From Psammoneis japonica (lineage: Eukaryota), in NCBI GenBank assembly GCA_008632985.1, contig QPGO01000020.1, positions 682,001-746,000 on the forward strand: DNA of 64,000 nt. Direction: 5' to 3'. The notes beneath the pieces are model-generated. The model saw only the letters and a program-made list of their open reading frames with translations. It was not told the origin of the DNA and searched no databases. Positions 1 to 64,000 of this stretch are shown here, piece after piece (positions within the stretch are counted from its first letter, which is position 1; every line of letters begins with the position of its first letter). The position numbers were made by a program, and so were the translations under genes.

Positions 1-419
1 TCAACAGCGAGATCTCATTATCCCTAACACGATTCAACTTCGATGCACAAGTCGGGAAGAACATGCGTGGTACGACCAGCATTTGCGCTCTTCACGAACA
101 CACCGACCAACTGCATCGAAGACAATAGTTCGGTTGCACCATCGCTTCGTGGAGTGAAGCCAGTCCATCGCAACATACGCCTTAAAGCAGCTGAAAAATG
201 ATAACAGAAGGATGATTAAATTAGAAGTGAGTTTAGCGGCAACGATATCCTGGCTTGCACACTTTGCAGGGCTCACCCTTTTGCTCAGTGGAATTGTTTG
301 CAAATTATTGTTTCGCCGCTGTTTCCTTCATCCTCTAGTTGTCTCGCATGGTGTAGATTCCCGGAGAGTTCTTGCTGGCGCTCTACCTGCAGAATCTGGA
401 GTGTTGCCGACGTGAACGT

Positions 420-1440
420 GTTGCGGTGGCAACGGGGAGTGCGCCTTGAGCCAAGCTCTTGGACTTGGCTTTCCGTGAGATTCTGGAGAAGCAGCGCTTT
501 GAAACTGAGGTCAACTTGAATCTCATAGCCGGTATCGTGGGGAAAGTTGACAAGGAAACCATGCCCTAATTTCAAGGCGGCCATGTACTATTGCAGTTGT
601 CCCACGTGATCTTGGATAGCCCATGGTAAACTGCCTTGAATTCAGCTACCATGCACCGATGTTGTCGTATCACCAGGTGGTTGCTCAGTGGAATCAGTCC
701 GCTTTTGGCCTCAGCCGACCAAGATCCCCATGGGATTCGTGGCCATTCCGTATTAGAGAATCTTTGACTGTTTGGATCTCGAGAATATTCTTGCTGATTG
801 GTATACACGCACATTGGAACGAATGATCTTGCTCCCGTCAAGCCAATACTCGATCCTCACGGTCCGTGCAGAGATTCCACGCTCTTTGCTATTTCTTTTT
901 TACGTGGAGCCATTTGTATGTTCCCCTCTTGCCAAAGTTCCTGAGTCCCATGTTAGACGCCCCCGTGCCATACTTGGTCGGAGTTGTTCGTGACAATTGG
1001 AGATGGGCAGAAAAATACGTCAATGTAGAAACCGTTCTGATGGCTTGGATAGAAATTTGGTCACCCTTGGAGAAGAAACCGAACCGCTCCCGCCTCCTCG
1101 CAGTAGGAAATACTCAAAGCTTACAGCATCCCTTGAACAAGAGACTGGAGATATCTACTGGAAAACACGAGCAATCTGGGAGGAGCATCGAAGATTTGTT
1201 CACAAGAGAGCGGATTCAAAGGCTTGGGAAAAAGCTCGACCTGAGGGAGACAAACGATGGAATGAGAAATTGCATAAATATGACGAGGCGACAAGTGTTG
1301 GTTATTCACCAGATTCACTGAATCTCATCGATGATCCTCAGAACGAGAATCATTAAAGTCAGTGGGATCGAGCACAGGAAACGTTTCTGCGCTTTTTCGT
1401 TTCTACTCTAAAAGACTACAGTAAGTTCTTGGTGATGTGG
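420..1440 (+). pseudogene. DENN-domain (Rab GEF) gene remnant, multiple frameshifts
   Basis: DENN core motifs are spread over different frames: LDLENIL..W...LERMILL.SSQYSILT (772-), WSHLYVPLLP...LDAPVPYLVG (866-), LDRNLV (~1045), and dDENN-like AQETFLRFFVSTLKDYSKFL (~1372-1431). Ends are approximate. Confidence 0.75.
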
Positions 1441-1546
1441 AGGACGACATCCCAAAGAGTGTTCATGACCAGTGACATTCTCGTCAAACATATGAATGCA
1501 TGCTTGTAACAAGAGATGTATGAATTCCTAATAAACGAACGCCACT

Positions 1547-3925
1547 CTACCACAGGTTAGTGTCCGGGACAACCTGGTCAAACCAGTGTCGCTGACGTTT
1601 CTCGGGACGTTCCGTTTTCTGTTCAATGTGAAGTACTTTCTGAAGCCTTGCCCTCTCTTCCTGGAGCTCTTTTGTTTTCCTCTTCATTTCTCGATTGGAG
1701 ATTTCTTTGGTCTTCGTCAACATAACAACACATCGCCCATCATCAAATTCATATGGCTCGAATTCCACACTGAAATGGTACAATCGAATCCGATCCTTCA
1801 GATTACCTCCAAAGTGAAGCTGACCCCATACGCGTGCATCTTTAGCATCTTTAAAGCCACGGATGCATGTACATTCTTCTGGTCCGTGGAGAAACTTTAA
1901 CACTTCGCCAGAATGTTCTTCGTACTTTGGAAATGTTGCTCGACGCTGATGCCACGAGAACGCTGGGCCTCCAGCATCGAGCACTTGGCAAACCTGCTTG
2001 AGCCTTTCCGTGCACAGGCGCGTCATGGCGGAGCAGTCCTCTCCCTGCCACAGCAACGACTCCACAATTTTGCTCAACAGGTCTGGATCAGCATACCGTA
2101 TTACCGCATCTGCTGCCTTTGGGAACAACTCCCGGTCTCCTGCGGCTAGTTCAATAAATTGAACAGCCGCATCTTTGTCTTTCATGACCTTCTCGACCGA
2201 CTCCATGGAACTTGACAGATACGTAGTAGAGAAGAGTTGCTTTCGGTCTTTGCCGTCGCGAGACTTTGAATCCACCTTGGACCATTCGATACGACCGCAG
2301 TCGAGAACACTAGTTTTGATCAACTCAGTTATGGCACTATCGACCTCCTCGGAACACAATAAAAAAGCAGCTTTGAATACAGAATCGATGACTTCCTTGT
2401 GCTTCAACCGACATGTGCGGGAAATGAGCTTAACGGTTCTTGCAACAAGTGGAGCCGTCTCGACCCCGAGTGAAGCGAATATAGTTATAGTCTCGGCAGC
2501 AGAATGGGTCCACCCTTCTTTCGCTTTCTCGTTGAATGCTCTAGTTCTTTCGGCAAGGTCTAGAACTATGTGGCCTTGCTCCATCAGATTTTGTTGCTTG
2601 CCTACCTTGAGTGCCCTCAAGGCCAGTCGAAAAGACACGCTGCTCAGTACCTTGACGTCGTTTGCACGAGGCCAAAACACTACCATGCTGCGATAATATA
2701 TGGCTGCATTCCCTGAGTATTGCGACAGAGTTGAACCTGAGTGATGCCTCTCGGTCTTATCTCTGCAATCAACCCAGAATGCCGCGTGATCAATGTCGGT
2801 TTTCCCCGTTACCTGCAAGACAGTTCTATTAAGCCAATCCAGCCCCAGAAGATCCGTTTCCACTCTTTCACCGCATGCGCTCAACCACAATTTAGTTCCG
2901 AAGCGACTTTGCTTTCCGTCAAAAAGGAATTCGTGTTTGAACATCAGCATCAACGCGACGCTGAACAATGGTTCTCCAGAGGAGTCGGTTGTGTCTTTCA
3001 AAAGATGAACTGTTTCGTTATCTTCCTTGGAGAGATTATGAAACGAAAGACTTTCTTCGGTGTAGTGGCCACTGAGAAGACAGGCTTGCGCATAGAGATC
3101 AGAAGGGCACACATTCTCCCACGCTTCGCCAATCTCACGAAGTGGAAGCTCGCACACCTCGCACGTGTTATGGGCCATCCATTTATCAACAAGAAAGTCT
3201 GAACCGGAAGATTCAGATTTAGTAGCGACAATTTGATACATGAGGCACAATCGCCTTCCCCATACTATTGGTAGCAATTCAAGACGAGCGTACAAATTGT
3301 AAAAGACACCACAAAAGAACGTTTCGTCGCTTTCCACCGACATGTCAATTTCAATCGACTGATTCAAAGGAATCGTTGGAAAGTCATACGTGAAGGTCAT
3401 GCAGCCCCCATGAAAGCTCGACGGCAACTGAATCAACATTGTACCGATAACGGGAGAATCTCTATCCGGCTGTTCCCATGGTCTTGCACAGCCTCCCACT
3501 TCAAACAATAGAAGCTTGTCCAACACGGGTCTGATTCCCCAACCGCTGATGGCATCTTCGTCAAGGCCCATTCTACCCAACGACTTCTGGAAAAGATGGT
3601 CCAGAACGGCTTCCCATTTGCGGCATGCTTGTATGGTGAAATGTGATGACGGAACTTCCCAACAGCACGAGTCTCTTTCGAGAGGCTCGACCACTTTTTT
3701 CATAGCGTTCGCCTGTTCTTCACATAAAGGAAGGGCTAGTCTACCCACACCATTAATCGTTATAGAAGGTTTCATTGGCGGCATGTGGGGAACGGGGTCT
3801 GACACTGCGCACTTTCCGTGAAAGCACAGTTCGTCGAGAAAGCTTTCGTCATCCTTTCTGTTGATCAGAACGTCTCGTAATCTGTTTCGCCATTGAAGAT
3901 ATTGCTCACTCTTGTCAGTTATCAT
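1547..3925 (-). CDS. 792-aa protein with N-terminal 2OG-Fe(II) oxygenase-like domain
   Basis: Long intact ORF with LPLCEEQA, LDKLLLFEVGG, GTMLIQLPSSFHGG and PIVWGRRLCLMY, matching the pattern of a eukaryotic 2OG-Fe(II) oxygenase-like family. Metal-binding His residues appear absent. Confidence 0.7.
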   Translation of the reverse strand: MITDKSEQYLQWRNRLRDVLINRKDDESFLDELCFHGKCAVSDPVPHMPPMKPSITINGVGRLALPLCEEQANAMKKVVEPLERDSCCWEVPSSHFTIQACRKWEAVLDHLFQKSLGRMGLDEDAISGWGIRPVLDKLLLFEVGGCARPWEQPDRDSPVIGTMLIQLPSSFHGGCMTFTYDFPTIPLNQSIEIDMSVESDETFFCGVFYNLYARLELLPIVWGRRLCLMYQIVATKSESSGSDFLVDKWMAHNTCEVCELPLREIGEAWENVCPSDLYAQACLLSGHYTEESLSFHNLSKEDNETVHLLKDTTDSSGEPLFSVALMLMFKHEFLFDGKQSRFGTKLWLSACGERVETDLLGLDWLNRTVLQVTGKTDIDHAAFWVDCRDKTERHHSGSTLSQYSGNAAIYYRSMVVFWPRANDVKVLSSVSFRLALRALKVGKQQNLMEQGHIVLDLAERTRAFNEKAKEGWTHSAAETITIFASLGVETAPLVARTVKLISRTCRLKHKEVIDSVFKAAFLLCSEEVDSAITELIKTSVLDCGRIEWSKVDSKSRDGKDRKQLFSTTYLSSSMESVEKVMKDKDAAVQFIELAAGDRELFPKAADAVIRYADPDLLSKIVESLLWQGEDCSAMTRLCTERLKQVCQVLDAGGPAFSWHQRRATFPKYEEHSGEVLKFLHGPEECTCIRGFKDAKDARVWGQLHFGGNLKDRIRLYHFSVEFEPYEFDDGRCVVMLTKTKEISNREMKRKTKELQEERARLQKVLHIEQKTERPEKRQRHWFDQVVPDTNLW

Positions 3926-4141
3926 GGTCTATCTATGACCTAGAGTTGTTGCTCTTTCGGGGTGTTTGGAAACGCAGTGGCATTTCGTCGTTTCATTTTT
4001 TTGCTTCAAGCGCAATCTGAACCTCGACGTCAACGCGATAGAGACGAAAGATCGCAACGTTGAAGTTCAAAATTCAGGTCTTACGTAGCCCTATCCCGTA
4101 GAAATGTACGGGAAGCACGTTTGGCGCGAAACGCACAAATA

Positions 4142-7100
4142 ACCTCCGCGACCACTGTTTCGAGTCATGCTCCCCTGGACTTTTGGCGAGTTCTCTCTCG
4201 TTGCGTGAACACAGTGGTTGACAGGAAAACAAGAGTCTGGCTTGAAGCCATTCCCAAGGGAGTGGAGCCCAAGCAAGTTGATTTGCAGAACCTTCTCTGT
4301 GTGCTGGCAATGGTCCTCACCTTTCTCTGGAAATTGCTGGCAAACGCTCTCGTGGGGAAGCAGAAGAAATGATGAGCAGGCGAGCATTGGTCGCCAAACT
4401 GTCTCAGGTTGCTCAGCCAACAGACAAGAGGTGCTGGCTTTTCCCCCACAAAGGAAGAGCCTTTGAGTGGCTGTCTCTCTCTCTCAGCTTGTGTCTGTTT
4501 TGATGTGACCCTGAGCTTCTTCTTCTTTGTGGCTGAGCAGCAGCGGCACTGGCTGCGTTCAGCTGTGACATTGGGGTGTGGAAAAGTGTCTCTCTCAAGT
4601 GAAGATGATTTTTCTGATGCCAAGAGGGCAACTCAAGTTGGGCAAAAACAGTGAGTGGGAAACACTGCAAAACTTTGGGGTTTTCCTGCTTTGTCGGGTG
4701 CAGTGCAGTTGTCACAAAAGAGCACACAGAGTGTGCGCTGTTTTGAAATTTTGGTTTTTGTCAATTGTCAATGCAAGGGGGAGCAAAGCTTTGTCCCATT
4801 GGCACAGTTTCCAGAACCCAGGGTCCAAGAAATGACAACAATGGAGCTGGAGAGGACTCAAAATCAAGCCTCGAGATGAGGACAATGCCTGGACCTGGGC
4901 CCAACTTGGCTGAGACTTTTGCAAGCAATGAGCCCATGAGGCGCTCCAAAAAGACTCAGTTTTTCATGCAACAAGAGGCAAGGCCATCAGCTGGTGACAG
5001 GCAGCAGGCCTCCATGAGCCAGTCTTGGCATTGACAAGTTGTCACGTGTTTCCACATTTTTGCCAGCAGCACTCATTTTGAACAGGACACTGCTGCAAGG
5101 TGGCAATGAACAAGTCTTGTTCATTGTCTTGTGGCCCAACAAACTCTTGCTTCACCAGCCCATCTGCTGCCTCTTGTTTCCAATGACAGCACTTTTTCAG
5201 TCAGTGCATGAGCGTTGGTGGTCAATTTGTGCCCTGCTCTTCCTCATGTTGAAACTTTTCTGGACTGCCTGTTTTGCCTTTGCTGCCAGATCCAATCCCA
5301 AGAAGAAGGCCCGATTGCAGTGTTGAGTGCTTTGCTTTTGAAATCTTGGTTTGCTGGCCCTGTTTTTGTTGCTGCCAGCTGTGTCCGGTTGGCACCACAA
5401 CCTTGTGTTGGCGTCAATCTTGACTGATTGTCGTGCATCCCTGCCACATCACACACAACATGATGCTCTGGGAGTGTGGGTTGGCTTGTTGCCAGAGTTC
5501 TTGTGGGGTGGAAGCAGTGCACAGAACTTTAAATGCAGAATTTGAGCTTTGTTTTCCAGTCAGTGCAAAGCTGCTGGGCTGCACTCATGTGTTCTCCCGG
5601 ACAGCCCAAATGTTGTTGGCTGCTTTCTTTGCTGGAAAAGAGACAATTCCATGCACTGGCACCAAACCGTCAACCAAGGGTGTCCTCCACAGCAGCTGTG
5701 ACACAGTGGCCAGCAAGGAACCCTGTTGCTGCAACCCAGTCATCTGCATCAAACTCAGCCATCGCTGGAGCCGCCAACTGCCTGACCAACATCAACACAG
5801 TTTTGCCTCTGAGATGTGTCACAAAGACAGAATGTCAGCAAACACACAGAGCCAATTCACTGACTGACAATGCACTCTTGGCATGCTGACATCATTGCTG
5901 CTCTTGTTGTCATCATTTGCTTCAAAAAGGCTGCCAGAGTTTCTGCCAGCTGCATCAGAAAAAGACTCAACTTGTCAGTTTGTGGCTCTTCTTCTGAGTT
6001 GCTGCCCAAATGCAGTCATCTTCAGGATTGTCAGTTGCTGGTGCTTCTGAGTTGCCCCCAAAGTTCTTTTCCAATTTGCTGGTGTCACACTGATCATGTG
6101 AAGTTCTTTTTTTTTTTGGCTGGGTCACAAGCAGAGAGTTGCACCACCAGCTGCAGAGCTGTTGCCATGACTGCCAAGTTTTCAGTGCAAAAGGGGCTGC
6201 CCCAGACAACAGCCTGTCTGATGACTCCAATCAAAAGGTGCACCTCTTTTGCGACAAGGCACACAACACTTTTAAATGTTTTGTGAGTTGTTTCCAGGGC
6301 ACCAGGTGAATTGTTGGAGCACTCTCCACCAAAGTTTTGGGGTGGCTGCAGAGCGCCACTCTGTTCTCTAAAACAATCTCTCTCAAAACTTTGAGCTTTG
6401 ATGTTGAGTCAGAATTGCCATCACTGCCTGCTGGCATGGTGGCCATTGATGTCACCAGATGGAACTTCAGTGCATTGCCTTCTCTGAGTTTGCTGCCATC
6501 ATGAGCCTTGCACATGATGCCCCCCACCATGAGAAAGGCAGAGTTGTTGTCACAACCTCACATCACAGCATTGTGGCCACACTCATCATGAGTGCGTTTT
6601 TGGAGCTTGTGTCTCAGGCAGAAACTGCTGACCAGGCCAAGATGCTGTGCACAATTCCAAGCTTTTGTCTCCAGCACAAACTCTCTGCTTCCTTGAGAGC
6701 TCCTCTCCCAAGAAACAGTTGAGCCGGTGCACTCAGCAGCCCACCCTTTCTCAATGAGCAAATGTCACAGCAATGGCGAGCATGTCAGATGACTTGTGCT
6801 GGTTTGTCCTCAATGCCACACATGCCACTGCAGAGTTGGCTGAAGTTTCTTTTAACAACAAGGAAGCTCTCATTTGAGCCTCAGAGTTGCTTGTTTTCTT
6901 AAAATTGCCTGGCATGACTGAGCCAATCAATCAGCAGTTCATTGTCAGAAGGTTTGAAGCATGGCTGGGTTGCCACAAACATTCTCCACAATCAATCTCC
7001 ATCATCCAACAGCTGGGGAGGCCTGAAGCTTGAGAGCACTCATTGTTGTCACAAGAGACTGGATGGAGTCAGATGATGGTTTGAAGCCCTGAGACTTGCA

Positions 7101-9605
7101 CGCCTCCACAAATGCCGCAGTGTCTCAATCGCTGTTGCTCTTGCCCACTGAAAACAGCAAACAAGCCCCCAATCACAAGCCCTCAAGATGATCTTTTCCA
7201 GCTGCTGCTGTGGTGCCTTGAGTCACAAATCCTCAACATGGTTGCCACTGGCTGCTGGCATCAGCTTTCAGATGCTCGGACAGTTTGTTGCACTCACAGC
7301 TGCTGTTGTCCTCTTCAAATTTCTGGGGGCTTGGGTGGCAACATGGAGAGATAAAAATGTCATCCCTGCACCAGTCTCCAGATCACTGCAGTCAGAATCA
7401 AGACATCTGCAGGGCTTCCATTTGGCTCAACCAGCAAGGCACCACTTCAAGAGTCTTGGGAATTTCACCAGGAGCTCTCATCTGCCAAAGAGACATGTTT
7501 CTTGATTTGCCTCTCATTGCAGATTTGATTGCCATTCGGAGTTGTTGGCAAGTGTTCATTGATGACAACTTGTGTCGACAAAACCTCAAAAAAGATGCTT
7601 TTTCAACTGTTGTGTTCTGCAGCAAATTTTGATCAAGACAGATGATCCCACCAAGTTGGAACAAGAAAGATCTTTTGGTCCTTGCACCTTGCATTGTCAC
7701 ACAGATTCTTGTGAGTGGAAATGTTGCAGTGCAAAGAGCGCCTCATGTGTTTGAAAGAATTGGCATTTGACGCATTTTGCTGCATCAACTTTGGCACGAT
7801 TAAATTGATTGCGATTCAAAGCATTTGCATGAATTGCAGAAGGGAAGAGTCGAGCAAACTTCTGTGTTGTAATTGCATCAGCAGCTGCAAGATTTGGGAG
7901 ATTCAAATGACCAGGATCATTGTTGACACCTCTAAGAAATTCTGTGACAGAAACCCAAACACTGTGGCTGCAGTCAATTGCAGCTTTTCCTGTGATTTTA
8001 GAAAGCATTCGTGGACAACTTGTCAAGACCACTCAACAGGCTCCTGGTTTTTGTGACAGCAGATGGGCTTGAATCTGTTCCCATGTGTTTGTTGAAGAAA
8101 AGTTGTCAATGACCACATGCCACACTGCCACACATTCAGTGCATGCTGTGACGGGACTTGGCATGATGGCTGCTGATGGCATCAATGACATTTCTGGTCA
8201 CACAGTCAGACAGTGACTGCTCTGATCTGATCAACCACACACAGCCCTGGACTGCAACATTCAACGTTCACATTTTCTTGAAGGTCACCTGTTGCCTGCA
8301 AGCAATCCAGTGGCATGGGTCTTTGTTCACACAGGCTGATGCAAACAGGAGCAGCAACAACATGCTTGTTGTGCGGCGGCACAACAATGGCGATGCTTTG
8401 TCATCCAAGAGTGAGCATCTGGTGGCCAAAGACACAAAGAAAACAGCATCGCTGCGCTGAAACAACTTGTTCATTGATCAAAAACCAAGATTGCATGCCA
8501 CCGTGGCACCATTGTCTGTCCATTCAGTGAGAACAGAAGAAGATGCAAAACCAAGTGAAGCAACAGAGATGAAAGTGGCAGAAGCAGAGGAAAGTGACTC
8601 GCACTCCAAAGGGTTGTTCTCAGGCTCCAGCCAAACAACAAAATGTGTGGGGGAGATGTGGAAATTTTTTAATGAGGGAATGAGGATCAGACAGGAATGA
8701 ACTCTTGTGCTTGCATCTTTTGGGATTGTCCCTGGTTGAGTGGTCCAGTTGGCAGTCTGCTTTTTTTGCAGATGACAATGCTTTCTGTGGTGGCAATGAA
8801 TGTGCCCTCCCTGATCTGTCACCACGGCATGGCTGACATTGCTGAGAGACAACACCACTGACAAATCAGTTGTTTGACAAGATGTTGAAGCCACAAGTCA
8901 ATCTTTGTCACAAGGACCACTTCCTTGGCTTCTCAGATCATTGTGCAAGGCAGCCGTGCACTTCTCAGGAGACCAAGAGACCTTGTGAACTGCTGTGACA
9001 TTTTGTCTGACAACAGAGGGTGCCATGTCATGGCTGTCACATGAACAATGTGGAGGTGACCAAAGCCACTTGCACACACAACATGTTCTGCGCTCATTCT
9101 TTGATGCAAACCAGCATCTGTCGGGAGACCAGCTGGGACAGAAGTCACCTCAGTTGGAGTGGCACAAACGCCATTCTGGTCAGAAGAAGCCTTGAGCTCT
9201 CTCGTGGCTTGCCAGGACCAGAAATTGACAGCAACAATGACATCAGCTTGCCAACCACAGAATGGCAGTTTGTGCCCGACAGTGTCCTGAGCAGGCAGCG
9301 TTGGCATGCACAACAAAAAATGGATGCACTGCATGAACAAGAAGACTGACAAAAACCAGCAAAGCACAGAAAAACAGGTCAGACATCATGTGCAAACAAG
9401 AATGACAGTGAAAATCGAGTCAACCAATGCACTGTGCTGCTTTGGCAAAAGAAAGCGAGTTGTCCAATGTGACAGGTTTGCCAGGTTGAAGTGTGACCTT
9501 GGCAGAGCTTTCGCTGCTTTTGGAGAATGACATTTGCTTTTTCACCCCAGCTTTGTGTTCTCTTCACATGTTCATTTGTTTCTGCTTTTTGTCATGGTTG
9601 CCCAC
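4142..9605. other. TpA-erased, CpG-poor decayed repeat block 1
   Basis: About 10 TA dinucleotides found by eye in 5.4 kb, with a strong CA/TG excess and no coherent ORF. TA returns abruptly at ~9609. Confidence 0.9.
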
Positions 9606-9709
9606 CTGTACATTGAAGGGTTTCCGCTAGTTGACCGTAGCACCATCACTCTTGTTACTACAGTAGGTGTTATATCATCTAAGAACCGCTGTCAAAACCG
9701 GCCTTCTTC

Positions 9710-11047
9710 TTACGTTTTGACGTATTTGGGGCACATTGTCTTGTGCTGCTTCTTCCAGTCCTTTCGTTGACAATCCGTGCTACAGTACCATCTAATCTTA
9801 CATTTGGAACATCGCATGTTGGCAGGCTTGAAGCATATCGCACATGCGTGGGGCTTTTCGTCATCACCAAAAGTGGAACAGCGCTGCAGCAAACTCCAAA
9901 AGTGCACCTCCTGTACAGACGTATATGGAAACTCGGTAAACGCAGCATCGTCGTAGGACGAGTTGGCGATGGTATTGCTGCTCATGTAGCAAACCATCCT
10001 GGATGAATCATGGTCCTTCATGCCGGGAGGGAGCTTGAAGTCTGCAAGCCCTGTTCCTGGTATGTTGGCAACGTTGGTTGTAACTTCCTTGTACTCTCCA
10101 TCCTGGAGTCTGACGACTACGTATCCCTTTTGCATTAGCTGAAATAGAATGGATCCATCATCGTTGGGCTTGGGTCCATCTCGAGACCGCAAGCTACGCA
10201 ACCAGTCCAAAATCCCCGCCGTTCTTTCCCAACACTTCATGGCAGATCGCACGTACGAAGTGGCTTCATCAATGCTTCCACGAGCTTCCGTCTCGGGAGG
10301 AGGTCCAAGATCAACATCCGCAAGTAGCAGGAGCGGCACCATGTTGTTAAGCATGAGAGCCTTGCAGAGCGTTTGCTTCAGTTGCTTCGCTTTGCCCACA
10401 CCGAGCTTGAATTTGAGGAAATCAATAATGACGTAGCCGTAGGCAAAGTAGCATTCTTGTGTTTGACGTCCCTCAGAATGCTTTTCAGCAATTTTTTCAG
10501 CCTCTTTGTATTCTCCAGCAGTCAGTAGCACCTCAAAGAGGAGCACACGAACACCCTGGTTGTCGCTTGGGCAAACTTTGAGAAGATGACGAAACTGTTC
10601 CACGGCAGCTTGTGTTTTGCCCTGTGCTTCCAGGGCCATGCCCAAACCGTGACGTGATCGAAGGTGGGGTCGATTTACAACTACACCCCAGGGAATGTCT
10701 TCCTCGTCTCGCAGCGTGGGCCACAAAAGAAGACTGCAGTCTAGCGCATATCGATAGGCTTGCTCGGACTTTTCCAAAGCGCTCCACTCTCGTCTGTAAA
10801 TATCTCCAATGCAGTTGTAAGCGTCGACTGAAAAAGGAAAGATTCGAAGTGCCTCTTGACAGAGTCGAAACTTTTCCAATGGATCATCCTTGACTTCCCA
10901 AGCATCGTACACCAGTTGTTGGGCCGCTTCGTCTTCGGCGTAGCTTCGGTGAGGAGACAAAAAGTCGGGCGGTCTCTCTCGGAAAGACCGCAGCACTGCT
11001 TCGGGCGGTGGGGTTGGAACTGGAGGAGGCGCTGTATCTGATGCCAT
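9710..11047 (-). CDS. TPR-like repeat protein with C-terminal MYND zinc finger (445 aa)
   Basis: TPR-like helices (HGLGMALEAQGKTQAAVEQFRHLLKVCPSDNQGVR) and MYND CAIC...CSKCKIRWYCSTDCQRKDWKKQHKTMC. Confidence 0.85.
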   Translation of the reverse strand: MASDTAPPPVPTPPPEAVLRSFRERPPDFLSPHRSYAEDEAAQQLVYDAWEVKDDPLEKFRLCQEALRIFPFSVDAYNCIGDIYRREWSALEKSEQAYRYALDCSLLLWPTLRDEEDIPWGVVVNRPHLRSRHGLGMALEAQGKTQAAVEQFRHLLKVCPSDNQGVRVLLFEVLLTAGEYKEAEKIAEKHSEGRQTQECYFAYGYVIIDFLKFKLGVGKAKQLKQTLCKALMLNNMVPLLLLADVDLGPPPETEARGSIDEATSYVRSAMKCWERTAGILDWLRSLRSRDGPKPNDDGSILFQLMQKGYVVVRLQDGEYKEVTTNVANIPGTGLADFKLPPGMKDHDSSRMVCYMSSNTIANSSYDDAAFTEFPYTSVQEVHFWSLLQRCSTFGDDEKPHACAICFKPANMRCSKCKIRWYCSTDCQRKDWKKQHKTMCPKYVKT

Positions 11048-11501
11048 TGCGTTGTTGATATCTTACAGAGGTGCAATAGTTCCGCCTGTTGCGTGGACGG
11101 GGCTCTTGTCGTTTTCGTTAGGAACTTTTACTTCACTCTCTAGCTAGCTAGTCTCTAGCTCTACTCTCTAGCTAGAGTAGTAGCAAGTAGCAGGTATTCG
11201 TCGCAGCACCTCTGTCAACAAGAACAATAAGAAGCAAAACTGTATCATCCGTGCAAAAAAGATACATATCCGGGTTACCAAAAGATCCTAGTACGTGACT
11301 ATGTGCGGTGTGTGCGGCGGGATGGTGCGGTAGGTGCTGACGCTTTTTTTTTTTGCTTTGACGAAAAGCATGTTGTTATGGTTATGTTGACGTTGCTGCC
11401 TTGAGAGAATTTGCTGTTTGGTAGAAGGGACAGAATCACAGCCATACTTCATTGCAAAGGCCCTGACCTATACTCTTTACCGGTAGAACAACAGCATCGC
11501 C

Positions 11502-12521
11502 ATGTCGAATGCAAAAACAAGTATTTCGTTGGATCTTCCCTCAAGAACAAGCACATCTTTTTGCTGCACGTGTCGAAAAAGCAGCAACCAAACACCCACA
11601 GGTCGAGCACTCCAACGGTGTTCGCGGTGCAAAATTACGCGATATTGCTCAAGAGATTGTCAAGTAAAGCATCTCAGTGCACACAAGCAAGCTTGTAAGT
11701 TGATTGCAAAGCTTAACGAGCAAAACGAGGAAGAGAATGCACATAAGAACCACATGCTACTAGCGCAAGCTACCTTCATGATGGCATACGAATCATGCGA
11801 TTTCCCTCAGCGTGGGGCTTTCATGTTTGAGATTGCATACGAGCGGTACTTGGAAGTGTGGAAGCGATCACTAGCACAAAGTGATCAAGAATACCACGCC
11901 TCGATCCATGAGCAAGAGCAAGACATGCATGTCATGCTGATTTTATTGCTCATTGCGTTGGAGCTCCACGAATTAGCCTTTTCCTTGCTTTGCTTGGCGG
12001 CATCACCAGAATACCCAATACTCCGAAACACTATTTTGACAGATGAGAGCAAGGTTGTAATTCCTCGCGTTTCTTACTTTGGCACTTTGACTGATGCGAT
12101 AATGGAAAATTTCAAGGACCATCCCACGCTCTTGATTCTAATGCTTGTTCTCTTCTTACGCTTGATGGTCCATCAAAAGCGTGACGAGCAACGATGGAGT
12201 GCCTTTCGAAGCACGCGGCGCTTTGGACAAGATCTCTTGACCAATGGAACGGCAGTCGACTTGATGCATGATTTTCTTTTCGGTAGTAGGGCAACATCCT
12301 TGGACGATGGTTTTGTACAAAACAACATTATCAGCGTCATCAAGGAGTACCATTTCGATGTATACACTCTTCTTCAAAACGATGGCTTGGCAAGTAAGGC
12401 GATTGGTGCAGAGTTGTTTTCGACCGAGGATGAATTGCAAATGTTTCATTTCTTGCTCTTGCAAGATTTAGTCTACATGACGCCGGGCGTTGCAGACGAA
12501 CTTGAAAACGTATTGGAATAG
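11502..12521 (+). CDS. N-terminal MYND zinc finger protein (339 aa)
   Basis: CCTC...CSRCKITRYCSRDCQVKHLSAHKQAC MYND motif in an intact ATG-to-stop ORF, divergent from the other MYND gene. Confidence 0.85.
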   Translation: MSNAKTSISLDLPSRTSTSFCCTCRKSSNQTPTGRALQRCSRCKITRYCSRDCQVKHLSAHKQACKLIAKLNEQNEEENAHKNHMLLAQATFMMAYESCDFPQRGAFMFEIAYERYLEVWKRSLAQSDQEYHASIHEQEQDMHVMLILLLIALELHELAFSLLCLAASPEYPILRNTILTDESKVVIPRVSYFGTLTDAIMENFKDHPTLLILMLVLFLRLMVHQKRDEQRWSAFRSTRRFGQDLLTNGTAVDLMHDFLFGSRATSLDDGFVQNNIISVIKEYHFDVYTLLQNDGLASKAIGAELFSTEDELQMFHFLLLQDLVYMTPGVADELENVLE

Positions 12522-15214
12522 AACAAGTATGCGAATCTTCCCAACCCCGTCCCTCTTCCTGTAATGCACTCAATCGTAGATTTGCTTTGTTGTTTGAAGT
12601 ATTGGATATGAAACACTTAAGGACGCAGTGCCTGGCGTTCAAGACTTAACGTCCAATGACCTTTTCTTGATTTTGGGGCTGGTACACTCAAGAGTAATCA
12701 TGTTTTAGGACAACTATCAGACCGCTCCGTCCTTTGGCGGAAGCCCAACATAGAAGGATGCTTGAGGTGACACCACGACCGAAGAATGGACTGGATGATA
12801 AAAGATTGAGTGGGCTCAAAATGTGGAAACGAAGGTACCTGCATGCCGGAGGGTACCAGGAGAGATGGTGGAATCAGTGCGACATGTCCGTGGTGATAAT
12901 CAGCACAATGACATCGAGGTGTCGCCTCGAGATTCAAAGTCGATCGGAGGGTAATGTAAAAGAGAGATTCTACTAGAAAGTCATGAGTCTGAAATTCTCT
13001 TTCAACCTGGAACGGTGTTCATGATGACGGCTGTCATTAGAAAGAATGAAAACAAGTCTCATTTGTTTCAATGTTCGAGCTTCATCAAGTTTTGACATGG
13101 GGGCGACATGTTGTTAGAAAGCAGCTGCAGCACGACGAATGCCCCTGACGCTGAAGCTGATACAGGAATCTTCCAAAGCTAGTGCATCCGACACAAGGTT
13201 CCACGCATGAATGGAGGCACCGAGCAGACTTGTTCCACAGGCCAAATGCAAGTGCAGAAAGGCTTTTCTGTGGGAGCACACTATGATCTCTAAGCCGGAC
13301 TAGCTTGGATTGAGTGATGCCATTGCAAGGGAACCCGCAGTCTGTGCTGGCAGTTCACTTGGCTGCACTGAGGAAAACTGTCAACCAGGTGCATGATGCC
13401 AGTTGGACAGAAAAGGAAGAGGCAAAACCAAAGTTGACTTGAATGATTGTCAAGACGGTTGTGGTGGGACTGCCAAAACCAAAGTTCACTCGAACAATTG
13501 TCAAGCCAGCTTCGGTGGGACAAAACGAAGGACACCTGTCATCTTTCCAAAATGCCTCAGGATTCTTTCGATGCCATCACTCAAAGGTGATGCCAACCTC
13601 CTCTGGCAGGCAGCCGATGGGCTGCAGAGAACTCAAGGCACCTGCAGTGTAATTTCAAATTTGAAAAGTGGTTTCGAACATTCAGTTTTGCACAAAATCA
13701 TCATTTTTTGGTGATTGGACAGTTTGACAAGTTGGTTGTGGTGCAACACCCTTGTGCATTTCTGTGACAAATCAGCAGCCACAACCCTTGCTTGCAATGC
13801 CAAAATCTCAGTGCATCAAAAACCAAAAGGCTGCACAATTCATGATGCTTTCACCACAATCAATCACATCCATGATGCACAGACAAACAATGAGACACAA
13901 TCGCTCTGCCAGCAAAGTTCCAATGGAAGTCATGGACTGAGCTTGAATGGCATGGAAGACTTCCAAGGGGAGGAAAAAAAGCCGGCCATTGACCAAAGCA
14001 GAGCTCAAATGCAGCGCGCAGCTTTCAAGAATTGGAAGCCTTCAGAAACGTCTCCAATGGCAGCTGCTCGTTCAGGTGACTGCTGTTCCAAACAAGCGTG
14101 AAACCTCCAATGTGCATTTGAGACCGTCGCGTTTGAAGGTTTGGCTGGAGCTTCCTGGGTGGTTGCCAATTTGCAGGGGTTTGGACAAATCAAGGCTGCT
14201 CCAGTGCCGGAATGACCATTCCCAATGCAATCACTTCGCAAGTGTCACGCAACACATTGACAGCCAGTCTTGAATGAATGTCTCTTTGTCCATGAGTGCT
14301 CGGGTGACAAGAGAAAATGCCCAAATGACAGGGAGTGCAGTTTTTGAAAGTGCCGTCATGCATCCTGCTGCTGTGCTGGTGCTGTTTCCAATCTTGAGGA
14401 GAGTGGCAGCCATTGCAGCATGGGAGTCTTTGGATGGACGGTTCACAGACACCTTTTCTGGCATGAAGAGAGAGTCCTCAAACCAAGCGCTGCATCCTCG
14501 GAAACAATGTCTTGTCATTCATGTGATGATGATGAAGTGAGTGTTGGCCTCACTTGACATCAGCTCCAGTCCTGAGTGGGGAAGTCAGAGAGCAAACTGT
14601 GCTGCACTGCTTCATCCGTGCTGTCATTCTGTCCCGCCTTTTTCAACATTGACAATTGACCAAATTTGTTTCTGCTTTGCTCTGCAACCACAGTTCCACA
14701 TGAGCCATCTGCTGTTGCATCTGCCAGCGCAACAACAGAGATTCCTTCTGATGAAAGCAATGTGTTTGGCCTGGATGAGGATCACGGCCAAGTTGTGACT
14801 GTCCCTGCAGCGGTGTCAACGGCGCAAGAATGCCTCATTGCGGATGACCGTGCCTCCAAGATGTTGTCAGCATTGGTGTCTTCATGGCAAGAGATCCCTT
14901 TTGACATGGGCAATGAGAGCTTTCCAGACCAGCACAATGTGGAGGGGCTGTTGTCAGTTGATGTGGAACACACAGAAGAAGCAGAGCACATTCAAGCACC
15001 TGTTTCACTTGTTGCAGACAGCAGTGCTTCCATTGTTCCAAGGCAGTCTGCTTGACTCAGAGCAGTGTTGGGAAGCATGTGTGTTCTGTCATCCACTGAT
15101 GGGTGAACTGTTCGAAGGTTGGCTGGAATCTTGAACCATCAAGCTCATGCAGTGAGATGGCTCAAGTGCCTGCGGGAACAAAGCAGCACCTGGGAGGAGA
15201 GAAGAACAGGAGTT

Positions 15215-15241
15215 GGAGAGAGAGAGAGAGAGAGAGAGAGA
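15215..15241. repeat. (GA)n microsatellite
   Basis: Direct reading of the GA run. Confidence 0.9.
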
Positions 15242-16225
15242 AATGGGGAGTGGAGCACGCAGAAAAGAGAAAGTGTTGATTGGCAGAGTCCCAAAGAGGT
15301 TGAGAGAGGAAGAAAATGAATTCAGGGAAATGGCGAGGCAAGAAGAAGATTGAGTTTGGTGAGGACTGCAGGCAGAACACTCACACATCCTTTGTTTGCT
15401 TCAGCCATTCCAAACAGACAAATTGAGTCTGACAGCAAGTTTTCTTCTTGCCACATTCTGGCTCCATGAGCATGAACAATCAAGGTGCTGTTGCTTTTGT
15501 GTGCAACGGTCAGCAAGTTTTGGGTGAGCAGCAACATTCTGTCAAGTGAGGAATCTTCGTGGCACCTGCAGTTTGGCACATGTCATGCACAGCATGCACC
15601 TCTGCATTCAACATTTCATTGACCACTCAGTGGTTGGTGATTGCAGACTTTTTTGTGTTGGTCAGTCGGTCGGGCAGTCGGTCCATCCACATTTGAAAGT
15701 TTGTCCCTTGGATTTTGGAATGGCATGGGTTGTTTAGTGCAAATGAATTGTTTGGATTCGCAGGATGACCGCTGAGGACATTGGAGGTCATGGGGACATC
15801 CTAAAATGTTGACAAATTCCCTGTGACAGGTGTGTGGAATGGTTTTTTAGGAGAGCTCGAAAGTGTTGTAAAATTGGCATTGCCGGTGTGGCATCTTGAA
15901 AAATGCACTCAGTTGTTTGTGAAGATGGTTTGTCATGAATTCTGCACAAAACAGTCACATTGGGAAAAACACGTTGAACAATGAGCGAGTTTGTGCAATG
16001 TGCTGTCATGGCAACAAATTGGAAAACAGAGTGTCCGTGCACCCAGCTGCAGCCCCAAAAATGGCACGAGACATCAAACACAACAATCATCCATGTCACT
16101 GGTGCGGTGGCCATGCCACTCTGCCGGCCCCGACGGTGGGGCCCTGAGCACATGCAGGCAACACAGCATGCAACGGCACACACCCACAAAGAAAGACAAG
16201 TGGTCAATGCTCCCCGCAGGCCTGG

Positions 16226-17060
16226 TTGCTCTTCTGTGCAAGCTCCCGCTGGCAACCTTCCGCGTGTGTTTCTACACGAGTTCTCATGCTGATGTCACCA
16301 TTCTCAGACGGCATTGATTTGGCTCCTACAAGCCCATTCTGTCCATGTTTGCCAATGGCACATTTTCATTGCAGCATGATGAGCAAAGTTCATCAGTGGA
16401 AAACGACGAGTGTCGCAGCCTGTTGGTTTGCACGCTGATTGTCATTTCTTGTAATTTCCAGTGCAAATTCCACACGGATCCGCAGATGCTGCTGACAATC
16501 TGCACGCCACTTCTCCGGCCTGCTTTTGTCCTTGCCAATTGGTCTTCAATGCTGCTTCCTTTTCTCACCATGCAGTCAAGTCCTTCACTCTTTGTGGTGC
16601 AAGTGCTGCTTCTGTTGCGGCCCTTTTCAGCAAGAATGTCAGTCATCCTTCAGAGTCATTTGACTGTCATCGATTTGCTGCTCCCATCGGTTTTTCTGTG
16701 CAAGATCTGGCATCATTGTCTCTGCATGTTGCCACTGACTGTCTGTGCTTCACTTCTCTGGACTGCTTTTGTCTTTGCCAATTGGTCTTCAACCCCATTT
16801 CTTTTGTCTGCCATGCAATCAAGTGCTTCACTTTTTGTGGTGAATGTGCTGTGCTTCTGTTGCGGCCCTGTTGAGCAAGAATGTGAGTCATCCCATGGCA
16901 CCATTTGCTTGTCTTCGGTTTGCTGCTCCCATCGGCTTTTCTGTGCAAGACCCAGCATTGTTTCTACATGCCATGAATGTTTTCTCCAACAACCTGCTTG
17001 TCTCACCTTCAAGGCTCCTTTTGTGGACCATGTTAAAAACCCATCCGAGTGCAATTGTCC
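16226..17060. repeat. Dispersed repeat copy 1 with internal ~240-bp tandem duplication
   Basis: Alignable by eye with 28425-29205; tgccaattggtcttcaa recurs at ~16533 and ~16776. Confidence 0.85.
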
Positions 17061-18404
17061 ATTGCAGCAGTTGTGGTGTGCCTTCTGTGGCTGTTGTCAA
17101 CAAGCACACAACAAATCCCTCATGTGGGTCATTCCTTTTCAGTCATCTTGGTGGGGTGTCACCTTCTGGCAATGCCCACTCCGTCCAATCCCATGAAAGC
17201 TCCTGCTGCACTCAACTGTGTGCTGGGGGTGTGGGTCAGCCGGTGCTGGCAAAGGAGTGACAGCACTTTAAACTCAGATCTGTTTTTTTTTACATTCAAC
17301 ATTTAGAACTCAGCTTTGAGGGTTTGAAAACTCAACAACAGACTGCCTTTGATGTTCCATGTTGGACAAAAAAGCACCAACGACAGTGGACTGTGTGGCC
17401 CTTGGAGTGCAAACAGATCCAGTCTTGCTTCTGCAATGAAGCACTTGATGATTTTAATGCCTTTGCCGATCGCATGTTTTCTGTTGGGTTTTCACAAAAA
17501 TGGCATGGTTGTGTTGGGAACATTTGGCAGGCATGCAGAGAGTTTTCAAGCCACACATTCAATTGTGAGTGCTGGAAACTCATTCCAGCAAGCATCGCTC
17601 CATGCAATTCTTGCAGTTCCATCTTGTCATGGCGTGACAATGCTCAAAATTTGCACATTCTTGTCAGCACCCAACGGACCCCTTGTTTTTCCAATGGATT
17701 GCTTGATGATTAAAAGGAATCTTTGTGTCGAATGTTTTCTGTTGGGGTTGAAAGCAATGTGCTGTCTTTGTCAGGATTTCAGGCATGCAAAAAGAGTTTT
17801 GAAGCCACTGGTTCAAATGCGTTCTGAAAGCTCGTGCCTTTGTGCTTGCAACGTGCAGCAGGCTTTGTTCGTTCAGTTTCAGCCCATCAAGCATTTTAAC
17901 TTTTTCTCTGGCAGGGCCCTGATTATCTTGCATTGCAGTTGCTGTGCGAACCAGTGCTTGCACCGCAACCAACGTCTTTTCAGCGTGAGATCCCCAATTG
18001 TCATGGATTTTGCAAAGGCGCCCCGATTGATTGTTCCCTCAGATCACATCTTGCCAAGGTTCGTACTGCATGGCGGTGGGCAAGCTAGGATCTTAACGCA
18101 TTGTACCTCGGTATGCACTTGACTGGTGGGGCTGCATTTGAAATGGACAATAGGAACAAGGTCCTAGTCTATCACTTTGCCTTATCGCACAGGTGAAAGG
18201 TAGCACCAGAAACAATGTTAGTTCATGCTCCAAACAGATTGAAGATTAGGATCAAAGTACATATCGCAAAGATAACATACTACGAAAAATAAAAAATGCT
18301 CCTGTTGACCAGCCTAAATAAAGCTCTATAGAGAGGGCATGTGCACACAAAGTCTATGGGACATAAAATGCCGCTTCGTCGTTGCTTCTAGATATTAGAA
18401 AGAC

Positions 18405-19222
18405 TTAAGCGTCGGGGCCGAATGGGACAGATCCGGGGATGGAAGCGGCGGCCCAAAGTCCCGCAAAGCCAATCATGGCAAGACGACCATTCTTGATCTC
18501 AACATCGCGGCCACGGGCAAGGTCTTCTTCGCTCCTCTTTCTAATGCCTCCCAAGTAAAGCCCTGGAACCATGTTCTACTCATTTCCAAGAAAGAAAATA
18601 AGTTGAAAGTGAGTCGTCAGTCGAGAGAAGAATAGAAGTCATCACGGATCAAGATGTTTGCAAAGCAACGTACCTTTCCGGGGGTGCCTCCCTTGAGGTA
18701 GTGAGTACCTCTCCTCGAGAAGAAAAGTTCATCGTGGAATTCAATAAGTCCAGCAAAGAGAAGCATTTGGGCCTTACCCCATCCCGGGACAGCATCCCAG
18801 GCTTCAAGTCCTTTGGATGGAATAGAGCTGAACTCAAGGCCATGGGCAAGCTCACCGGGGAATCGGAGTCCGGCTCCAACTGCCCACCAACCGACAAAGG
18901 CAGCCATGGCAACACGGCCGTGCTTGATTTCGGAATGACGGAACCACGCAATGGTTTCGTCAGAGCCCAATTCTGAAAGACCGAGAGGATCCCAAATTTT
19001 TCCAAATTCGATCGTGTTGGGAGTAGAAAGGATTTCTTCGCGGCTCAAGCATTTCGAAGTCGGAGGTGCTGGGGCAGGAGCGGGGGCTTCTTCAGCCGGT
19101 TCTTCAGCTGCTTCCTCGTCAGCCATAAAGAGAGCCATGGGCCTCGAGGTCACTGCCGGTTGAGCAGTGAAAGCGGTGGCAGTGCCAACCATGGCAAGGA
19201 CAAAAGCGGTAGCGAGCTTCAT
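18405..19222 (-). CDS. Fucoxanthin-chlorophyll a/c light-harvesting protein (Lhc/FCP, possibly Lhcq-type); exons 19222-18674 and 18575-18405
   Basis: Signal peptide plus ATAF plastid motif; WDPLGL; FRHSEIKHGRVAM. A GT-AG intron (18673-18576) joins in frame to the third helix EIKNGRLAMIG. Confidence 0.95.
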
Positions 19223-19599
19223 GGTCACTTCAACAGCGTTTGTTGTTCAAAAACACAAGAAGAAGTGCTCTTGTCAACGTTTTCTCGGCCGAAAGAAAGA
19301 GCAAGATCGCGAAATGATACACTTCAAGACGGAATCCGGAAGAGAAGAAAAGATACGTCACAAGCATTTTCTGCACATCCCAAACTTGAAGATTCCATGT
19401 TTAGCTTATGTGAAGTACGATGACTTATGTATGTACAATTCAACGTTCGATTTACATACAGAAAAGCGCGGGAAATCGCTTGCGCAGATCGCGCGCAATT
19501 CCATGCTCCTTGCGTGCGCCACACTTTCAACTTTGATTCCGCGTCATCGCTCGTCCCCTCATTACAAGTAGCCGTGTTCAAGTTAGCGACGATGAGAAA

Positions 19600-20886
19600 A
19601 TGAAAGAAATGGACTATCTCGTTTGTATTACAGCGCTTATAACGGTCCTGGCTAGTTGTCTGAACCAGTCTTATGCCTTCTCGGTGAAAGCTCCAGCTCC
19701 TTCACGACTGTCTCGGAATTCACATTTTTCGACGACGACGCTGTTGGCGTTGACGGAGCGACAGGTATGGTGATACAGATTGCATCTCTTCTGTGATTTC
19801 TGTTATTCTTAAGCTTTCTGAATTGTTCTTCAATCAATTGTATGATTCGTAGATGCAATTCTGGGAAGATGTCGAGGAAGGCCTGGATGACATTGAAGCA
19901 TTCTACGCCGCAAAGGGGCAAAGCATCGATCGGATAAGACAATTCGGCAAAAGGTAACGGAATGTTTTGCAGTTGTATGCGTCCCTAGAGAGTATCTTCG
20001 CGACTTTCCATTCACACCGCACATGATCTCGCTTTATGGTCAACAGCGCCAGAGGAGAAGTACCTGCACCCACTGGATACTGCACAGGACACGAACCGTC
20101 AGAAGAACATGTTGAAGGTTTACAAGCACAACCATTTTGGAATGTGGAACAACAACCGGATCTCTTTCCATGGGCAAAAGAACTTGAAGAAAAGTCTGAC
20201 GTGATTGCCAAGGAATTTCAGAGCAAGCTCGAGCGAGATGAACAGAAAATGTTTGCTAGCGACTCGGCGTGGCAGAACAAAGTAATGGGCGATGGCTGGT
20301 CGGCTATCCGCTTGCAGAGATTGGGTGAATGGAATGTGGAGAATTGCAAAGAATTTCCAGAAACATATGAACTGTTGCAACAACTGAATATTCCATTGGC
20401 GGTCCGAGGAGTTTGTTTTGCCCGTCAAGCACCGCAGTCGGGCGTTCAACCGCATAGTGACGGACGAAACTTTATCCTCACCTCTCATTTGGGGTTGTCC
20501 ATACCGGAAGGTAAGGAGTATCGAACAATATCCCCTTTGTAGCAATATTTGTTCTTGAGCTGTGTATGTCATCGTTATCATGTGTAATAGGCTGCTGGAT
20601 AAAGGTTGGCAATGAAACGCAATCGTGGGAGAATGGAAAGTTAACGACTTTGGATACGTCCTTTGTTCATTCTACTGGTAACCCCACGGATGATGAGCGA
20701 CACGTACTGATTATCGACTTTTGGCATCCTGACCTGTCGGAAGCTGAACGTGCTTCCTTGGAGTACATTTACGATTTAAGAAATCAGTTTGAGAGCGGCA
20801 AGATCCCCTATCGGAAACCAAAAAGCTTGCAAGAAAAGAACGAGGGATTGGCGGGTATATGGAATGCCATTACTGGAGGAAGCTAG
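19600..20886 (+). CDS. Aspartyl/asparaginyl beta-hydroxylase-domain protein, probably plastid-targeted; exons 19600-19764, 19853-19953, 20047-20510, 20591-20886
   Basis: PHSDGRNFILTSHLGL and DTSFVH...RHVLIIDFWHPDL motifs; three GT-AG introns give a continuous frame; signal peptide ends in SYAF. Confidence 0.88.
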
Positions 20887-21151
20887 AGTGAATGGGCGCT
20901 TTGCTAGGGAAGGGCAGTTCATTTTGGATGCGTGAGTTTGCTTGTAGCACAGGCACGATGATGGTGGATTGGAGAACGAACAGAGGAGGTACAATAAAGG
21001 GGTTCCTTGGTTCGGTATTACTGTCCATCACAAGACCAGTGCGTGGGCTTCAACTGAACCTTGGCTCCTCCCTGTTTTCTAAGTTAAAAGACTACAGTGT
21101 TGTGCTTTGCTTTTGCTCGCAATAAGCGCGTCTTCGCAGTTTCATACTTTT

Positions 21152-21583
21152 CTATTCATTTTTGGGGAGGTCAAAAACAGAATCCACGTCATTGTAAACA
21201 ATGCCGTAAGTTACACAACCCGTCGTCAGAGCTGCAAATGCACCAGCGAACCTTCCACGCCGAAGTCCAGTCAAACCTCCAAAAAGCAAGGTGCTCCCTG
21301 CAACTAGTTGTGGGCCATACTGGCGTCGGTGTTCGTATCCAGCATACCCTCGTTGTGCCAGCACTTTTGCTTGTTTTGCAACACCACTCAAGCGAGAGAC
21401 AATCGGTTTCATTGCCGTGTCTGTCGTTTCCTCCAACTGGGACAAGGCAGAATTGGCAGAAGCGACAGCCGACTTTATGGTCGACTTGAGTTCGAGTTCG
21501 GGTATCTTCATTTCTGGAAGCTTCTTCTTGTCTTCGCCAGCCTTTGTGTTCTTGTCGTCATTTTCATTGCTTGGAGTTGACAT
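21152..21583 (-). CDS. Small membrane protein (143 aa) with two Gly-rich C-terminal hydrophobic segments; loosely MIC26/27-like
   Basis: ATG at 21583, charged N-terminus, then QLVAGSTLLFGGLTGLRRGRFAGAFAALTTGCVTYGIVY. The family assignment is tentative. Confidence 0.6.
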   Translation of the reverse strand: MSTPSNENDDKNTKAGEDKKKLPEMKIPELELKSTIKSAVASANSALSQLEETTDTAMKPIVSRLSGVAKQAKVLAQRGYAGYEHRRQYGPQLVAGSTLLFGGLTGLRRGRFAGAFAALTTGCVTYGIVYNDVDSVFDLPKNE

Positions 21584-22090
21584 GGTAGAATCAATAAGTA
21601 GAACTCTTGAAGGAATGGCGTATGTGGAAACGGCACAGGTGGCTTGCAACTTGTATTGTCCCCCAGCGGATATTGTTCGCATTGACAGGCTTTATAGCTT
21701 GTGCGATGTGCGATGCCGATGATGCGAGATGCGAGTCATGAGTCAGCAAACAAGATGTTTTCATATCATGTAGCTCGTGGTATCATGATAATCTCACGTA
21801 ATCTAACGTCGCGCTCTATTTCTGCTAAACCCTGAGCAACTTTGGCTTGCATGCATGCCTTTGCTGGTGCCACAAAGCAGAAAGCAGCAAATAAATAGAG
21901 GCAACAAAAACACATCAATTCAGTCAACACCCGCACTTCTAACGTTGAACAACGCCAGGAAGTTTTGCTCTTCAAAAGTGATACATAGTTTGTCAAGAAG
22001 CAATTAAAACCTCAGCAACTGCGGATTCGCAATTCGCGCTTCCCGCAATCTCGCACCCGTTTCTATCCTTCCAACACAATAACAACAACC

Positions 22091-22339
22091 ATGCGAAATC
22101 CAAGAAGAAACGCACTTGAATATGGAATCCTCGTGACAACCGCAGCAAGTTGCACGATTGCCTATGGTCTCTTGCTATACACAATGAACCATAAAGATCC
22201 GAGTCATCGAAGAGGAGTGGATTTAAACGCTAAAATGGATTTCAGGCAAGCTCTGGATGAACTCAAGGGCATGTGGGCGTCCGATAGCAAGAGCAGCAAG
22301 CCAGTGGAAAGAACCGGCGGGAAAGATGGGAAGCAGTAA
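22091..22339 (+). CDS. Small single-pass membrane protein (82 aa), hypothetical
   Basis: ATG in an aacaaccATG context, one hydrophobic segment, divergent from the neighbouring gene. Confidence 0.5.
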   Translation: MRNPRRNALEYGILVTTAASCTIAYGLLLYTMNHKDPSHRRGVDLNAKMDFRQALDELKGMWASDSKSSKPVERTGGKDGKQ

Positions 22340-25300
22340 ACGTGGCAGGATTTTCTCAGAGTAGGTTCCTGAAGAGGAGCAGTATTCTTACTAGTCTATT
22401 AATGCATCATCCCATATTTCCACGAGACGTTCGTCTTCACCTATATCTTTTGTGCATGCAAAAGCGATAGCGGTAACAAGCATACAGTGATATATGCATG
22501 CCGGAGATACCTTTACAGATTGCCAATTTGCTGTGACACTGTTTGTGCCCATTAGCTTGACACCAGACATTCAGCAGCCTATGCCGTAATCTATTCTTTC
22601 AGGCCCATGTAGCACAGCCCCAATCCAGCAAACGCTTGTGCCGCTAGCTCCAACTTTACAAAAGTCGTTTCCTTCATTCCCATCGTGTTGGTCTGGCCAA
22701 AAAGACTCCCACAACACCAACCAATCCCAATCCTATAGCTGCAGCATCATTGGCCATCCCAGTGTCCCTCCGATAAATTGAAAATCTCATGGGCAACTTT
22801 CACCCAGATTGATGCCCAGGTGAAGCAAAAGAACATGGCTCTGGTGCCGTCATGTGCCTGTGGCGACAATTGTCGCACAGATGGTGGGTGCACATTCAAC
22901 ATTGGCCCCATGCTGTTTGTCAACATTGCAGTTGCTCTGCCAATGAGACTGACCATGCGCGCCCAAAACCAAAGGAAGAAGATGCAATGTCACCTGATGA
23001 CAGCACTTGTGCTGCGTTTTGTGTTTGAATTGCCTTCTGACTGTTGGCAGCATGTTTGACATCCATGGGTTCCATGCCTTTGCTGTCAAGAAATGTCTGT
23101 GTTTCTTCTTTCCCATCCAATTCACTCACAGTGTCCAAGTCTTTTCCTGCTCATGCTCTTTTGCTCTCATTGCTGCTTTTCCCTGTCACAACGCTCTCAT
23201 GATGGACAAGTTGCCAACACAACCCTCTTCTTGTGCCCAGCAACACACAGTGAACACCACCAAGAATTGCACTCCTTGATCTGTCAAATGCACATCCACA
23301 ACAAGCTGACCAATCCCCATGATGACAAAGCTCATGGGCAGCAACAACCAAACTGATGGCAAACCCTGTGCGCTGGAATGCAGCCATTCACAGCGCACAC
23401 AAAAACCATGGACAGCATTGGCACTTGAAGTGCAGTTGCACATCCCAATCTGCCTGATGCACTGCAATGAAAGTGGGAGCTGCAAGGACCACTGTGGTTG
23501 TTGCAATCATGGCGAGACTGGGGATGCTGCTCTTCCTTGCCATGACAAAGAAGGAGAGCCAAGTGACTGCTTGGGACATGTGCTCATCTTTTGTTGCTGC
23601 TTTGCAGCGCAGCTGTGCATGGTTCATGTGTTGCAACAATCATCACAGGAGCAGCTTCATCCAAAAAAGTGACATGGATGGGAGCCCAGGGCAAGAGTGA
23701 GTGGGGGGCCAAGGATCAAAGAGCAGCCGGGCAAATGTTGGGATGGCAATGGAAGGATCACAAACAGAAAAAGACAGGGAGCAGGAAGAAGGTGCAGGCA
23801 GATGGCAACCAGAGGAAGGGTGGTGTGATGCACAAGGCAAGATCTGGCAACAGTCCATGTCAGAGACAGACCAGTGCAGCAGAAGAAGCAGAGGCAGCGT
23901 GAGAGGTGGTGAGCCTTGAGGGCACCAGGAGGTCAGAGTCAAAGGGCAGGGTGCAGGAATGCAAGGCAGCTTTGGCAGCAACAGGGTGTGCTGAAGAGAG
24001 AAGGCAGGAGGTCAGGGTGGCACAGAGAAACTTGGAGGGGTCCGGTTGGAAAAAGGGGTCAGCAGCATGGTGGAACAAATGACAAGTGGCATTGAAACAA
24101 CCATCTTTCTCAACCCAGCAGAGCACCACAAGTGGCAACCAGTGCTGCAATTGCAGATGGAGATGGCATGGCCACAACCCACAACAAAGAAAGAAACCAA
24201 CAAAGGGGTGGCTGCAGAGCTTGACAGAGAGCGTTGAAGAAGGGTGAGTGCCATTTTGAGGGTCAGGGGTCATGGCCACAGGGGTGGTTGCATTGGAAAG
24301 TGCAGAAGGGGTCGCAGAAGGAAGGGCAGCAACAAAGGGGGCAGGAGGCAGGCCAGCAATTTAAATTGCATCAAAAGGCTCATGGCGCAAAGGGCATGGA
24401 AAAGTGTGGGAGGAGAAGGAGAGGGGAACAACAAAGGATGGATGAGAATGGAGGGCAAGGAGGACGGCCCAACAATGTCAGTGGAGAGCATGGGCAGAGT
24501 GAAGAAAGAAGGGCATTGTGGCAGGTCAGGAGGCCACTTTGGGAGCTGCTGCATGGCGCCACTGCACCCAAAGAAAGGAGATGCCACCACTGCAGTCATT
24601 GTTGTCAGTCACTTGAAGTTCATTTCCACAAGTTTTGCAACTGTTGCAAGTTCTTTTTTTCACCTTGCAAGTTGCAAAGGGCAAAGTGTGAAGTGCACGG
24701 GGGGTGGCACTGTGCACTCAATTGCAACCGGCCATCAATTTTCTTCACAAGGTTGCTTTCAAACTGGCTTGCAAAGTTGCTTCACCATGCTCCATCCTTT
24801 GCAGACAGCAAGTTCAAAAATTGTGAGTTCATTGCTGTTCTGAGTGCGCTTTGTGGCTGACACTGAATCAACCTGCACGGAAAATCCAACAGTTTTAGAT
24901 TTCAAAACACATCAAGCAAAAGAAAGCTCTGCCATCCACCATGGGAAAAAAGCATGCTGCACTCCAAGACATCAAATCAAGCAAGACCACACAGCAGCAA
25001 GCACCCGTGCTTGACACTTTGCACCTTGGTTGTGTGAAACGCACATGTTGCAAGAGGCAGGTCTGGATTTTTGCAGTGAATCCAAGAGCAAACTGCTGTG
25101 TCTTTGTGGTGGACAGCTGCAATCCAGTCTGCAGACAGAGAAAAAAAGCAACAAACAAGTGGCTGTTGGACATCAGATGTGGTTGCTTGTGCTTCCCTTT
25201 TGTGTTGGTGTTGGCACAGCTCTGTCACCCAAAATGATCTTTCTCAACTGCCAGCACAAAATGAAGTGTTGATTTGAGTTCCTCAAGAAGAGCCGGTCAC

Positions 25301-25959
25301 TCTTGTGTGAGGTCTGATGACTCAACGTGACAGTCTGTGAATTGGTGGTTGGGAGACATGTGCAACTTTGGCACTCACCTCTTCTCACATGTTTTTGCAG
25401 ACCATGACATGACAAGTGGGATGCTGTCCAGTTGCCACGAGTGCTTCAAACAAAGCACAACAATCCAAGAAGTCCAAGGCTTTGTGCAAGACACACAACA
25501 TCACATGCTTTGACCCGCTGGAACAGCATCTGAATTTTCTCTCTGGTGTGGCCAAGTTGCACCATTTGGAGCTTGTTCTTGTCTCTGCCATGGCGTGTGT
25601 GATGCAGCAAGTGCATGGAAAAGCAAACAGCGAATTTGGTTTTGGGGGGCTTTCTGGTCACACACCAGTGTCTTGAAATCAAGCACAGTTCTCTTGCCAC
25701 CAGCAACAAAGAAATGAAGTTGTTTGAGCAAATGCCTCCATCAATGTGGCAAAAGAATCTGTTGCCAGTTGTTTGCTTGATTGACAAGTTGCTTCCCACA
25801 ACAAATGTGCGCAACATGTTTCCGTGCTTGACAAGAGCATGACTTGTCAGTGATTGAAATTTTCACATGTGTGCTGATTGCATCTACAGATCTTCAACAC
25901 ACACAATTGTTGGCTGTGTTTCTTGGCAGTCATTGAGTCTCAAGCAAATCTTTTTTGCT

Positions 25960-27500
25960 TGTTTTTTAAGCAACATGTGTGGCTCATTCTGTCCACATTT
26001 TCAACACTTGTTGAGAACAGTTTCATTTGTTTTTTTCCCTTCCATTTGTCAGATCTCTTCCTTTGTTTGAGTTGCCTGTGTGGCTCACATGAGAGTTTTC
26101 TCTGTGTGCTGCAGTGTGCTGGTTCAATCTGTTGTGACAAAAGGAAGTGAGCTCAGCAACATGTTTCTGAAAGGCACTCCAGCAAGCTTTGCGCAATGCA
26201 TCAATTGACAAGACTCTTGAAACACAGCACCTCATGAGACATTGCTCTTTGACAAAGCCATCATCATCATTGCAGAGCTGATTTCCAGTGCTTGAAGCCC
26301 AGCAGAGAGAGCTGCCTGCCCCACTCACCAAGTCCTGGATCAAACCCTCCTTTCTTGGCCAGCTGGCGCTGACTGTGCTTGTCGATTCTTGCTGCTGCTC
26401 ATGCTCCATGTTCTTCCATGAAGCAGATGCTTCCTGGACCATTGCAAAGTGCTCAGCTTGAAGCTGCACATTGTTCCATGCGACAGAAGAGTTCCAGCTG
26501 GCTGTCTTTGTTCATTTTTTTGCTGGCAGCATTTTCTGCAGTTTGGCCAATCTTGGAGGCATTGGCTGCTTGAAATTGCCTCTTTGCAGACAATGTGAAC
26601 AATTGAAGCCATGCTCTGATTTGATTTGGTTGGAGCTGGCATGTTCACAGGATCTGATGTCCAGCTGCTTGCGGCTCCTCAGGAACTTGCACAAATTTTG
26701 GACACCTGACAACTGCCCAGGACACTCGCTGCAAGTCACAGAGGATGGCATTCAAGCCATTGATTGAAACTTTTGAATGAATTGACGCAGACAAATTGAG
26801 TCAATTTGATTGTCACAGATGATTGTGACAAGCAAGGATTGCCGTGCTTGCTTTTGTTTGTGACATGGAAAACAAAACCCAAGAAAGAGTGCATGTGCGC
26901 CTCTCTCTGTCACCATCCAAGTCATGGGTGTCTGCAGAATGCACTCCACTTTGGACCTTCTTGCTGCAGTGTCCAACACAGGAGAAACAAAGAAATTGAA
27001 TGAAAAGTTCAGATGACAATCAAAGGCATTGAATGAAGATGCCTTTCTTTGGGGCACACACCTCGTCCTCATGACCACAATGATGTTTTAACACACTCTC
27101 CAGGCATTCCTCACACTTGGTGCCAAATGTTGCCACCGCTGCAACCAATCCCATGGCGGACTTGAGTTGTGTTGTGTGCCTGCATTTTGGAAAGAAAAAG
27201 AGTTGATTCCATGTGTTGTGAGCATTTTTGTCAAAAACAAGTGCGGCAATGTCCACGCGGATGTGACCCAAAAGCATTGTGTTGAGTCACCTGTGCAGCT
27301 CATTTTGTTCTCATTTTGAACTCTTGTTGAGAGCTGCTTCATTTGTTTCCCCCCACCCCTCTGTTTGTCAGATCTCTGCCTTTGTGTTCAAGTTGCCTCT
27401 GTGGCTCATTTTGTCCTCATTTTTGACCTTCAGGAACAGCTTCATTTGTTTTCTTTTCTTTCCATTTTGTCAGCCCTCTGCCTTTGCTTTGCTCTGTCTC
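25960..27500. repeat. Degenerate ~110-bp direct repeats at ~25960-26090 and ~27290-27500 flanking a 1.2-kb decayed segment
   Basis: Shared cttgttgaga...ttcatttgttt...tttgtcagatctct...gttgcct.tgtggctca. Confidence 0.65.
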
Positions 27501-27621
27501 TGCTGTGCCTGTCCTCATTTCATGCTGGATGCTGCACAACTCATCCTCCAATCTGACACTCACCAACAACAATGGTGCGCCCCTGTCACAATTCACTTTG
27601 TTGTCCTGGCTGCTGGATGTG

Positions 27622-27645
27622 CAACAACAACAACAACAACAACAA

Positions 27646-27696
<51 letters not shown>
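27622..27696. repeat. Compound microsatellite (CAA)n(CAG)n(CAA)n
   Basis: Direct reading. Confidence 0.95.
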
Positions 27697-27699
<3 letters not shown>

Positions 27700-28424
27700 T
27701 GCTCTCCAAAAACATTTTCAAAAGCATCTTCAGCATTTTTCTTTCTCCATTTTGGCCTGAACCCTGATGACAACTTTGGGAAGCACACCCCCAGTGCTGC
27801 AGGAAGAGAAGTGCTGGGAACAGCAGGAAGAGCAGCTCAGATTTAAACTTGCAAAGGCATGGTTTTTGCATCTCATGAAGTGAGCAATGGCACCACTGCT
27901 TGGAAAGCCAGCCACTGTTGCTGCAAATGAAGAGACAATGGCCAGAGTGTGTCAGCCATGCATCCTCAGTTCCAGGGTTCATGGGGAGTCTTCCTCTGCT
28001 CTGGACAGAACAAGACTTGTCAGACAGAATTGGAAGGATTGCATCTCCAATTGGACATTCTGGTGAAGCAAAATCAATGGGAATCCATTTGTGAAGAAAT
28101 TTTTGAGAGGGCACCCTTCTTTGGAGAGCAAACATCATTGAACACTTTTCTCTGGGCAAACTTGTTGATTGACGGTCCTTGTTGTTGTGCAAGTGATGCA
28201 CAGTTCAAAGACAAGGAAGAGCAGAAAGTGGAGCAACCACCTGCACTGGCTCCATTGGCAGACATGCTGAGTCACAAGTCTGGGTTGGATCCAACAACAC
28301 GCAACTGGAGAGTTGAGTGAGACACAAAAGCCTTTGCAGTCCAAGTTGCGGAGGGTGGGCCAACTGTGGGATCAGAAGCGTGCCAGTCTTGTGGCCTCCA
28401 TTTGAACTCTCACTGCCTGCCCCA

Positions 28425-29205
28425 TTGCTCTTCTGTGCAAGCACCCGCTGGCAACCCCTTGTGTGTTTCTGTGCGTGTTCTCACACTGACGATGTTGCCA
28501 TCATCAGACAGTGTTGGCTTGGCTCCAACAGGCCCATTCTGTCCATGTTCACCAGTGGTGCACCCTTGTTGCAGCATGACAAGCAAAGTTCATCAGTGCA
28601 AAATGACAAGTGTTCTGCACAGGCTCCATTGCAAATTCTGCGTGGATCCACAGATGCTGCTGATGATCTGCGTGTCACTTCCCCAGCATGCTTTTGTCCT
28701 TGCCAATCAGTCCTCAACACCACCTCCTTTCCTTGCCATGCAATCAAGTCCTTCACTCTTTGTGGTGCAAGCGCCACTTCTGTGTTGGCCCTTTTCAGCA
28801 AGAACATTGGCTGTCTTTTGGAGTCATTTGATTGTTGTCCATTTGCCACTCCCGTTGGTTTTTCTGTGCAAGATCTGGTGTTGTTTCTACATGTCACCAC
28901 TGACTGTCTGTGTGTCACTTCTCTGGACCATTTTCATCCTTGCCAGTTGGTCTTCAACCACATTCCTTTTCTCCACCATGCAATCAAGTGCTTTGCTCTT
29001 TGTGGTGAATGCGCCACTTCTGTTGCGGCCCTTTTCAGCAAGAATGCAAGTCATCCTGTGGCGCCATTTGATTGTCTTTGGTTTGCTGCTCCCATCAGCT
29101 TCATTGTTTCTGTGTGCCACAAATGATTTCTCTGATGACCTGCTTGTCTCACCTTTAAGGCTCCTTTTGTGGACCATTTTAAAAACCTGTTTGAGTGCAA
29201 TTGTC
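28425..29205. repeat. Dispersed repeat copy 2 (homologous to 16226-17060)
   Basis: Starts tgctcttctgtgcaagc.cccgctggcaacc as at 16226 and has the same internal ~240-bp duplication. Confidence 0.85.
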
Positions 29206-31500
29206 TGCTTTTTTGCCCGCTTGATTCAATTGTTCTTGCTCAACTTTCTTGAGCCTCTTCCACACACAATCCACACTTCTAAGATTTGTCTGTTGGCCGC
29301 TCACAAAGCTTCATTCTCTCTGAAGCCCTGTGTGCTGATCAAAGCTTTCAGGATCAAGATTGAGCAGATGTGATGACTCTAGTGCACCACACGTGAAACA
29401 GATGGAAACTTCGGCCACGGACACAAAAGCCAGTTGGCAGGGCCCTTTTGATGAAGAACATGATTGGCAGAACTCAGGAGCTGCTCATTTGTGCCAAAGG
29501 GCTCCAAATCAACATCCTGGAGTTCATCGTCATTTTGTTGTCAACTTGTGCACGGCACTTGTCCTCTGCAAGTGGCGTGCCTTCTTGCTGTTTGGAGGCA
29601 GGATCTTGGGCACAAGGGTGGGTGACAAAAGTGCACTCCATTGGAACAAAAGTCACTTGAGCAACCATGTCATGATGAAAACACCAAATTGTCCTCCTGA
29701 GGGTGCAAGGCAGCACTGCTGATTGCCAACAATGCACCCAAGATGAGCTCATTGACATGTGTTTCCATTTGCGGCACAACCTTGCTCATGAACAAATCAC
29801 CTGAAAAGCCAGTGTGCCAGACTCAGACTTGCTTGATGAGTTGAGTTTAAAGATTGAGTTGCAAAGCCTTCCCATCCATGAAAATTCAAAATGGGCTTGG
29901 CCACCTCTCTTGCTTTTGGATGCAGGCCAGACTTGCCAAGACATGAAAGGTTGAAAAAGGGCAGGCATTTCTTGAGTGATCATGTTGCTGGAGCCACCTG
30001 AAAAATGGCTTGGTTGTGCCACAAGCCCTTCTTGCTGAAGTGCCACCTGCACAGCTGGGGTGCAGCGCTGGTGCTGTTGTGTGCCTGTGCTTCTCATGGG
30101 GCAATGAAAGACTCAAAAATGAATCATGCAGGGCCAGTTTGGTCTCAATGCTTGCACTCAGAAGCAAAATTGGGTTGATGATGGACCTCTGATCATGGAT
30201 TCTCAAGCACCGCTGGCAAAGTGGCTGAGCTCTGTTCCTGAGATCATGTGCGTGCTTCCTGCTTGGCAAGCTTTGAGCTTGGTCTTGTTGATGAGCAGTG
30301 CTCAAATGTGCCGTGCATTCAATGAGGGGTTTTGCACCATCCTGCTGCTGAAAACAATGAGCTTGAAATTTCTGTCATTCTTGCTCTTTGTCAAGTTTGT
30401 GACAGCCAAATGGTGGCGGGTGTGCTGAAGAAAGCAGTGCTGCTGGAGTCCACACTGCTCTGCAGGACACTGCAACTGAGGTGCTGGAAAGCATCTGAAA
30501 CAAGACCCAGACAAATCGTGATTTCTTGGCGGGACAATGATGACACACCTTGCAAGCAAGTTCCAAAACAAGCAAAGCAAATGCATTTCTGTGCTTCCCA
30601 CATTGTCCATGTTTTTGGCCAAGAAGAACCAAGAATTGAGTGGCCGGCCAGCTCCTCCTCCAACTGATTAAAAAGCATGAGAAATGATGCATTTCTTCAT
30701 GCAAGAACCACATTTGTTTTGGCTTGAAAGAATTCACACATGAGCTCTGGTGCATCAGGAACAAAGAGCTCTCCAAACAGCTTGTGAGCATGAAATGCAG
30801 CAAGTGCCATGTTCTTGCGGATGTGCTGACTGAGTTGTTTGAGACATGCCTTGATGGAGAAGGGACATGAGCAGACCAAGAATCTCCTCATCCCTCACCT
30901 TGCAAAGAAAATGAAGCATGCTGTCATGCATGCATTCATTCTGGTGGCTCAAACAGCCCACAAGTGCGCCCCACATCGTGAAGGAGGAGAAGCAGCCGCC
31001 AAAGAACACACACTTTTCATCTTGCTTGCACTGGTTCTTGGCACTTGGGCACAACCTCCCAGCAAAGCATGCATGCTGAACCAAATCACATGATTGAGTT
31101 TGGAGCTGAGCAAACAAGTCAACGCAACTTTGTGCTGTGTGCTCCACATGTTGTTGTTCTTGCAGAGATGTGGCACTTCTTTCTCTTGCTTTTCTTTTGC
31201 GTGTCATGCAAATGAGCTGGAAGAAGAATGCTTCTTGTTTGTGGGTGTTCCTTGGATAGATTAAGCTTTAGGTCTTGGCGGCTCATTGATGGGATGTGAT
31301 GCTGCTGTGGTTGGGTTGCGGCGCCGTGCTGCTACAGTCAGAAAAAAAAATAGCGAGACGGACGAACGACTGAGTCTGTCAGCTGGCGGGCTTTGCGAAT
31401 ACAGCTTGCCCGCGCGCAATTCGCGTGCAATTATTTGCCACGTCATCGAGTGTCACCTTTTTTTCTCATTTTCTCACAATCCTCGCAAATAAGTGACACC

Positions 31501-32850
31501 ATGGCGGCGACGGCAAACGGCGCCGACAGCAATGGCGAGTTGGATCAAACGCATCAACATGTGTGGATATGGGAACCAGAAAACCATACGGGAGGCGTCC
31601 TTACACAAGCTGGTCTGGAAAACATTGCAAATCACAAGTACAAACCCGGTAGTTACACGCCACTCGATAATTTCTTGAATCCCTATTGGTCGGCTCTCAC
31701 CGAGATGCTGCCCACGTGGTTGGCACCCAACATGGTGACCACTTTGGGTGGACTGCATTGTGGATTGGCGTACTTGATATCGTGGCATTATAGTCCCAAC
31801 TTTGATGCAGACGTGCCGTCTTGGGTGGTGTTTCTCAACGGAGCCTGTACGGTGATTTACTACACCATGGATTGTATGGATGGCAAGCAAGCAAGGCGAA
31901 CGGGAACGTCATCGCCTCTTGGTCAACTGTTTGATCATGGATTTGATTGTATATGCAACTTGGCGCACTTGTCCTCTGTCAGTTGCTATCTCATGACAGG
32001 CGGGACGTACTATTTCATTGTGATGCAGACGTCTCTGCAGTTCTCCTTTTTCATGGCGCAATGGGAAGAGTACTATACAGGTGTGTTACCCCATGCCACT
32101 GGAAATATCGGCGTGACAGAGGTAAGAGACTTATTAGTAGAATTGTGGTATCGACTATAATATACCTTCCTTTTCTTCTCAATCGTGGCTCATTGTATCT
32201 CGTCATCACGCCAGGTCTGTTATGGTCTGGGCTTTTTTGCCATTCTCAATTCCTTTATCGACCGGAAGGCATTCTGGACTCAAACATTGGGCTCGATCAT
32301 TTCCGTGGATTCATCGAGTCTCGGAGAAAGCTCCTCTTTGGTATCAGTAGTTATGAATACTGAAATCCGACACGCCCTTCTTTGGGCATGGGCCGTGTTC
32401 ACAATTGCAATGTGTCTCTTGTCACTCGGTCGGGTATGGAAGCATTTGGATAGCCATCGAGTGAGACTGTCTGCTTTATCCAAGCTTTTGAGTCCAGCAT
32501 TGTTATGTATGGTTGGCTTTGGTCTTCCAAAGTACATGCTTGTCGACCATACAAGAGACATTTCAGTCGCTTTGGGATTGGTATTTTCGCTCTTGACGAA
32601 AAAGATTATTGTCTTTAGCATGGCCAAAATGGCATTTGCAACCTTGCAGTTAGATGTAATGCCATTGATACTCTTGACCTTGTGGTTGCGTTTGGATCCG
32701 TACGTGACGGAGCTTGGAGGATGCTTTGTCTTGTCGGTCTTGTGCTTTTTTCACGCCTATCGGTTGCTCTCGTGGGCGCAAGTGGCAATTGGTCAAATCT
32801 GCGACCGACTCGGGATTTATTGCTTTACCATTAAGAAGAAAGCATCATGA
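31501..32850 (+). CDS. Choline/ethanolamine phosphotransferase (CDP-alcohol phosphatidyltransferase, AAPT/CEPT family); exons 31501-32121 and 32215-32850
   Basis: WLAPNMVT, the signature DCMDGKQARRTGTSSPLGQLFDHGFD, and WEEYYTG; in-frame GT-AG intron 32122-32214; multiple TM segments. Confidence 0.93.
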
Positions 32851-34126
32851 GCTGCATGTTGTAATGAGTTATAATGATATGTTGTACGTGCACTTGCTTA
32901 CTTACTTGTATCTCATTACATTGGAATAGGTGCCTGGGTTAAAACTTGGCCGTCCTTACTCTCGGTGACGCCGGAGGTGATAGGCGGGGCGGCTTCATTG
33001 CAACTTAAAAGGAACGATGTCTTTCTCAGCTCTAGGTGTAGGCTTGTCATTTCTTTAGTGTAAGTAATAGGTACATATGCCTCATTGTATGCTCGGTATG
33101 TGATCATTGCCAGCCAATAGTCCTCCAAAACATGTATCAACGAGCACTTTCATAATATGGATAGAACATTATAGACTCACTCACAATGTATGCGTGAGCG
33201 AGCATAACTCTCTCCAATGTGAGTTAGTTATGCATCCATTTTGACAGCAAGCCTCATCCCATGCTGTACACTAAACACACCGTCATCATACAATAGAGCG
33301 TCGTTCAATCCCGTGTTGGGCTAGTCGCACCAATTATTAAATAGTGTTTGTCCAAGAGGTGCTAGGTATGAAAATCGCATGCTCCAAACAGTCTTCTTAG
33401 CGGGATACACTCTAGTCGTAAATTTAAAATTGTTGTTACTAGGAGAGTTGTCTGAACTTTAATGAGAGAAAGCTTTTGGACGCTCCATGTCTAATCTAAG
33501 TCTCCCGGAGTACTACAGTAGAGAGGGACATTTTGTTGCTATACTCTCTGCAAACACCATTCTTCCTCCCCACCGTCGTGCCATCTCGCAATCCACTCAT
33601 ACTGGTGAGGGTAAACGTTCGTCTCGAGGCGAGAATCGATATCAACCAAGTCGGGTTATTTTTGGATTTGTAAATCGCAACCAACTACTCAAATTGACCA
33701 AGAGCATCCCGGTCACTTGCTGTTTGGAGAGTGATTTGTCATCCAAAATGGTTTGAATGAGTTCCGACAAGGTTAATCCACAAATAAATGCAGGTCCTGG
33801 TGTACAAGTACGCGTTTCGTCCTTTACTCACGGTTTGCAATCCCTTTTGCGACGGCGCACAGGCGAGGCCCGACAAGAAGGAAGCAAAGAAGCACGGCGC
33901 AAAGCCATGCAAGTTCAGTTCAATCTACAAAGAAGCAAAGAAATATATAGAAAGGTTCATGCACAGCGCTCACAGGCAGTCGCTCCACACTGTATCGCGT
34001 TCCGTTGTTGTTACCTGACAGAAACCAAAAGCCTCCCTGTATTCGTCATACCGGCGGCAGCGATCTCGCTCAATCTCTCGTAGGAGAGGTCCGGTCGGTC
34101 GGTCCTCGAGCTATTGCTCTCCATCG

Positions 34127-34600
34127 TTATGCTTTGATTTTTTTTTTTTGAAACCTGTGGACAAGATGGACACCGTGTACAAAAGGGTGTGCTTGAGCAC
34201 TTAGCGATCCATGGACAAGCGTACCAAGGTGCACCAAGAACGACATATCCGGTGTAATGAATGTATCAAGGTTTGTATCCACTTTCACGTCAACGTCAGC
34301 GTAGAAAACTTCATCTCTTCGGAGCACTAGATATCGGAAAAAGTCAGCATAAATGAGAACAGTACGTGCATCAGCATGTTCGACAATGGAATTCTGAGGG
34401 AAGAAGCGGTAGAAACGAGCGTGCATGCCTTGTATGCTCCTGGAACCAAAGCATAAAGCATCAACAAGTCGCTTCGGGGAATGCTTCACGATGTAGTCTC
34501 GGGCGCTCTTATCGGTGTAGAACCTATTTTCCCATCCAGAAGTAGTCTTCCACGTGTTTTGCAACCGCGCAAACCTCTACCTGCTGTGTCCACGGAAAAA
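34127..34600 (-). pseudogene. Glycosyltransferase (DXD sugar-binding, GT32-like) remnant
   Basis: TWK..SGWENRFYTD..AR, ADFFRYLVL and FYADVD motifs, interrupted and without a proper start or end. Confidence 0.65.
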
Positions 34601-35132
34601 TCTTCCAAGGACGTCTATCAGCGGCTTGTTGGAAAATATCGACACTTCTTGCGAACAGGTCCCCCCTTGCACCGCCGCGAATAAACACAGTAGTAGTAGT
34701 AGTCTAGGAACTCGAGTGTTCACGGTAAGATAGGGCTCTCTACTCCAGATGATGCAATGATAAGCGATGATAGCGGCTCTTACTGATTTTTTGCCTTCAC
34801 GCTCCAGACAACCTCCACGGCATTAACCAACAAGATATCCGTCATCTTTCGAACTAGTATTGGCAAAGATGATCATACGGCATCAAGACGCAGGATTACA
34901 AATCACGACAAAAAAGATGACTCTCAGTTTCGGTCTTGTTTTTTCTTAGCTTACGATCTCCACCTGCCCATTTTTAACCGCTGATGATTCATCACATTAT
35001 GAGTCATCTCCTTGAAATGGACAAGTGGAGACCGATGCCGTGCCATCCTGAGACGCGTAGGGCCTAGCGTTGCGACCGACGGTGTTCGTCATGGTGTCTG
35101 GCTGCGGTGCGCATGCAGAGCATGAGCGAGCC

Positions 35133-35268
35133 GCGAGGTCTAATGCGAGGTCTAATGTTTTTTCGCGAGGTCGAATGCTTTTTTCGCGAGGTCTGTGTGC
35201 TACTTTCGCGAGGTCTAATGCATTTTTCGCGAGGTCCAACGGTTTTTTCAAAAGACCCCAGACCTCGC
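35133..35268. repeat. Array of six direct GCGAGGTC motifs plus one inverted copy
   Basis: Copies at 35133, 35145, 35165, 35186, 35208 and 35229; inverted GACCTCGC at 35261. Confidence 0.9.
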
Positions 35269-35328
35269 AACTCTACACTTGCTCACGTGCCCACCAACAA
35301 CTCGAGCGACACTGAACACTGTGAGACC

Positions 35329-35820
35329 ATGAGCGAAGCAGAAGCGACCGCAAGCAACAGCAAATGCAAGGTGTCCACTGCTCCACTGGATGGCCGTGTC
35401 TGTGATTTGTGCAGAATGTCCAGCCATTGGATCCAACAGTGTTCCAAAAAGAAGCGAAAAAAGAAAAAGACATCACATTGCTGTGCCTGGCGTCAACCCT
35501 TCTGCAGTGGACATTGCATGTGCAAGAGAGTTGCAAAAGATCAGGCCTCCCAAGTGCTTTTGTGGAGAAACGTCCTGGCTGAAAAAGGCCAGGAAAAGTG
35601 AGGTTGGCAGTGAGCAATCGCTGGCCAACGGTGTGTGCTTTTTCTTCTGCGCCAAGAAATGAGACGACGTGACCAAGTGCCGATTTGCAAGACCTGTGCA
35701 AGACGAGATCATGCCAAAGAATCAGCAACTGGTGTGTGCTTTCTTTGCCAAGAATGGGAAATGCAAAAAGGGCGACAATTGTGTGTTTGGCTGCAATGGG
35801 AGCTTGAGGACGCCAACAGC
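35329..35820 (+). pseudogene. Zinc-finger gene remnant (CCHC knuckle + GRF-like finger + CCCH finger)
   Basis: CDLC...HWIQQC; after a frameshift, CFCG...FFFCAKK*...CRF; then CAFFAKNGKCKKGDNC. One frameshift and one in-frame TGA; no Tyr. Confidence 0.7.
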
Positions 35821-38199
35821 CCACCATGAGAAAGATGATGAAATGCAAAGTGGCAGTGGCCACAGTGGCAATGAGAAGCAAGCAGGCATTGATGACAGCA
35901 GTGTTGCCAAAAAAGAGGTGGCCAGCAATCGCACAGTGGCACCAGCAGCACTGCCAGTGGCAGCTGCAGTGGCAGTGCGTTCTCTTCATCAAGCGCAGAC
36001 ACTGAGGACGATGATCAGCAGCTCCAGTCATTTCCTGTTCCCAAGCTGATTCAATTGCTGCAAGCCTTCCTGTCAAATTGTTGTGACATTCTTTGCTCAA
36101 GTGGGCTGTTGTGGTCTGATGATTTCTTCATTGACGTCGATCCTTGTTGCTCATCTTGGACAGAAGTTGACCCACATGCCCTTCTTTTTCTTTTCTCTGG
36201 TTTCGGCTGCTCCGTGTAAAGCAGGATGCTTGCTGCCTTCCGTGGAACCATGGGAACAGAGCGGTTGAGAGTGGCCACCTGCACGCACTTGCAAGAACTG
36301 ACAACACACACCTTTTGGAAGCGGTGGTTGCAATGTTTTGCAATGAAAGCCAGTTAAATCACGGAGGCCACGGTGATCAACCATTGGAGAAAGGCAACTA
36401 AAAGCCACGTTGACACCCGGCGCACTTTCAATCTCACTGTTTTAAAATCAAAATGTGGCTGCAATGAAGACAAAAAGAAGTGAGTGCGCGGGGTCATTGA
36501 GGCACAAGCACGGCACTTGCCAACTGTGGAGCTGCAGTCATCAGCACGAACTGTTCCGCTGGCGCTCCTTTCTTTGCTGCACACATGTGAGTGGCAGTCA
36601 TCCTTCTGCAGAGAGGGTGAGTTGCAGCCCAACACTGCAAGACTGCTTGGCCATTGTCAAATTTTGGTCACTTGAAGCCAGAGCGCCAATTGGAGTTGCA
36701 TCTTGGGTCTGCTAGAAGCAATCTGATGCCTTGCAAGAGAGGAGAGTGCTTGAGGTGCACTGCGAGCATCCAACCTTCAAAATGGCCTTTTCACTTGCCA
36801 CATGTCTTGTTAAATTGATGAAACTGAAGCTGTGGTGCAGATGCATCAACTCATGCTCTCAAGAAACTTGAGTGATTTGAGTGAAAGGTGCTTGGTGGAG
36901 CTTTTGGAGAGGTGCAAGCTTCCAACGATCACATTCATCAATCAAGCTTTGAGCAAGATTCACTCAATGAATGTTCCGTGAGTGCAAGTGATCTGGCACT
37001 GGAGCAACGGGAACCTTTTTTGTGCAGGTTGTCCTTGCGCCAGCAATGCTTTGCAAGCAACATGGGTTGTCAAAGCTTGGAACACTGTTGTTGCTGCAAC
37101 CAACCAAGCAGCGGATCCTTGAGACAGCATTGCAGATTGTGGTGCTTTGTGAGCAGTGCAGTGCTCAATGGGGCTGGAACTTGCATGCATGGCTGCTGCC
37201 ACATGTTGGGCAGCATTGCAACAGCTCATCAAAGCTGTGGCAGGTTTTTTCTTTCTGGGCACAGCTGACCTTGTTGGGCTTCATAAATCTTGAGTGCAGA
37301 TTCAGCTGCTGATCTCAATGCCATCTTGGCGCAATGAGCTGCAGAATCTTGGAGCACTCATGCAATTCAACAATTGAGGATTGAAGCTTTGCATTGTTGT
37401 TTTCACCTTGGCTTTGTCTTCACTGAATGATGCAGTGTTGAGGCTGCATTTTGTGCAAGGCAACCCATGATCCTGAATGTCTTGTGACACAGACACCTGT
37501 TGGAGGTCAAGGGCACCATTCCAACGGAACAAGGGAGAGTGCAGAAATGCCAGCGGCGCTGTGTCCTTCAACCCTTTTGACTCAACAGAGCTTGAGCAGT
37601 TGCAAGAATTCTCTTGCTGCATGACAAACCACTTGGAAGACTCTGATGACTGTGCTCTTGGGGCGGGGACTTGGGAAGACCACAGCAAGCTCTTTGAGCA
37701 CTTCTGCTGTCTGCATGCAGCCACAATGAACTGAGGTTGATGGGGCATCAATCCTTGTTAAAAGCCAAAGCCTTGCACCCCAATTGTGGTTGGATGCCTT
37801 GTGAGCCAGCTTGTGCAGCTGACCAAGATCACATCCTAGAGAAGACAAACAAAGTGCTTGGATTCAGATGGCTTGAATGGCAACCATGAGATGGAGGGAC
37901 AACAAGAGAAACACCATCACCAACATGAACCAGCTGTGGAAGACCTTGCTGACAAACAGCTCCTCCTTCTTGCATGCCTCCATTCACATCGTTTGTCCAA
38001 ACAGAGATCGAAGCTGAAAAAAGAGTGCAAGTTTTAAAGTGCAACTCAGTGAGATGGTCACAATTGCAAACACAACAAAACAGATCTTCAAACTCAGCTG
38101 ATGTGACAGGCCGGCAACACACAGCAGTGTCAAACCTGCAGGAGATCAGACATGATGCTCAGCGAGCAACTCAAACTCAAGCAGTCTGAACCACCTTGC

Positions 38200-39800
38200 A
38201 ACCTTCACCAAAAAGGCTGCCCTTTGGGGTGTCAAGCACACCGTCTCAGTCCACAACATCATGTTGAATGATTTTGGGGCTGCAGGAGGTGGCAGCAGAT
38301 TTTTCCAATGAACTTGCTTCATGTGCTGCTGTGGTGCGCCATTGTCAGCGGGTTGGTGTCAGGAGGTGGCAAACCTGGTGCAGGCTGAATGGGAGCAGAT
38401 GGGGTGGTGACATTCATGGTGGCAAAATTGTGCATGTGAGCGGGGCATTGGAGTGTGGGTTGGGGGCCCAGGTGAAACAGATCCTTGTGTCAATGGACGA
38501 GCGTTTTGCAGGGAAAAATGGGAGGAAGCCTGGTGGTGCTTTTGTGGCAACATGTCAGAAGGTTGAGCAGAGACAAGCAAAAGGGCCAAGGGTGTGGCAG
38601 AGCAACCAGACGGTGTCACAAATTGAGCTGGACAGAGGTGTTTGTGGGTGCGTGAGCAGGAGAAGGTGTGGTCACTGCTGACATCCGGGGTGTTTCCACA
38701 AGGGTGTGCAGTCATGACATGGGATGGTTGGATCACAGGTGAACAGAGTCTTTGTTGGAGGAGGATGGTGAAGGGTTGGGAAGGGAGATGGTGACAGTTG
38801 TGCCACAGTCTGGAGAGGGAGTGCAGGGCAAGACTTGTGTGAGCAGAGAGGAAGGATGGCAAGACATGGTGGAGAGATGGGTTGTGGCGCAGGTTGTGAA
38901 TGGCTTGTTTTGCATGGGAGTGGTCCAGGCATTGGGACAGGCCTCAGAGGTTGTGAGAGAGCTTCGTCAGTGAGAGGGCAGAGAGACAGAGGGAGGAGCA
39001 GCACCTTGGAGAACACAGGTTTTGGATGGGTTGAGGTGGATGCCACATGGGGGGAGCCAAGTTCGTAGAAGCATTGAAGAACCAGGGGAGGAGGGCAATG
39101 GGCAGATGCATTTGTGAAAGTGTGTTGTCAATGTGGGAGCCAGTGGTGGATGGTGGGGAGCAGTGTGAAAGGCAGGTGGGTGCTGGCTTCCTTGTTGAGT
39201 TGGGCGAAGACAAGTGCAAGGGCAAGGCTCTGGCAATTGCAGGGCTTTGGGGGCAACCCTGGGCAATGGCTTCATGTTGGAGGAAGGGTTGCCATTGGCT
39301 GGCATCGTGGCAGTGCCAGCAAGAGTTGGGTTTCTTGGTGTGCACAAGAAGAGGTCAAGAAGGCAAGGGGAGTGGTTGGAAAACAGCGCTGGTGAACAGG
39401 AAGAAGGCTCGAGATGGGGCTGGGTTGTCAAAGGAGAGATGGCACTCGATGCTGCTGGCAAAGGTGGAGTGAACGAGACAGTCCATGACGCCTTTGATGC
39501 CTGCTCCAAATTGACCAGTGGGGAGAAAGTGTGTTTTGGCAAAGGCAGGGCCAAGGACGGCGATGGTGAAACCACCCCGACAGGGCAGAGCTTGGTTGGA
39601 GAGGTCGGAGGGGTCTTTTTTTGTAAGGCGGCGAAGCAGTTTGAGGTGAGGATGGGTTGGATGGGATGAGACAAGACAGGAGAATTTTAAAGGAGGGAAG
39701 GTGTGGGTGGGCAAACAGCTGGGCGTTTTGGTGTTGGTGAGGGCACAGGATTTGAGGAGGTCGGTGGAGTCAGTGTGTTCAATCCAAGGTGCGCCTACCT
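38200..39800 (-). mobile_element. Heavily decayed non-LTR retrotransposon reverse transcriptase fragment
   Basis: Across frames: KKDPSDL, HFLPTGQFGAGIKG, QHEAIAQGCPQSP (QGxPLSP), and SHIDNT at 39124-39135 (YIDD equivalent). Confidence 0.7.
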
Positions 39801-40344
39801 GCCACACATGAGCAAAAAGCCACGACGTCAGCTTTGCGTCAATCTGGCGTGTCGGCCTTGTGACGAACGGCTTGCATTAAGTGGGGTTCTCATTCAACGT
39901 CATTTCGACGCAACGCCATAAACAATCCCAAATGGAATCATTGCGTCGCAGCTGGCAGTCGCTTACGTTGCAGCCCGCAGCTGGTTTTGTTCAGGCGCGA
40001 CTAACGGTGTTCGGCGGTCGACGAACGTCACATTCAAAACACGTCACCTTTTTCTTGCCGTACATTTGTACACATCCATCGAACATTGTTAAATAAATGA
40101 AGCACTATGTTGTCGGTTCAGTTTTAAATAAAATATTCTATACGACGTCATATTCTTTTCTATACTTGCTACAATCTATGAGGTGGCATGATGTGGCGGG
40201 CAATCTTCGTAAAACTTCAAGCAGCAAAATTTTGAACGATCGACCTGACATCACACTCCGTTGATACGACTGTCACTTTTTCCCATCCCACCATTCGCTT
40301 GCTTCTCACAATTCTTGATTGCTTCTGTTTGAAAAGAACAAATC

Positions 40345-41433
40345 ATGTGCAAGGAAACTACTGAGGTCGAAACGGGAGCTCCCGTAGACAAGATCCCCCA
40401 AGACGATGCCACTGCTGCCAGCAGCCGTGCGTCTTCGGGCGTCACCGTCATGCCCAACGTTGCTCTCAAGCGCATGAAGCTTCTCATGGCGTTTTTGGGA
40501 GCATGTGCCATCGGTCTCCTCATTTCCACCATCTACCTCGCTGTCGACCGCGACAATGAAAAGAACAAGAGCAAGGAGGTCGAAGTATCTAAAGTTCAAG
40601 GACCCAACCCCTGCCAAGGCAAGCGCCCCGATTTGCCCAACGTCGCCTGTATCATTGACGAAATGACGCAAACCGGCGAACAATCCGGTGCCAATGTCAC
40701 CAGGGGATACAATGGCGACCGGGAAACCGACGCCGAACCCATCACCACCTCCTACTTTGAAGCCGGCTTGTGCCCCGTCAATGTTCACTGGCATTTGGGT
40801 GCCGAGCACTATTCGGCTGGCGAGTTTGACGAGATTGGCACCGGTCCGCTTGATTTCCACGAAGGCCGTCAGGGATTCCAGTGCAGGTACTACGATGAGA
40901 ATGACCCCAAATTTAATACTCCGTTCAACTGGCAGCACTGCATTGGAATGATGGTTGGTCAAACCTACGAAGTTCACTGGCCCCATTCGGCCGCTGGTGC
41001 ATGCGGTACGCCCTTCCAATACCAGACTCCCTTTTACGATGGTGTCTTTTGCCGTGACGACGTGATTACCAACACGGCTCAGCAGATTGGTGTTCAGTCT
41101 CAAGTCTTTACCATCGTCAATGACGAGGACTACTACTACCCCGACCTGTTCCGCGGCATGATTGTCGATGGAGAGATGGGAACCGACGTGGCCAAGTACA
41201 CGGGTTCCACCACGGGTACTGCCCGTAACAACGAAATTTGCTCTCCCTTCACTCCCATTACCTGGCAGGTGGACCGCAAGTGCCATTTGATTTCGGCCTC
41301 AAGTTTTGACAAAATGTGCAAGGACATGAGAGCCCAGGCCGATAACATGAACGACGATCTTTATGCTCACGGATCTCGAGAGCTTGTGGACGACCAGCAC
41401 GCTGCAAACAACCAGCAGCTTCGTCGGGCTTAG
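40345..41433 (+). CDS. Delta-class carbonic anhydrase (TWCA1-like) with N-terminal membrane anchor
   Basis: CPVNVHWHLGAEHYS, YEVHWPHSAAGAC, IGVQSQVFTIVNDE, YTGSTTG and WQVDRKCH motifs typical of diatom delta-CA; one TM segment near residues 45-65. Confidence 0.93.
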   Translation: MCKETTEVETGAPVDKIPQDDATAASSRASSGVTVMPNVALKRMKLLMAFLGACAIGLLISTIYLAVDRDNEKNKSKEVEVSKVQGPNPCQGKRPDLPNVACIIDEMTQTGEQSGANVTRGYNGDRETDAEPITTSYFEAGLCPVNVHWHLGAEHYSAGEFDEIGTGPLDFHEGRQGFQCRYYDENDPKFNTPFNWQHCIGMMVGQTYEVHWPHSAAGACGTPFQYQTPFYDGVFCRDDVITNTAQQIGVQSQVFTIVNDEDYYYPDLFRGMIVDGEMGTDVAKYTGSTTGTARNNEICSPFTPITWQVDRKCHLISASSFDKMCKDMRAQADNMNDDLYAHGSRELVDDQHAANNQQLRRA

Positions 41434-43057
41434 ATGCGTTTATGTTGTTCAACAGCGATGTGTAAGGTACAAACGACGAAGCCATTCAGTACAAAATGCA
41501 TTGACGAGTTACCATAAGATAGAGACAAAAAAATTGTAAAAAGGAATTGTACAAGATACTTTCTGTTCCATGCAACATCAGTCAAGCAAAATGTTCAATA
41601 GTACGCACAGCATATATATCTGATAAAGTATCACTAATATCACGTCCAAATTATGGAACACGAGCACTCGCCACGAGACACAGATTCTCCTCCAGTGTCT
41701 CTTGTAGCATCATTCCTTTGTTGCTAGAAGAATGATGTAATCGCAGAATTATGGAACTACCAACAAGGGTACCGCACCGCTTCTGGAAAATGAACTAACC
41801 CAGAGCTAACAAAGCTGGCTGATGATCATGGATATAACTAAAATAGGCTCGTGCTGTTGTTCAAGGCGTCGAAGGAAACCGTTGACTGAGTTGGTTTGTC
41901 GACAAGCTTGCTTCTCGGCTGGTATACGATTTTAGGCGCCAAAGTCATGTGGAATATTTTTTGCTTGGAGAATTGGTTGAACACGGCGATGACTTGTGCA
42001 CAACTGGTCTACGATAGCACCATTAAATCCCAAAGCTCTCACGCAAATAGCCCATACTCCTTCCAACGTTGGAAGGGTATCGTCAACACTTCATGATTTT
42101 CAGGGAACCCGGTGACAACAAAATTCACCGCCTACGAAGTTATCACCAGAGTCAGGTGGAGAAATCCCCGAATTACAAGCCTCCATATTTTTGTGGCATT
42201 TACTTACCGAAGATAGGCGCGGATCTGACGATGCCCCAAGCCCGTCGCAGCCATCATGGATCCGCTGCATGGGCTTCCAATCAGTAAACGCGGCAGCTTT
42301 GTTGCTTCTTCGTTCAGCTCATCACTCTCCTCATTTACCCCAAGGCCTGTCTTTACCTGGTTGAGAGAAGATACTTCCTTTGAACTCGCCTGTTTTCGTA
42401 CATCGACTCTTACTCGCAACCCGGCCAACTGAGACTGACCTGGAGGATACTCATCTTAACGCTGCCATCACTGTCAATCATACGTCTTTTCTTCCTCGCC
42501 ACATTCTGTTTTTCTTTATCGGCTCCTACAGTGCTTTATTCAGAAACTTTGGTATCCCTTGTAGCTGTCGTTTTTTGATCTTGTCCTTCATCATGGGCAG
42601 CGCCATGGATCCGTTCCATTTGGATTGAATGCTCCATACGTTTGGGAGGGCTCCGCTCTTGTGTGTGACTTCAAAGATGTCAGCTAGCCGGACTAGTTAA
42701 TTCGCCTTTCTGTTTGGGGTGTACAGAAAGGCGTTCAGCCTTATCTAGAGTCACCATCTCGACGGTACACACGGTCGTGTGCTTCTGATTCAATAGCCTG
42801 AACACGTCACCGCGAAATGCAACTCTATCTGTTTGCCCGACCAACGAACGCTTCGTGCTGATCCAAACATAATTCAGAACTCTGAGCTTCATGATCCAAA
42901 AGCGAGTTCCAAATATTGGATTGACGCCATTGTGAATTACTGCGACGACCCGTCTTTATCGTGTATAAGGCATTCAACATTCTAGTTCGTATGCCGACAG
43001 CTTCTTGGAAGAAATCATTCCAGCCAAAACCCGTGTAACCACGGGGCGCAGAATACA

Positions 43058-43623
43058 AATGCGTATATCCATCGGATTGAGAAGACATGGTTGAAGTCGT
43101 GACGGATACTTTTGAAGTGGAACATCCTCAACATGGCGACATTCGCCGGTAACGAGCAACGCGCTTTCATGTCGAAGTCGAATGTAGTTCTGGAAGAACT
43201 GCATGAGAGTCGCGATGAGCCTGCTCGTGTCATTTGTGTCGTGCACCTCTTGTTGATCCAGTGCTCTAAGATAATCAGAATTCCAGTTATGCTTCAAGGC
43301 CTAAACGCCGTTCCAGAAACTGCATCGTTTGAGAGACAGTTGCTTCAAATGCGTATACCCATCGGATTGAGAAGACATGGTTGAAGTCGTGACGGCCATC
43401 CTCAACATGGCGACATTCGCCGGTAACGAGCAACGCGCTTTCATGTCGAAGTCGAATGTAGTTCTGGAAGAACTGGCTAAGAGTCGCAATGAGCCTACTC
43501 GTGTCATTTGTGTCGTGCACCTCTTGTTGATCCAGTGCTCTAAAATAATCAGAATTCCAGTTATACTTCAAGGCCTAAACGCCGTTCCAGAAACTGCATC
43601 GCTTGACAGACAGTTGCTTCAAA
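43058..43623. repeat. Tandem duplication of ~274-290 bp within a degenerate coding-like region
   Basis: Copy A 43058-43349 and copy B 43350-43623 are near identical, with one ~16-bp indel. Confidence 0.95.
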
Positions 43624-45805
43624 GCAAAACAGGCATGCTCCACGGCCTGGTAGGCATTTGTGATCTCTTTCGCAGTTCTATCTCTGACAGACGACTCGTT
43701 CTTCTTGGTACTTGGTGACATACCACGATGCAGACGCTTTGAGACAAACACACGCCTCTTGTAACGATGAACAAACGCTGTCGGATTGACAGCAGCATCA
43801 GAGCTCATCGTGATTCAGATTGCGTTCATCATGATGGTTGCGCCTCGTGGTAATCGGTAACAGTAAGTTTTGAGAAGACCTCGAGACCAATCCCTGCTTT
43901 GACCTAGTCGAACAAAAATGATAGACACGTGTGAGAGGCTTTCAACTATAGACAAACGTCCATAAAAATACGCGCTCGTACTCTTCCAACACTGCCCCTA
44001 GAGTTGGTAAAAGGATGCTCTCTTTCGGAGCTTCCCCTGTGATTATGCTTTCCCCGCACAGAGCCCGATCCAGAGCTACGACATCCGACAGGTCCGCGTT
44101 GAATACCTGACCAATATCTGGTGGAAATGCGTGTACCAAATGAACCCCCAATACCACTCCAGCATTCTCATATGGAGACGATACCTGCATGTTGGGATGT
44201 ACGTTGACAAGGTGGAAGTGCGGTACCCTCTGCTGCTACAAATCGATCTCATCAAAGTTCAGTCATGGAAATCGGCGCTGCAATTTGTTCAATCAAGTAG
44301 CAAAAAGGCGTCCTGCGACCTGCGATACCGTCGCGGTGTGAGCAAGTATTGCCGCGTCAAGATGATTCTTGTCGGAAGCCACAACTCCCTACTCAATCGC
44401 ATCTGAATTGATGCCACATCTGAGTTCGAGACGTGATCCATCAAAAAGGTCTTCAAAACCGCAGCCATGACTGATGTTTAGCCGCTTTGAATCACATTAT
44501 TGTTTCATTCTTCAACCGTAGAACCGGAAACAACAAGAAGGAAGCATCCCAAGCATTGACAGTATTCCAGGAATGGAATTTTTGCATGATGAAAACAATA
44601 ACTTCGACAATACCAATGCTGAGAAAAGCTCGAACGGGCCTTTCACGGTCAACCATCGAAAAGGAAGTATAAGATCAACAACAATGCCTTTCTCCTCAGA
44701 GAATCATCAACCGCTGATTTCAACGAGCTTTTCCCAGACAAACTGAGCCAAAAGATCCCACCTGCGACCGCAACAGTCGCTGCCAAACGGTCCACGGCGG
44801 AGACCAAAAAGGGAAAGGACTATGCCATCAATACGGCTGTACGAATGCGGGATGAGTTGCGTCGAAACGTTGCAATCGAGCGACTGATTTGCCCGCGTCG
44901 ACGTGAAAAGATATACACGAATGCGCTTGTATCATTATATGAGAGCAAACTCAGTGATGGTGGCGTGATAGAGTGCCTATGGGAGACAATGCGGTGGCCA
45001 GATACCGTCCACAAAGTGACCGAGAATCTGGTACAGAATTTCTTTCGCCAACGCCCACTCGTCGGCGTCAACGTTCACGAATGCAGCCCAACCAACGGAG
45101 CGCAGGCAGATCCGCTGGCTTTTTTGTCGTCAGCTGTCCTAAGGGGGAAGCTTTTCCCTGCATCGTTGTGATTCCAACGCATTGATGCCCGTGCATTTTT
45201 TCCAAAGCTATGGGATTATTCCGAGGATAAGGCATGCCGCAGCTTGAAAGTCCAACAAAAAGAGTAGCTGCAGGTGCGTCTGCTCTCGAAAAAGCCACGT
45301 CCAGATTTACGGAGAATAGGAAACGCCAACGATTCACATCCAACATGCCCCGCGTATTTGAAGTGTACATTGCTACAGTCATGGCCGCGCTGTGTCCTTT
45401 GCTTGTGCAAAGCCAGTGGATGCGATTTGAGGCAATATCATGATCGTACGTTTCGGTCATTCTTGGTATTCCTCTCTTGCGATGATTCGATTTGGTTTCA
45501 GCCTCACTCTCATTGACTGTATCTAGCCCTAGTCCAGAGTGTCGCTACCACCACCACGGTCATATTATGTCTCATCCCTGGACGGTGTTGCTCTCTTGGT
45601 TTGATAATGTCGACCCCTTTTCAGCTAGACATGCGTGAAAATAGAGTTCTTAGACTGCGGGTGCCGATAAGGGGCATGAGAGACTGGTCTGACGATACCT
45701 CAATGGCGACGGAGGCGGGACGAATGCAGTCGCTTGCTTGGTGTTACAAAATCAAGTCCGGTGCTCGCAGGATATCTCTCGCAGTACCCACAAAACATCT
45801 AAAAT

Positions 45806-46429
45806 TTACAGTTTCTTTCTCTTGCGTTTCTTTTCATCCTTCATTTTCTTCTTTTTCTTTTTGTCGTCCTTTGGTGATTCTGTTTCTTGCTCGTCTCGCT
45901 TTCGTTTCTTGAGCTTCTTCTGCTTGGTTGGTTTCTTCGATTGTTTCTCATTCTCGCTTGTCTTGTTCGCTTGTGAAGACTCGTCTGCAGCTGAAGGCTT
46001 TCCTCTCTTTTTTCGTTCTTCCCGCTTGGCGGCTCGTTTCGCTTCCAACTTGGCTTCTTTCTTGGCTTTGAGTTTTGCGGCCTTTTTTGCCGCCTTCTTT
46101 TCTAGTTTCCTCTTTTTCTTGGCGTCTTGGTCGCTGCTGCTACTACTGCTACTGCTACGGTTGCTGTTGTTTTCGTCGTCACTATCAAAATTGCGCTTAA
46201 TCACACGTCCGTCTCCGTCATTATGCGAGGAGGGATCAAAGGATCCTTCTCGTACAAAGTTGCGATAGAGAGAATTGTTTGGCAAGTCGCCGTTCTGCTG
46301 TTCCAAAGTAGGTCCTGCAGCAGCATTGGACCACGAGTACTGTCCTGAAGATCGACCTAAGCCACCTCTATTTGATCCAGAACGACTACTCAGTGTGTCG
46401 TGAAGAGCTTGAAGTTTTGACTCCTCCAT
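45806..46429 (-). CDS. Lysine-rich low-complexity hypothetical protein (nuclear/nucleolar-like)
   Basis: Open frame from ATG (MEESK); LYRNFVREG followed by Ser/Asp and Lys/Glu tracts. The start is uncertain. Confidence 0.65.
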   Translation of the reverse strand: MEESKLQALHDTLSSRSGSNRGGLGRSSGQYSWSNAAAGPTLEQQNGDLPNNSLYRNFVREGSFDPSSHNDGDGRVIKRNFDSDDENNSNRSSSSSSSSDQDAKKKRKLEKKAAKKAAKLKAKKEAKLEAKRAAKREERKKRGKPSAADESSQANKTSENEKQSKKPTKQKKLKKRKRDEQETESPKDDKKKKKKMKDEKKRKRKKL

Positions 46430-46659
46430 TCTTTGCGGCACGTACTAAATTTTGCACAAATTGTAATGCTTTTGCCGTTGTTGATGTTGAGAGAGAGAGA
46501 GAGAGGAAAAGAGCTAAAAAAGTGACAACGAGAATTTTCTGTGGCTGATGATAAGGCATTGAATCGTGTGAAGAGACAGGTGGTGTATCGGTCGACGCTC
46601 AGACAGTCTGTTCTTCGCACGCAATCAAATAGAAATCCTTGTGCGCGGATTTTCGCGCG

Positions 46660-49646
46660 ACTTAGACACTCCCCATGTTTTGAAATGTCTTGTTGATTGG
46701 CCAAACACGTGCTTGCTCATGCTACAAACATGACCAACCGTGTGCCAACTGTGTTTGCTTCCACAAATGTAAGAACAAGGAAGGACTCCCAACTTGCGGT
46801 GCAAGTGACTGGAGCTCGGACAAGAAGACACGGAAACTTCCAACCTCCCCGGAAGCTAGTCCACTTCAACCGAAAATTTGTCAATTCATCAATGACACCC
46901 CTGATGACACCGACAAACAAAACAAAAACAAGGCCAACACCGAAGCCAACAAAGAGAACATCGTGCCCAATGATCAGAGGACGGATGCTGACGAGGGCAG
47001 AAACGATGAGGAGGCCACTGCCGCCACAAGGGACAGTGAGCGGTCGGAGGACAGATTGGGCTCGGAGGGAGCCATCATTCCGTCAATTGACCACACCAGC
47101 AACACACCCAATGACTTCAATTCAGACGCAGAAAGGATCATCCACGAGACACGCGGCGAGACATGTCACCTCAGTGACGGTGCTGAACTGGATGGTGGGA
47201 CACTGGACGACAAAACGTGGCAAGAGTGTTGGCGCCGGCCAATGCCCTGTCCATCGCAACGATGTGACGTGCCAAATGGCTCGGTTGGCAAACGATTCAT
47301 TGCAACGTTGGCAGAACTGCTGGATGGAGTCACGAGGCGGAAGTGGAACTCGGAAAGATTCGCAGCACATCAGATGGTCATTTTACAGCGAGACCACAAC
47401 GCAAAAGGAGCCAAAGATGTCAGAACTTTGTTCAGCACGCGCATGGACGATTGGGACGCGGGCAAGCACAAAATGCTGGTCCAATCAACGGAGCGGCCAC
47501 TTGAAGCAAACCTAAAAACCATTCAAAGGGAGGGAACGCCTGAGCAGCGCGCCAAGACATTCAACAGAATGGTGCTCCGAGAGTGCCTGCGAGGAGCGGT
47601 TGGGTGCATCTCTGAACGTGAAAAAGGTGGGATTCTATCGCCGGATGACATCGATGAAAAGACTGATGACACAGTGTTTGAAGTCCTTCAGAGGAAACAT
47701 CCGAGCCAAAGGATCCCGGACGAAGACCACTTTCACAAATTCAGCGAACCACCTGAACTCCAGGACATGCTCAGTTGTGAGCATTGGAGCATCCTGATCA
47801 TCCGTGGAAACTTTGGAACTGCCTTCATCTTGTTCAGCAAGGAAGGCGTCACGCAGGGCGATCCACTTGGTGTGGCAGCATGCGGGCCAGGCCTTCTTCC
47901 ACCAGTCCGTGAAATGAGTGAGCGTTTCAAAGACGCACTCACGCCATGGTGCGCCGACGACTCCGCAGCAGCAGGAAATTTCGTGACACTGCGAGAATTC
48001 TTCCTCAGTCTCCAAGCCGAAGGCCCCAAACATGGCTGCCACCCCACCGACAACTCCAAGAACATCCCAGCAGTCCCAGAGCGCAACCTGGAAAATGCTG
48101 GAACGCACTTTGGAGATCCAGGCTTTACCATCAAGTCTGGCAGCCGTTGCCTTGGAGGCTTCATTGGAGAGTCCGACGCGCGCGACCAATGGCTGGCGGA
48201 AAAAGCCAAGTCATGGACCTCGGTCGTCCAGGGACTCGCCAAAATCGCGATTCATCACCCTCAGACCACCTGCGCCGGTCTGCAGAAGTCCCCACAACAC
48301 CAGCGGCAATGCACCCAACATGTGGCAAAGGACTGCGGCGAATCGTTTGCCGACGTAGAACATGCAATGCAGCGCAATTTCCTGCCGGCTTTGACAGGTG
48401 AGACCCCAGCAGACGACGTCCCGAGACTGGCCCCATCCGCCCTCCCAATCAAATTTTTGGGACTGTCCATCCCTCGTCCAACTGAGTCCGCAGCTCACAA
48501 CTGCAAAGTGAGTGCTCTCACGTGTTCCCACGTGATCGACTCACTCCGCGGCTGCTCCCAGTTCTCATCCGCAGTCCACAAGGACACCGTGCCCGAAGTG
48601 AAACAAGAAGCAGCCGATCGAAAGGTTGCAGCACACGGGGAGACCCTCAAAATGATCCTCAGGACCCTGCCCGACCTCCAGGCCAGAGCTGTCAAGCACA
48701 GCACCAAGACAGGCGCGTGGCTCTCAGTGCACCCTTCGACGCTGAATGGCGCGGAACTCTCATGCCAAGAGTTCCGTGACGCGCTTTTCCTGTGGCATGG
48801 CAGTGCTCCACCGGACCTCCTGGAGCACTGCGATGGATGTGGATGCAAACTCACAATGAGCCACGCCCTTCAGTGCAAGAAGGGCGGCCCAGTCATCTCA
48901 CGACACAATGAAGTCCGTGACAACCCAGGCAACCCAATGGGCAAGGCTTGCAAACCTTCCCGCGCACACGATGAACCTCCAATCAACCCCGCTGGTCGCA
49001 GCGCAGGAAGCTCAAGCACCCCCACTGGCTCCCCAGGAAACACTGGCTCCAACAAGTCCAAGGATGACGATCGCGGCGACCTTCTCGGCATGTGATTCTG
49101 GGATGGAAGGACAGACATGGTGACGGATGTTCGCGTTCCCGACACGGATTCGAAGCCACACCTGTCCAAAACACCAGAGGATGTCCTGGCAATGCACGAA
49201 CAGGAGAAAAAGCGCAAGCACCTCAAGCCCTGTCTTGAGCAACACCGTCATTTCACACCCTTCGCAGTGTCATGCGACGGACTCTTTGGCAAAGAAGCCA
49301 AGGCAATGCTCCGCAAGATGGCCTCGAGGCTGTCAGACAAATGGCAAAAGCCATGCTCTGAAGCATGTGGCTGCGTCAATGTGAGAATGAGCACTGCCAT
49401 GGTCCGGGCGACTCACCGTTGCCTCCGGGGATCCCGCATTCCCGCCTCTCACATCAGCTCCAGACGACCCCAGTGGGAAGACGGCGCTGGTCTGTCCCTG
49501 TGCAGACACTGAATGACCCCGCCCAACCGACTCGCACCCTTCCAGACAACATGCCAACCAACCATCCACCTGCAACATCGATGTCGTGCCCAGAAGTTGA
49601 CAAAAACCCATCACCACCCCGAAAACGGCACCACAACTATTTCAAA
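46660..49646 (+). mobile_element. CRE-like non-LTR retrotransposon (RT + C-terminal zinc knuckle/restriction-like endonuclease), internally deleted and hypermutated
   Basis: Single frame 46690-49512 with one TGA at 49093. Motifs: EGVTQGDPL, W(C)ADD, LGGFIG, HALQCKKGG..SRHNEVRD, RGDLL...FW...DVRV.DTD, EQEKKRKH, FTPFAVS.DG, CLRGSR. The first RT subdomains are missing near 47770. Candidate 9-bp TSD TTTCGCGCG at 46651 and 49647. Confidence 0.9.
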
Positions 49647-50014
49647 TTTCGCGCGCACAGCCTACAATCTTGCGCGCAACAACTACCCCTTATTCGTACG
49701 ACTGCATTGTTAACTGTGTAATGCCCACTTTTCTCCCCTTGACACGCCTTGTGCCACTTTTGTGTGCCATACGACATCTACATACGCTAACACGGCTTGT
49801 GCCATGTCGTGCCAAAAAATTCAAGGCGAAACGATGGAGAGTAAATTCGCGCATTGCGCATGCCGAAGATCGCAAAAAGACGTTGCGACATCAACACCAT
49901 CCTCATCAACACCACCGCAACGGGGTAACAGAGAGAATACTCAATACACAGCGAACGGGAAAGATCCTTTGCCTTAGCGACTCTACAATATAAATTGAGA
50001 TTTCTTATTCTGAA

Positions 50015-51439
50015 ATGCGTTCTGAAGCATTGACGTTGTTGCTGTTGCAGCTCTGTGTCGTTTCAACGACTGCCTTTGTGACACCCCATGCAACACCAAA
50101 ACATACCGCCGATACTTTGTTATTGTTTGCACGTAAGAAAGCAGCGAACGATAACAATGAGGACGAGTCAAACGAGGTGGATCCTGCGAAGCGTGCCGCA
50201 CTGGACGGAGTTCTACAACAGATTGAACGCAGTTATGGACGTGGATCTATAATGAAGTTGGGAAATGCAGAGAATATGAGGGTAGACTGCATTGGCACGG
50301 GGGCGTTGACACTCGGTACGTTTCACCTGTGCGCAAGTATAATGTAGCGCTTAAAGGGATATGCATTCATGTGAGCTCAGTACGGATCTGTTACTTCTTC
50401 TTATGTGTTAGATACGGCGCTGGGTGGTGGATACCCAAAGGGACGTGTCGTTGAGATTTATGGGCCAGAGAGCTCTGGGAAAACTACACTCGCGCTACAC
50501 GCGATTGCCGAATCTCAAAAGCTTGGAGGAACCGCCGCCTTTGTAGATGCAGAGCACGCTCTTGATCCATCGTATGCCGGTAGCCTCGGTGTGGATATCG
50601 ACTCGCTCCTCGTGTCTCAGCCAGACTCGGGAGAAATGGCTTTGGATATCGTGGACCAGTTGGTGAGGAGCTCGGCCGTTGATATCATTGTGGTGGACAG
50701 TGTAGCAGCTCTAGTACCCCGTGCCGAGCTTGAAGGAGACATGAGTGATTCTCAGATCGGTCTACAAGCTAGACTCATGTCCAAGGCAATGAGGAAAATC
50801 ACGGGTTCTCTGGCTCTTAGTCAATGCACAGTCATTTTCCTGAATCAACTGCGTTCCAAGGCAAGTTCTTTTTCCTTTTTGTACAGCATCTCATTGCTCT
50901 CCAATTATACATGCCGTGCTCAAATTATCTTTTTGTTTCTTACCTAGGTCGGTGTCATTTATGGATCACCCGAGGTTACATCCGGAGGCAACGCCCTAAA
51001 GTTTTATTCATCGGTTCGATTGGATACGCGACGAAAAGAAATTCTCCCCGACAATGCCGGCATTCGCATCAAGGTCAAGGTGGTCAAAAACAAGGTGGCT
51101 CCTCCGTTTGAAGTTGTCCTTCTCGATGTATTATTTGGAAGCGGCATTGATACATTGGGCAACATTGTAGATGCCGCTTTGGATTTGAACGTGTTGGATC
51201 GCAAAGGTTCTTGGTATGCATACCAGGGATCAAATCTTGCTCAGGGGAGGCAAAATGTTGTCGAGTTGCTCAAACAAAATGAGGAATTGAGAGAGCAACT
51301 TGAAAGCCGAGTCAGGTTGGCTCTATCCGACATGGCGAATCCAAACGAAGAGTCGTCCGAGACTACTGCAGGTGAAGAGGCAAAGGTGGGTCGGACCTTG
51401 CCTAGCGAGATTATTGAAGAGGACACTTATCTCGAGTAG
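50015..51439 (+). CDS. recA: Plastid-targeted RecA recombinase; exons 50015-50315, 50412-50860, 50948-51439
   Basis: Signal peptide plus [60 protein letters not shown] and [11 protein letters not shown]. The second intron is GC-AG. Confidence 0.96.
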
Positions 51440-52739
51440 CCTTGTCACCGAGGAAGTGTCGTGTATTATTGTATTATTTTAATTAGTTATTGGCAATTGT
51501 TTTAGCAACGTGGTGATGTAATGTGCTGCGCTTGTAACATACAAGGTAATGTGTAGGGTGGCCGAAGGAAACGGGGTGCCTACTTTTGTCTAGTGATCCT
51601 TCTATCTTCTGATGCACGGGCGAAAATGTTATCCGGTGGAAGTAGTCATCCTAGATGATCATTTATGTTATAGAGTTATCATTCAAAATGGCCCGAAGAG
51701 TCAGCAAGCGGTTGGTCTCTCCTTTTTATTGGCAGGATCCAGTGCGAATTAGCGAGTTGGACATTCACACACCGAACAAGTCAAGAGTGCGAACACAAAT
51801 CCAAAAGAAATCCACAGGTCCTGTAATGAGTACAAAACATTTACAGCAAAAGAGTGTCGTTAGTTAGATGGCCATTCGCAACCCTTGATCGTGGTGTCAG
51901 TCTCGCATCTTGCATCTGCGTGACTCATTCGCAGATGAGCAACTTAGCATCAATAGACAATGCAGGCACGCAAGAAATTGTCAATAGTATTGTTGGTATG
52001 GTTTTTGGGAAGCTTGTTCTGATTCAGAAGGGACTATCTAGGGCACCACGCAGCGCCATTATGGTACGATGAAGAAATGCGATTGCAACAGAATGGGGCA
52101 GATGTGGACAGGAAACTATCAGCTATCATTTGTCCTCGGGGGTGTTGCCTGGCTCAGAAGCATCTTTATATGAGTGATGAGGACGATCAGAACAAAATAA
52201 AATGAGTGACATAAGGAAACAAAAGCGCAATACGATTCGATCGCGACAGATATCGAAAATGAGTATCGAATCGTGGTGCAATTACAAAATCCATATTTTC
52301 ATCTTACAATTGGCTGATTGCCTTCAAACAAGCAACACAAATTGATTCCATTTGACAGTGATGAACAGCAGATGGCATTGACATTGTTGAAAGGATTGCC
52401 AACAGTCTAAAATGCAACTCCGATTTCCGATTCTCATGGTGGGTGTTGTTTTGAGGAAATGTGTTCACACGTGACTGAATGAGTCCCGTCAATCATCGCT
52501 GTGCGGTATGTCGCGCTCGCTCGCTCATGCATACGCAACAAGGAAAAGGTTAGATCCGGGTTCCTTTTCCTTTTCCAATGACGTCATGACACAGGAGAAG
52601 GACGGACGGTATATGGTTTGGGAATCTGGAAACAATAAAATCGATCATCAAAATCACGCTATTCATTTCATACAACCATCGCTTCTTTTGCAACTACTAA
52701 CCATCAACCATCTCCTATTTCTCCCTCTATATAAGCATC

Positions 52740-54630
52740 ATGCCGTTAACAGAGTCGTCTAGTGAAAAGAAGAAGAAAAAGAAAAAGTCTTCAAAGCGAT
52801 CCAACAAGTCTGAGAAACCTCGTCATGATGATCCCGAGCCACAGATCCAAGATCACGAAGTAAATGTTGCGGTTCATCGTGTTCGCTGTTTGGAGTACAA
52901 GCCTACCCCGATTGAAGTAGCGATAACGTGTTGTTGGAAGAAGACGTGGTCGCATTGAGTCGGAGCAACGGGCACGTGGAATTAAAAAGTCCGTCTCAGA
53001 AATGGCGCACGCTGTCAACCATTCACGGTCAGTCGAATCGTCCAATCAACGCCATGGTCTGGACTCGTTGTTCGAACAATAACAACAAGACTCTTGTTGG
53101 TGCTTCCTCGGATGGTACCTTGTCTGTGTTGGATTGGGAGCAGGGTGTGGCGCGTAGCGTTGTTTTCTATGGGGGAGGTGGTGTGCAGTGCTTGGCGAGT
53201 CTCTGCAATCACGCCGAAAACAACGACGAGTATAAGACATGCTGTAATCTTTTATTGTCGGTTGCATGGAGACGCATCCCTGGCAAGAACGACAGTAGTA
53301 CTGTCTTGTATGCGGCAGTTGCGGATGGAACCATTCGGCGTTATGATTCTTCATCTTTGGCTGAAAGCAGTATGAAATGGTCGTCTACGTTACGCATGAC
53401 GTGGAATGCTTGGGAAGATCCACTCCAACCCTGACGTGGAGTCTTTTGGCCTTGCACGGTGGCGATACCGTCGAGTCGGGTGATTCCTTGGGTCATGTTC
53501 AGTTTTGGAATGGCAAGACAGGAACGCTCATTTCGAGTTGTAATCAGAATGATTCTCATGCAGACGTATTTTTGTGCTTGGCGACCACTCGAGACGAGTC
53601 GCGTGTGTTTGCGAGTGGGGTGGATTCAAGAGTTGTGTGTATCGAGAAACAACTGCACAAGAATAATTGGATCTTGACTCATGCGCAACGACCGCATACA
53701 CATGATGTCAAGGCCATGGCGGTGGCAATTCTCAAGAGTACTTGTGCAGCGGTGGTATCGATACCAAGTTGTGTGTCTACAACACCAAGCGAAAAGAGTT
53801 TGCAAAGGATCACCCCAAAATCATATACCCGTGGCCAAGTGTGTCGCCCATTACGGTAGCGCCGCAAGGCCGAATCTTGGCCTTGATAAGACCTGCTTCC
53901 ATTGACTTTTTCAAATTGTCACAGCCCGTACACGATTCTTCGTCGTCCCTGGTAGCCGATCAAGATGCAGGGGAAGTCTTGTCAACTTTAAACATCAAGA
54001 GTTCAACAAATCTCATTTGTGCTGCCATGGATTCGGACGCGACTTTATTGGCTGTCTCGGATGCACTGGATGGACTACTCATATTTCAGTTGGACATCAA
54101 CCTACATGACAAAGCAGTGAATTCAATTCCAGTGCCGCTGCCGTCGTCCATGAGATTCCCTTGTGTTTCTGTCACTTTCTGTGGACCGGGTCGATTAGCT
54201 TGCGCTACAATTCATGGTGAGATCGTTATTGTGGAACTCGGAAAAGACGACAGTGACAAGGTCGTCGTAGAGAACCAACATATTGTCTCTACTGACGACG
54301 TGGTAGATCAGAGAATGGGCTTGTTCTCAATCCATAAACTCAGCGCCTCGCATGATGGACAATGGCTTGTTGCATGCCAAAATGGTATGAATCAACAAGG
54401 ACAGATTCAAGTCTTTTCGAAAAATGACGATGGCTCCTATCAGCATTTCTGGACTGTACCGGAACTCAATGTCCCATTTACAACCGCAGACTTTTTGCTT
54501 GGGGAGAAGGTACAGTTGATTGTTTCGTGTATCAACTACGGGTTTTATATCTTTGACTTGAAGGAAAAGTCTCTATCAAAATGGAGCGAGAGGGCTGGCT
54601 TTCCAATTACGCCGGTTTTGCCTCAGGAAC
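52740..54630 (+). pseudogene. UTP4/Cirhin-like WD40 gene, frameshifted and 3'-truncated
   Basis: VHRVRCLEYKPTPI, ALSRSNGHVEL, SGDSLGHVQFWN, FASGVDSRV, HTHDVKAMA and SGGIDTKL occur in four successive ORFs; frameshifts near 52920, 53400 and 53740. Confidence 0.75.
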
Positions 54631-55084
54631 AAAACCCACCCGGCGCGGCGACGAAGCCCTTGCTTGCCAGCGTCACTCCGCTGGACTACACACTCATTCT
54701 CGGGGTCAGCTCAGCAGAAGGGATAGAGGCCAAGTTCACTTCCAAACAGGTCGACAAGCTCCTAATTTCTTGCAAGGAACTGGGGCTTGGCAGAGGCCGC
54801 CCATTTCAAGGCTCTCCCGTGGCACGATCCCAGGTTCAGCAGCAAATACGGAAAGCGCTGTATCATCACCTCCCGACGCGAGCTAATTGGTGATAGAGAA
54901 ACCACGTGGCAGTTGTGCCAACGTCTCGCGGTGTATTTCGGAATGCAAGCTCCCTGCGATACGCCCGCTACTCCTGTAAAGGTTCGAGAGGCCAGTCGCA
55001 GAGCTTCTATGTCGTCCTTCCGTGGAACCTATAAGAAGCGAGCTCGATTGGATCATTGATGAATATGTATGCTGTCAATCAGGC

Positions 55085-55401
55085 NNNNNNNNNNNNNNNN
55101 NNNNNNNNNNNNNNNNNNNNNNNNNNNNNNNNNNNNNNNNNNNNNNNNNNNNNNNNNNNNNNNNNNNNNNNNNNNNNNNNNNNNNNNNNNNNNNNNNNNN
55201 NNNNNNNNNNNNNNNNNNNNNNNNNNNNNNNNNNNNNNNNNNNNNNNNNNNNNNNNNNNNNNNNNNNNNNNNNNNNNNNNNNNNNNNNNNNNNNNNNNNN
55301 NNNNNNNNNNNNNNNNNNNNNNNNNNNNNNNNNNNNNNNNNNNNNNNNNNNNNNNNNNNNNNNNNNNNNNNNNNNNNNNNNNNNNNNNNNNNNNNNNNNN
55401 N
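55085..55401. other. Assembly gap (N run)
   Basis: 317 Ns. Confidence 1.
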
Positions 55402-58400
55402 CGCAAATACTCAACAACTTTTCTCGAAAGACACAACCCGCACGATACATAATACAGCAAAACATCAATTTGAATCATGGCACCGCAAGTATTGCAACAA
55501 GAGAGTCCCTTTGACGAGGTGGAAATCAGCAATGAAATAATGATGTCTTTGTAAACAAGTCTACTACCGCACCAGCATCCGAAAACAACGAGACTGTACC
55601 CTTTGGGAGACACCGCAAGTTTCGCATCATCGCCGTCATACCGGTTTCGTGGCGATTGTGATTGGAGTTTTCATCATTTTAACGGGTAATGCCAATCCCA
55701 AAGCTTTCTTTGTTACCGTTGATCCACCCGGCAAGGAGGAACCGGATCGTTGGTATGCAGCGTCCCACGTCGGGATTGCGTTTGCGTGTCGTGAATGCAT
55801 GCTGTGACGGCGAATGGAAGGCTCTGTTTGATGCTTCCCTCAGTGATTGGAACTCAGAGACATCGATTCGAGCGACACAGGATATGGGTTGTCAACCGCA
55901 AATGAAATGACTCAAGGTTTGCAATGGCAATTATGGCAATACCGATTGGCAAGGACTCAATACGATTTTGTTGAGACGAGAGTTGATTGTGTGGAGCACG
56001 GCGCGACTCAATGACGATCAATCCATGGATAGTGATTGAAAGTATTATTCAATGTGAGTTTTAATACTGTGCTGAGTCTTTGTTTTGTTGATTGTGCACA
56101 GTAGCGTTGTTGTTTGGGTGGTATATTTTGGTGTTTGTTTGGCGAAGTGTTGGTATTCTTTCGTCTCTCAAAACGCGCACCTCACTCATCTACTCTTACT
56201 CGATAGTCCATCCATTCTAATATTGATTTTAGGTGCCACGAATTGGGTCACGGAGTTGGTTTGCCACATTCCGACGAAAATCTTAACCGAGGTGACTGCA
56301 TGGATTACACAACCCGGCTCTGTTCCAACAAGCTGCCGGGACAGCACAATTTAAATATCCTCAAAAAGCTCTACGGAACGCCCGACGAGCCACTTGTGTA
56401 GTTCCGCCACCGACGTGAATGGTACTACTTCTAGAAACTCACGTCCCAATCGAAATGGCAATACTCGATGAATGGAAGACAATTGTTTCATGGTGACAAT
56501 TCCACCCTCATGGACGAGACAGTGAACGATAGCACCACCAGCACTATTCTACAACAAGTGGTGCTCATTTCTGCAACATGAAAAAAAGCTGCGCTGCTCC
56601 AGCCAGCAGCTCATGGCTGCTGATGCAGCTTGTGTGTGCCATATCATCATCCGCACTTGAACTTGGGGCACAAGTCGTGGTGCACCGCTCAATGCTGCAG
56701 TGTGTGGTATGTGTGCACTTTTCTCTCATATTGTCTCTCCGCGACAACGCAATGACCAACATGAGCAAGCTTCTGATGACCACGTTGTCCCTTTTGGCAT
56801 TCAGGCCACCGGACAGTGTACCAGCATCTCCAATGTAACGGAGCTCATTGGTGTCCTTGACGGCGACGACCCTAGATTCTCATATATCGGCACCGGCGGA
56901 ACCCGAAATCTTTGTCCGTTCAACTTCAACACTAAAGAAGCTCGGTATTTGCGGGCTTTAGCGATCCAGCTGTTTCGCTAACGTTGGTCTGTGATTCCGA
57001 TGACACAGGTGGAGATTGCGTCTTTGATTGCCCTTAGGCTTCCGTCCAAGGTAGACTGAACCTTCAGGAATACATCAAGATTAATGTCAAGCACTTGGCA
57101 ATGCTTGCCTCCAATAGAGGAAAATGGATCTTCAAGAATACGGTTGAGCGCCATTCTATAGGAATTACACCAGAGCGCACGGCAGAGATTCAGGGAGCTA
57201 TCTTTAACACAATGTAAGTCCAGTAAGGGTAATGATCGGTTGACGAAGCAAAGTATCACAAAGCTATAGAAGCTAAGACATTCTTTTTTGCGCACTTCTA
57301 TTTTCTACTCATTTCAACAGCACTGGTAGGGGAATTAGCTGTGGTGGCTCGTGCTCTGTATCCTACTCGACGTTTATCGGCTTGCGCAAACAAGGGGTGT
57401 CGGCTTTTGCCAATCTCAATCTGACGAATTGTTTGTTTCAGAACATTGCTCTCGGTGGTGGTGGAGCTCTTTAGGCAACAGTCTCTTCCCAGTACGCAAC
57501 TGCGAGTCACCAATTGCACGGTACGAGACAATTCCCAGATTGGTATTCCGGGCTTTGCGGTTGAGGGCAATGCCACTGTAACGTTCATTGGTCCTTCAGT
57601 GTTATCAACAACACTGCAAGGCAGCAGGCAGCTCCGGTTGTTCTTTTTGGAGGTGCTACTTCTAATGGTCTTTGCGACTCTACTATTGAGGGACATGTCA
57701 ATGTTCTAGATGGATCCGAGTGCAATGGAATTATCGTCCTTTCGAAAGGCGGAGTTTGCGAACCATGCTCAACTGACGCGCCGTCGTGATCCATGTCATC
57801 TGCCAGTCATTTACAGTCCAAGCATGGCGCAACGTATTTTTCTTTCATCAACCGATCCACAATGTATCGTGGCAGAGAGTAGTCGGTCAAGGCAAATTTA
57901 TTCTTCGGGCGGAAAAAAGCGCAGTAATAGCTAAAAACCACTTGCGCCCCCAAGCTGAAAGAGGGGGGCACCATGATTGTGACAGAGAAAATGCACTAAA
58001 AACCAGCTTGAAGATGTAGCAACTATGGCATCCAACCCAACTGCATGGCAGCAATAGACTCTACTGTAGCTACTGCTGCCTACTCTAGCTTTAGCTACGG
58101 TACTCTTACTCTAGCTAGAGTAGGAGAGAGAGTGCCGGCAGTGCTCCCGAGAAGGCAGGGCACCGGCAGCAGAGCAAAATGCTGGCAGTCGTACGTGAGC
58201 TGGGGTCGCGTTATGGTCGCGGATGCCTTATGCGGTGTTATCGTATTCCGCGACCCGCTACGATGACGTTTGCGTTGACCGATGTCGGCGTGGTCATCTT
58301 TTCTCGCTTGTTGACGAAGAGAATGCTACTGTACCCTGAAATTGAATGCAAGGCGACAAGCTTGGGGTACTCTGTAAAGTAGAAGTACATATACCTGACA

Positions 58401-58404
58401 AACG

Positions 58405-59442
58405 ATGTCAGCATCCTTTTGGAAATACCTGTCCATCCTTCTTTTATCTGTTCAGATAGAAGTATGCACATGCTTCGCGCCCTCCAAGGTGGCGCAAGCT
58501 TCGACCCAGTCAGTCAGGATGATGGGTCTGTTTGACCAGTTTGACAGGGTGCCCAAGGTGGAAAGACCGGTCGACTTTGTTGCTCCGGAACCTCGGCCAC
58601 TGGCAATAACCAGATCTTCAGCCTGGCCTAGCGTCTTGAGCGGCTCTTGGGCGCTGGCTGTGCGTCTTGGAACAGGTGCCTTTACTCTCGGTTGGAAAAT
58701 TGATTCGTTATTCGCACCAGACGATGGACAGTACGCACTGCAGCTTGGGCCATTTCGAATCAGAGATTCAAGTTCCGTGCTGCAAAATGCCCCTCGACCC
58801 GACAAGCCTCTGGTGCTGTATGAATATGAGGCCTCTCCTTTTTGCAAACGAGTCCGTGAAACTATAAACATTTTGGATTTAACTGTGGAATACAGGCCTT
58901 GCCCTGGCGCCAGAGCTGGCTTTTCTGACGAATTGTTCCAACGAACGGGGAGACGGACTGTACCGTACCTAGTGGATCCCAATACCGGTGTGGAAATGTT
59001 TGAGAGTGGGGACCAGATTGATTACTTGTTGGAGACGTATGGTCCACAAGACAAAGCTGCCTACGACACCAAGGCTCTGTGGCCAATCACTGTGGAATCT
59101 TTTTCTCTTACAACCTCTGTCATGGCGACACAAGCACGTGGGTTTGCGGGGAGCCAGCGTCAGTCAAATGCCCGTACCGACAATGAAAAAATGCAGCCCT
59201 TGCAGATTTGGGGTTATGAATGTTCGCCCTTTGTCAAACCGGTTCGAGAGAAGCTTTGTTCTCTCTGCCTACCTCACCAAATGGTGAGCTGTTCTCGTGG
59301 TTCTGTTAATCGAAACAAAATGGTAGAAAAGACTGGCCGCTTTCAAGTGCCATATCTCGTCGATCCTAATACCGGTGTCGAAATGTTCGAAGGATTGGAA
59401 ATTGTAGAGTACCTTGACAAAGTCTACACAAAGAATTCATAA
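58405..59442 (+). CDS. Tandem GST-N/thioredoxin-like domain protein (GST2N-type), probably plastid-targeted
   Basis: Two repeats: LYEYEASPFCKRVRE...VPYLVDPNTGVEMFES and WGYECSPFVKPVRE...VPYLVDPNTGVEMFEG; signal peptide followed by CFAP. Confidence 0.9.
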   Translation: MSASFWKYLSILLLSVQIEVCTCFAPSKVAQASTQSVRMMGLFDQFDRVPKVERPVDFVAPEPRPLAITRSSAWPSVLSGSWALAVRLGTGAFTLGWKIDSLFAPDDGQYALQLGPFRIRDSSSVLQNAPRPDKPLVLYEYEASPFCKRVRETINILDLTVEYRPCPGARAGFSDELFQRTGRRTVPYLVDPNTGVEMFESGDQIDYLLETYGPQDKAAYDTKALWPITVESFSLTTSVMATQARGFAGSQRQSNARTDNEKMQPLQIWGYECSPFVKPVREKLCSLCLPHQMVSCSRGSVNRNKMVEKTGRFQVPYLVDPNTGVEMFEGLEIVEYLDKVYTKNS

Positions 59443-59496
59443 ACGGGACAAGTCCAATGCGTCAAAATGAATGGAATTATCCTAAAGTTATAAAAG

Positions 59497-61048
59497 CTAT
59501 TCACTGTAGATAGTATTCAATGGCTTGCGGCGTTGGCGCGTCGAGCGGCGGAGGTTTTGACTAGTACCATCGGTTTCACCACTCGCGCTTGTACGATTCC
59601 GGCCACGACGCTGCCTTACTTGTTGCTGCTTGCTCTGAGATAATGGCTGTGTAGCCGTGGAGGAATCGTTATCCCCGCTCAAATCAATCGGGTCATCGTC
59701 TTGAACAAGGGCGCCTTCGTTTTCTTGTTCAGACGTTGCTTCGTGGGAACCCGAGTTGGTATCATCATCCTTCTCGTCTTCAGCAGCCGATGGTAGTTTG
59801 CTGTACAAGAATCGCACTACACTTGCGGTAACAGTCTTGTCGACATCCAATAATTCAAATTCTGATTCATCCCGGCGGGACAAGAGTCCAAAGCTCATTA
59901 GTTCCTCTTCCCATACGTCGTAATAGGCTGCAGTCTTTTCTGGGATTTGCAAACAACACCAGAGTATATAGGTGGCGTGACTGGAAAAGGGTATCCACCA
60001 CAAAATGGGCGAAAACAATCCCAACAAGGCATCAAACAAGCAATGCAATATCCAGTACTCCAGCAAGGACATAATGAGACTCGGCGTCGTTGTGTCCTTG
60101 GTAAGCAAGGCCTGTCTCGACTTGGCCGAGGGAACTACCGACTTGCAGTACAAGACACCACATTCAGTCAAGAAACAACCCGGCATGAAAAGCGTAATGG
60201 CTGGCGGTACAAAGGGAGCGCTCGCTTGTACAACATGAATCAACCATTCCTTTTGCTCTGTAGACAACAGCATGATAACGACTAAAACGTCCAGTAGGGA
60301 AGTCATCTTGTCGACAAAGAACTCCCACGTGCGATCAGGAACGGCACAACTCGTGTAATCATACATGCGTGCTGCGGCCGAGGACAAGCGACGGTAAACA
60401 ATTTCCAGAGGATAATTCTCTTCACGCCCGTCGTCGTCACCACCCATGACAATGTGAATCCACAAGTAAAAGACCAATTGAAGCTCCAAGAATAAATTTG
60501 CAGTACAGGCGGCTCGACCCACAATCAACACGAGAAGCTTGCTTGCGGCAGAAACAAGAGCGTACACAACCCAGTACTTGAGCCAACACTCGGCTGAATC
60601 CGACATGCTCTCTTCTGTAGTATCATGACTCGTTTCTTGTCGACGTCGCGGTGACATTGCTGCTTGGAACAAGCGTTGAACCAGCGGACTGCTCTCAGTT
60701 TCATTCTTTGATTTCTGTACACGTGCTCTGGGAGCTCTTCTGTTGCACGTCTGCGCTACAACCGTTGCATCATCTGTATCATCATTATTATTCTTGCTTG
60801 ACTGTACACTGCGCCACTTGTGAAGTAAGGCAATCGTGCATATAAATGGATACCATAACGATATGATTGATGCTACAGCCGTGTCGCAAGCCAAATGAGT
60901 TATAACTCGAGGAAGAGTGAGTTTTATGACTGCTGCAGTTCCCCAAAACACAACGTGGCGAAACAATACCATGATTGTCGTAAAATAATTGGCGAGCGTT
61001 GCAACCAAAAACTGCGCTTCACAGAGAACGTTCAGGAAGTAAAGAGGC
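59497..61048 (-). CDS. Multi-pass membrane protein with HVA22/TB2-DP1-like segments; 5' end unresolved
   Basis: Frame of more than 500 codons; WLKYWVVYA and LLEYWILH motifs; acidic/basic tail. Probable acceptor AG near 61049, with the upstream exon abutting repeat block 6. Confidence 0.65.
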
Positions 61049-61251
61049 TACAACAGCAGTAGAAGGGGGCATCCACGTTGACGACCTCCAAACAAACGAA
61101 ACAACAGCAAGGCTACAGTTTAGCTGGTATAATACCGTACCGTAGTCTACCGGTACCGCATGCACATGCCGGTCTTTTTGTTCTTTCGGCGCTTCGCTGA
61201 AAAATACCGACAGCCGACAGTGCGAGGGGTTGGACAGACGACCTCGCGCTA

Positions 61252-64000
61252 TTTTGTTTGGAGAGCTCGTGAGCCAAGACGACGTCATTCTTTCTGGGTT
61301 GGCACTGCCAGTGACAACAAACTAATTCCCACAATCCACAGATTGAATGACTGATTTCAGACCAACCATGCAAGCTTGAATGTGTCTCAACAGAGGTGCC
61401 AAAGCCAGCCATCACACCGTTGTTTGCCACACCCATGTGTCGTCTCATTTTCTTGCTCAGCGAGTCCAGTGCTGGGGCGGCGATGCAGCGTTGGTGAAAC
61501 ACTGGCTGCCCTGCTGCTGGCTTCTTCTTCTTCTTCTTCTTCTTCTTGCACACACACACAAGTGCAAGCACACACACCTTTGTCTGCCCCCCCAGCACAA
61601 TCAACAGCTTGTTGTCGAGCTTCATTTTTTTGGCGCATGTCAGTGAACCCATGTGGAGCCCACCTGCTCATTTCCGTGCAGCTCCATGATGCAATCTTGA
61701 AGGTCCGTCAAACAGCACACATGAGCTCAGAAGAAATCACAGTGGCACAGCAGCAAGGGATGAGGCTGATTTGAAGCCTTTCCCAACTCTCTCGATGTTG
61801 ACTGCAGCGCTGCTTTCACACGCGACAATGTTGCAAGATTTTGGCTTGGCAAAACCCACAATTTTTATTTTCATCATCACACTCCTTCAACAGCTGTTGT
61901 TTGATTGTGGCTCTGGCTCATGAAAAGAGGAGTTCAGCGGCGCTGTCATTGCTCACACATTTCTCAATGCAGAGACTCCAGCCATCCTTTCTGAAGCAAT
62001 CCAAAGGATCCAACTGTCCTTCTGAAGCAGCACAAAGGCTGCACAACCATCCTTTTGCACCTTTTGCAGCATCACAAAGGCTCCCAGCCACCACAGCTGG
62101 CAGCAACACAAAGACTCCAACCACCACAGGAGGTGGCAGCAGCACCAAGACTTCAACCATCTTTTCTGAAGCAGCAGTGCAAAGGCTCCAACAGCCCTTC
62201 TGCAATGGCACAAAGGCTGCAACCATCCTTCTGCAGAGCAGTGCAAAGGCTCCAACAGCCCTTCTGCAGTGGTGTGCAAAGGCTGCAACCATCCTTCTGC
62301 AGCAGCACAGATGCTCCTCCCAACCACCACAGCCAAGTGGCAGCAATGCAAAGACTCCAACCACCACAGCCAAGTGGCGGCAGTGCAAAGGCTCCAAGAA
62401 CTGTCCTGTCTGAAGCACCAGAAAGGCTCCAACACTGTCCTTCTGCAGCAGTGCAAAGGGTCCAAACTGTTGCAAGTGGCAGCAGCACAAAAGCTCCAGC
62501 AACCATCACAAGTGGCATCAGTGCAAAGGCACCGTGTGCCATTCACACGTCCACAGAAACAAAGCCACAAGAACAATTTGACAGCTCAACCACCGTCGTT
62601 CACATGTCAACAAAACTCCTGCAGTTTGTGCAAGATGGGCCACTCTCCTGAGTCATCATCATGAAAAAGCTGTTGGCATCTCATGCACATTTTTGACATT
62701 GAGCACAGTGTGGAGACAGGTGCCGCACGGCAGGTTGCCCTGTTTTTGTGCACTGCCTGAGTCGTTGGTGCTCGTTGAAATGATGACCTGCCTTGTGCTG
62801 TTTGTCTGAAGAGCTTGCATCAGCCAAAATGTCATTTTTTCTGGGTTGGCACTGCTGGCAGTGACAACAAACTAATTCCCGCAATCCACAGATTGAGTGG
62901 CCAGTTTTGGACTAACCAAGGAAGTGCCACAAAGCCAACCAGCACATCACAGCACTGTCTGGAGAGACAAGACACCCCCACGCACCAGCCACATCATTCA
63001 CATGTCATCATTTTCTTGCTCAGTGAGTCTTTTGGGGTGACAGTGCATTGTTGGCAAAATGCTGGCTCTGCCACTGGCTTCATTGTGGGCAGTGTGCACA
63101 CCCCCACAAACACACATCTTTCAGCCCAAAACAACCCTCCACATGAAAGGGCAGCTTTTTCACATCAGCAAAACAAAAAAATTGACAGGACTTTGTGCAA
63201 CACCGGCTGGCAACACCCAGCAGACACAACTGGGGGCAACAAGGAGGCAACACTTGGCACAGGATTTGTTGTGTTCTTTTTTTTGCTGCAACCACAGTGC
63301 CACACTGTGCAGCATTGGCAAAGGACTTTTGCACACTCAGAGTGCACAGCTCATCAGCAAAAGCAGCAACCCCCATCTTTGAGTTTGCGCTGGCCACCAT
63401 CAACACAAAAGGAGACAAACATTTGTGCTCTTTCTGGCACACTGCATCAAGAGTGAAAAGGTTGCAGCTCAAAGCAGCAAGCTCTTCATTTGTCAGCAAG
63501 CACAAAAAGGGAGAACTCACAAGGCTTGAAAACATGGAACAAAGATCAAATGGAGCCAGAAGTTGGCTCTTTTCTGCACCCTTGAGCCCAACAACTGCTG
63601 AAGCAGTGTTTTCACCACACAAAGTGAAGAACTTGGTTGGCCAATGGAAAGAAGGGGGTCATCAAGAGCCATTGAAAATGGACAGAAACAGTTTGGAAAT
63701 GTTGCAAAAGATGGTCTTTGACAGTGACATGATCTGCGGTGTGCACAGAATTTGCGCTGGGTGCTGTGTAGAAAACTTGCTGAATTGAGAGAAAATGGCT
63801 GGAAAGGATGACAAGCTGCCAAGCCAGAAGAAGTTGCTGCCAGTTGTTTGCTGCTAAAAAATGTTGCTTGTTGGGCTGAATGATGCAGTGCCATTGGTGG
63901 AGTTGCTCAAAATGGGCTGGTGAGAGGACCCAGCAAAATGGCTCACACACCTTTGGAGAAGGAAGGAGGGCATCAGCGCCAGAGGGTGTGCAGAAACACA
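61252..64000. other. TpA-erased block 6 with direct repeats (~61190-61620 and ~62740-63160)
   Basis: TA nearly absent; ctgggttggcactg...cagtgacaacaaactaattccc.caatccacagattga occurs at ~61294 and ~62841. Confidence 0.85.
61965..62530. repeat. Degenerate ~30-bp minisatellite (ccttctgcagcagtgcaaaggctccaac-like)
   Basis: caaaggctcc/caaagactcc cores recur more than 15 times. Confidence 0.85.

Follow-up and report, generated by a model that had tools for sequence, protein, structure and literature searches.

The window, i.e. the whole 64,000-nucleotide stretch of DNA analysed here (positions 682,001 to 746,000 of contig QPGO01000020.1 of the diatom Psammoneis japonica), contains six blocks almost devoid of the dinucleotide TA (Table 1). 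The flanking genes, too, assign the window to a diatom. Block 5 is a dead reverse-transcriptase (RT) element, one repeat is common to blocks 2 and 3, and block 3 also carries a fragment of a coatomer beta gene.

Table 1. Features of the window (positions of blocks are the refined limits of TA-free DNA; o/e, observed/expected)
Feature	Position	Strand	Remarks
Block 1	4141–9608		11 TA in 5.5 kb; o/e of TA 0.03, CpG 0.20, CA 1.82, TG 1.75; step edges
Block 2	13302–17896		o/e of TA 0.05, CpG 0.35; carries repeat common to block 3
Repeat copy A	16226–17059	+	in block 2; includes ~240-bp tandem units; 76% identity to 28425–29205
Block 3	22775–31256		13 TA in 8.5 kb; o/e of TA 0.02, CpG 0.18; step edges
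Repeat copy B	28425–29205	+	in block 3; partner of copy A
Coatomer beta pseudogene fragment	30426–30985	−	in block 3; ~residues 95–272 of 953; frameshifted; cellular gene
Block 4	35275–39623		o/e of TA 0.04, CpG 0.30; G-rich
Block 5	~46660–49646	+	multi-copy RT retroelement, dead, internally deleted; o/e of TA 0.04, CpG 0.79
RT open frame P0001	46684–49092	+	803 codons; 1 Tyr in 803 residues
Block 6	61324–64000		o/e of TA 0.03, CpG 0.20; runs past window end

Extent of TA depletion

The initial annotation described six intervals with almost no TA and with sharp edges, and counting bears it out on both points. Its intervals contain 70 TA in 29,042 bp (2.4 per kb; 1.6–3.6 per kb in individual blocks), where 1,193 are expected at the outside rate of 41.1 per kb (1,423 TA in 34,641 non-N bp). 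In 500-bp bins, TA amounts to 0–8 per kb in the six blocks versus 22–84 per kb elsewhere in the window. The longest run without TA, 2,085 bp at positions 13650–15735, has a probability of about 6e-38 per start at the outside rate. When 100-bp bins are used, all 11 edges examined are steps that take place within 100 bp. The right edge of block 1 has TA counts of 0,0,0,0,0,0 followed by 9,6,1,7,3,5 per bin, and that of block 5 has six empty bins followed by 7,4,2,7,4,3. The least sharp edges are the right ends of blocks 2 and 4, the former having TAs at 17897, 17924 and 18064. Within block 5, complete absence of TA starts at position 46858.

CA and TG are each 1.66–1.84 times expectation in blocks 1–4 and 6, over 2.7–8.5 kb and with TA o/e values of 0.02–0.05; in block 5, CA is 1.31 and TG 1.60 (mean 1.46). 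CpG o/e is 0.18–0.35 in five of the six blocks, and block 5 is the one that retains CpG. Thus the CA/TG excess noted in the initial annotation is present, but loss of CpG, which had been overlooked, accounts for about half of it. From background to blocks, TA falls from 40.8 to 2.1 per kb and CG from 53.4 to 18.5, and CA+TG rises from 149.5 to 218.2; the sum of pyrimidine–purine steps is nearly constant (243.7 vs 238.8 per kb). AA is undepleted in the blocks (o/e 1.22). This does not fit synthesis of the Pol eta type (WA>WG), one of the mechanisms initially put forward.

Contents of the blocks

The open frame of block 5 has 158 homologues, the best at 44–45% identity; their alignments span positions 46705–49509, and about 200 aligned columns are absent from P0001. 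The RT motifs QGDP and ADD are present, and the catalytic-loop residue preceding ADD is Cys. The block 5 copy has no match to the RVT_1 profile, and five homologues score 14.8–24.6 bits, below the 29.6-bit cut-off. PF00078 is listed in precomputed annotation for many homologues, and one UniRef name reads ‘Reverse transcriptase domain-containing’. Endonuclease, RNase H and integrase domains were not found in the element. A possible 9-bp direct repeat flanks it (46651–46659 and 49647–49655), and single positions are covered by 7–10 distinct contigs of sequencing run X1.

Many diverged contigs of this run are also drawn to part of block 4, and not to 38.3–39.7 kb, and summed contig depth is raised at 35.0–38.3 kb and at baseline over 38.3–39.7 kb, depth not being equivalent to copy number. 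The block 4 region has a GC skew of +0.34 at 38–40 kb and gave a weak zf-CCCH match alone in Pfam. For block 1, a Pfam search with open reading frames of at least 90 amino acids gave no match, and no terminal repeats were found in either the normal or the purine/pyrimidine alphabet. Block 6 has tandem repeats with 31–66-bp units at 62066–62470. No viral genes were found in the blocks in searches of their open reading frames against collections other than viral ones.

The coatomer fragment gave 11 matches in a search of representatives (best E 1.1e-9), ten of which bear Adaptin_N and one of which is a full coatomer beta. A tblastn search aligns it as three colinear pieces, each in a different frame (sum E 3e-24), and the match to coatomer beta in the PDB is weak (E 0.005). 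A conserved Tyr is now Cys, and five of 11 changes are of the CpG type. The fragment would be an extra copy of a cellular gene. The original description of all identifiable content as transposon or repeat is therefore correct for the RT element of block 5 and the repeat of blocks 2 and 3, but not for the coatomer fragment, and part of block 4 has no extra cover in run X1.

Evidence that TA was lost by mutation

Among 40 RT homologues, nine columns are at least 70% Tyr, and the block 5 copy lacks Tyr at all nine; it has Cys at six and His, Arg and Phe at one each. Other conserved residues of this copy are retained at 66–100%. Its Tyr content is 0.12%, versus at least 1.2% (median 2.09%) in 120 of 120 homologues. 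Over 264 conserved RT columns there are 69 changes. Single TA-type changes make up 21 of them (10 TA>TG and 11 TA>CA), and only six are A>G or T>C at sites other than TA. Across 79 loci related to the element, the median TA o/e is 0.59 and the lowest value 0.20.

The repeat copies of blocks 2 and 3 have CA in one and TG in the other at 36 sites in 778 aligned bp, whereas 2,000 column shuffles average 2.4 such sites and never exceed 9. This argues that conversion took place independently in each copy, after duplication. Strand choice at the discordant sites is random (17 vs 19; 19 runs vs 18.9 expected), and the 36 discordances imply about 92 ancestral TA+CG per kb, compared with 94 per kb in the window background. 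The copies also differ by CG/TG (10 sites) and CG/CA (nine). Tandem units inside single blocks show CA/TG discordances at 5, 9 and 10 sites, the last being among the internal copies of the block 6 repeats.

The Tyr columns, the near-equal numbers of TA>TG and TA>CA and the repeat discordances agree with the proposal, made at the outset, that TA is converted to TG or CA on either strand. The relatives of the RT element are Tyr-normal and not equally TA-free, and the substitution spectrum has an excess of TA>TG/CA; the initial annotation had named the opposite of both as grounds for giving up its proposal. Judged from fixed differences, loss of TA in the blocks is mutational and does not represent native composition.

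Bases flanking surviving TA

None of the 60 surviving TA is RTAY, which makes up 33% of background TA; 40 are YTAR, and 23 are TTAA, which is 3.7% of background TA. Three of the RT family's 79 environmental loci, picked post hoc for low TA, have the same bias of residual TA, with RTAY at 3 of 65 vs 2,883 of 9,788 (Fisher p 8e-7). The flank that sets the rate may be the base 3′ of the edited A, to judge by product counts in blocks 1–4 and 6; in block 5, and likewise in the three loci from the environment, the products are roughly equal relative to the family baseline. The flank dependence, with RTAY absent from the survivors, was missing from the initial annotation, as were CpG decay and the coatomer fragment.

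Two probable mutational processes

The blocks probably consist of silenced, mostly duplicated or mobile DNA of the diatom nucleus that was reworked in situ by two mutational processes. The first would be a fast, DNA-level change of T:A to C:G at TpA only, giving TG or CA according to the strand struck; it would work site by site, without strand tracts, end at the segment edge, and depend on flanks, with RTAY struck first and TTAA last. The second would be a slower change of CpG to TpG/CpA, as expected of 5-methylcytosine deamination in methylated DNA. Jointly, the two would turn every pyrimidine–purine step into CA/TG. Coding capacity would be ruined by changes of Tyr to Cys/His, Leu to Pro, and Arg to stop, His, Cys or Trp; TA erasure by itself would create zero stop codons.

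The processes are separable, as block 5 has a CpG o/e of 0.79 with a TA o/e of 0.04, and its near-total loss of TA with little CpG decay suggests that the TpA process far outruns methyl-cytosine deamination. When the two processes are applied to the window's own background, the fit to observed dinucleotides improves from r 0.79 to 0.97; as residuals of the simulation, observed AT is lower (50 vs 61–65 per kb) and GC higher (76 vs 63–64).

As effector we favour, tentatively, a TadA/ADAT2-type adenine deaminase that would act on DNA and be recruited by silencing state or homology. No effector gene is present in the 64-kb window. Perhaps TA erasure can be termed repeat-targeted and a genome defence.

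Comparison with known systems

The first process, by analogy, matches the TpA-only hypermutation measured in mutation-accumulation lines of Bigelowiella natans. Of the 231 de novo mutations in two viral regions of B. natans, 230 are A>G or T>C, with all GC-biased ones at TpA; genome-wide, 124 clusters show depletion of TpA and enrichment of CpA+TpG, and hypermutation proceeds at roughly 1000 times the baseline of the genome, at a rate that differs between lines (Mettrop et al., bioRxiv 10.64898/2026.01.13.699255). According to this preprint, A>G and T>C occur at TpA only and yield TpG or CpA by strand, as in the blocks, and the affected regions are likewise discrete and adjoin normal DNA, many being unannotatable and some host-derived. 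B. natans is a chlorarachniophyte (rhizarian), whereas the host here is a diatom (stramenopile). The TA o/e values of 0.02–0.05 are near saturation, compared with 0.45 in an NCLDV region of B. natans, and the targets that could be identified comprise a retroelement, a repeat family and a pseudogene of cellular origin rather than inserts of giant viruses and virophages (Mettrop et al.). Strong CpG decay accompanies TA loss here, and the word CpG does not occur in the available preprint text; a flank hierarchy is found here, and that text contains no trinucleotide or flanking analysis. The rate was measured de novo in B. natans, whereas here the process is deduced from fixed differences. It should be pointed out that the CA/TG mean of block 5 is just below the CA+TG cut-off of the preprint. 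No report of TpA hypermutation in diatoms was found in the literature, and the initial annotation knew of none in this group; the same process is on record for B. natans (Mettrop et al.).

Fungal RIP resembles what is seen in the blocks in that transitions occur at one dinucleotide, in confined segments and on both strands, and inactivate transposons; a cellular gene copy was struck here at least once. The chemistry and direction are opposite, however: RIP changes CpA to TpA and enriches TA, whereas TA is destroyed here, and the RIP signature of raised TpA and lowered CpA/TpG is contradicted by the counts per kb given above. In addition, strand choice in the blocks is random site by site, unlike in RIP. 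In blocks 1–4 and 6, deamination of 5-methylcytosine accounts for the loss of CpG and for about half of the rise in CA/TG, but it cannot remove TA, and block 5 loses TA without CpG loss.

ADAR (A-to-I, on RNA) and APOBEC (C-to-U, on cDNA) of animals likewise edit mobile or foreign nucleic acid, and ADAR, as the preprint of Mettrop et al. cites, prefers a U on the 5′ side. Their substrates are RNA or nascent cDNA, and the signature is confined to one strand, whereas here both strands are affected equally, after DNA duplication, and the sense strand of the RT frame carries both products. Very-short-patch repair in Escherichia coli changes T to C at a TA-containing word through T:G mismatch processing, and CTAG is scarce there and CA/TG words are in excess. 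This system is bacterial and genome-wide, has one pentanucleotide context and is not block-limited; unlike the scarcity of CTAG in E. coli, CTAG is outside the fastest classes here.

Alternative explanations

Many RNA viruses avoid TA and CG and have an excess of CA/TG, and with this familiar pattern in mind the elements might simply avoid both dinucleotides natively or by selection. This has next to no likelihood, given that conserved Tyr residues became Cys or His, including the catalytic-loop Tyr that is now Cys, that the RT family has the Tyr and TA contents described, that copies differ by CA/TG discordances, and that the cellular gene fragment is altered alike. A sequencing or assembly artefact is equally hard to credit. 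Logan contigs of run X1, which were separately assembled, have 0 differences to the TA-free stretches 36141–36794 and 39010–39703, although this run, the sole read set found, could come from the very sample that was assembled and hence is non-independent. The pattern is also block-limited, flank-dependent and sensible at the codon level, and we know of no sequencing-platform error that yields such a pattern.

Biased repair is improbable too, if less so. A T:G-mismatch glycosylase or endonuclease of the MBD4/TDG or Vsr type would favour G:C at TpA in methylated heterochromatin; CTAG loss in E. coli is a proposed result of such repair. The coincidence of TA loss with CpG decay in five of six blocks points to methylated DNA, sites were struck independently with random strand, and the flank dependence is like duplex recognition of a tetranucleotide. 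On the other hand, TA is almost gone from block 5 with CpG little decayed, a general AT>GC drift is absent, as the AA value indicates, and the line-variable rate in B. natans, some 1000 times baseline, would be hard to obtain from repair bias alone (Mettrop et al.). Editing at the RNA level is very improbable. Here an ADAR-like, UA-preferring A-to-I activity would act on retroelement transcripts, which would then be reverse transcribed and inserted pre-mutated; block 5 is indeed an RT element, and sharp edges are natural if mutation precedes insertion. However, sense-RNA editing yields TA>TG only, and the RT frame, read on its sense strand, has TA>CA about as often (11 vs 10). The discordances among tandem units within blocks imply conversion after DNA duplication, and the mutations of B. 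natans originate in situ, within DNA that is already integrated (Mettrop et al.).

Significance

The absence of TA has practical consequences. Without TA there can be neither TAA nor TAG stops, and long spurious open reading frames and Tyr-less ‘proteins’ arise that mislead gene callers. Mutated domains escape profile searches; Pfam missed the RT and the coatomer fragment alike. Relative to the available text of the B. natans preprint, the near-complete saturation, a rate well above CpG decay, and a retroelement and a cellular pseudogene as targets are new. So is the flank hierarchy, with RTAY fastest and TTAA slowest, which any candidate enzyme must reproduce.

The findings suggest that the disabling of unwanted DNA by TpA erasure extends beyond one alga. 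If the process is the same as in B. natans, TpA hypermutation is present in two distant SAR branches and possibly in further organisms, in view of the three of 79 environmental loci. Comparative genomics would then be open to the search for the effector, as would diatoms, among which some are transformable. A bolder and rather doubtful proposal is that stramenopiles and rhizarians have in common a conserved editing system dedicated to genome defence, of which TpA erasure is the result. In it, homology or silencing marks would direct an RTAY-preferring DNA adenine editor to transposons, to viral inserts and even to additional copies of cellular genes. If true, the system would do the work of fungal RIP by the opposite chemistry, and nature would possess a DNA editor that changes A to G specifically at TA.

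TA-free blocks and their limits

Six blocks of the window are nearly devoid of TA, as the initial annotation claimed, and the counts bear this out. The intervals drawn in that annotation hold 70 TA in 29,042 bp (2.4/kb; 1.6–3.6/kb in single blocks), where 1,193 would be expected at the outside rate of 41.1/kb (1,423 TA in 34,641 non-N bp). In 500-bp bins, TA per kb is 0–8 in the blocks and 22–84 in the remaining window. The longest stretch without any TA measures 2,085 bp, which has a probability of ~6e-38 per start at the outside rate. The limits of the blocks are sharp, with edges that are steps no more than 100 bp wide, and the G+C content (~0.48) is the same in the blocks as outside.

Features of the window, in order of position
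Feature	Position	Remarks
Block 1	4141–9608	initial annotation, 4142–9605
Block 2	13302–17896	initial annotation, 13305–18060
Repeat common to blocks 2 and 3	16226–17059; 28425–29205	76% identity
Block 3	22775–31256	initial annotation, 22740–31255
Spurious ORFs (examples)	24225–24857; 24238–24840; 61802–62661	overlapping frames and strands
(CAA)25 microsatellite	27622–27696	inside block 3; 97% matches
Coatomer read-through	29889–30887 (−)	block 3
Block 4	35275–39623	initial annotation, 35280–39870
G over C skew	38001–40000	right part of block 4; +0.34 to +0.35, CA well above TG
Tandem duplication	43056–43623	outside blocks; 274 bp, 96% identity, TA content normal
Identical 9-bp direct repeat	46651–46659; 49647–49655	either side of RT element
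Block 5	~46660–49646	initial annotation, ~46670–49635
Open frame	46684–49092	block 5; 803 codons
RecA gene	50375–51436	bacterial type; split across two frames
Assembly gap	~55.07–55.41 kb	TA-free gap spans 55068–55408; 317 N in whole window
Block 6	61324–64000	to window end; initial annotation, 61252–64000

Conversion of TA and CG to CA and TG

A point that the initial annotation did not stress is the very low CpG content of the blocks. The CpG observed/expected ratio (o/e) is 0.18–0.35 in blocks 1–4 and 6, and 0.79 in block 5. From background to blocks, TA falls from 40.8 to 2.1 per kb and CG from 53.4 to 18.5, while CA rises from 75.1 to 110.0 and TG from 74.4 to 108.2. Taken together, the four pyrimidine-purine steps keep their total (243.7 vs 238.8 per kb), which gives the picture that both TA and CG have been turned into CA or TG by transitions.

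A simulation on the window's own background, in which 95% of TA and 75% of CG are converted to TG or CA at random per site, raises the correlation with the 16 observed dinucleotides from 0.79 to 0.97 and lowers the RMSD from 20.4 to 6.8. The residuals are a real AT below, and a real GC above, the simulated values. In blocks 1–4 and 6 the AT o/e is 0.66–0.84 and the GC o/e 1.22–1.41, which exceeds what TA plus CpG conversion predicts; in the same comparison block 5 has neither an AT deficit nor a GC excess. These residuals may stem from how the inserted DNA was originally composed.

Independent conversion of repeat copies

The repeat common to blocks 2 and 3 has 146 mismatches over 778 aligned positions, and 125 of these are transitions. 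Seventy-two mismatches make up 36 dinucleotides with CA in either copy opposite TG in its partner; 2,000 column shuffles average 2.4 such dinucleotides and never exceed 9. Control discordances in the same alignment are few (AC/GT 5, AT/GC 2, TA/CG 0). On the assumption that every TA or CG was converted separately in the two copies, with TG and CA as random outcomes, the 36 discordances imply ~72 ancestral TA/CG sites, or 92/kb, and the background TA+CG is 94/kb. The choice of strand shows no tracts, with 17 TG and 19 CA sites in 19 runs (18.9 expected). Tandem units within single blocks have 5, 9 and 10 CA/TG discordances, likewise in excess; in a tandem repeat of 96% identity that lies outside the blocks there are none. 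The blocks have undergone a TpA-specific transition process that acts on both strands, site by site, and after DNA has been duplicated.

The tandem duplication outside the blocks has three dinucleotide differences of TA vs TG among its 11 mismatches, too few to call, although this duplication may conceivably be young and just beginning to be hit.

The reverse transcriptase element of block 5

The 803-codon frame of block 5 has 158 homologues, with a top identity of 44–45%; the named ones are all from diatoms (Cyclotella atomus and Fragilaria crotonensis). Many homologues have a precomputed reverse transcriptase (RT) domain, and their alignments cover 46705–49509. In the homologues RVT_1 appears only below threshold and no second domain is present, so the element is not classed further.

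Nine columns carry Tyr in at least 70% of 40 homologues; in the block 5 copy they read Cys six times, His, Arg and Phe once each, and in no case Tyr. Cys stands in place of the Tyr directly before ADD, the catalytic motif. Tyr makes up 1 of the 803 residues, vs at least 1.2% (median 2.09%) in all 120 homologues listed. Other conserved residues are retained (Phe 10/13, Trp 8/9, Gly 33/36). Leu is changed to Pro at 7 of 35 positions and Val to Ala at 3 of 13, consistent with CTA>CCA and GTA>GCA. The block 5 copy is identical at 195 of 264 conserved columns and differs at 69. These differences comprise 10 TA>TG, 11 TA>CA and 7 CpG-type changes, 10 other transitions (six of them A>G or T>C at sites other than TA), 15 transversions, and 16 columns with two or more changes. 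The similar numbers of TA>TG and TA>CA show that the strands were struck about equally. By this comparison with homologues, the TA loss is mutational. The frame lacks ~200 aligned RT columns, and it is open though the copy is dead, because neither TA>TG nor TA>CA can make an in-frame stop.

The RT element in block 5 has multiple copies. Assembled contigs (Logan) of sequencing run X1 number 7–10 distinct contigs per position over block 5, vs 1–4 elsewhere, and many have internal deletions. Their summed depth, which does not equal copy number, is 410, 855, 1,340, 2,417 and 2,311 from 5′ to 3′ across the block. The 9-bp direct repeat around the element was noticed after the fact and is possibly a target-site duplication. 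No poly(A) tail is present at the element.

Block 5 has lost ~90% of its TA relative to the family baseline, with essentially zero CpG loss. In the older blocks, ~95% of TA and ~74% of CpG are gone. Thus, TA erasure is much faster than CpG decay, which it outpaces, and does not require that decay to come first.

Flanking bases of surviving TA

The process depends on the bases that flank TA. Of 60 TA left in the blocks, 23 (38%) are TTAA, vs 3.7% of 1,351 background TA; other survivors include CTAA (9), TTAG (5) and CTAG (3). GTAT, ATAC, GTAC and ATAT, together 33% of background TA, are absent among the 60. When scaled to length, survival is 0 of ~383 expected for RTAY (R, purine; Y, pyrimidine), 1–6% for mixed classes, 5.5% for CTAG, 17% for CTAA/TTAG and 54% for TTAA. 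An additive half-site model matches these values; for instance, 0.54 and 0.055 have a geometric mean of 0.17.

Product counts in blocks 1–4 and 6 pointed to the nucleotide 3′ of the edited A as the one that sets the preference. A simulation concurs, with an RMSD of 5.7 under this rule, 6.8 if rates are uniform and 8.4 if the rule is turned around, but the analysis is confounded by CpG decay and by its uncertain baseline. When 36 related loci serve as family baseline, products in block 5 and three environmental loci are roughly equal, and the assignment is not borne out. The codon-level events are ascertainment-biased for the purpose, and the flanks of CA/TG-discordant sites are uninformative. 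The flank hierarchy is solid as it stands, without assignment to a strand or flank.

Among 79 metagenome loci that encode relatives of the RT, TA o/e has a median of 0.59, and no locus reaches the depletion seen in the window; it should be pointed out that one of the two search patterns required Tyr and is therefore biased against erased copies. Three loci (L039, L041 and L057), selected after the fact by their low TA, are partly depleted (TA o/e 0.19–0.28). In L039 there is a step at the element edge: the flank has 106 TA over 2,500 bp, and the element (2501–5470) has 28 over 2,970 bp. Residual TA in these three loci is biased as in the window, being RTAY at 3 of 65 sites vs 2,883 of 9,788 in the other 76 (p 8e-7), and YTAR at 23 of 65 vs 20% (p 0.005).

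Other contents of the blocks, and flanking genes

The coatomer read-through in block 3 matches 11 proteins (best E 1.1e-9), 10 of them with Adaptin_N and one a full coatomer beta. By tblastn, residues 175–343 of one match lie on 30967–30435 in three pieces and three different frames, and a PDB sequence search with this frame gives coatomer beta weakly (E 0.005). Eleven of 34 conserved sites are changed, five by CpG-type changes and one from Tyr to Cys by TA>TG. By homology, the end of block 3 is a fragment of a cellular gene, presumably an extra copy, and therefore the process marks non-mobile DNA as well.

A Pfam search of 149 stop-free ORFs of at least 90 aa from the blocks detects neither a transposon nor a viral domain; apart from noise, its sole match is a weak zf-CCCH. 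This blank result is weak, since the RT and coatomer fragments were also missed by Pfam and were found later by homology. In blocks 1, 3 and 4, neither LTRs nor inverted ends appear by self-BLAST or by a transition-blind purine/pyrimidine comparison. A stop-density scan finds a clear former reading frame in block 5 only, and purine periodicity is too weak for mapping old coding frames. A PDB sequence search with one frame of block 3 has no matches, nor do Rfam and tRNA scans of the window. It is speculation that the (CAA)25 microsatellite was once (TAA)n, altered by TA>CA.

As TA-free DNA has no TAA or TAG, all six blocks contain spurious ORFs of 200–350 codons, whose translations are rich in Cys and His and lack Tyr. 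Such ORFs can mislead gene callers.

Matches of the flanking genes indicate a diatom. A delta carbonic anhydrase has its best named matches in Corethron and Seminavis, and the named matches of a fucoxanthin-chlorophyll protein are all from diatoms (e.g. Chaetoceros tenuissimus, 83%). None of the matches approaches 100% identity, which suggests a species that lacks a public proteome and hence one other than Bigelowiella natans. The RecA gene is probably organelle-targeted. A contig of a second sequencing run, X2, connects 50314 to 50411 over a GT..AG interval in this gene, which indicates a 96-bp intron, and from this spliced joint X2 may be RNA-derived. X2 is near-absent over block 5 and 38.3–40.3 kb; this is not counted as evidence.

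Process and precedent

Mutation-accumulation lines of Bigelowiella natans provide a precedent (Mettrop et al., bioRxiv 10.64898/2026.01.13.699255). Of 302 nuclear mutations, 231 are in integrated giant-virus and virophage regions, and 230 of the 231 are A>G or T>C, the GC-biased ones all at TpA. Mutations arise at ~6e-7 per site per generation, and activity is restricted to some of the lines. The genome has 124 clusters depleted in TpA and enriched in CpA+TpG, and the TpA-poor genes are enriched for RT, endonuclease-RT and DDE Pfams. To the extent of its text, the preprint describes the same phenomenon as that of the window blocks. That text does not treat CpG, trinucleotide or flanking context, or diatoms, although the supplementary mutation tables may include flanks. 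Open-access papers and bioRxiv yielded no report of TpA hypermutation in a diatom.

The process would be enzymatic and aimed at silenced or duplicated DNA, and the CpG decay would reflect methylation. Error-prone synthesis by Pol eta (WA>WG) is ruled out as the cause, as AA is not depleted. The effector may be an adenine deaminase acting on DNA, and an ADAT2 homologue is the effector proposed in B. natans (Mettrop et al., bioRxiv 10.64898/2026.01.13.699255). At the level of sequence, an adenine deaminase would be indistinguishable from a thymine-modifying enzyme on the opposite strand. The TpA erasure in P. japonica is real; rather than being categorically new, it joins a kind described in 2026.

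Follow-up and report, generated by a model that had tools for sequence, protein, structure and literature searches.

TpA dinucleotides surviving in TpA- and CpG-depleted blocks follow a graded flank and tract-length rule

In the 64-kb window analysed here (the whole stretch of DNA under study), TpA has been almost eliminated from kilobase-sized blocks, and the TAs that remain follow a graded context rule: R-TA-Y is always lost, TAG is intermediate and T/A tracts of about 5-6 bp are immune. The depletion, its direction (TA as ancestor, TG or CA as product), the independent conversion of each site on either of the two strands and the context rule itself were demonstrated by the comparisons described below. 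Judging from the sequence, we consider it probable that the survivors mark the context-dependent substrate quality of a TpA-directed A:T>G:C mutator.

Two-state segmentation of the pyrimidine-purine (Y-R) steps across the 64-kb window yielded five TA+CG-depleted blocks at 4206-9608, 13306-17819, 22686-31254, 35351-39553 and 61286-64000, which cover 25.4 of 64 kb in sum. With limits set slightly differently, block 1 (4141..9608) contains 11 TAs, with CG at 11/kb and TG+CA at 223/kb, and block 2 (13306..18056) has 20 CG/kb and 17 TAs up to position 18060; these are the blocks 1 and 2 of the earlier note. They are followed by block 3 (22779..31254; TA 1.5/kb, CG 10/kb, TG+CA 226/kb), block 4 (35276..39876; TA 3.0/kb, CG 20/kb) and block 5 (61330..64000, cut by the window end; TA 1.9/kb, CG 12/kb). 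Taken together, the blocks contain 2.3 TA/kb compared to 37.3/kb in the background (rho TA 0.04 in the blocks), 13.1 CG/kb compared to 54.3/kb, and 223 TG+CA/kb compared to 150/kb. The gain in TG+CA equals the loss of TA+CG, and the total of Y-R steps is unchanged. AA is not depleted (81.7/kb in blocks, 76.9/kb in the background), and the blocks, with a GC content of 0.48, hardly differ from the rest (0.47). Consecutive 1-kb segments of the five blocks showed a rho TA of 0.0-0.14 and a rho TG/CA of 1.5-2.2. The TA and CG borders are sharp and agree within tens to about 300 bp. When a sixth, TA-only depleted block described below is included, the residual TA level is 1.5-3.6/kb in all six, and CG there ranges from 10 to 62/kb; a residual TA level that is alike across blocks is expected if the remaining TAs are non-substrates of a saturated process. 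The surviving CGs were richer in G/C flanks, with a survival of 0.46 for GCGC compared to 0.15-0.18 with A/T flanks.

Neither an open frame nor a Pfam domain was found in block 1. When blocks 1, 2 and 4 (18 frames) and block 3 (6 frames) were translated through stops, written as X, in all six frames, again no Pfam match exceeded the cut-off, the sub-threshold scores being 18.8 bits for DUF5560 (cut-off 25), 20.4 for zf-CCCH (20.5), 17.1 for zf_CCCH_4 (29) and 17.6 for TFIIA (36.2). A self-comparison of the whole window in a purine/pyrimidine alphabet revealed no direct or inverted repeats at the block ends; its sole matches were a repeat family shared by blocks 2 and 3, one repeat internal to block 5 and, at 43.1-43.6 kb, a tandem duplication.

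The repeat family provided a direct view of the conversion. Its copies, both on the plus strand, lie at 16226..17059 in block 2, a copy that contains tandem units of about 240 bp, and at 28425..29205 in block 3. They are 80.4% identical, but 96.6% identical in the purine/pyrimidine alphabet. The pair differs by 127 transitions and 27 transversions. Of 176 aligned Y-R steps, 36 are TG<->CA flips, which account for 72 of the transitions; 24 more fall in pairs of CG or TA versus TG/CA. Flips between copies within one genome indicate that conversion took place independently in each copy, after duplication. The TTAAAA at 17034/29180 is present in both copies and therefore ancestral, and alignment column 872 has TTTAAG in one copy and TTCAAG in the other, a difference that either direction of change could yield. 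A degenerate pattern of the repeat core, allowing Y-R at each step, matched 2 sites in the window and none in the metagenome_contigs or viral_contigs collections.

A further block at 46862..49635 (plus strand) is depleted of TA only (TA 1.8/kb, CG 62/kb, GC 56%). It overlaps an open 803-aa reverse-transcriptase (RT) ORF at 46684-49095 (plus strand) in which Tyr codons have become Cys or His codons. The tyrosine codon of the catalytic YxDD motif is TGC at 47950-47952, changing YADD to CADD. Among columns with Tyr in at least 70% of 27 RT homologues, none of the nine conserved tyrosines is kept; they are now 6 Cys, 1 His, 1 Arg and 1 Phe. All eight Leu>Pro changes show the codon CCA (CTA>CCA), and Val(GTA)>Ala(GCA) changes are also present. 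Overall, 22 of 74 changes in conserved columns correspond to one TA>TG/CA step and 8 to one CG>TG/CA step. The destruction of the catalytic motif and of eight further conserved tyrosines indicates damage rather than adaptation. Since this block has lost TA and kept CG, CpG decay is not the cause of the TA loss; the block shows that TA loss outpaces CpG decay and that the two processes are separable. The delta-CA and RT homologues bear diatom names, with Pinguiococcus also among the named matches, and the best identity is at most 77%; on these grounds Bigelowiella natans itself was rejected as the source of the DNA.

We then considered the TAs that escaped. Ordinary TAs stop at 4140 and resume at 9609. 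All 11 TAs in the 5.4 kb of block 1 that separate these positions are in a TAA or TTA context, confirming the earlier note, which had counted about ten. The seven sites it had named were correct: TTTAAA at 5530 and 6273, CTAAAA at 6369, TTTAAC at 6853, ATAAAA at 7352, GTAAT at 7870 and TTTAG at 7999. The other four are CTTAAA at 6900, ATTAAA at 7801, CTAAG at 7933 and TTTAAT at 8670. Six of the 11 are TTAA, each lengthened to TTTAA or TTAAA. Block 2 up to 18060 was also as claimed, with TAA or TTA at 14 of 17 TAs and CTAC at the other three (16273, 16327 and 16965). In the five blocks, TTA/TAA contexts make up 47 of 59 TAs, compared to 538 of 1434 elsewhere in the window (Fisher p 1.8e-10), and TTAA makes up 23 of 59 compared to 55 of 1434. 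Had the TAs arisen as new mutations, the flanks of the blocks' own TG/CA steps would give the expectation, namely 48% TTA/TAA (2720/5673; observed 47/59, p 5.6e-7), 6.8% TTAA (observed 23/59, p 1.9e-12) and 22% R-TA-Y (observed 0/59, p 4e-7). The bias among the survivors is thus far above chance and unlike the ancestral NTAN distribution, whether the contexts are set against the genic background, a count that the earlier note had suggested, or against the TG/CA flanks.

Survival was estimated from ancestral counts expected from this window's own genic background, although the true ancestors, as repeats and intergenic DNA, may differ in NTAN or tract frequency. For symmetrised tetramers it was 0.67 for TTAA, 0.20 for CTAA/TTAG, 0.06 for CTAG, 0.05 for GTAA/TTAC, 0.04 for CTAC/GTAG, 0.03 for ATAA/TTAT and 0.02 for ATAG/CTAT. 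R-TA-Y (ATAC/GTAT, ATAT, GTAC) had no survivors versus about 282-300 expected, and this opposite pole of the rule was missing from the earlier note. Its formulation that TAA/TTA is protected gave the right direction and proved too coarse: TAs with a single flanking T or A survived at only 4% (9 versus about 236 expected), and unextended TTAA was absent (0 versus about 15 expected). All 23 surviving TTAAs are TTTAA or TTAAA, whereas the background has 30 such sites among 55 TTAAs (p 2.8e-5). What matters is the length of the tract. With flanking T/A runs summing to 2 or less, 24 TAs were observed versus 990 expected (2.4%), with a sum of 3, 15 versus 39 (38%), and with a sum of at least 4, 21 versus 11.7 (Poisson p 0.009), a survival of about 100%. 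The earlier note's view that TA beside A/T tracts is a poor substrate, read as an enzymatic or structural specificity fingerprint, is borne out in its core by this increase. Over 16 cells, a four-parameter half-site model had a deviance of 11.7, compared to 82.7 for the two-class TAA/TTA rule, and the implied relative conversion rates are 3.2 for TAT, 2.6 for TAC, 1.3 for TAG and 0.26 for TAA. Protection crosses strands, as a T run found on only one side shields the opposite-strand A too. Against the rule count the CTAC sites of the repeat-unit motif TGTTTCTACA, where TA is kept at 16273, 16965 and 28888 and converted at the homologous positions 16723, 28470 and 29111, a survival of three of six despite a susceptible context.

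The excess in the longest tracts could reflect some creation of TA besides protection, and run-extending substitutions are a possible contributor. Carried further, all the TAs would be new, arising from run-extending substitutions (TTTG>TTTA, CAAA>TAAA) such as polymerase dislocation at the ends of runs would cause, and the mutator, before or at the same time, would remove TA regardless of context. The excess of tract TAs over the background agrees with this view, and column 872 of the paralogues can be explained in either direction. However, outside the tracts removal is almost complete (24 left versus about 990 expected), so that new TAs could last only where removal within tracts is weak, and a context-dependent mutator is needed even then. 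Moreover, the TTAAAA common to both paralogues is ancestral, and run extension predicts neither the gradient TAA > TAG > TAC/TAT nor the absence of R-TA-Y without any run (0 of 12 survivors, about 5.6 expected, p 5e-4). We therefore regard creation bias as an unlikely explanation of the survivors.

It is quite improbable that TTTAAA-like tracts survived a flank-blind mutator because they are functional, for example in AT-tract or TATA-type binding or in chromatin structure, and were selected or shielded. Both strands are protected together and duplex tract length matters, as for the footprint of a minor-groove binder, and one tract TA is conserved across the paralogues. Selected motifs would be enriched, whereas surviving TTAA numbers 23 versus 34-36 expected; the graded survivors (CTAA/TTAG 20%, CTAG 6%) match a multiplicative substrate model, and the blocks contain no open frames and no recognisable elements. 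If a protein shielded these sites, that too would amount to a context rule within the process, so only pure selection is a true rival to context-dependent substrate quality.

The sharp, coincident TA and CG borders might also be expected if the blocks were foreign DNA, viral or mobile, that had avoided TA and CG already and in which nothing was mutated in place, and joint suppression of UpA and CpG exists in RNA viruses (PMC3829696); many such viruses, and cytoplasmic RNAs too, avoid both steps. A rho TA of 0.04 is well past viral suppression, however, and such inheritance accounts neither for the TG<->CA flips between in-genome copies nor for the ruined catalytic and other conserved tyrosines of the RT, nor for the block that lacks TA and retains CG. 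An inherited composition is thus very improbable.

Support at the level of reads came from the Logan contigs of run X1, which are assembled from exact 31-letter words. As X1 may be the assembly's own sample, it counts as read-level and not as independent support. One contig of 3745 nt spans 1635-5379, across the border between the flanking gene and block 1, with 0 differences, and the word depth is about 62 on both sides of this border. Much of block 1 has single-copy word depth, while high-copy stretches occur in blocks 1 and 2, reaching 1143-4340 in the block 2 repeat at about 15.3-17.3 kb versus the baseline of about 62. A transposon or viral origin is evident for the RT block only; the repeat depth hints at it in portions of blocks 1 and 2. 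In the flanking region, a 793-aa ORF at 1547-3928 had no homologues at E <= 1e-10. The contigs of run X2, which appear cDNA-like, map to the flanking genes, with blocks 1 and 2 nearly bare, a distribution that is no proof of silence.

The same reads bear on the idea that modified bases of heterochromatin (5mC, modified T) were mis-called and that real TA and CG appear as TG and CA. TA and CG are both classic sites of base modification, and the only DNA run containing the stretch may stem from the assembly's sample. Yet the X1 words repeat the block sequence at gene-like depth, noisy long reads could not yield such exact words, and the border contig is free of differences. To our knowledge, no accurate sequencing platform substitutes bases at modified sites. 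Also the graded context rule and the random choice between TG and CA in the paralogues are not obviously products of consensus errors, and we consider an artefact extremely improbable.

Several other processes were rejected. GC-biased gene conversion does not agree with a GC content that is practically the same in and outside the blocks and with an effect on TA alone, and RNA-level selection against UpA/CpG with the size of the effect and the ruined RT catalytic residues. Homopolymer slippage, which the earlier note had named as a possible source of new TAs, alters run length and makes no T-A junction. Processive one-strand editing was discarded because the TG/CA series lack run structure (runs test, z between -2.2 and 1.4 in the six blocks). 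DNA polymerase eta has a WA>WG signature in which TA and AA both mutate, to TG and AG. The comparison with this polymerase, also proposed in the earlier note, turned out negative, as AA is undepleted and no trinucleotide is less mutable than TAA.

ADAR edits double-stranded RNA and prefers G after A. APOBECs change C and not A, and the mutations of both ADAR and APOBEC occur in strand-coordinated clusters. The blocks resemble their action in being context-biased transition clusters, putatively deaminase-driven and in mobile DNA, and ADAR also favours U before the edited A (cited in 10.64898/2026.01.13.699255). Here, in contrast, G after A is poorer than T or C by a factor of 4-5 and strand-coordinated runs are absent; ADAR hyper-editing was rejected on the low TAG rate (1.3, under 3.2 for TAT and 2.6 for TAC) and the missing run structure.

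TadA/ADAT2 tRNA deaminases read single-stranded loops. Here too the edited A is preceded by T (among the A dinucleotides, TA is depleted and AA is not), the product corresponds to A>G, and a pyrimidine after A is favoured, TAC and TAT being the best substrates. Wild-type TadA depends on UACG, and UA is over-represented among TadA-8e sites (PMC12296453). The comparison with TadA/ABE that the earlier note proposed held in part. It failed in that T after A is as good as C here, unlike the preference of wild-type TadA for C, and in that what decides is how long the duplex T(n)A(m) tract is, with an effect across strands, for which a loop-reading deaminase offers no obvious explanation. Altogether, the rule speaks against ADAR-like and polymerase-eta-like origins, and a T-A-reading adenine deaminase fits only in part.

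Like repeat-induced point mutation (RIP), the process consists of dinucleotide-specific, near-saturating transitions in repeats and putative mobile elements that ruin element genes and leave compositional blocks beside genes. RIP of ascomycete fungi changes C:G to T:A, mostly at CpA, and thereby makes TpA and removes CpA/TpG (PMC2621366). The present process runs in the opposite direction and on the other base (TA 2.3 versus 37.3/kb, TG+CA 223 versus 150/kb), and since block 1 is today partly of single-copy depth, a RIP-like dependence on duplication is not evident. The methylome of Cyclotella cryptica is mainly CpG and occupies repeat blocks as long as 30 kb between unmethylated gene-rich regions (PMC5124317). 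This is the same block architecture, and such methylation would yield CG>TG/CA in the blocks; however, TpA is not treated in the available text of that paper (PMC5124317), and the RT block lost TA without losing CG.

A TpA-directed A:T mutator was first measured in 2026, in one chlorarachniophyte. In Bigelowiella natans, de novo TpA>TpG/CpA mutations arise in integrated viral DNA at ~1000x the background rate, with NCLDV and virophage insertions as the targets (Mettrop et al., bioRxiv 10.64898/2026.01.13.699255). Both cases share exclusive A>G/T>C changes at TpA giving TpG/CpA (here in the paralogue flips and RT codons), restriction to particular, apparently non-host-like regions adjoining normal genes, and a long-term footprint of kilobase clusters in which TpA is low and CpA+TpG is high. 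Taking clusters of at least 3 kb whose rho TpA is <= 0.43 and whose rho CpA+TpG is >= 1.52 as B. natans-type, our five blocks lie within these thresholds, and the RT block does so for TpA only, its rho TG/CA being 1.3-1.6. TpA-poor genes include those with RT domains in both and transposase domains in B. natans, for which an A-deaminase has been proposed. Differences concern saturation (rho TA 0.04 here versus 0.45 in the B. natans NCLDV region), extent (about 40% of the window versus 124 clusters in the 95-Mb B. natans genome) and host (diatom/ochrophyte-like versus rhizarian); in addition, CpG is also lost in the same blocks here, and a flank/tract rule can be read. The main text of the preprint does not contain the terms 'context', 'flanking', 'TTAA' or 'CpG', and the mutated sites in its Table S2 may hold the flanks. 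Beyond this preprint, full-text literature searches gave no account of TpA>TpG/CpA hypermutation or of how it depends on the flanks. By its sequence, the block signature appears to be that of a B. natans-type process, to which the flank rule, the CpG loss and the saturation are added.

In our reading, the window is nuclear DNA of a diatom-like alga, with expressed genes interleaved with non-coding, partly repetitive blocks of 3-9 kb. Within these, a transition process has converted practically each TpA to TpG or CpA, with either strand hit independently, and most CpG has more slowly gone to TpG or CpA as well. R-TA-Y is always converted, TA with one flanking T or A nearly always, and a T(n)A(m) tract protects its TA in proportion to its length, up to immunity from about TTTAAA, TTTTAA or TTAAAA upwards. 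The activity might be an enzyme deaminating adenine preceded by T, similar to the U-A preference of the TadA/ADAT family; that it is a TadA/ADAT-type adenine deaminase is conceivable and put forward tentatively. The mutator may be aimed at silent, repeat-derived chromatin, and it may sense duplex DNA or a duplex-dependent feature, since a one-sided T run also shields the A on the other strand. The CpG loss could be ordinary 5-methyl-CpG decay in methylated repeat blocks. Alternatively, though we doubt it, one duplex-reading machinery of silent chromatin might erase TpA and (methyl-)CpG, both self-complementary Y-R steps; this could be a deaminase with A and C alike as its targets, or an oxidase that attacks the 5-methylpyrimidines T and 5mC and leaves mispairing products. 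If true, it would constitute a genome-wide 'reverse RIP' in a diatom-like alga, with T(n)A(m) immunity as the structural footprint of DNA opening, and its spread over distant algal lineages (Rhizaria, stramenopiles) would suggest an ancient eukaryotic genome defence.

For practical purposes, the blocks carry TGA as the only stop and lack Tyr codons, by which gene finders and genetic-code inference can be misled, and purine/pyrimidine alignment finds repeats that look only about 76-80% identical in ordinary alignment. Saturation exposes the non-substrates, and the resulting flank/tract rule is a testable fingerprint that guides the choice of substrate and negative-control oligonucleotides. As a B. 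natans-type signature is saturated in an apparent diatom relative, the process may occur widely in marine algae and could shape large portions of their genomes.

Two-state segmentation of the pyrimidine-purine (Y-R) steps of the window yielded five blocks poor in TA as well as CG, located at 4206-9608, 13306-17819, 22686-31254, 35351-39553 and 61286-64000 and comprising 25.4 kb in total (blocks 1-5). Compared to the remaining, mostly genic part of the window, which served as background, TA and CG were lowered, at 2.3 and 13.1 per kb versus 37.3 and 54.3, and TG plus CA was raised, at 223 versus 150 per kb. Neither base composition nor GC content changed, and the Y-R steps kept their overall number. 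Since TA and CG become TG or CA by transition, which accounts for these shifts at a constant Y-R total, the block composition points to transitions only. The TA and CG borders of the blocks coincided within tens to ~300 bp and abutted genes, with ordinary TA density from position 9609, ~100 bp from the end of an open reading frame at 9710. TGA stop codons were present in all six frames of the blocks. No Pfam remnant was detected in 24 read-through frames of four blocks, and no terminal repeats were found for any block, also in the purine/pyrimidine alphabet. The left kilobase of block 4 (35068-36350) was TA-poor with only mildly reduced CG and contains a frame of 177 aa (+ strand), with a CCCH zinc-finger match of 20.4 bits versus a cut-off of 20.5, and one of 284 aa (- strand); it may be another gene or element that was recently hit.

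Of the sampled window words, 97% were found in the DNA run X1. Contigs assembled from its exact 31-letter words reproduced the window at a word depth of ~62, equal for genes and single-copy block parts, and thereby gave read-level rather than independent support, X1 possibly being the assembly's own sample. One contig of 3745 nt (1635-5379) spanned the border between gene and block 1 without a single difference. A consensus or base-calling artefact is therefore unlikely, as the exact-word contigs match the blocks at genic depth. Over this baseline, word depth rose to 1143-4340 at 15342-17342 in block 2, ~20-70 times the baseline, and two block 1 bins (5337-6003 and 7338-8004) had depths of 338 and 568; these parts are repeat families with tens of genomic copies. 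Among the variant letters contributed by other copies, transitions prevailed; one example is a TG>CA pair at 7991-7992.

The window consists of eukaryotic nuclear DNA with a GC content of ~47%; a 1-kb stretch with a value of 0.32 surrounds an assembly gap of 317 N (55085-55401) and owes this value solely to the Ns. Between the blocks, long open frames encode ordinary domains, namely zf-MYND with TPR repeats, GST, CDP-alcohol phosphatidyltransferase, TB2/DP1 and a delta carbonic anhydrase. The latter had 1767 relatives, none above 77% identity, and those named came from diatoms (Seminavis and a Corethron-like transcriptome) and Pinguiococcus. The 793-aa frame at 1547-3928 (- strand) lacked a Pfam domain, and a comparison with the 8000 best word-sharing candidates returned nothing related at E ≤ 1e-10; it is an orphan or lineage-specific gene. 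Contigs of a second run, X2, which is labelled 'DNA?' yet behaves like cDNA, skipped 98 bases at 18576-18673 (- strand) at a depth of 1561, and these bases were not skipped in X1. The skipped stretch has the ends CT..AC, equivalent to GT..AG on the minus strand, and is a short spliceosomal intron of an expressed gene adjoining block 2. At 43056-43606, a non-depleted stretch, purine/pyrimidine self-comparison revealed a tandem duplication whose period is ~274 bp.

The direction of the changes is shown by two independent lines of evidence, repeat paralogues and a reverse-transcriptase gene. The paralogues at 16226-17059 (block 2) and 28425-29205 (block 3) are 80.4% identical, and 96.6% identical in the purine/pyrimidine alphabet, their differences being 127 transitions and 27 transversions. 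At 176 aligned Y-R steps, TG faced CA at 36, CG faced TG or CA at 19 and TA faced TG or CA at 5. Evidently, as judged from these alignments, an ancestral TA or CG was resolved independently in each copy, with either strand chosen. The internal tandem units of block 2 behaved in the same way.

The second line comes from a sixth TA-depleted block (RT block, 46862-49635), in which TA was reduced to 1.8 per kb but CG, at 62 per kb, was normal and GC was raised to 56%. An open frame of 803 aa at 46684-49095 (+ strand) has reverse transcriptases as relatives (PF00078, 158 matches), those named being from Cyclotella atomus and Fragilaria crotonensis. On the strength of these names and those of the carbonic anhydrase relatives, the source was taken to be a diatom-like ochrophyte alga and not Bigelowiella natans. 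In an alignment with 27 of the reverse transcriptases, none of the nine tyrosines shared by ≥70% of them was kept; they are now six Cys, one His, one Arg and one Phe. The other residue classes were kept to 50-100%, except for one Met column changed to Val. The YxDD tyrosine is TGC at 47950, so that YADD reads CADD. CCA codons, derived from CTA, account for all eight Leu>Pro changes, and GCA codons, derived from GTA, for the Val>Ala changes. Among 74 changes at conserved columns, 22 correspond to a single TA>TG/CA step and eight to a single CG>TG/CA step. The frame remained open because TA>TG/CA can create no in-frame stop codon; it lacks ~200 aligned RT-domain columns present in the relatives. 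This block appears either to have been reached by the TA process more recently than the others or to be free of methylation, and it is the only block whose derivation from a transposon or virus is shown.

An earlier note had claimed that TAs survive in the blocks where they stand in a TAA or TTA context. All TA positions it named were verified, and the context applied to 11/11 TAs in block 1 (4141-9608) and to 14/17 in block 2 up to 18060, the exceptions being CTAC at 16273, 16327 and 16965. Over the five blocks, 47/59 TAs were TTA or TAA versus 538/1434 outside (p 1.8e-10), and 23/59 versus 55/1434 were TTAA. If the TAs had arisen freshly from the blocks' own 5673 TG/CA steps, 48% TTA/TAA would be predicted (p 5.6e-7 for the 47/59), 6.8% TTAA (23/59 observed, p 1.9e-12) and 22% R-TA-Y, i.e., TA with a 5′ purine and a 3′ pyrimidine (0/59 observed, p 4e-7). 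The flank bias is thus real. It is not that of the ancestral distribution, and unbiased new mutation does not account for it either.

For each flank class, the expected number of ancestral TAs was calculated as the block Y-R steps with those flanks multiplied by the background TA share. This estimate is safe where the flanks are of the Y-TA-R type, because the process itself is unable to change them. Survival in symmetrised tetramers was 0.67 for TTAA, 0.20 for CTAA/TTAG, 0.06 for CTAG, 0.05 for GTAA/TTAC, 0.04 for CTAC/GTAG, 0.03 for ATAA/TTAT and 0.02 for ATAG/CTAT; for ATAC/GTAT, ATAT and GTAC together, none was observed versus ~282 expected. A half-site model, in which the A of each strand survives independently as set by its 3′ neighbour (A 0.77, G 0.27, C 0.08, T 0.04), fitted the 16 tetramer cells with a deviance of 11.7, compared to 82.7 for the two-class TAA/TTA rule and 130 for uniform survival. 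Tract length, taken as the sum of the 5′ T run and the 3′ A run without the TA itself, was a stronger variable than the immediate neighbour. Survival was ~2% without flanking T or A (11 observed, 664 expected), ~4% with one T or A (9 and 236), zero for TTAA only (0 and 14.7), ~5% for TTTA or TAAA only (4 and 76) and 38% for a sum of three (15 and 39), and for a sum of at least four all TAs remained (21 and 11.7). All 23 surviving TTAAs were extended to TTTAA or TTAAA, compared to 30/55 in the background (p 2.8e-5). The proposed protection was supported in substance but needs correction in form: T/A tracts protect, and a bare TAA or TTA does not. Among TAs without flanking T or A, R-TA-Y had no survivors and the other classes had 12 (p 5e-4); R-TA-Y is the preferred target.

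Survival had already reached 36% with a one-sided T run (TTTTA-B). There the top-strand A precedes a non-A and yet survives, so that protection acts across strands, which favours a feature of the duplex tract over the reading of a single strand. The excess of TAs over the genic expectation at tract sums of at least four (p 0.009) may be due to ancestors richer in tracts or to new TAs added by run-extending substitutions, although the latter would persist only if removal is weak there. At the TGTTTCTACA motif, TA was kept at 3/6 homologous positions and the converted partners read TGTG, so TACG may have been the ancestral form, in which the A had a methylated C as its neighbour; or else the family, which is of high copy number, is just young.

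Residual TA was 1.5-3.6 per kb in the six TA-depleted blocks, and CG there ranged from 10 to 62 per kb. As TA was uniform while CG varied, TA conversion is saturated, even in the RT element, where CpG is untouched. TA conversion thus outpaces CpG decay and can occur apart from it, and the residual TAs are best read as non-substrate. The series of TG and CA showed no run structure (runs z -2.2 to 1.4) and TG and CA were nearly balanced in blocks 1-3, so conversions appear independent and roughly strand-symmetric. TG exceeded CA in block 4 (p 0.006), and CA exceeded TG in block 5 (61330-64000; 367 versus 251, p ~1e-6) and in the RT block (299 versus 194, p ~1e-6); the CA excess stems either from conversion favouring one strand or from the composition of the ancestor. 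Flanks also biased the survival of CpG in the five blocks, in the reverse sense to TA, with survival of 0.46 for GCGC, 0.31-0.35 for ACGG/CCGT, ACGC/GCGT and CCGG, and 0.15-0.18 for TCGA, ACGT, ACGA/TCGT and CCGA/TCGG. Most simply, the CpG loss would be decay of methylated CpG. A diatom methylome is described as methylated mainly at CpG, with repeat blocks of ≤30 kb between unmethylated gene-rich regions (PMC5124317).

At the sequence level, these patterns show a TpA-specific A:T>G:C process with a flank rule, acting on repeat-derived non-genic DNA, and CpG>TpG/CpA conversion in the same domains. The agent would be an adenine deaminase requiring T before A. The U-A preference of the TadA/ADAT family is exactly of this kind: wild-type TadA is reported to depend on UACG, and UA is over-represented at TadA-8e sites (PMC12296453). 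Assignment to this family is possible but rather doubtful, because a loop-reading tRNA deaminase does not obviously explain the immunity of tracts. ADAR prefers a 3′ G, which misfits the order TAY > TAG observed here. Polymerase eta targets the WA motif, so AA should also drop, but AA was not depleted in the blocks. RIP changes bases in the opposite direction, and GC-biased conversion lacks dinucleotide specificity.

The only experimental precedent among the sources cited here is a preprint on Bigelowiella natans mutation-accumulation lines, which reports that 230/231 mutations in two regions of integrated viral DNA were A>G or T>C, each of them at TpA, at ~1000 times the normal rate, and proposes an ADAT2-like enzyme (10.64898/2026.01.13.699255). 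The block system is a variant of this newly described TpA hypermutation, from which it differs by occurring in another algal lineage, by its saturated footprint, by its coupling with CpG decay and by a specificity fingerprint that is readable here.

Follow-up and report, generated by a model that had tools for sequence, protein, structure and literature searches.

Why should a reading frame of 801 amino acids (46690-49095, plus strand) contain a single tyrosine (the TAC at 46723) alongside 31 cysteines and 31 histidines, and why should CCA account for 27 of its 54 proline codons? The frame lies in the 64-kb stretch of DNA analysed here, which we call the window. A sequence-only reading had attributed its composition to TA>TG and TA>CA changes that struck a CRE-like retrotransposon after it had inserted. 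Our analysis points, with a probability of roughly 85%, to a dead copy of a retrotransposon with a putative restriction-like endonuclease (RLE) that was hypermutated specifically at TpA after selection on it had ceased, most likely after its insertion here.

The element occupies a single frame of 941 codons (46690-49512, plus strand, as are all the coding parts and the tail described below), interrupted once by an in-frame TGA at 49093-49095. This stop, evident from the sequence and from tblastn, divides the frame into the 801-aa ORF and a second ORF of 131 aa (49117-49512). A frameshift between the two ORFs was considered and rejected, since they share the same frame with one TGA only, and a single tblastn HSP (47782-49506) runs continuously across the stop. 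The N-terminal part (46690-47779), delimited by alignment A1, tblastn and contig cover from run X1, is 5'-truncated, as copies of non-LTR retrotransposons frequently are. It starts within the Cys-rich motif at the family's N-terminus (46714-46770), and in alignment A1 the homologues reach about 70-100 aa farther upstream; tblastn matches residues 64-460 of homologue P0001 to 46705-47991, and X1 contig cover of the element begins in the bin 46669-46835.

Between 47779 and 47780 lies the junction of an internal deletion (47773-47796), supported by A1 and by X1 contigs. The RT fingers and palm have lost about 205 alignment columns (A1 columns 523-728), and just before 47780 seven X1 contigs bear sequence unlike that of the window copy. 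Motifs and profile A2 identify what follows (47780-49092) as a remnant of the RT palm and thumb and then a CCHC motif: the RT remnant includes SKEGVTQGDP (47836-47865) and a degenerate catalytic PWCADD (47944-47961), the CCHC motif reads CDGCG..H..C (48829-48876), and RHNEVRD (48901-48921) stands downstream of it. The sequence-only reading had pointed to the catalytic motif in particular, and it is indeed WCADD in place of WYADD, with TGC at 47950; a Pfam scan of the window ORF gave no RT domain match. Beyond the in-frame stop, the C-terminal RLE-like region (49096-49512), with DVRVPDTD at 49126-49149 and HEQEKKRKH at 49195-49221, aligns with the C-terminus of every full-length homologue and closes on a natural stop at 49510-49512. 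All other motifs named in that reading were likewise recovered, KRKHL and KPCS falling in the second ORF.

The 3' untranslated tail (49513-49845), drawn from TA positions and X1 contigs, has an uncertain end. No TpA occurs in it up to 49637 and 10 occur in 49638-49788, a stretch still common to other copies; X1 contig cover persists over 49675-49841, and 8 X1 contigs diverge at 49825. A 7-bp TTCGCGC present at 46652 and again at 49846 was tried as a target-site duplication and discarded as chance level, about 0.8 such matches being expected. The element has a Lys-rich ORF on one side and a RecA gene on the other, and searches by tblastn and blastn found no further copies of it within the 64-kb window. 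Contigs of run X2 omit the GT..AG intron of RecA and have a transcript-derived look; they give almost no cover on the element, and contigs of X3, a third run from the same sample and study, gave none.

Judged from its sequence, the feature is a dead single-ORF non-LTR retrotransposon copy of R2/CRE-type architecture, in which an RT precedes a CCHC motif and a predicted restriction-like endonuclease. The RT resembles that of R2 and so, more weakly, does the C-terminus. In a search with profile A2 of the PDB, where R2 is the one clade of such elements with structures, the RT matched only R2 proteins (9nl3, 9dou, 9nl2; E 5e-7 to 4e-4), and CDGCG..H..C together with downstream invariant D/E/K columns was found in 13 relatives. 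Six homologues were scanned with Pfam; 4 of these matched RVT_1, 2 with a score over the cut-off. An AlphaFold model of the relatives' C-terminal 300 aa was poor (pLDDT 46); with that low-confidence model, a Foldseek search of the PDB returned R2 proteins as its top 7 matches, all weak (E 0.009-0.4, TM 0.24-0.29), and bunyaviral cap-snatching endonucleases ranked next. The element would share with R2 (R2Bm, 8gh6/8ibw; R2Tg, 9dou/9nl3) a single ORF running from RT through CCHC to a PD-(D/E)XK-like C-terminus, although its identity to R2 in the fold alignment is low, at 15-20%.

Members of the CRE clade (CRE1/2, SLACS, CZAR) insert site-specifically into spliced-leader RNA genes. As to RNA genes that might serve as an insertion target, the window gave no Rfam match at gathering score and no tRNA with ARAGORN; the element differs from R2 and CRE elements in having neither an rDNA nor a spliced-leader target beside it. 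The description as CRE-like holds as far as an RT with a C-terminal CCHC/RLE-like region, which is R2-like; a place within the CRE clade itself would be tentative. Protein searches at near and shorter lengths gave no closer relative above 53% identity, and the window element shares only about 45% identity with its nearest homologue.

The protein homologues of the retrotransposon permit the direction of change to be read codon by codon. Eleven homologues served as the reference for a consensus and leave-one-out homologues as controls. The Tyr and Leu residues that the sequence-only reading had expected for such proteins were present in all 11 homologues, and the catalytic motif is WYADD, not CADD, in every one of them. 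At the 14 consensus-Tyr columns the window copy has no Tyr at all; 8 are now Cys (TGY), 4 His (CAY), 1 Arg and 1 Phe, whereas the leave-one-out homologues retain Tyr in 128 of 155 cases (Fisher 3e-10). Consensus Leu has become Pro at 9 of 60 columns, every one of them CCA, against 4 of 729 in the homologues (Fisher 3e-8), and all six Val>Ala changes are GCA. Other residues were retained in the window copy (Trp at 11 of 12 columns, Cys at 12 of 13). The 153 mismatched consensus columns include 113 one-base changes, 33 of which belong to the TA class (19 TA>CA and 14 TA>TG); among the 14 relatives for which DNA was available, this class makes up 27 of 819 single-base mismatches, an enrichment of about nine-fold in the window copy (Fisher 4e-17). 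A:T>G:C transitions outside the TA class account for another 12 of the 113. Many of the 120 mismatches that are not of the TA type are probably ordinary lineage divergence, given the distance to the nearest homologue.

These counts support both directions of change put forward earlier, TA>TG and TA>CA, in a copy already free of selection. The loss of TA is not a trait of the family, since 76 of 79 relatives' loci have a TA o/e of 0.39 or above (0.39-0.69); Tyr makes up 1.7-2.9% of the 12 proteins that the first protein search returned (P0001-P0012). Because the CA and TG outcomes are interleaved along the element (20 runs, 17.1 expected), both strands were hit, and no strand-coordinated clusters were found among the 33 inferred events. 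Relative to the family norm, the dinucleotide balance of the window copy is -60 for TA, -33 for CG, +52 for CA and +66 for TG.

The TpA-erased tract (46724-49638, unstranded) holds 7 TpA in 2,915 bp (o/e 0.05), with an o/e of 1.30 for CpA, 1.62 for TpG and 0.78 for CpG, and ordinary TA is seen in the left flank as far as 46663 and resumes at 49638. It forms one of six sharply bounded TA-poor islands that together cover 44% of the window and contain 62 TpA in 28,490 bp, against 1,425 in the remaining 35,193 bp. TA o/e in the islands is 0.02-0.05, near saturation, and the longest TA-free gap in them reaches 2,085 bp; the background across the window is 0.50-0.71, with a TpA o/e of 0.59 for its non-island parts. 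GC content is 55.7% in the element's island versus 47.5% in the background. None of the islands contains any of the LHC, delta-CA, RecA, GST and MYND genes. These host genes indicate a fucoxanthin alga, probably a diatom, in whose nuclear genome the element resides; the delta carbonic anhydrase gave no match in the PDB.

In the other five islands, some 80 stop-to-stop ORFs yielded no transposon Pfam domain, with sub-threshold or low-complexity hits only, and strand-coordinated clusters of outcomes were not found in the islands (runs-test z -2.2 to 1.6, as in the background). Decay by methyl-CpG deamination is present in these five (CpG o/e 0.18-0.35), and the retrotransposon island is the sole one in which CpG is nearly intact. 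Since the element has kept nearly all of its CpG while about 90% of its TpA is gone, the two processes are separable, and that at TpA is the faster per site.

The copy is 5'-truncated, lacks about 200 RT codons and carries one nonsense codon. We propose that, once selection on it had ended and most likely once it stood at its present place, a dinucleotide-specific hypermutation turned about 90% of its TpA steps into CpA or TpG. The changes are A:T>G:C transitions in a palindromic step, each site having been struck individually on one strand or the other; they are confined to the repeat and leave the flanking genes unaffected. The same process would also have wiped TpA from the five other islands of the window. 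Such a process would probably act on DNA in place and could serve as a host defence aimed at repeats. Since TA>CA and TA>TG changes destroy TAA and TAG and never make a stop, the frame stays open and mimics an intact gene.

As to the chemistry, the most likely step, by analogy with what has been proposed for Bigelowiella natans (Mettrop et al., bioRxiv 10.64898/2026.01.13.699255), would be enzymatic adenine deamination at TpA. Alternatively, the T of TpA could have been modified, for example by TET/JBP-type oxidation to 5-hydroxymethyluracil, and thereafter mispaired, or misrepaired, giving C; this possibility concerns the chemical step only and leaves the remainder of our explanation unaffected. 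TpA is palindromic, so that T>C and opposite-strand A>G are indistinguishable by sequence, and in dinoflagellates thymine is replaced by 5-hydroxymethyluracil preferentially at TpA. We nonetheless regard thymine modification as unlikely, the sole published proposal being adenine deamination by an ADAT2-like enzyme, itself putative (bioRxiv 10.64898/2026.01.13.699255).

The changes came after the loss of function, and they probably also came after insertion. If they had occurred earlier, a master copy, or an RNA or cDNA intermediate edited by a host enzyme, would have been altered and then copied in trans. APOBEC3 acts in such a manner on retroviral cDNA and ADAR on dsRNA. U is described as preferred before the A edited by ADAR (bioRxiv 10.64898/2026.01.13.699255), which is in keeping with such a course. 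So is the multi-copy nature of the family, with its 5'-truncated copies, which is evident from the X1 contigs and from the 5' start of the window copy: 1,202 pieces of contig with a likeness of 80% or more could be placed on the element, and their summed depth, which is not a copy number, climbs from 526 to 3,274 toward the 3' end. In addition, the consensus of the loose ends just before 47780 reads, by eye, ..ERFTFNSC where the family has ARFxFNCY. At least one other copy would therefore also have exchanged Tyr for Cys, and part of the erasure could predate insertion.

We nevertheless consider erasure before insertion to be quite improbable as an account of the whole. Editing of one strand predicts only TA>TG or only TA>CA, whereas 19 CA and 14 TG outcomes were observed, interleaved, and both dinucleotides are in excess (+52 and +66). 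Outcomes also differ between copies. At 46857 the window copy keeps TA and the other X1 copies have CA (10 contigs); at 47073-4 the others have TG and the window copy CA; at 49591 the others have TA and the window copy CA. Furthermore, TpA persists at both ends of the truncated copy, including the site at 46857, and the same signature is found in five islands without detectable retroelement coding. The TA kept at both edges and the three places of difference are limited evidence, yet they argue for action in place. The contigs gave more than 1,100 variant places in all; among the 22 rows listed for 46,690-49,845, 4 are of the TA type (at 3 sites), 6 of the CpG type and 12 of other types. The claim that the changes are post-insertion stands firmly for their coming after the loss of function, and more cautiously for their timing relative to insertion.

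It is very improbable that the changes arose in sequencing or assembly, for instance through systematic miscalls at modified TpA in repeats. Run X1 may be the sample behind the assembly, and is therefore not independent support for the window sequence. However, the alternative CA and TG outcomes fit together coherently, and at several places the letters specific to the window occur in X1 contigs at about single-copy depth (33-55; flanks 43-107). The same exchange of Tyr for Cys or His is found in an unrelated metagenome contig (L063) and in four database proteins of the element's family, and the signature in B. natans was called from Illumina data (bioRxiv 10.64898/2026.01.13.699255). Finally, it is scarcely credible that TA avoidance was selected in a functional family (e.g. 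to evade a UA-cutting RNase or TA-targeting transposons), with CADD and the prolines tolerated: the 941 codons are open but for one stop, but that openness is already explained by changes that never make stops, all 11 homologues have WYADD, ordinary TA is found at 76 of 79 relatives' loci, and the window copy lacks about 205 RT alignment columns, carries a nonsense codon and is not recognised by Pfam as an RT.

That mobile DNA can be a target of hypermutation is firmly documented for fungi (RIP) and for animal deaminases. Hypermutation that is specific to TpA and raises GC has one prior description, a 2026 preprint on a chlorarachniophyte; that preprint was also all that a search of open-access papers gave for the loss of TpA from repeats in diatoms. 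In the window the same signature is seen at its end point and in another algal lineage, left by a process able to saturate almost half of a genomic region and separable from CpG decay. The hypermutation may also have a tetranucleotide preference, a possible fingerprint of the enzyme. We lean slightly towards the view that diatoms, or at any rate the fucoxanthin alga studied here, possess a RIP-like defence in reverse, a DNA editor that converts TpA in repeats to CpA or TpG on both strands until none is left, faster than, and independently of, methyl-CpG decay, sparing TTAA in T/A tracts. If so, and together with the report on B. natans, such a system would exist in two branches of the SAR supergroup that lie far apart. 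It could then be an ancient eukaryotic defence that is widespread and has escaped notice until now, and could account for "open" pseudo-ORFs in algal repeats. TA-erased repeats have long open frames in all six frames and lose their recognisability to Pfam, so that gene callers, like repeat annotators, are misled. Islands of this kind in other algal genomes would show up in a simple scan for TA against CpA plus TpG.

How does this signature compare with known systems? Hyper-editing of dsRNA by ADAR (A-to-I) resembles it in the A>G change and in the T or U before the edited A. The substrate of ADAR is RNA, however, and what reverse transcription could carry into DNA is a record of the sense strand only, whereas both strands were hit here and the signature also occurs in islands that are not retroelements. 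ADARs are not known outside animals. Methyl-CpG deamination likewise yields TpG and CpA from a palindromic dinucleotide on either strand, but its target is CpG and here it is TpA. Fungal RIP is similar in being a transition-only hypermutation of repeated or mobile DNA with a dinucleotide preference and sharply bounded islands. RIP changes C:G>T:A mainly at CpA, creating TpA and stop codons and lowering GC. Here the direction is reversed: TpA and stops disappear and GC goes up. RIP was thus rejected as the cause, as C:G>T:A changes with TpA up and CpA and TpG down are the opposite of what we observed.

The closest likeness is to B. natans, in which TpA>TpG/CpA hypermutation of integrated viral DNA was measured in mutation-accumulation lines (Mettrop et al., bioRxiv 10.64898/2026.01.13.699255). 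As that preprint describes it, TpA alone is changed with both TpG and CpA formed, and the changes are confined to regions of foreign or mobile DNA with host genes spared; the element shows the same TpA-only loss with a gain of both CpA and TpG, and the window the same discrete regions with its host genes untouched. Low-TpA coding sequences in B. natans are reported to be enriched in reverse transcriptase and DDE transposase domains, and its targets are given as NCLDV and virophage inserts in which many TpA are left (Rho 0.45 for NCLDV). The main text of the preprint makes no mention of CpG, flanking context or diatoms (bioRxiv 10.64898/2026.01.13.699255). The two cases differ in that a mutation rate was measured there and the signature is read here from the DNA letters, and in that B. 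natans is a chlorarachniophyte (Rhizaria) and the host here a fucoxanthin alga, probably a diatom, by its genes. They differ also in extent, the erasure here being near saturation (o/e 0.02-0.05) over 44% of the 64-kb window.

The direction of change in the dead retrotransposon copy at 46690-49512 (+) can be read codon by codon. Its 801-aa ORF (46690-49095, +, an ORF call) contains a single Tyr (TAC at 46723) beside 31 Cys and 31 His, its catalytic motif reads PWCADD (TGC at 47950), and CCA supplies 27 of its 54 Pro codons; the sequence-only reading had been right about the lone Tyr, the W-CADD motif and the positions of all its peptide landmarks. When both ORFs of the copy were compared with 475 consensus columns, each with a residue shared by 60% or more of the homologues, the copy matched 322 and differed at 153. 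None of the 14 consensus Tyr was kept (8 became Cys, 4 His, 1 Arg and 1 Phe), with Trp retained at 11/12 columns and Cys at 12/13, and homologues treated in the same way by leave-one-out keep Tyr at 128/155 (Fisher 3e-10). Leu had become Pro at 9 of 60 columns, against 4 of 729 in the leave-one-out homologues (Fisher 3e-8). All nine of these prolines are encoded CCA, as had been proposed; Val>Ala is GCA in 6/6 cases and Ile>Met ATG in 2/2. The homologues carry neither CADD nor these prolines.

A single base change suffices to explain 113 of the 153 mismatches: 19 are TA>CA, 14 TA>TG, 14 CpG>TpG/CpA, 12 other A:T>G:C transitions, 11 other G:C>A:T transitions and 43 transversions. Both predicted outcomes of a lost TA therefore occurred. 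As a control, the DNA of relatives was collected at 79 loci and the identical classification applied to the 14 with long intact frames; TA>CA/TG made up 27 of their 819 single-base mismatches versus 33 of 113 in the window copy (Fisher 4e-17), a strong enrichment at ancestral TA. These results support the earlier interpretation that TA was converted to CA or TG in a copy free of selection. Reverting CA/TG to TA, proposed as a test of whether identity rises sharply, would lift it from 322/475 to 355/475 (arithmetic on the class counts). The gain is clear though undramatic, since what still differs is probably lineage divergence for the most part.

The family to which the copy belongs was defined by two protein searches, one of 5.8 billion protein clusters, which returned 12 relatives at 33-45% identity, and one of shorter proteins, which added 99 at up to 53%. 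All 11 homologues in the protein alignment share a Cys-rich N-terminus, a reverse transcriptase (RT) that contains SKEGVTQGDP and in which WYADD never varies, a CDGCG..H..C motif, and a conserved C-terminus where acidic and Lys columns are invariant. Pfam RVT_1 was found in four of six scanned homologues, above cut-off in two, and had no match in the window ORF. In the PDB a ten-homologue profile found R2 retrotransposon proteins and nothing else, the RT being the region matched (9nl3, 9dou, 9nl2). For the C-terminal 300 aa, the AlphaFold model derived from 13 relatives is of low confidence (pLDDT 46); its best seven Foldseek matches are all R2 proteins (E 0.009-0.4), followed by bunyaviral cap-snatching endonucleases, which are PD-(D/E)XK nucleases. 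On the strength of the alignment, RVT_1 and the R2 matches of profile and model, we file the element as a non-LTR retrotransposon, R2/CRE-type by architecture; the assignment stops at that level and does not extend to the CRE clade. No spliced-leader or other RNA gene was found beside the element. One full-length relative (P0010, 1,148 aa) carries an N-terminal CUT DNA-binding domain before the RT (PF02376, E 2e-23), which may serve in targeting.

Three kinds of damage mark the window copy. It begins within the N-terminal Cys-rich motif and is thus 5' truncated, it lacks RT columns 523-728 of the alignment (junction 47779/47780), and it has one nonsense codon, the TGA at 49093-49095 that separates the 801-aa ORF from a second ORF (49117-49512, +). 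Contrary to what their coordinates suggest, both lie in the same frame with only this TGA intervening, and no frameshift divides them. The change itself explains how a frame of 941 codons interrupted by one stop can persist in a dead copy: TA>CA/TG abolishes TAA and TAG and never creates a stop codon. In contigs of a sequencing run (X1) that may come from the same sample as the window, 1,202 pieces are at least 80% alike to the copy (134 at ≥99%, 207 at 95-99%, 416 at 90-95% and 445 below 90%), and seven contigs still contain the RT stretch deleted here; the family is therefore multi-copy in the organism. Summed X1 depth climbs toward the 3' end of the element.

The loss of TpA is severe and sharply bounded. 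Only 8 TpA remain in the 2,823 bp of 46690-49512, and 7 in the 2,915 bp of the TA-free tract proper (46724-49638), where observed/expected ratios (o/e) are 0.05 for TA, 1.30 for CpA, 1.62 for TpG and 0.78 for CpG. A family trait is not the source of this loss, as the matched region has a TA o/e of 0.39-0.69 at 76 of 79 relatives' loci. Measured against the relatives' norm, the copy is about 60 TpA and 33 CpG short and about 52 CpA and 66 TpG over. TpA density is normal up to 46663 and resumes at 49638, so that the erasure is confined to the repeat; the 3' tail (49638-49788) has 10 TpA, though other copies align there too. The survivors within the copy lie mostly 5'-ward (46723, 46770, 46857), the rest being at 47384, 47513, 47636, 48126 and 48356.

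The 33 inferred events (19 CA, 14 TG) alternate along the element in 20 runs, with 17.1 expected. Such alternation speaks against two mechanisms, editing confined to a single strand (sense RNA or first-strand cDNA) and a processive deamination coordinated by strand. It is consistent with a palindromic step being hit at random, on one strand or the other, in duplex DNA. Comparison among copies gives, at a few sites, outcomes that an in-place model predicts: TA at 46857 in the window copy is CA in ten other X1 contigs, CA at 47073-4 is TG in other copies, and CA at 49591 is TA in others. These three sites account, however, for only 4 of the 22 variant rows listed within 46,690-49,845, among more than 1,100 variant places, the rest being CpG-type (6) or other (12). 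We therefore consider it likely, and no more than that, that the erasure was post-insertion.

The element's tract is one of six sharply bounded TA-free islands that together form 44% of the window and hold 62 TpA in 28,490 bp, against 1,425 in the remaining 35,193 bp. The others lie at 4141-9609, 13302-17897, 22775-31257, 35275-39624 and 61324-64000, with CpG o/e of 0.20, 0.35, 0.18, 0.30 and 0.20, respectively, TA o/e of 0.02-0.05, CpA/TpG o/e of 1.66-1.84 and TA-free gaps of up to 2,085 bp. Because the element's island keeps a CpG o/e of 0.78 versus 0.96 in the background, TpA erasure is ahead of CpG decay and separable from it. Long spurious ORFs fill the islands in every frame, again because TA>CA/TG removes stops without making any, and about 80 ORFs from the other five yielded no transposon Pfam domain. 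A paralogous segment of 830 bp with internal ~240-bp tandem repeats is common to islands 2 and 3 (16226-17059 and 28425-29205, 76% identity). Its 146 differences comprise 125 transitions and 21 transversions, and they include 36 adjacent CA/TG double mismatches, the mark of a palindromic dinucleotide resolved independently in the two places; a TA and a CG ancestor would leave this mark equally. Surviving island TpA is TTAA in 23/62 cases, typically tttTAaaa within T/A tracts (e.g. 6273, 8670, 17455, 29180, 36443), against 54/1,420 in the background (Fisher 1e-15). TTAA occurs in the islands at 53% of the background density, and ATAC, ATAG, ATAT, GTAC and GTAT are absent; this sparing may mean that the mutator prefers some sequence contexts to others. 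A strong GC skew (+0.35) at 53.6% GC marks the right half of island 4 (38001-40000).

Genes outside the islands indicate the host. The mature part of a light-harvesting protein (18620-19246, -) is, by eye, roughly nine-tenths identical to 'Fucoxanthin chlorophyll a/c-binding protein Lhcq11' / 'FCPI-16' of PDB 6l4t/6ly5, structures from the diatom Chaetoceros gracilis. Together with a delta carbonic anhydrase (40333-41430, +) and a RecA with introns and a signal-peptide-like N-terminus (…STTA|FVTP; 50015-51439, +), it points to an alga whose complex plastid is of red type. The source name of one database relative of the element also contains a diatom genus. The host is thus a fucoxanthin alga, probably a diatom, and not Bigelowiella, in which the plastid is of green type and the antennae bind chlorophyll a/b instead of being fucoxanthin proteins. 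Upstream of the element lies a Lys/Ser-rich ORF (45806-46441, -) with long K/E/S runs, overlapped by low-complexity ORFs on the opposite strand, and an assembly gap of 317 N occupies 55085-55401.

The changes are TpA-specific A:T>G:C transitions on both strands, and they occurred in a copy free of selection. The duplex DNA of the repeat was probably acted on in place, presumably by a host defence directed at repeats, with adenine deamination as the probable chemistry; modification of thymine instead would leave an equal signature. The signature is not confined to this genome, because it recurs as Tyr loss in a metagenome contig and four short database relatives. A 36% identical relative on the contig (L063:322-1017, 1,159 bp in all) keeps 0/7 consensus Tyr (4 His, 2 Cys, 1 stop), reads WCAGN for WYADD and has a TA o/e of 0.11 vs 0.58 in its flank; the four (P0036, P0019, P0072, P0090), compared as proteins, keep 0-1 of 6 Tyr and match 59-84% of other columns. 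We found no report of TpA erasure for diatoms or any other stramenopile in the open-access literature, subscription journals being mostly outside that coverage. In Bigelowiella natans mutation-accumulation lines, 230 of 231 mutations in an integrated NCLDV and a virophage were A>G or T>C changes, every one of them at TpA, at a rate ~1,000x baseline; RT and DDE domains were over-represented among 324 low-TpA coding sequences, and the enzyme suggested was an ADAT2-like deaminase (bioRxiv 10.64898/2026.01.13.699255). The main text of that preprint makes no mention of diatoms, CpG or flanking context. A kind of process known from one preprint has left here an unusually clean codon-level record, with the TpA signature in common with B. 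natans but in a different host lineage.

Follow-up and report, generated by a model that had tools for sequence, protein, structure and literature searches.

What removes almost every TA dinucleotide from a stretch of diatom DNA while leaving its CpG in place? The question is raised by an element at positions 46660–49646 of a 64,000-nucleotide stretch from Psammoneis japonica (hereafter the window), which an earlier note, made from the sequence alone, had taken as a sign that TpA loss is uncoupled from CpG loss and precedes it. Our preferred answer, to which we give a probability of about 0.7, is that mobile and repeated DNA in this diatom has been hit by fast, TpA-targeted hypermutation, that CpG is lost later and more slowly, and that the element is young.

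As that note had said, the element is TA-depleted yet CpG-rich: its 2987 bp hold 10 TA (o/e 0.071) and 177 CG (o/e 0.778) at a G+C of 0.554, with o/e values on the sense strand of 1.30 for CA and 1.63 for TG. Background DNA, taken from seven segments of the window, has TA o/e of 0.50–0.71 and CG o/e of 0.87–1.03. Six TA-free blocks of 2.7–8.5 kb, the element among them, stand in the window with sharp edges—borders marked by gaps in TA as long as 2085 bp—and the intervening host genes are normal in composition. CA and TG o/e lie between 1.3 and 1.8 within the TA-free blocks. The five blocks other than the element are heavily decayed and, again as had been claimed, short of both dinucleotides (TA o/e 0.023–0.053, CG o/e 0.177–0.358):

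4141..9609, unstranded: B1, old TA-free, CpG-poor block (TA o/e 0.030, CG o/e 0.199); its ORFs are without a Pfam domain
13302..18064, unstranded: B2, old TA-free, CpG-poor block; has a repeat in common with B3 at 16226–17059
22775..31257, unstranded: B3, old TA-free, CpG-poor block; has a repeat in common with B2 at 28425–29205
35275..39624, unstranded: B4, old TA-free block whose first 1.4 kb has intermediate CpG; also a repeat in the DNA run
61324..64000, unstranded: B6, old TA-free, CpG-poor block that continues past the window end

The two depletions are nested across the window: CpG-poor stretches are always TA-free, TA-free stretches are not always CpG-poor, and the TA-poor, CpG-rich state is confined to the single element at 46660–49646. 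The TA-free state is not an assembly artefact, because, in a DNA run, k-mer contigs covering TA-free stretches of B4 show 0 differences from them. Among 127 ORFs of at least 90 aa in the five old blocks, only one reached a curated Pfam cut-off, a zf-CCCH match at 35663–36046 (22.1 bits; cut-off 20.5).

Judged from its sequence, the element is a copy of a non-LTR, R2-like retrotransposon with a putative target-site duplication, and has the following parts:

46660..49646, + strand: non-LTR (R2-like) retrotransposon copy that is depleted in TA and retains CpG, from composition and homologues
46651..46659, unstranded: left 9-bp direct repeat, putative target-site duplication, TTTCGCGCG
49647..49655, unstranded: right copy of the 9-bp direct repeat
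46660..46857, + strand: element 5′ end, with incomplete TA conversion (4 TA in 198 bp)
46684..49092, + strand: 803-codon open frame comprising an N-terminal Cys-rich part, a reverse transcriptase (RT) remnant and a C-terminal CCHC/endonuclease-like part
47767..47781, + strand: junction of a ~175-aa in-frame deletion in the RT; the lost motifs are present in all homologues
47950..47961, + strand: RT motif C, YADD in the family and here CADD (TAC/TAT to TGC), residue 423; Y in 37/37 homologues
49093..49095, + strand: sole internal stop, TGA (codon 804), where the family consensus is Gly
49096..49509, + strand: same frame resumed to the family C-terminus; residues 366–942 reach the homologues’ last residue

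The element protein has 158 homologues, the best at 44–48% identity, and a tblastn search with 30 of them gave 59 hits, every one within the element; self-BLAST in nucleotide and in purine/pyrimidine space found no second copy in the 64-kb window. In the PDB, the best matches to the family profile are R2 proteins (E = 3.5e-8), at a distance and over the RT only. Compared with PF00078 (RVT_1), the homologue P0007 scored 31.0 bits (cut-off 29.6) and two others fell just under the cut-off; the element’s own ORF, which reads CADD and is without the upstream RT motifs, matched 0 Pfam families. Residues 7–362 and 366–942 of the element align to residues 16–337 and 518–1094 of P0007. The invariant C-terminal columns C716, D717, G718, C719, H727, C731, R740 and H741 are present, together with a conserved D/E-rich tail; this part is without a covering Pfam or PDB match, and its endonuclease-like region may be a restriction-like endonuclease (RLE) of R2 type.

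A single long ORF with a central RT, followed by a C-terminal Cys/His motif and an endonuclease-like region, recalls the R2 elements, as do the putative target-site duplication and the 5′-truncation depth profile of the family: DNA-contig depth along the element climbs through 268, 498, 814, 1508 and 1662 toward the 3′ end, where single-copy pieces stand at ~26–32, a depth equal to roughly 10–50 genome equivalents of the family, and both this family and B4 are multicopy in the DNA run. Unlike R2, the element has no rDNA target that we could find and is without RT N-terminal motifs. Shuffling the two 101-nt end windows yielded a common word of at least 9 nt in 42/2000 trials. The duplicated 9-bp target is CG-rich and its CpG is complete in both copies; the element’s neighbours are a minus-strand ORF ending near 46444 and a recA-like gene downstream.

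The frame is, as had been noticed, nearly intact: the 943 codons of 46684–49509, compared with 37 homologues, contain one TGA and no frameshift, and yet the ~175-aa in-frame RT gap is there as well. TGA is counted 3 times in the element’s frame versus 16 and 36 times in the other two plus-strand frames, and in the other TA-free blocks a stretch without stops is on average 36 codons long, the longest reaching 350. Because DNA without TA has no TAA or TAG, and because changes of TA to TG or CA cannot break a frame, an open frame gauges only other kinds of damage. With its RT motifs deleted and one stop, the element is a copy that is already dead and, on the preferred reading, young. The stop itself would be a G>T change if the ancestor was GGA, which falls outside both the TA and the CG type.

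The TA depletion of the element is shown to be mutational in origin, because conserved tyrosines have been destroyed, leucine-to-proline changes all fall in one codon, and relatives are richer in TpA. None of 11 conserved tyrosines is kept (7 Cys as TGY, 2 His as CAY, 1 Arg as CGC and 1 Phe), which leaves tyrosine at 0.1% of the frame versus 2.1% in homologues; all 9 Leu>Pro changes read CCA and all 5 Val>Ala changes read GCA. Over 390 conserved columns the element departs from the family consensus 104 times; 30 of these departures are single TA>TG or TA>CA steps (17 TA>CA, 13 TA>TG) and 9 are CG-type, so the claim that TpA loss is no by-product of CpG decay holds. The element matches the family consensus at 73% of positions, or 81% with TA-type changes excused, in a homologue range of 69–94%; G+C has risen from 0.53 to 0.55 through TA conversion. 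Among 79 metagenomic relatives, every one higher in TA than the element, median o/e values are 0.51 for TA (minimum 0.11), 0.88 for CG, 1.12 for CA and 1.14 for TG.

The CpG of the element is essentially intact, standing at the family level once the gain in G+C is allowed for (de-converted composition gives CpG o/e of 0.84–0.88 versus a family median of 0.88). Across 68 relatives of at least 1.4 kb from many hosts, TA and CG o/e are not significantly correlated (Spearman 0.19, p = 0.12), a loose fit to uncoupling given the mix of hosts, and several of these, L035 and L047 for example, are CpG-poor at normal TA, which indicates that CpG loss without TA loss occurs elsewhere. In the present genome TpA loss likely precedes CpG decay: this part of the earlier claim agrees with the element and with the nested pattern, the TA-poor and CpG-rich state being represented by one element in the window.

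The speed of TA loss can be read from a metagenomic pair of relatives, L043 and L045, which may be alleles or paralogues. Over 1760 bp they differ by 20 exchanges between TA and TG or CA, 12 between TG and CA, 8 of CG type and 43 others; the TA events are evenly split (10 CA, 10 TG) and the 1178-aa ORF is intact. The fraction of sites changed is 0.68 at TA, 0.07 at CG and 0.024 elsewhere. Six other pairs with comparable divergence at other sites (0.017–0.032), found among 41 close pairs, have 0.03–0.17 of TA sites changed, and CG change in pairs of like divergence is 0.12–0.18, so that of L043/L045 is no higher. Together with the loss of ~85–90% of the element’s TA at a cost of 0 frameshifts and one transversion stop, these figures fit the proposal that conversion is fast and comes before frameshifts. 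That TA is lost independently of CpG, and quickly compared with other changes, is shown, and a fast TpA process distinct from CpG decay is supported. The proposed two independent clocks are separate in rate yet not unrelated, since TA and CG residuals scale together across the old blocks (Spearman 0.97, n = 5).

A target motif emerges from the sites that escaped. TTAA makes up 24/62 of residual TA in the TA-free blocks versus 46/1274 in the background, and residual TA in the window lies in YTAR 41/62 times and in RTAY 0/62 times. For L043/L045, a pyrimidine lies 3′ of the converted A in 31/44 cases, and a purine lies 3′ of TA kept in both copies in 27/30 (Fisher p = 2e-7 versus converted). The preferred target is shown to be 5′-TAY, and TTAA is spared. 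Applied to family sense-strand contexts, a TAY rule that treats both strands alike gives an expected TG share of 0.59; a transcription-coupled or RNA-level cause of the sense-strand TG excess is unneeded, the TAY context alone predicting that share.

Comparison of copies shows how the conversion is distributed. The repeat common to B2 and B3, the sole link between blocks found by self-BLAST of the window, has 94% identity in purine/pyrimidine space, with 125 transitions and 21 transversions; its two copies show 36 TG/CA double differences, all other double-transition pairs occurring at most 5 times each, and at 19 sites CG is kept in one copy only. In B4, among the best-supported 40 of 811 differences, TG/CA differences from other DNA-run copies lie at 35735/6 and 36852/3, and other copies carry TA or CG where the window has TG or CA. 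Since copies differ in this way, conversion proceeds copy by copy. At the edge of B6, 61230–61530 gives a patchy alignment with an internal copy at 62780–63090.

Two block edges had been described as keeping CpG while lacking TA. TA is indeed absent from both, and CpG is intermediate rather than fully kept: 4142–4400 has 0 TA and 10 CG (o/e 0.56), and 35280–35700 has 0 TA and 16 CG (o/e 0.58). Over nine pooled edges, CpG o/e falls with depth from 0.44 through 0.31 and 0.24 to 0.20–0.22 (outer 400 bp versus >1000 bp deep, binomial p = 8e-5), with TA o/e at 0.017–0.039 throughout. The further suggestion that TpA loss reaches slightly beyond CpG loss is partly circular, because the edges were set by the last TA, and the element’s 5′ end shows the opposite, with 4 TA in its first 198 bp versus 6 in the remaining 2789 bp (Fisher p = 0.003).

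Under the preferred reading, A:T would become G:C at TpA, with the product, TpG or CpA, set by which strand is hit, copy by copy and most likely on resident DNA, with conversion ending at or just within the element borders. Such a process would be incapable of creating stop codons or frameshifts, and would run far quicker than ordinary substitution and CpG decay. The element would be past this fast phase, with CpG loss barely begun; the other five blocks would be older repeats from which a second, slower process has taken 60–80% of the CpG. Methylated transposons undergo CpG decay via 5-methylcytosine deamination, and the slower process would probably be of this kind, acting more weakly in the outer few hundred bases. 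The old blocks, with their CG>TG/CA changes and residual CpG, may have gone through such decay; the element differs from them in that it has not undergone CpG decay. The agent, we infer, may be an adenine deaminase of the TadA/ADAT kind, working in situ on DNA. The natural tRNA substrate of TadA/ADAT enzymes reads U33–A34.

An unlikely alternative is that the element has kept its CpG through lack of methylation, in a sheltered position or as a member of a non-target family, in which case its state would say nothing about order. It sits as a 3-kb insertion where the DNA is CG-rich, flanked by two host genes, with every CpG of the 9-bp target intact in both copies, and the old blocks are without family assignment, so that a difference of class is possible. 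Diatom methylation is moreover selective; in P. tricornutum, DNMT5a loss removes methylation and de-represses young TEs (PMC9998398). Yet CpG decay has begun in the element, with the 9 CG-type changes at conserved columns, and at two sites (among the best-supported 40 of 811 differences) it has CA where all other family contigs, 5 and 7 of them, read CG. Its youth is indicated in any case by 0 frameshifts and one stop in 943 codons, and the rates in L043/L045 fall in the same order in another setting.

A second and rather improbable possibility is that TA was changed to TG or CA before integration, by RNA or cDNA editing or in a converted source mobilised in trans, so that the TA clock would not measure residence time. 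The 9-bp repeats strictly enclose the TA-free zone, the last TA within the element being at 49638 and the first outside at 49663, 17 bp beyond the 3′ end; the sense strand holds more TG than CA relative to expectation (o/e 1.63 versus 1.30); the family has many copies, and a form with its RT deleted could move only in trans. ADAR-type editing also favours a 5′ U, as the discussion of a preprint on Bigelowiella natans points out (Mettrop et al., bioRxiv 10.64898/2026.01.13.699255). RNA editing alone would leave only TG, however, so hits on both strands (17 TA>CA and 13 TA>TG in the element, 10 and 10 in L043/L045) count against it, and the strand-symmetric TAY rule already gives a TG share of 0.59. 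The TG/CA differences between B2 and B3, and those from other copies, reflect per-copy conversion. In B. natans, moreover, the comparable process acted on resident DNA: in mutation accumulation, 230/231 mutations in two integrated viral regions were A>G or T>C changes, every one of them located at TpA, with a rate of ~6e-7 versus 3.5e-10 per site per generation (bioRxiv 10.64898/2026.01.13.699255), in keeping with the fast conversion seen here.

We think it very doubtful that one deaminase, quick on A at TpA and slow on C at CpG with no need of 5-methylcytosine, wrote both signatures. Both targets are YR palindromes with CA and TG as products, wherever the window is poor in CpG it is TA-free too, residual TA and CG rise and fall together across the old blocks, and ADAT2 enzymes that edit A and C in DNA are cited in the same preprint (bioRxiv 10.64898/2026.01.13.699255). 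Nevertheless, the main text of that preprint reports none of its 231 hypermutations at CpG; the spatial profiles differ, TA being flat to the edge and CpG tapering over ~400–600 bp; the flank rules differ, TA persisting in TTAA/YTAR and CG surviving best in GCGC, with AT-flanked CpG lost most in the old blocks; and CG change in L043/L045 is 0.07 versus 0.12–0.18 in ordinary pairs of similar divergence. Barely credible, finally, is the absence of any mutation process (native composition, selection against TA, or sequencing or assembly artefact): TA is under-represented window-wide, with background o/e of 0.50–0.71, but YADD has become CADD, 0/11 tyrosines are kept, 79/79 relatives are higher in TA and DNA-run k-mer contigs are identical to the TA-free stretches.

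The hypermutation that we prefer as the explanation is of a kind described once before, in the 2026 B. natans preprint, the only report found in a search for literature on TpA depletion or hypermutation in diatoms or transposons; the diatom retrotransposon case would extend that kind. The preprint describes 124 TpA-poor clusters enriched in RT and DDE domains (bioRxiv 10.64898/2026.01.13.699255). Both systems show A:T>G:C change at TpA to TpG or CpA, kilobase clusters poor in TpA and rich in CpA and TpG, and restriction to mobile or foreign DNA with RT genes among the targets; the rate, far above background in B. natans (about 1000-fold), would be so here too, judging indirectly from L043/L045. 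They differ in that B. natans is a chlorarachniophyte, and so a rhizarian, whereas the host here is a diatom, a stramenopile; in that depletion here is near saturation (TA o/e 0.02–0.07 versus 0.45 in its NCLDV region); and in that the targets here are a retrotransposon and repeat blocks rather than integrated viral DNA, known from end-state sequences and not from de novo events. The words ‘CpG’, ‘context’ and ‘diatom’ are absent from the main text of the preprint, whose supplementary tables may hold flanking bases; that main text therefore contains neither the TAY/TTAA rule nor a link to CpG loss. Tentatively, and with somewhat more doubt than belief, we suggest that diatoms, like Bigelowiella, have a DNA-level defence that rewrites 5′-TAY to TGY (RTA to RCA) per copy, before indels, probably by means of a TadA/ADAT-like adenine deaminase.

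Other known systems fit less well. ADAR hyper-editing of double-stranded RNA makes A>G changes with a 5′ U/T favoured (bioRxiv 10.64898/2026.01.13.699255). Its trace after retro-copying would be sense-strand A>G only, whereas here both strands are hit and a 3′ pyrimidine is preferred; with 17/30 TA-type changes in the element being sense-strand T>C, we rejected ADAR-type RNA hyper-editing fixed by retrotransposition. The repeat-induced changes known as RIP in Neurospora and other fungi share several features with the diatom case: genome defence, dinucleotide-context transitions, action per copy and fairly sharp borders, RIP products being associated with cytosine methylation. RIP changes C to T, mostly at CpA in repeats, which adds TpA and depresses G+C, whereas here TpA disappears and G+C goes up (0.53 to 0.55). 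Its direction is opposite to what the blocks show (TpA o/e 0.02–0.07, CA/TG o/e 1.3–1.8), and RIP was rejected. APOBEC3, a nucleic-acid deaminase, likewise hypermutates retroelements at a short sequence motif; it deaminates C on minus-strand cDNA before integration and leaves strand-specific G>A. APOBEC-type cDNA editing was also rejected, since the changes here hit TpA on either strand, as A>G and T>C.

A saturated end-state in diatom retrotransposons would extend TpA hypermutation to major ocean primary producers, and would suggest a defence common to SAR lineages that, if real, would be old and widespread in the SAR supergroup; the diatom system would then also be a mirror image of fungal RIP. 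The 5′-TAY preference and the survival of TTAA would provide a biochemical signature for choosing and testing a deaminase candidate, and a fast TA clock paired with a slow CpG clock could date insertions that lack LTR divergence. For annotation, such elements lose all tyrosine codons and evade domain searches, yet their long frames may be called as genes.

In a further run, X2, GT..AG joints in the recA-like gene suggest that the reads derive from spliced RNA; coverage is near nil over 46944–49599 and most of B4, which says nothing on expression. In a further contrast with RIP, a tandem duplication in host DNA, 2 × 290 bp at 43056–43623, still has its TA.

The window is ordinary DNA (TpA observed/expected, o/e, 0.50–0.71; CpG o/e 0.87–1.03) interleaved with six near-TpA-free blocks with sharp borders:

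Near-TpA-free blocks of the window
4141–9609, old block B1
13302–18064, old block B2
22775–31257, old block B3
35275–39624, old block B4
46660–49646, forward strand, flagged element
61324–window end, old block B6

Successive TA dinucleotides within the blocks lie up to 2085 bp apart, and CpA and TpG are enriched in all six. CpG is mostly gone from five (o/e 0.18–0.36); the exception is the flagged element, with ten TA (o/e 0.071) and 177 CG (o/e 0.778) at a G+C of 0.554, which confirms the TA-depleted yet CpG-rich state that an earlier note had described. The CpG-poor stretches of the window are all TA-free, but the TA-free stretches are not all CpG-poor.

The flagged element has 158 database relatives of ~960–1200 aa, mostly from metagenome contigs of ~4 kb, with a top identity of 44–48%; those with a named source belong to two diatoms, Cyclotella atomus and Fragilaria crotonensis. 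Its homologues match Pfam RVT_1 close to threshold, the best solved relatives of the family profile are R2 retrotransposon proteins (E = 3.5e-8), and the conserved C-terminal Cys/His motif and acidic tail resemble the restriction-like endonuclease of R2-type elements. Summed contig depth over the element, from a DNA sequencing run read as k-mer contigs against the window, rises from 268 to 1662 toward the 3′ end (single-copy pieces ~26–32), which is the profile of a multicopy, 5′-truncating non-LTR family. The element is flanked by a direct repeat (a shared word at least as long occurred in 42 of 2000 shuffles of both end windows) and carries one long frame:

Ends and frame of the flagged element
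46651–46659 and 49647–49655, 9-bp direct repeat TTTCGCGCG
46684–49509, forward strand, open frame of 943 codons with one internal TGA at 49093–49095

The duplicated target lies upstream of a recA-like gene (PF00154, E = 4e-80) and resembles an E2F-type promoter motif; a promoter element may thus have been split or duplicated when the copy inserted.

Mutation accounts for the loss of TpA from this element. Tyr (TAY) is shared by at least 60% of homologues at 11 alignment columns, and the element keeps it at none of them, carrying seven Cys (TGY), two His (CAY), one Arg (CGC) and one Phe; the catalytic YADD has become CADD. Other conserved residues are retained at 67–92%, except for Met (0/2) and Ile (5/12), where three of the seven changes are TA-type. 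The 104 departures from consensus over 390 conserved columns comprise 30 TA-type single steps (17 TA>CA, 13 TA>TG), nine CG>TG/CA and 65 others; Leu>Pro changes all give CCA (9/9) and Val>Ala changes all give GCA (5/5). Excusing the TA-type changes raises the consensus match from 73% to 81%, within the 69–94% spanned by homologues.

The 79 metagenome relatives have median o/e values of 0.51 for TpA (minimum 0.11), 0.88 for CpG, 1.12 for CpA and 1.14 for TpG, and a median G+C of 0.53. Against that baseline the element, computed on 46651–49646, has lost roughly 50–86 TA, or 84–90%. Recalculated over the same interval on its estimated pre-conversion G+C of 0.53, the present CpG count gives an o/e of 0.84–0.88, the family value, so its CpG is essentially intact. 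CpG losses are few, being limited at conserved columns to the nine CG-type changes; among the best 40 of 811 differences from the DNA run, at least two sites read CA in the element and CG in all other family contigs that cover them (5 and 7). With 30 TA-type against nine CG-type changes and CpG at the family value, the proposal that TpA loss is no by-product of CpG decay is supported. The most TA-poor relative (L061:322–1017; TA o/e 0.11, CpG 0.61) has four His, two Cys, one Lys and no Tyr at the seven conserved-Tyr columns it covers. Another, with an uninterrupted 971-aa ORF (L041:2500–5470, on a 12.9-kb microbial-mat metagenome contig), drops from a TA o/e of 0.55–0.67 in its flank to 0.13–0.29 inside, where CpG is 0.42–0.66 and TG exceeds CA; this could be a copy from a different organism that has undergone partial conversion.

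The open frame of the flagged element holds three TGA, where the remaining two forward frames have 16 and 36, and stop-free runs in the other TA-free blocks average 36 codons (maximum 350). It aligns to homologues in two pieces (residues 7–362 and 366–942), between which ~175 aa containing the N-terminal reverse transcriptase (RT) motifs are absent, and the internal TGA falls on a family Gly column, so that it belongs to neither the TA-type nor the CG-type changes. This copy is thus dead, yet lesions that break its frame are very few. The almost intact frame described earlier stands as an observation (943 codons, no frameshift, one TGA), but its openness is blind to TA conversion: TA>TG/CA makes no frameshift and, since TAA>TGA is the only possible stop outcome, no new in-frame stop, and it erases TAA and TAG. 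It is still a fair gauge of other damage, which over the 943 codons amounts to a single stop, made by transversion, and no frameshift; for a copy unprotected by selection, this would correspond very roughly to an ordinary divergence of about a percent.

The flagged element has thus lost nearly all its TA while its CpG and frame are almost unharmed. Order and speed can be judged under better control from two of the relatives:

Partly TA-converted copies
L043:177–3710
L045:145–1904

Over 1760 bp they share 94.6% identity, and each shows partial TA depletion (o/e 0.30–0.31; CpG 0.88). The 95 positions at which they differ can be explained by 20 TA<>TG/CA, 12 TG<>CA, eight CG<>TG/CA and 43 other events. 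The changed fraction is thus 68% for TA sites, 7% for CG sites and 2.4% for all other positions. In the six other pairs with similar ‘other’ divergence (0.017–0.032), drawn from 41 close pairs among the relatives, 3–17% of TA sites and 4–18% of CG sites have changed. L043 has an uninterrupted 1178-aa ORF, Cys or His at 10 of 13 conserved Tyr columns, and normal TA density in its outer 400–600 bp. The rate order agrees with the only experimental report found, on Bigelowiella natans, which gives ~6e-7 mutations per site per generation in two integrated viral regions and 3.5e-10 elsewhere, with 230 of 231 viral-region events A>G or T>C, all at TpA (Mettrop et al., bioRxiv 10.64898/2026.01.13.699255). 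A term search of its main text returned nothing on CpG, diatoms or context beyond TpA.

These cases support the proposal that TpA is lost quickly, by a process distinct from CpG decay, and is nearly gone before other damage builds up; few as they are, they make it likely that TpA loss precedes CpG loss in the P. japonica genome. Of the suggested ‘two independent clocks’, the separate rates are supported, but a clean independence is made less likely: residual TA and CG co-vary across the five old blocks (Spearman 0.97, n = 5), though not among 41 sub-windows within blocks (rho −0.02). Both residuals seem to follow how old or how exposed a block is. The processes run at different rates but are not unrelated. 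Deamination of 5mC, as had been suggested, may cause the CpG loss; the flagged element may itself be methylated, and its TA may have been converted in place. Transposable elements are methylated in the diatom P. tricornutum, where loss of DNMT5a is reported to remove methylation and de-repress young elements (PMC9998398).

The block edges had also been said to keep CpG while lacking TA. CpG there (o/e 0.56 at 4142–4400, 0.58 at 35280–35700) does exceed that of the block interior, but is intermediate. Pooled over nine edges, CpG o/e declines with depth from 0.44 in the first 200 bp through 0.31 and 0.24 to 0.20–0.22, and this gradient is real (p = 8e-5); TA o/e is flat (0.017–0.039), but because the edges were set by the last TA, there is some circularity in the claim of a longer reach for TA conversion. 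For the flagged element, the only one with known ends, TA conversion does not extend beyond the direct repeats and is weaker in the first 198 bp (four TA, against six in the other 2789 bp; p = 0.003). A slow CpG process that weakens near element ends is the simpler reading. B4 may combine segments that differ in age. A ~300-bp direct repeat at B6 (61241–61524 and 62790–63081; 84% identical in purine/pyrimidine space) begins ~80 bp outside the TA-free zone, and possibly represents the terminal repeats of an element with its outermost bases unconverted.

Conversion acts copy by copy and affects both strands. B2 and B3 have a repeat in common, whose two copies align over 778 bases with 81% identity (94% in purine/pyrimidine space). 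Between them lie 125 transitions and 21 transversions, including 36 TG-versus-CA differences, with other double-transition dinucleotide pairs at five or fewer each; such pairs arise when a palindromic ancestral TA (or CG) is converted independently, on opposite strands, in different copies. Among the best 40 of 811 differences in the DNA run, B4 and its other copies show TG<>CA at 35735/6 and 36852/3, and at some sites the other copy still keeps TA or CG.

The 62 TA surviving in the blocks are enriched for TTAA (24/62 versus 46/1274 in background) and YTAR (41/62 versus 201/1274), with RTAY absent (0/62 versus 418/1274; Fisher p = 1e-17 and 5e-11); survivors in L043/L045 are mainly CTAG, TTAA and CTAA. 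A pyrimidine lies 3′ of the converted A in 31 of 44 L043/L045 events, and purines follow in 27 of 30 TA kept in both copies, counting both strands (p = 2e-7); the preferred target is therefore 5′-TAY, read on the strand whose A mutates. Applied strand-symmetrically to the family’s sense-strand contexts, this rule predicts a TG share of 59% and so explains much of the flagged element’s sense-strand TG excess (o/e 1.63, CA 1.30). The T before the target A and the preferred C or T after it may be compared with the U33-A34 context of TadA/ADAT substrates. An ADAT2-like enzyme is proposed independently in the B. natans preprint (bioRxiv 10.64898/2026.01.13.699255). The flank rule of CpG survival in the old blocks is unlike that of the TA process, with GCGC enriched 2.4-fold and A/T-flanked contexts depleted (0.58–0.72-fold). 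The only Pfam pass in these five blocks, a CCCH zinc finger in a forward-strand ORF at 35663–36046 (22.1 bits, cut-off 20.5), may have arisen by chance, since conversion enriches the sequence in Cys and His.

TpA hypermutation has already been published for a chlorarachniophyte, and our literature searches for TpA depletion or hypermutation in diatoms found no such report; new here are its occurrence in a diatom, its saturation in retrotransposon targets, and the TAY/TTAA rule with an explicit comparison to CpG decay.

Genes in the ordinary stretches, which include an assembly gap of 317 N (55085–55401), are long with few introns. One encodes a light-harvesting protein whose signal peptide ends in ‘ATAF’, a motif typical of diatom plastid targeting. 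For a GST-like protein, the best-matching named relatives belong to Cylindrotheca, Thalassiosira, Chaetoceros and a Bacillariaceae MAG (62–66% identity), with no database match above 75%. A tandem duplication of ~290 bp in host DNA (43056–43349 and 43346–43623; 96% identical) keeps its TA (eight shared) and has no TG<>CA differences between its copies; 3 of 11 differences are TG versus TA. Here the process is not triggered by duplication alone. In the recA-like gene, contigs of a second run labelled ‘DNA?’ skip 96 and 87 bases (50314–50411 and 50858–50946), and the first skipped stretch has GT..AG ends; both stretches are introns, and that run seems to hold spliced RNA.
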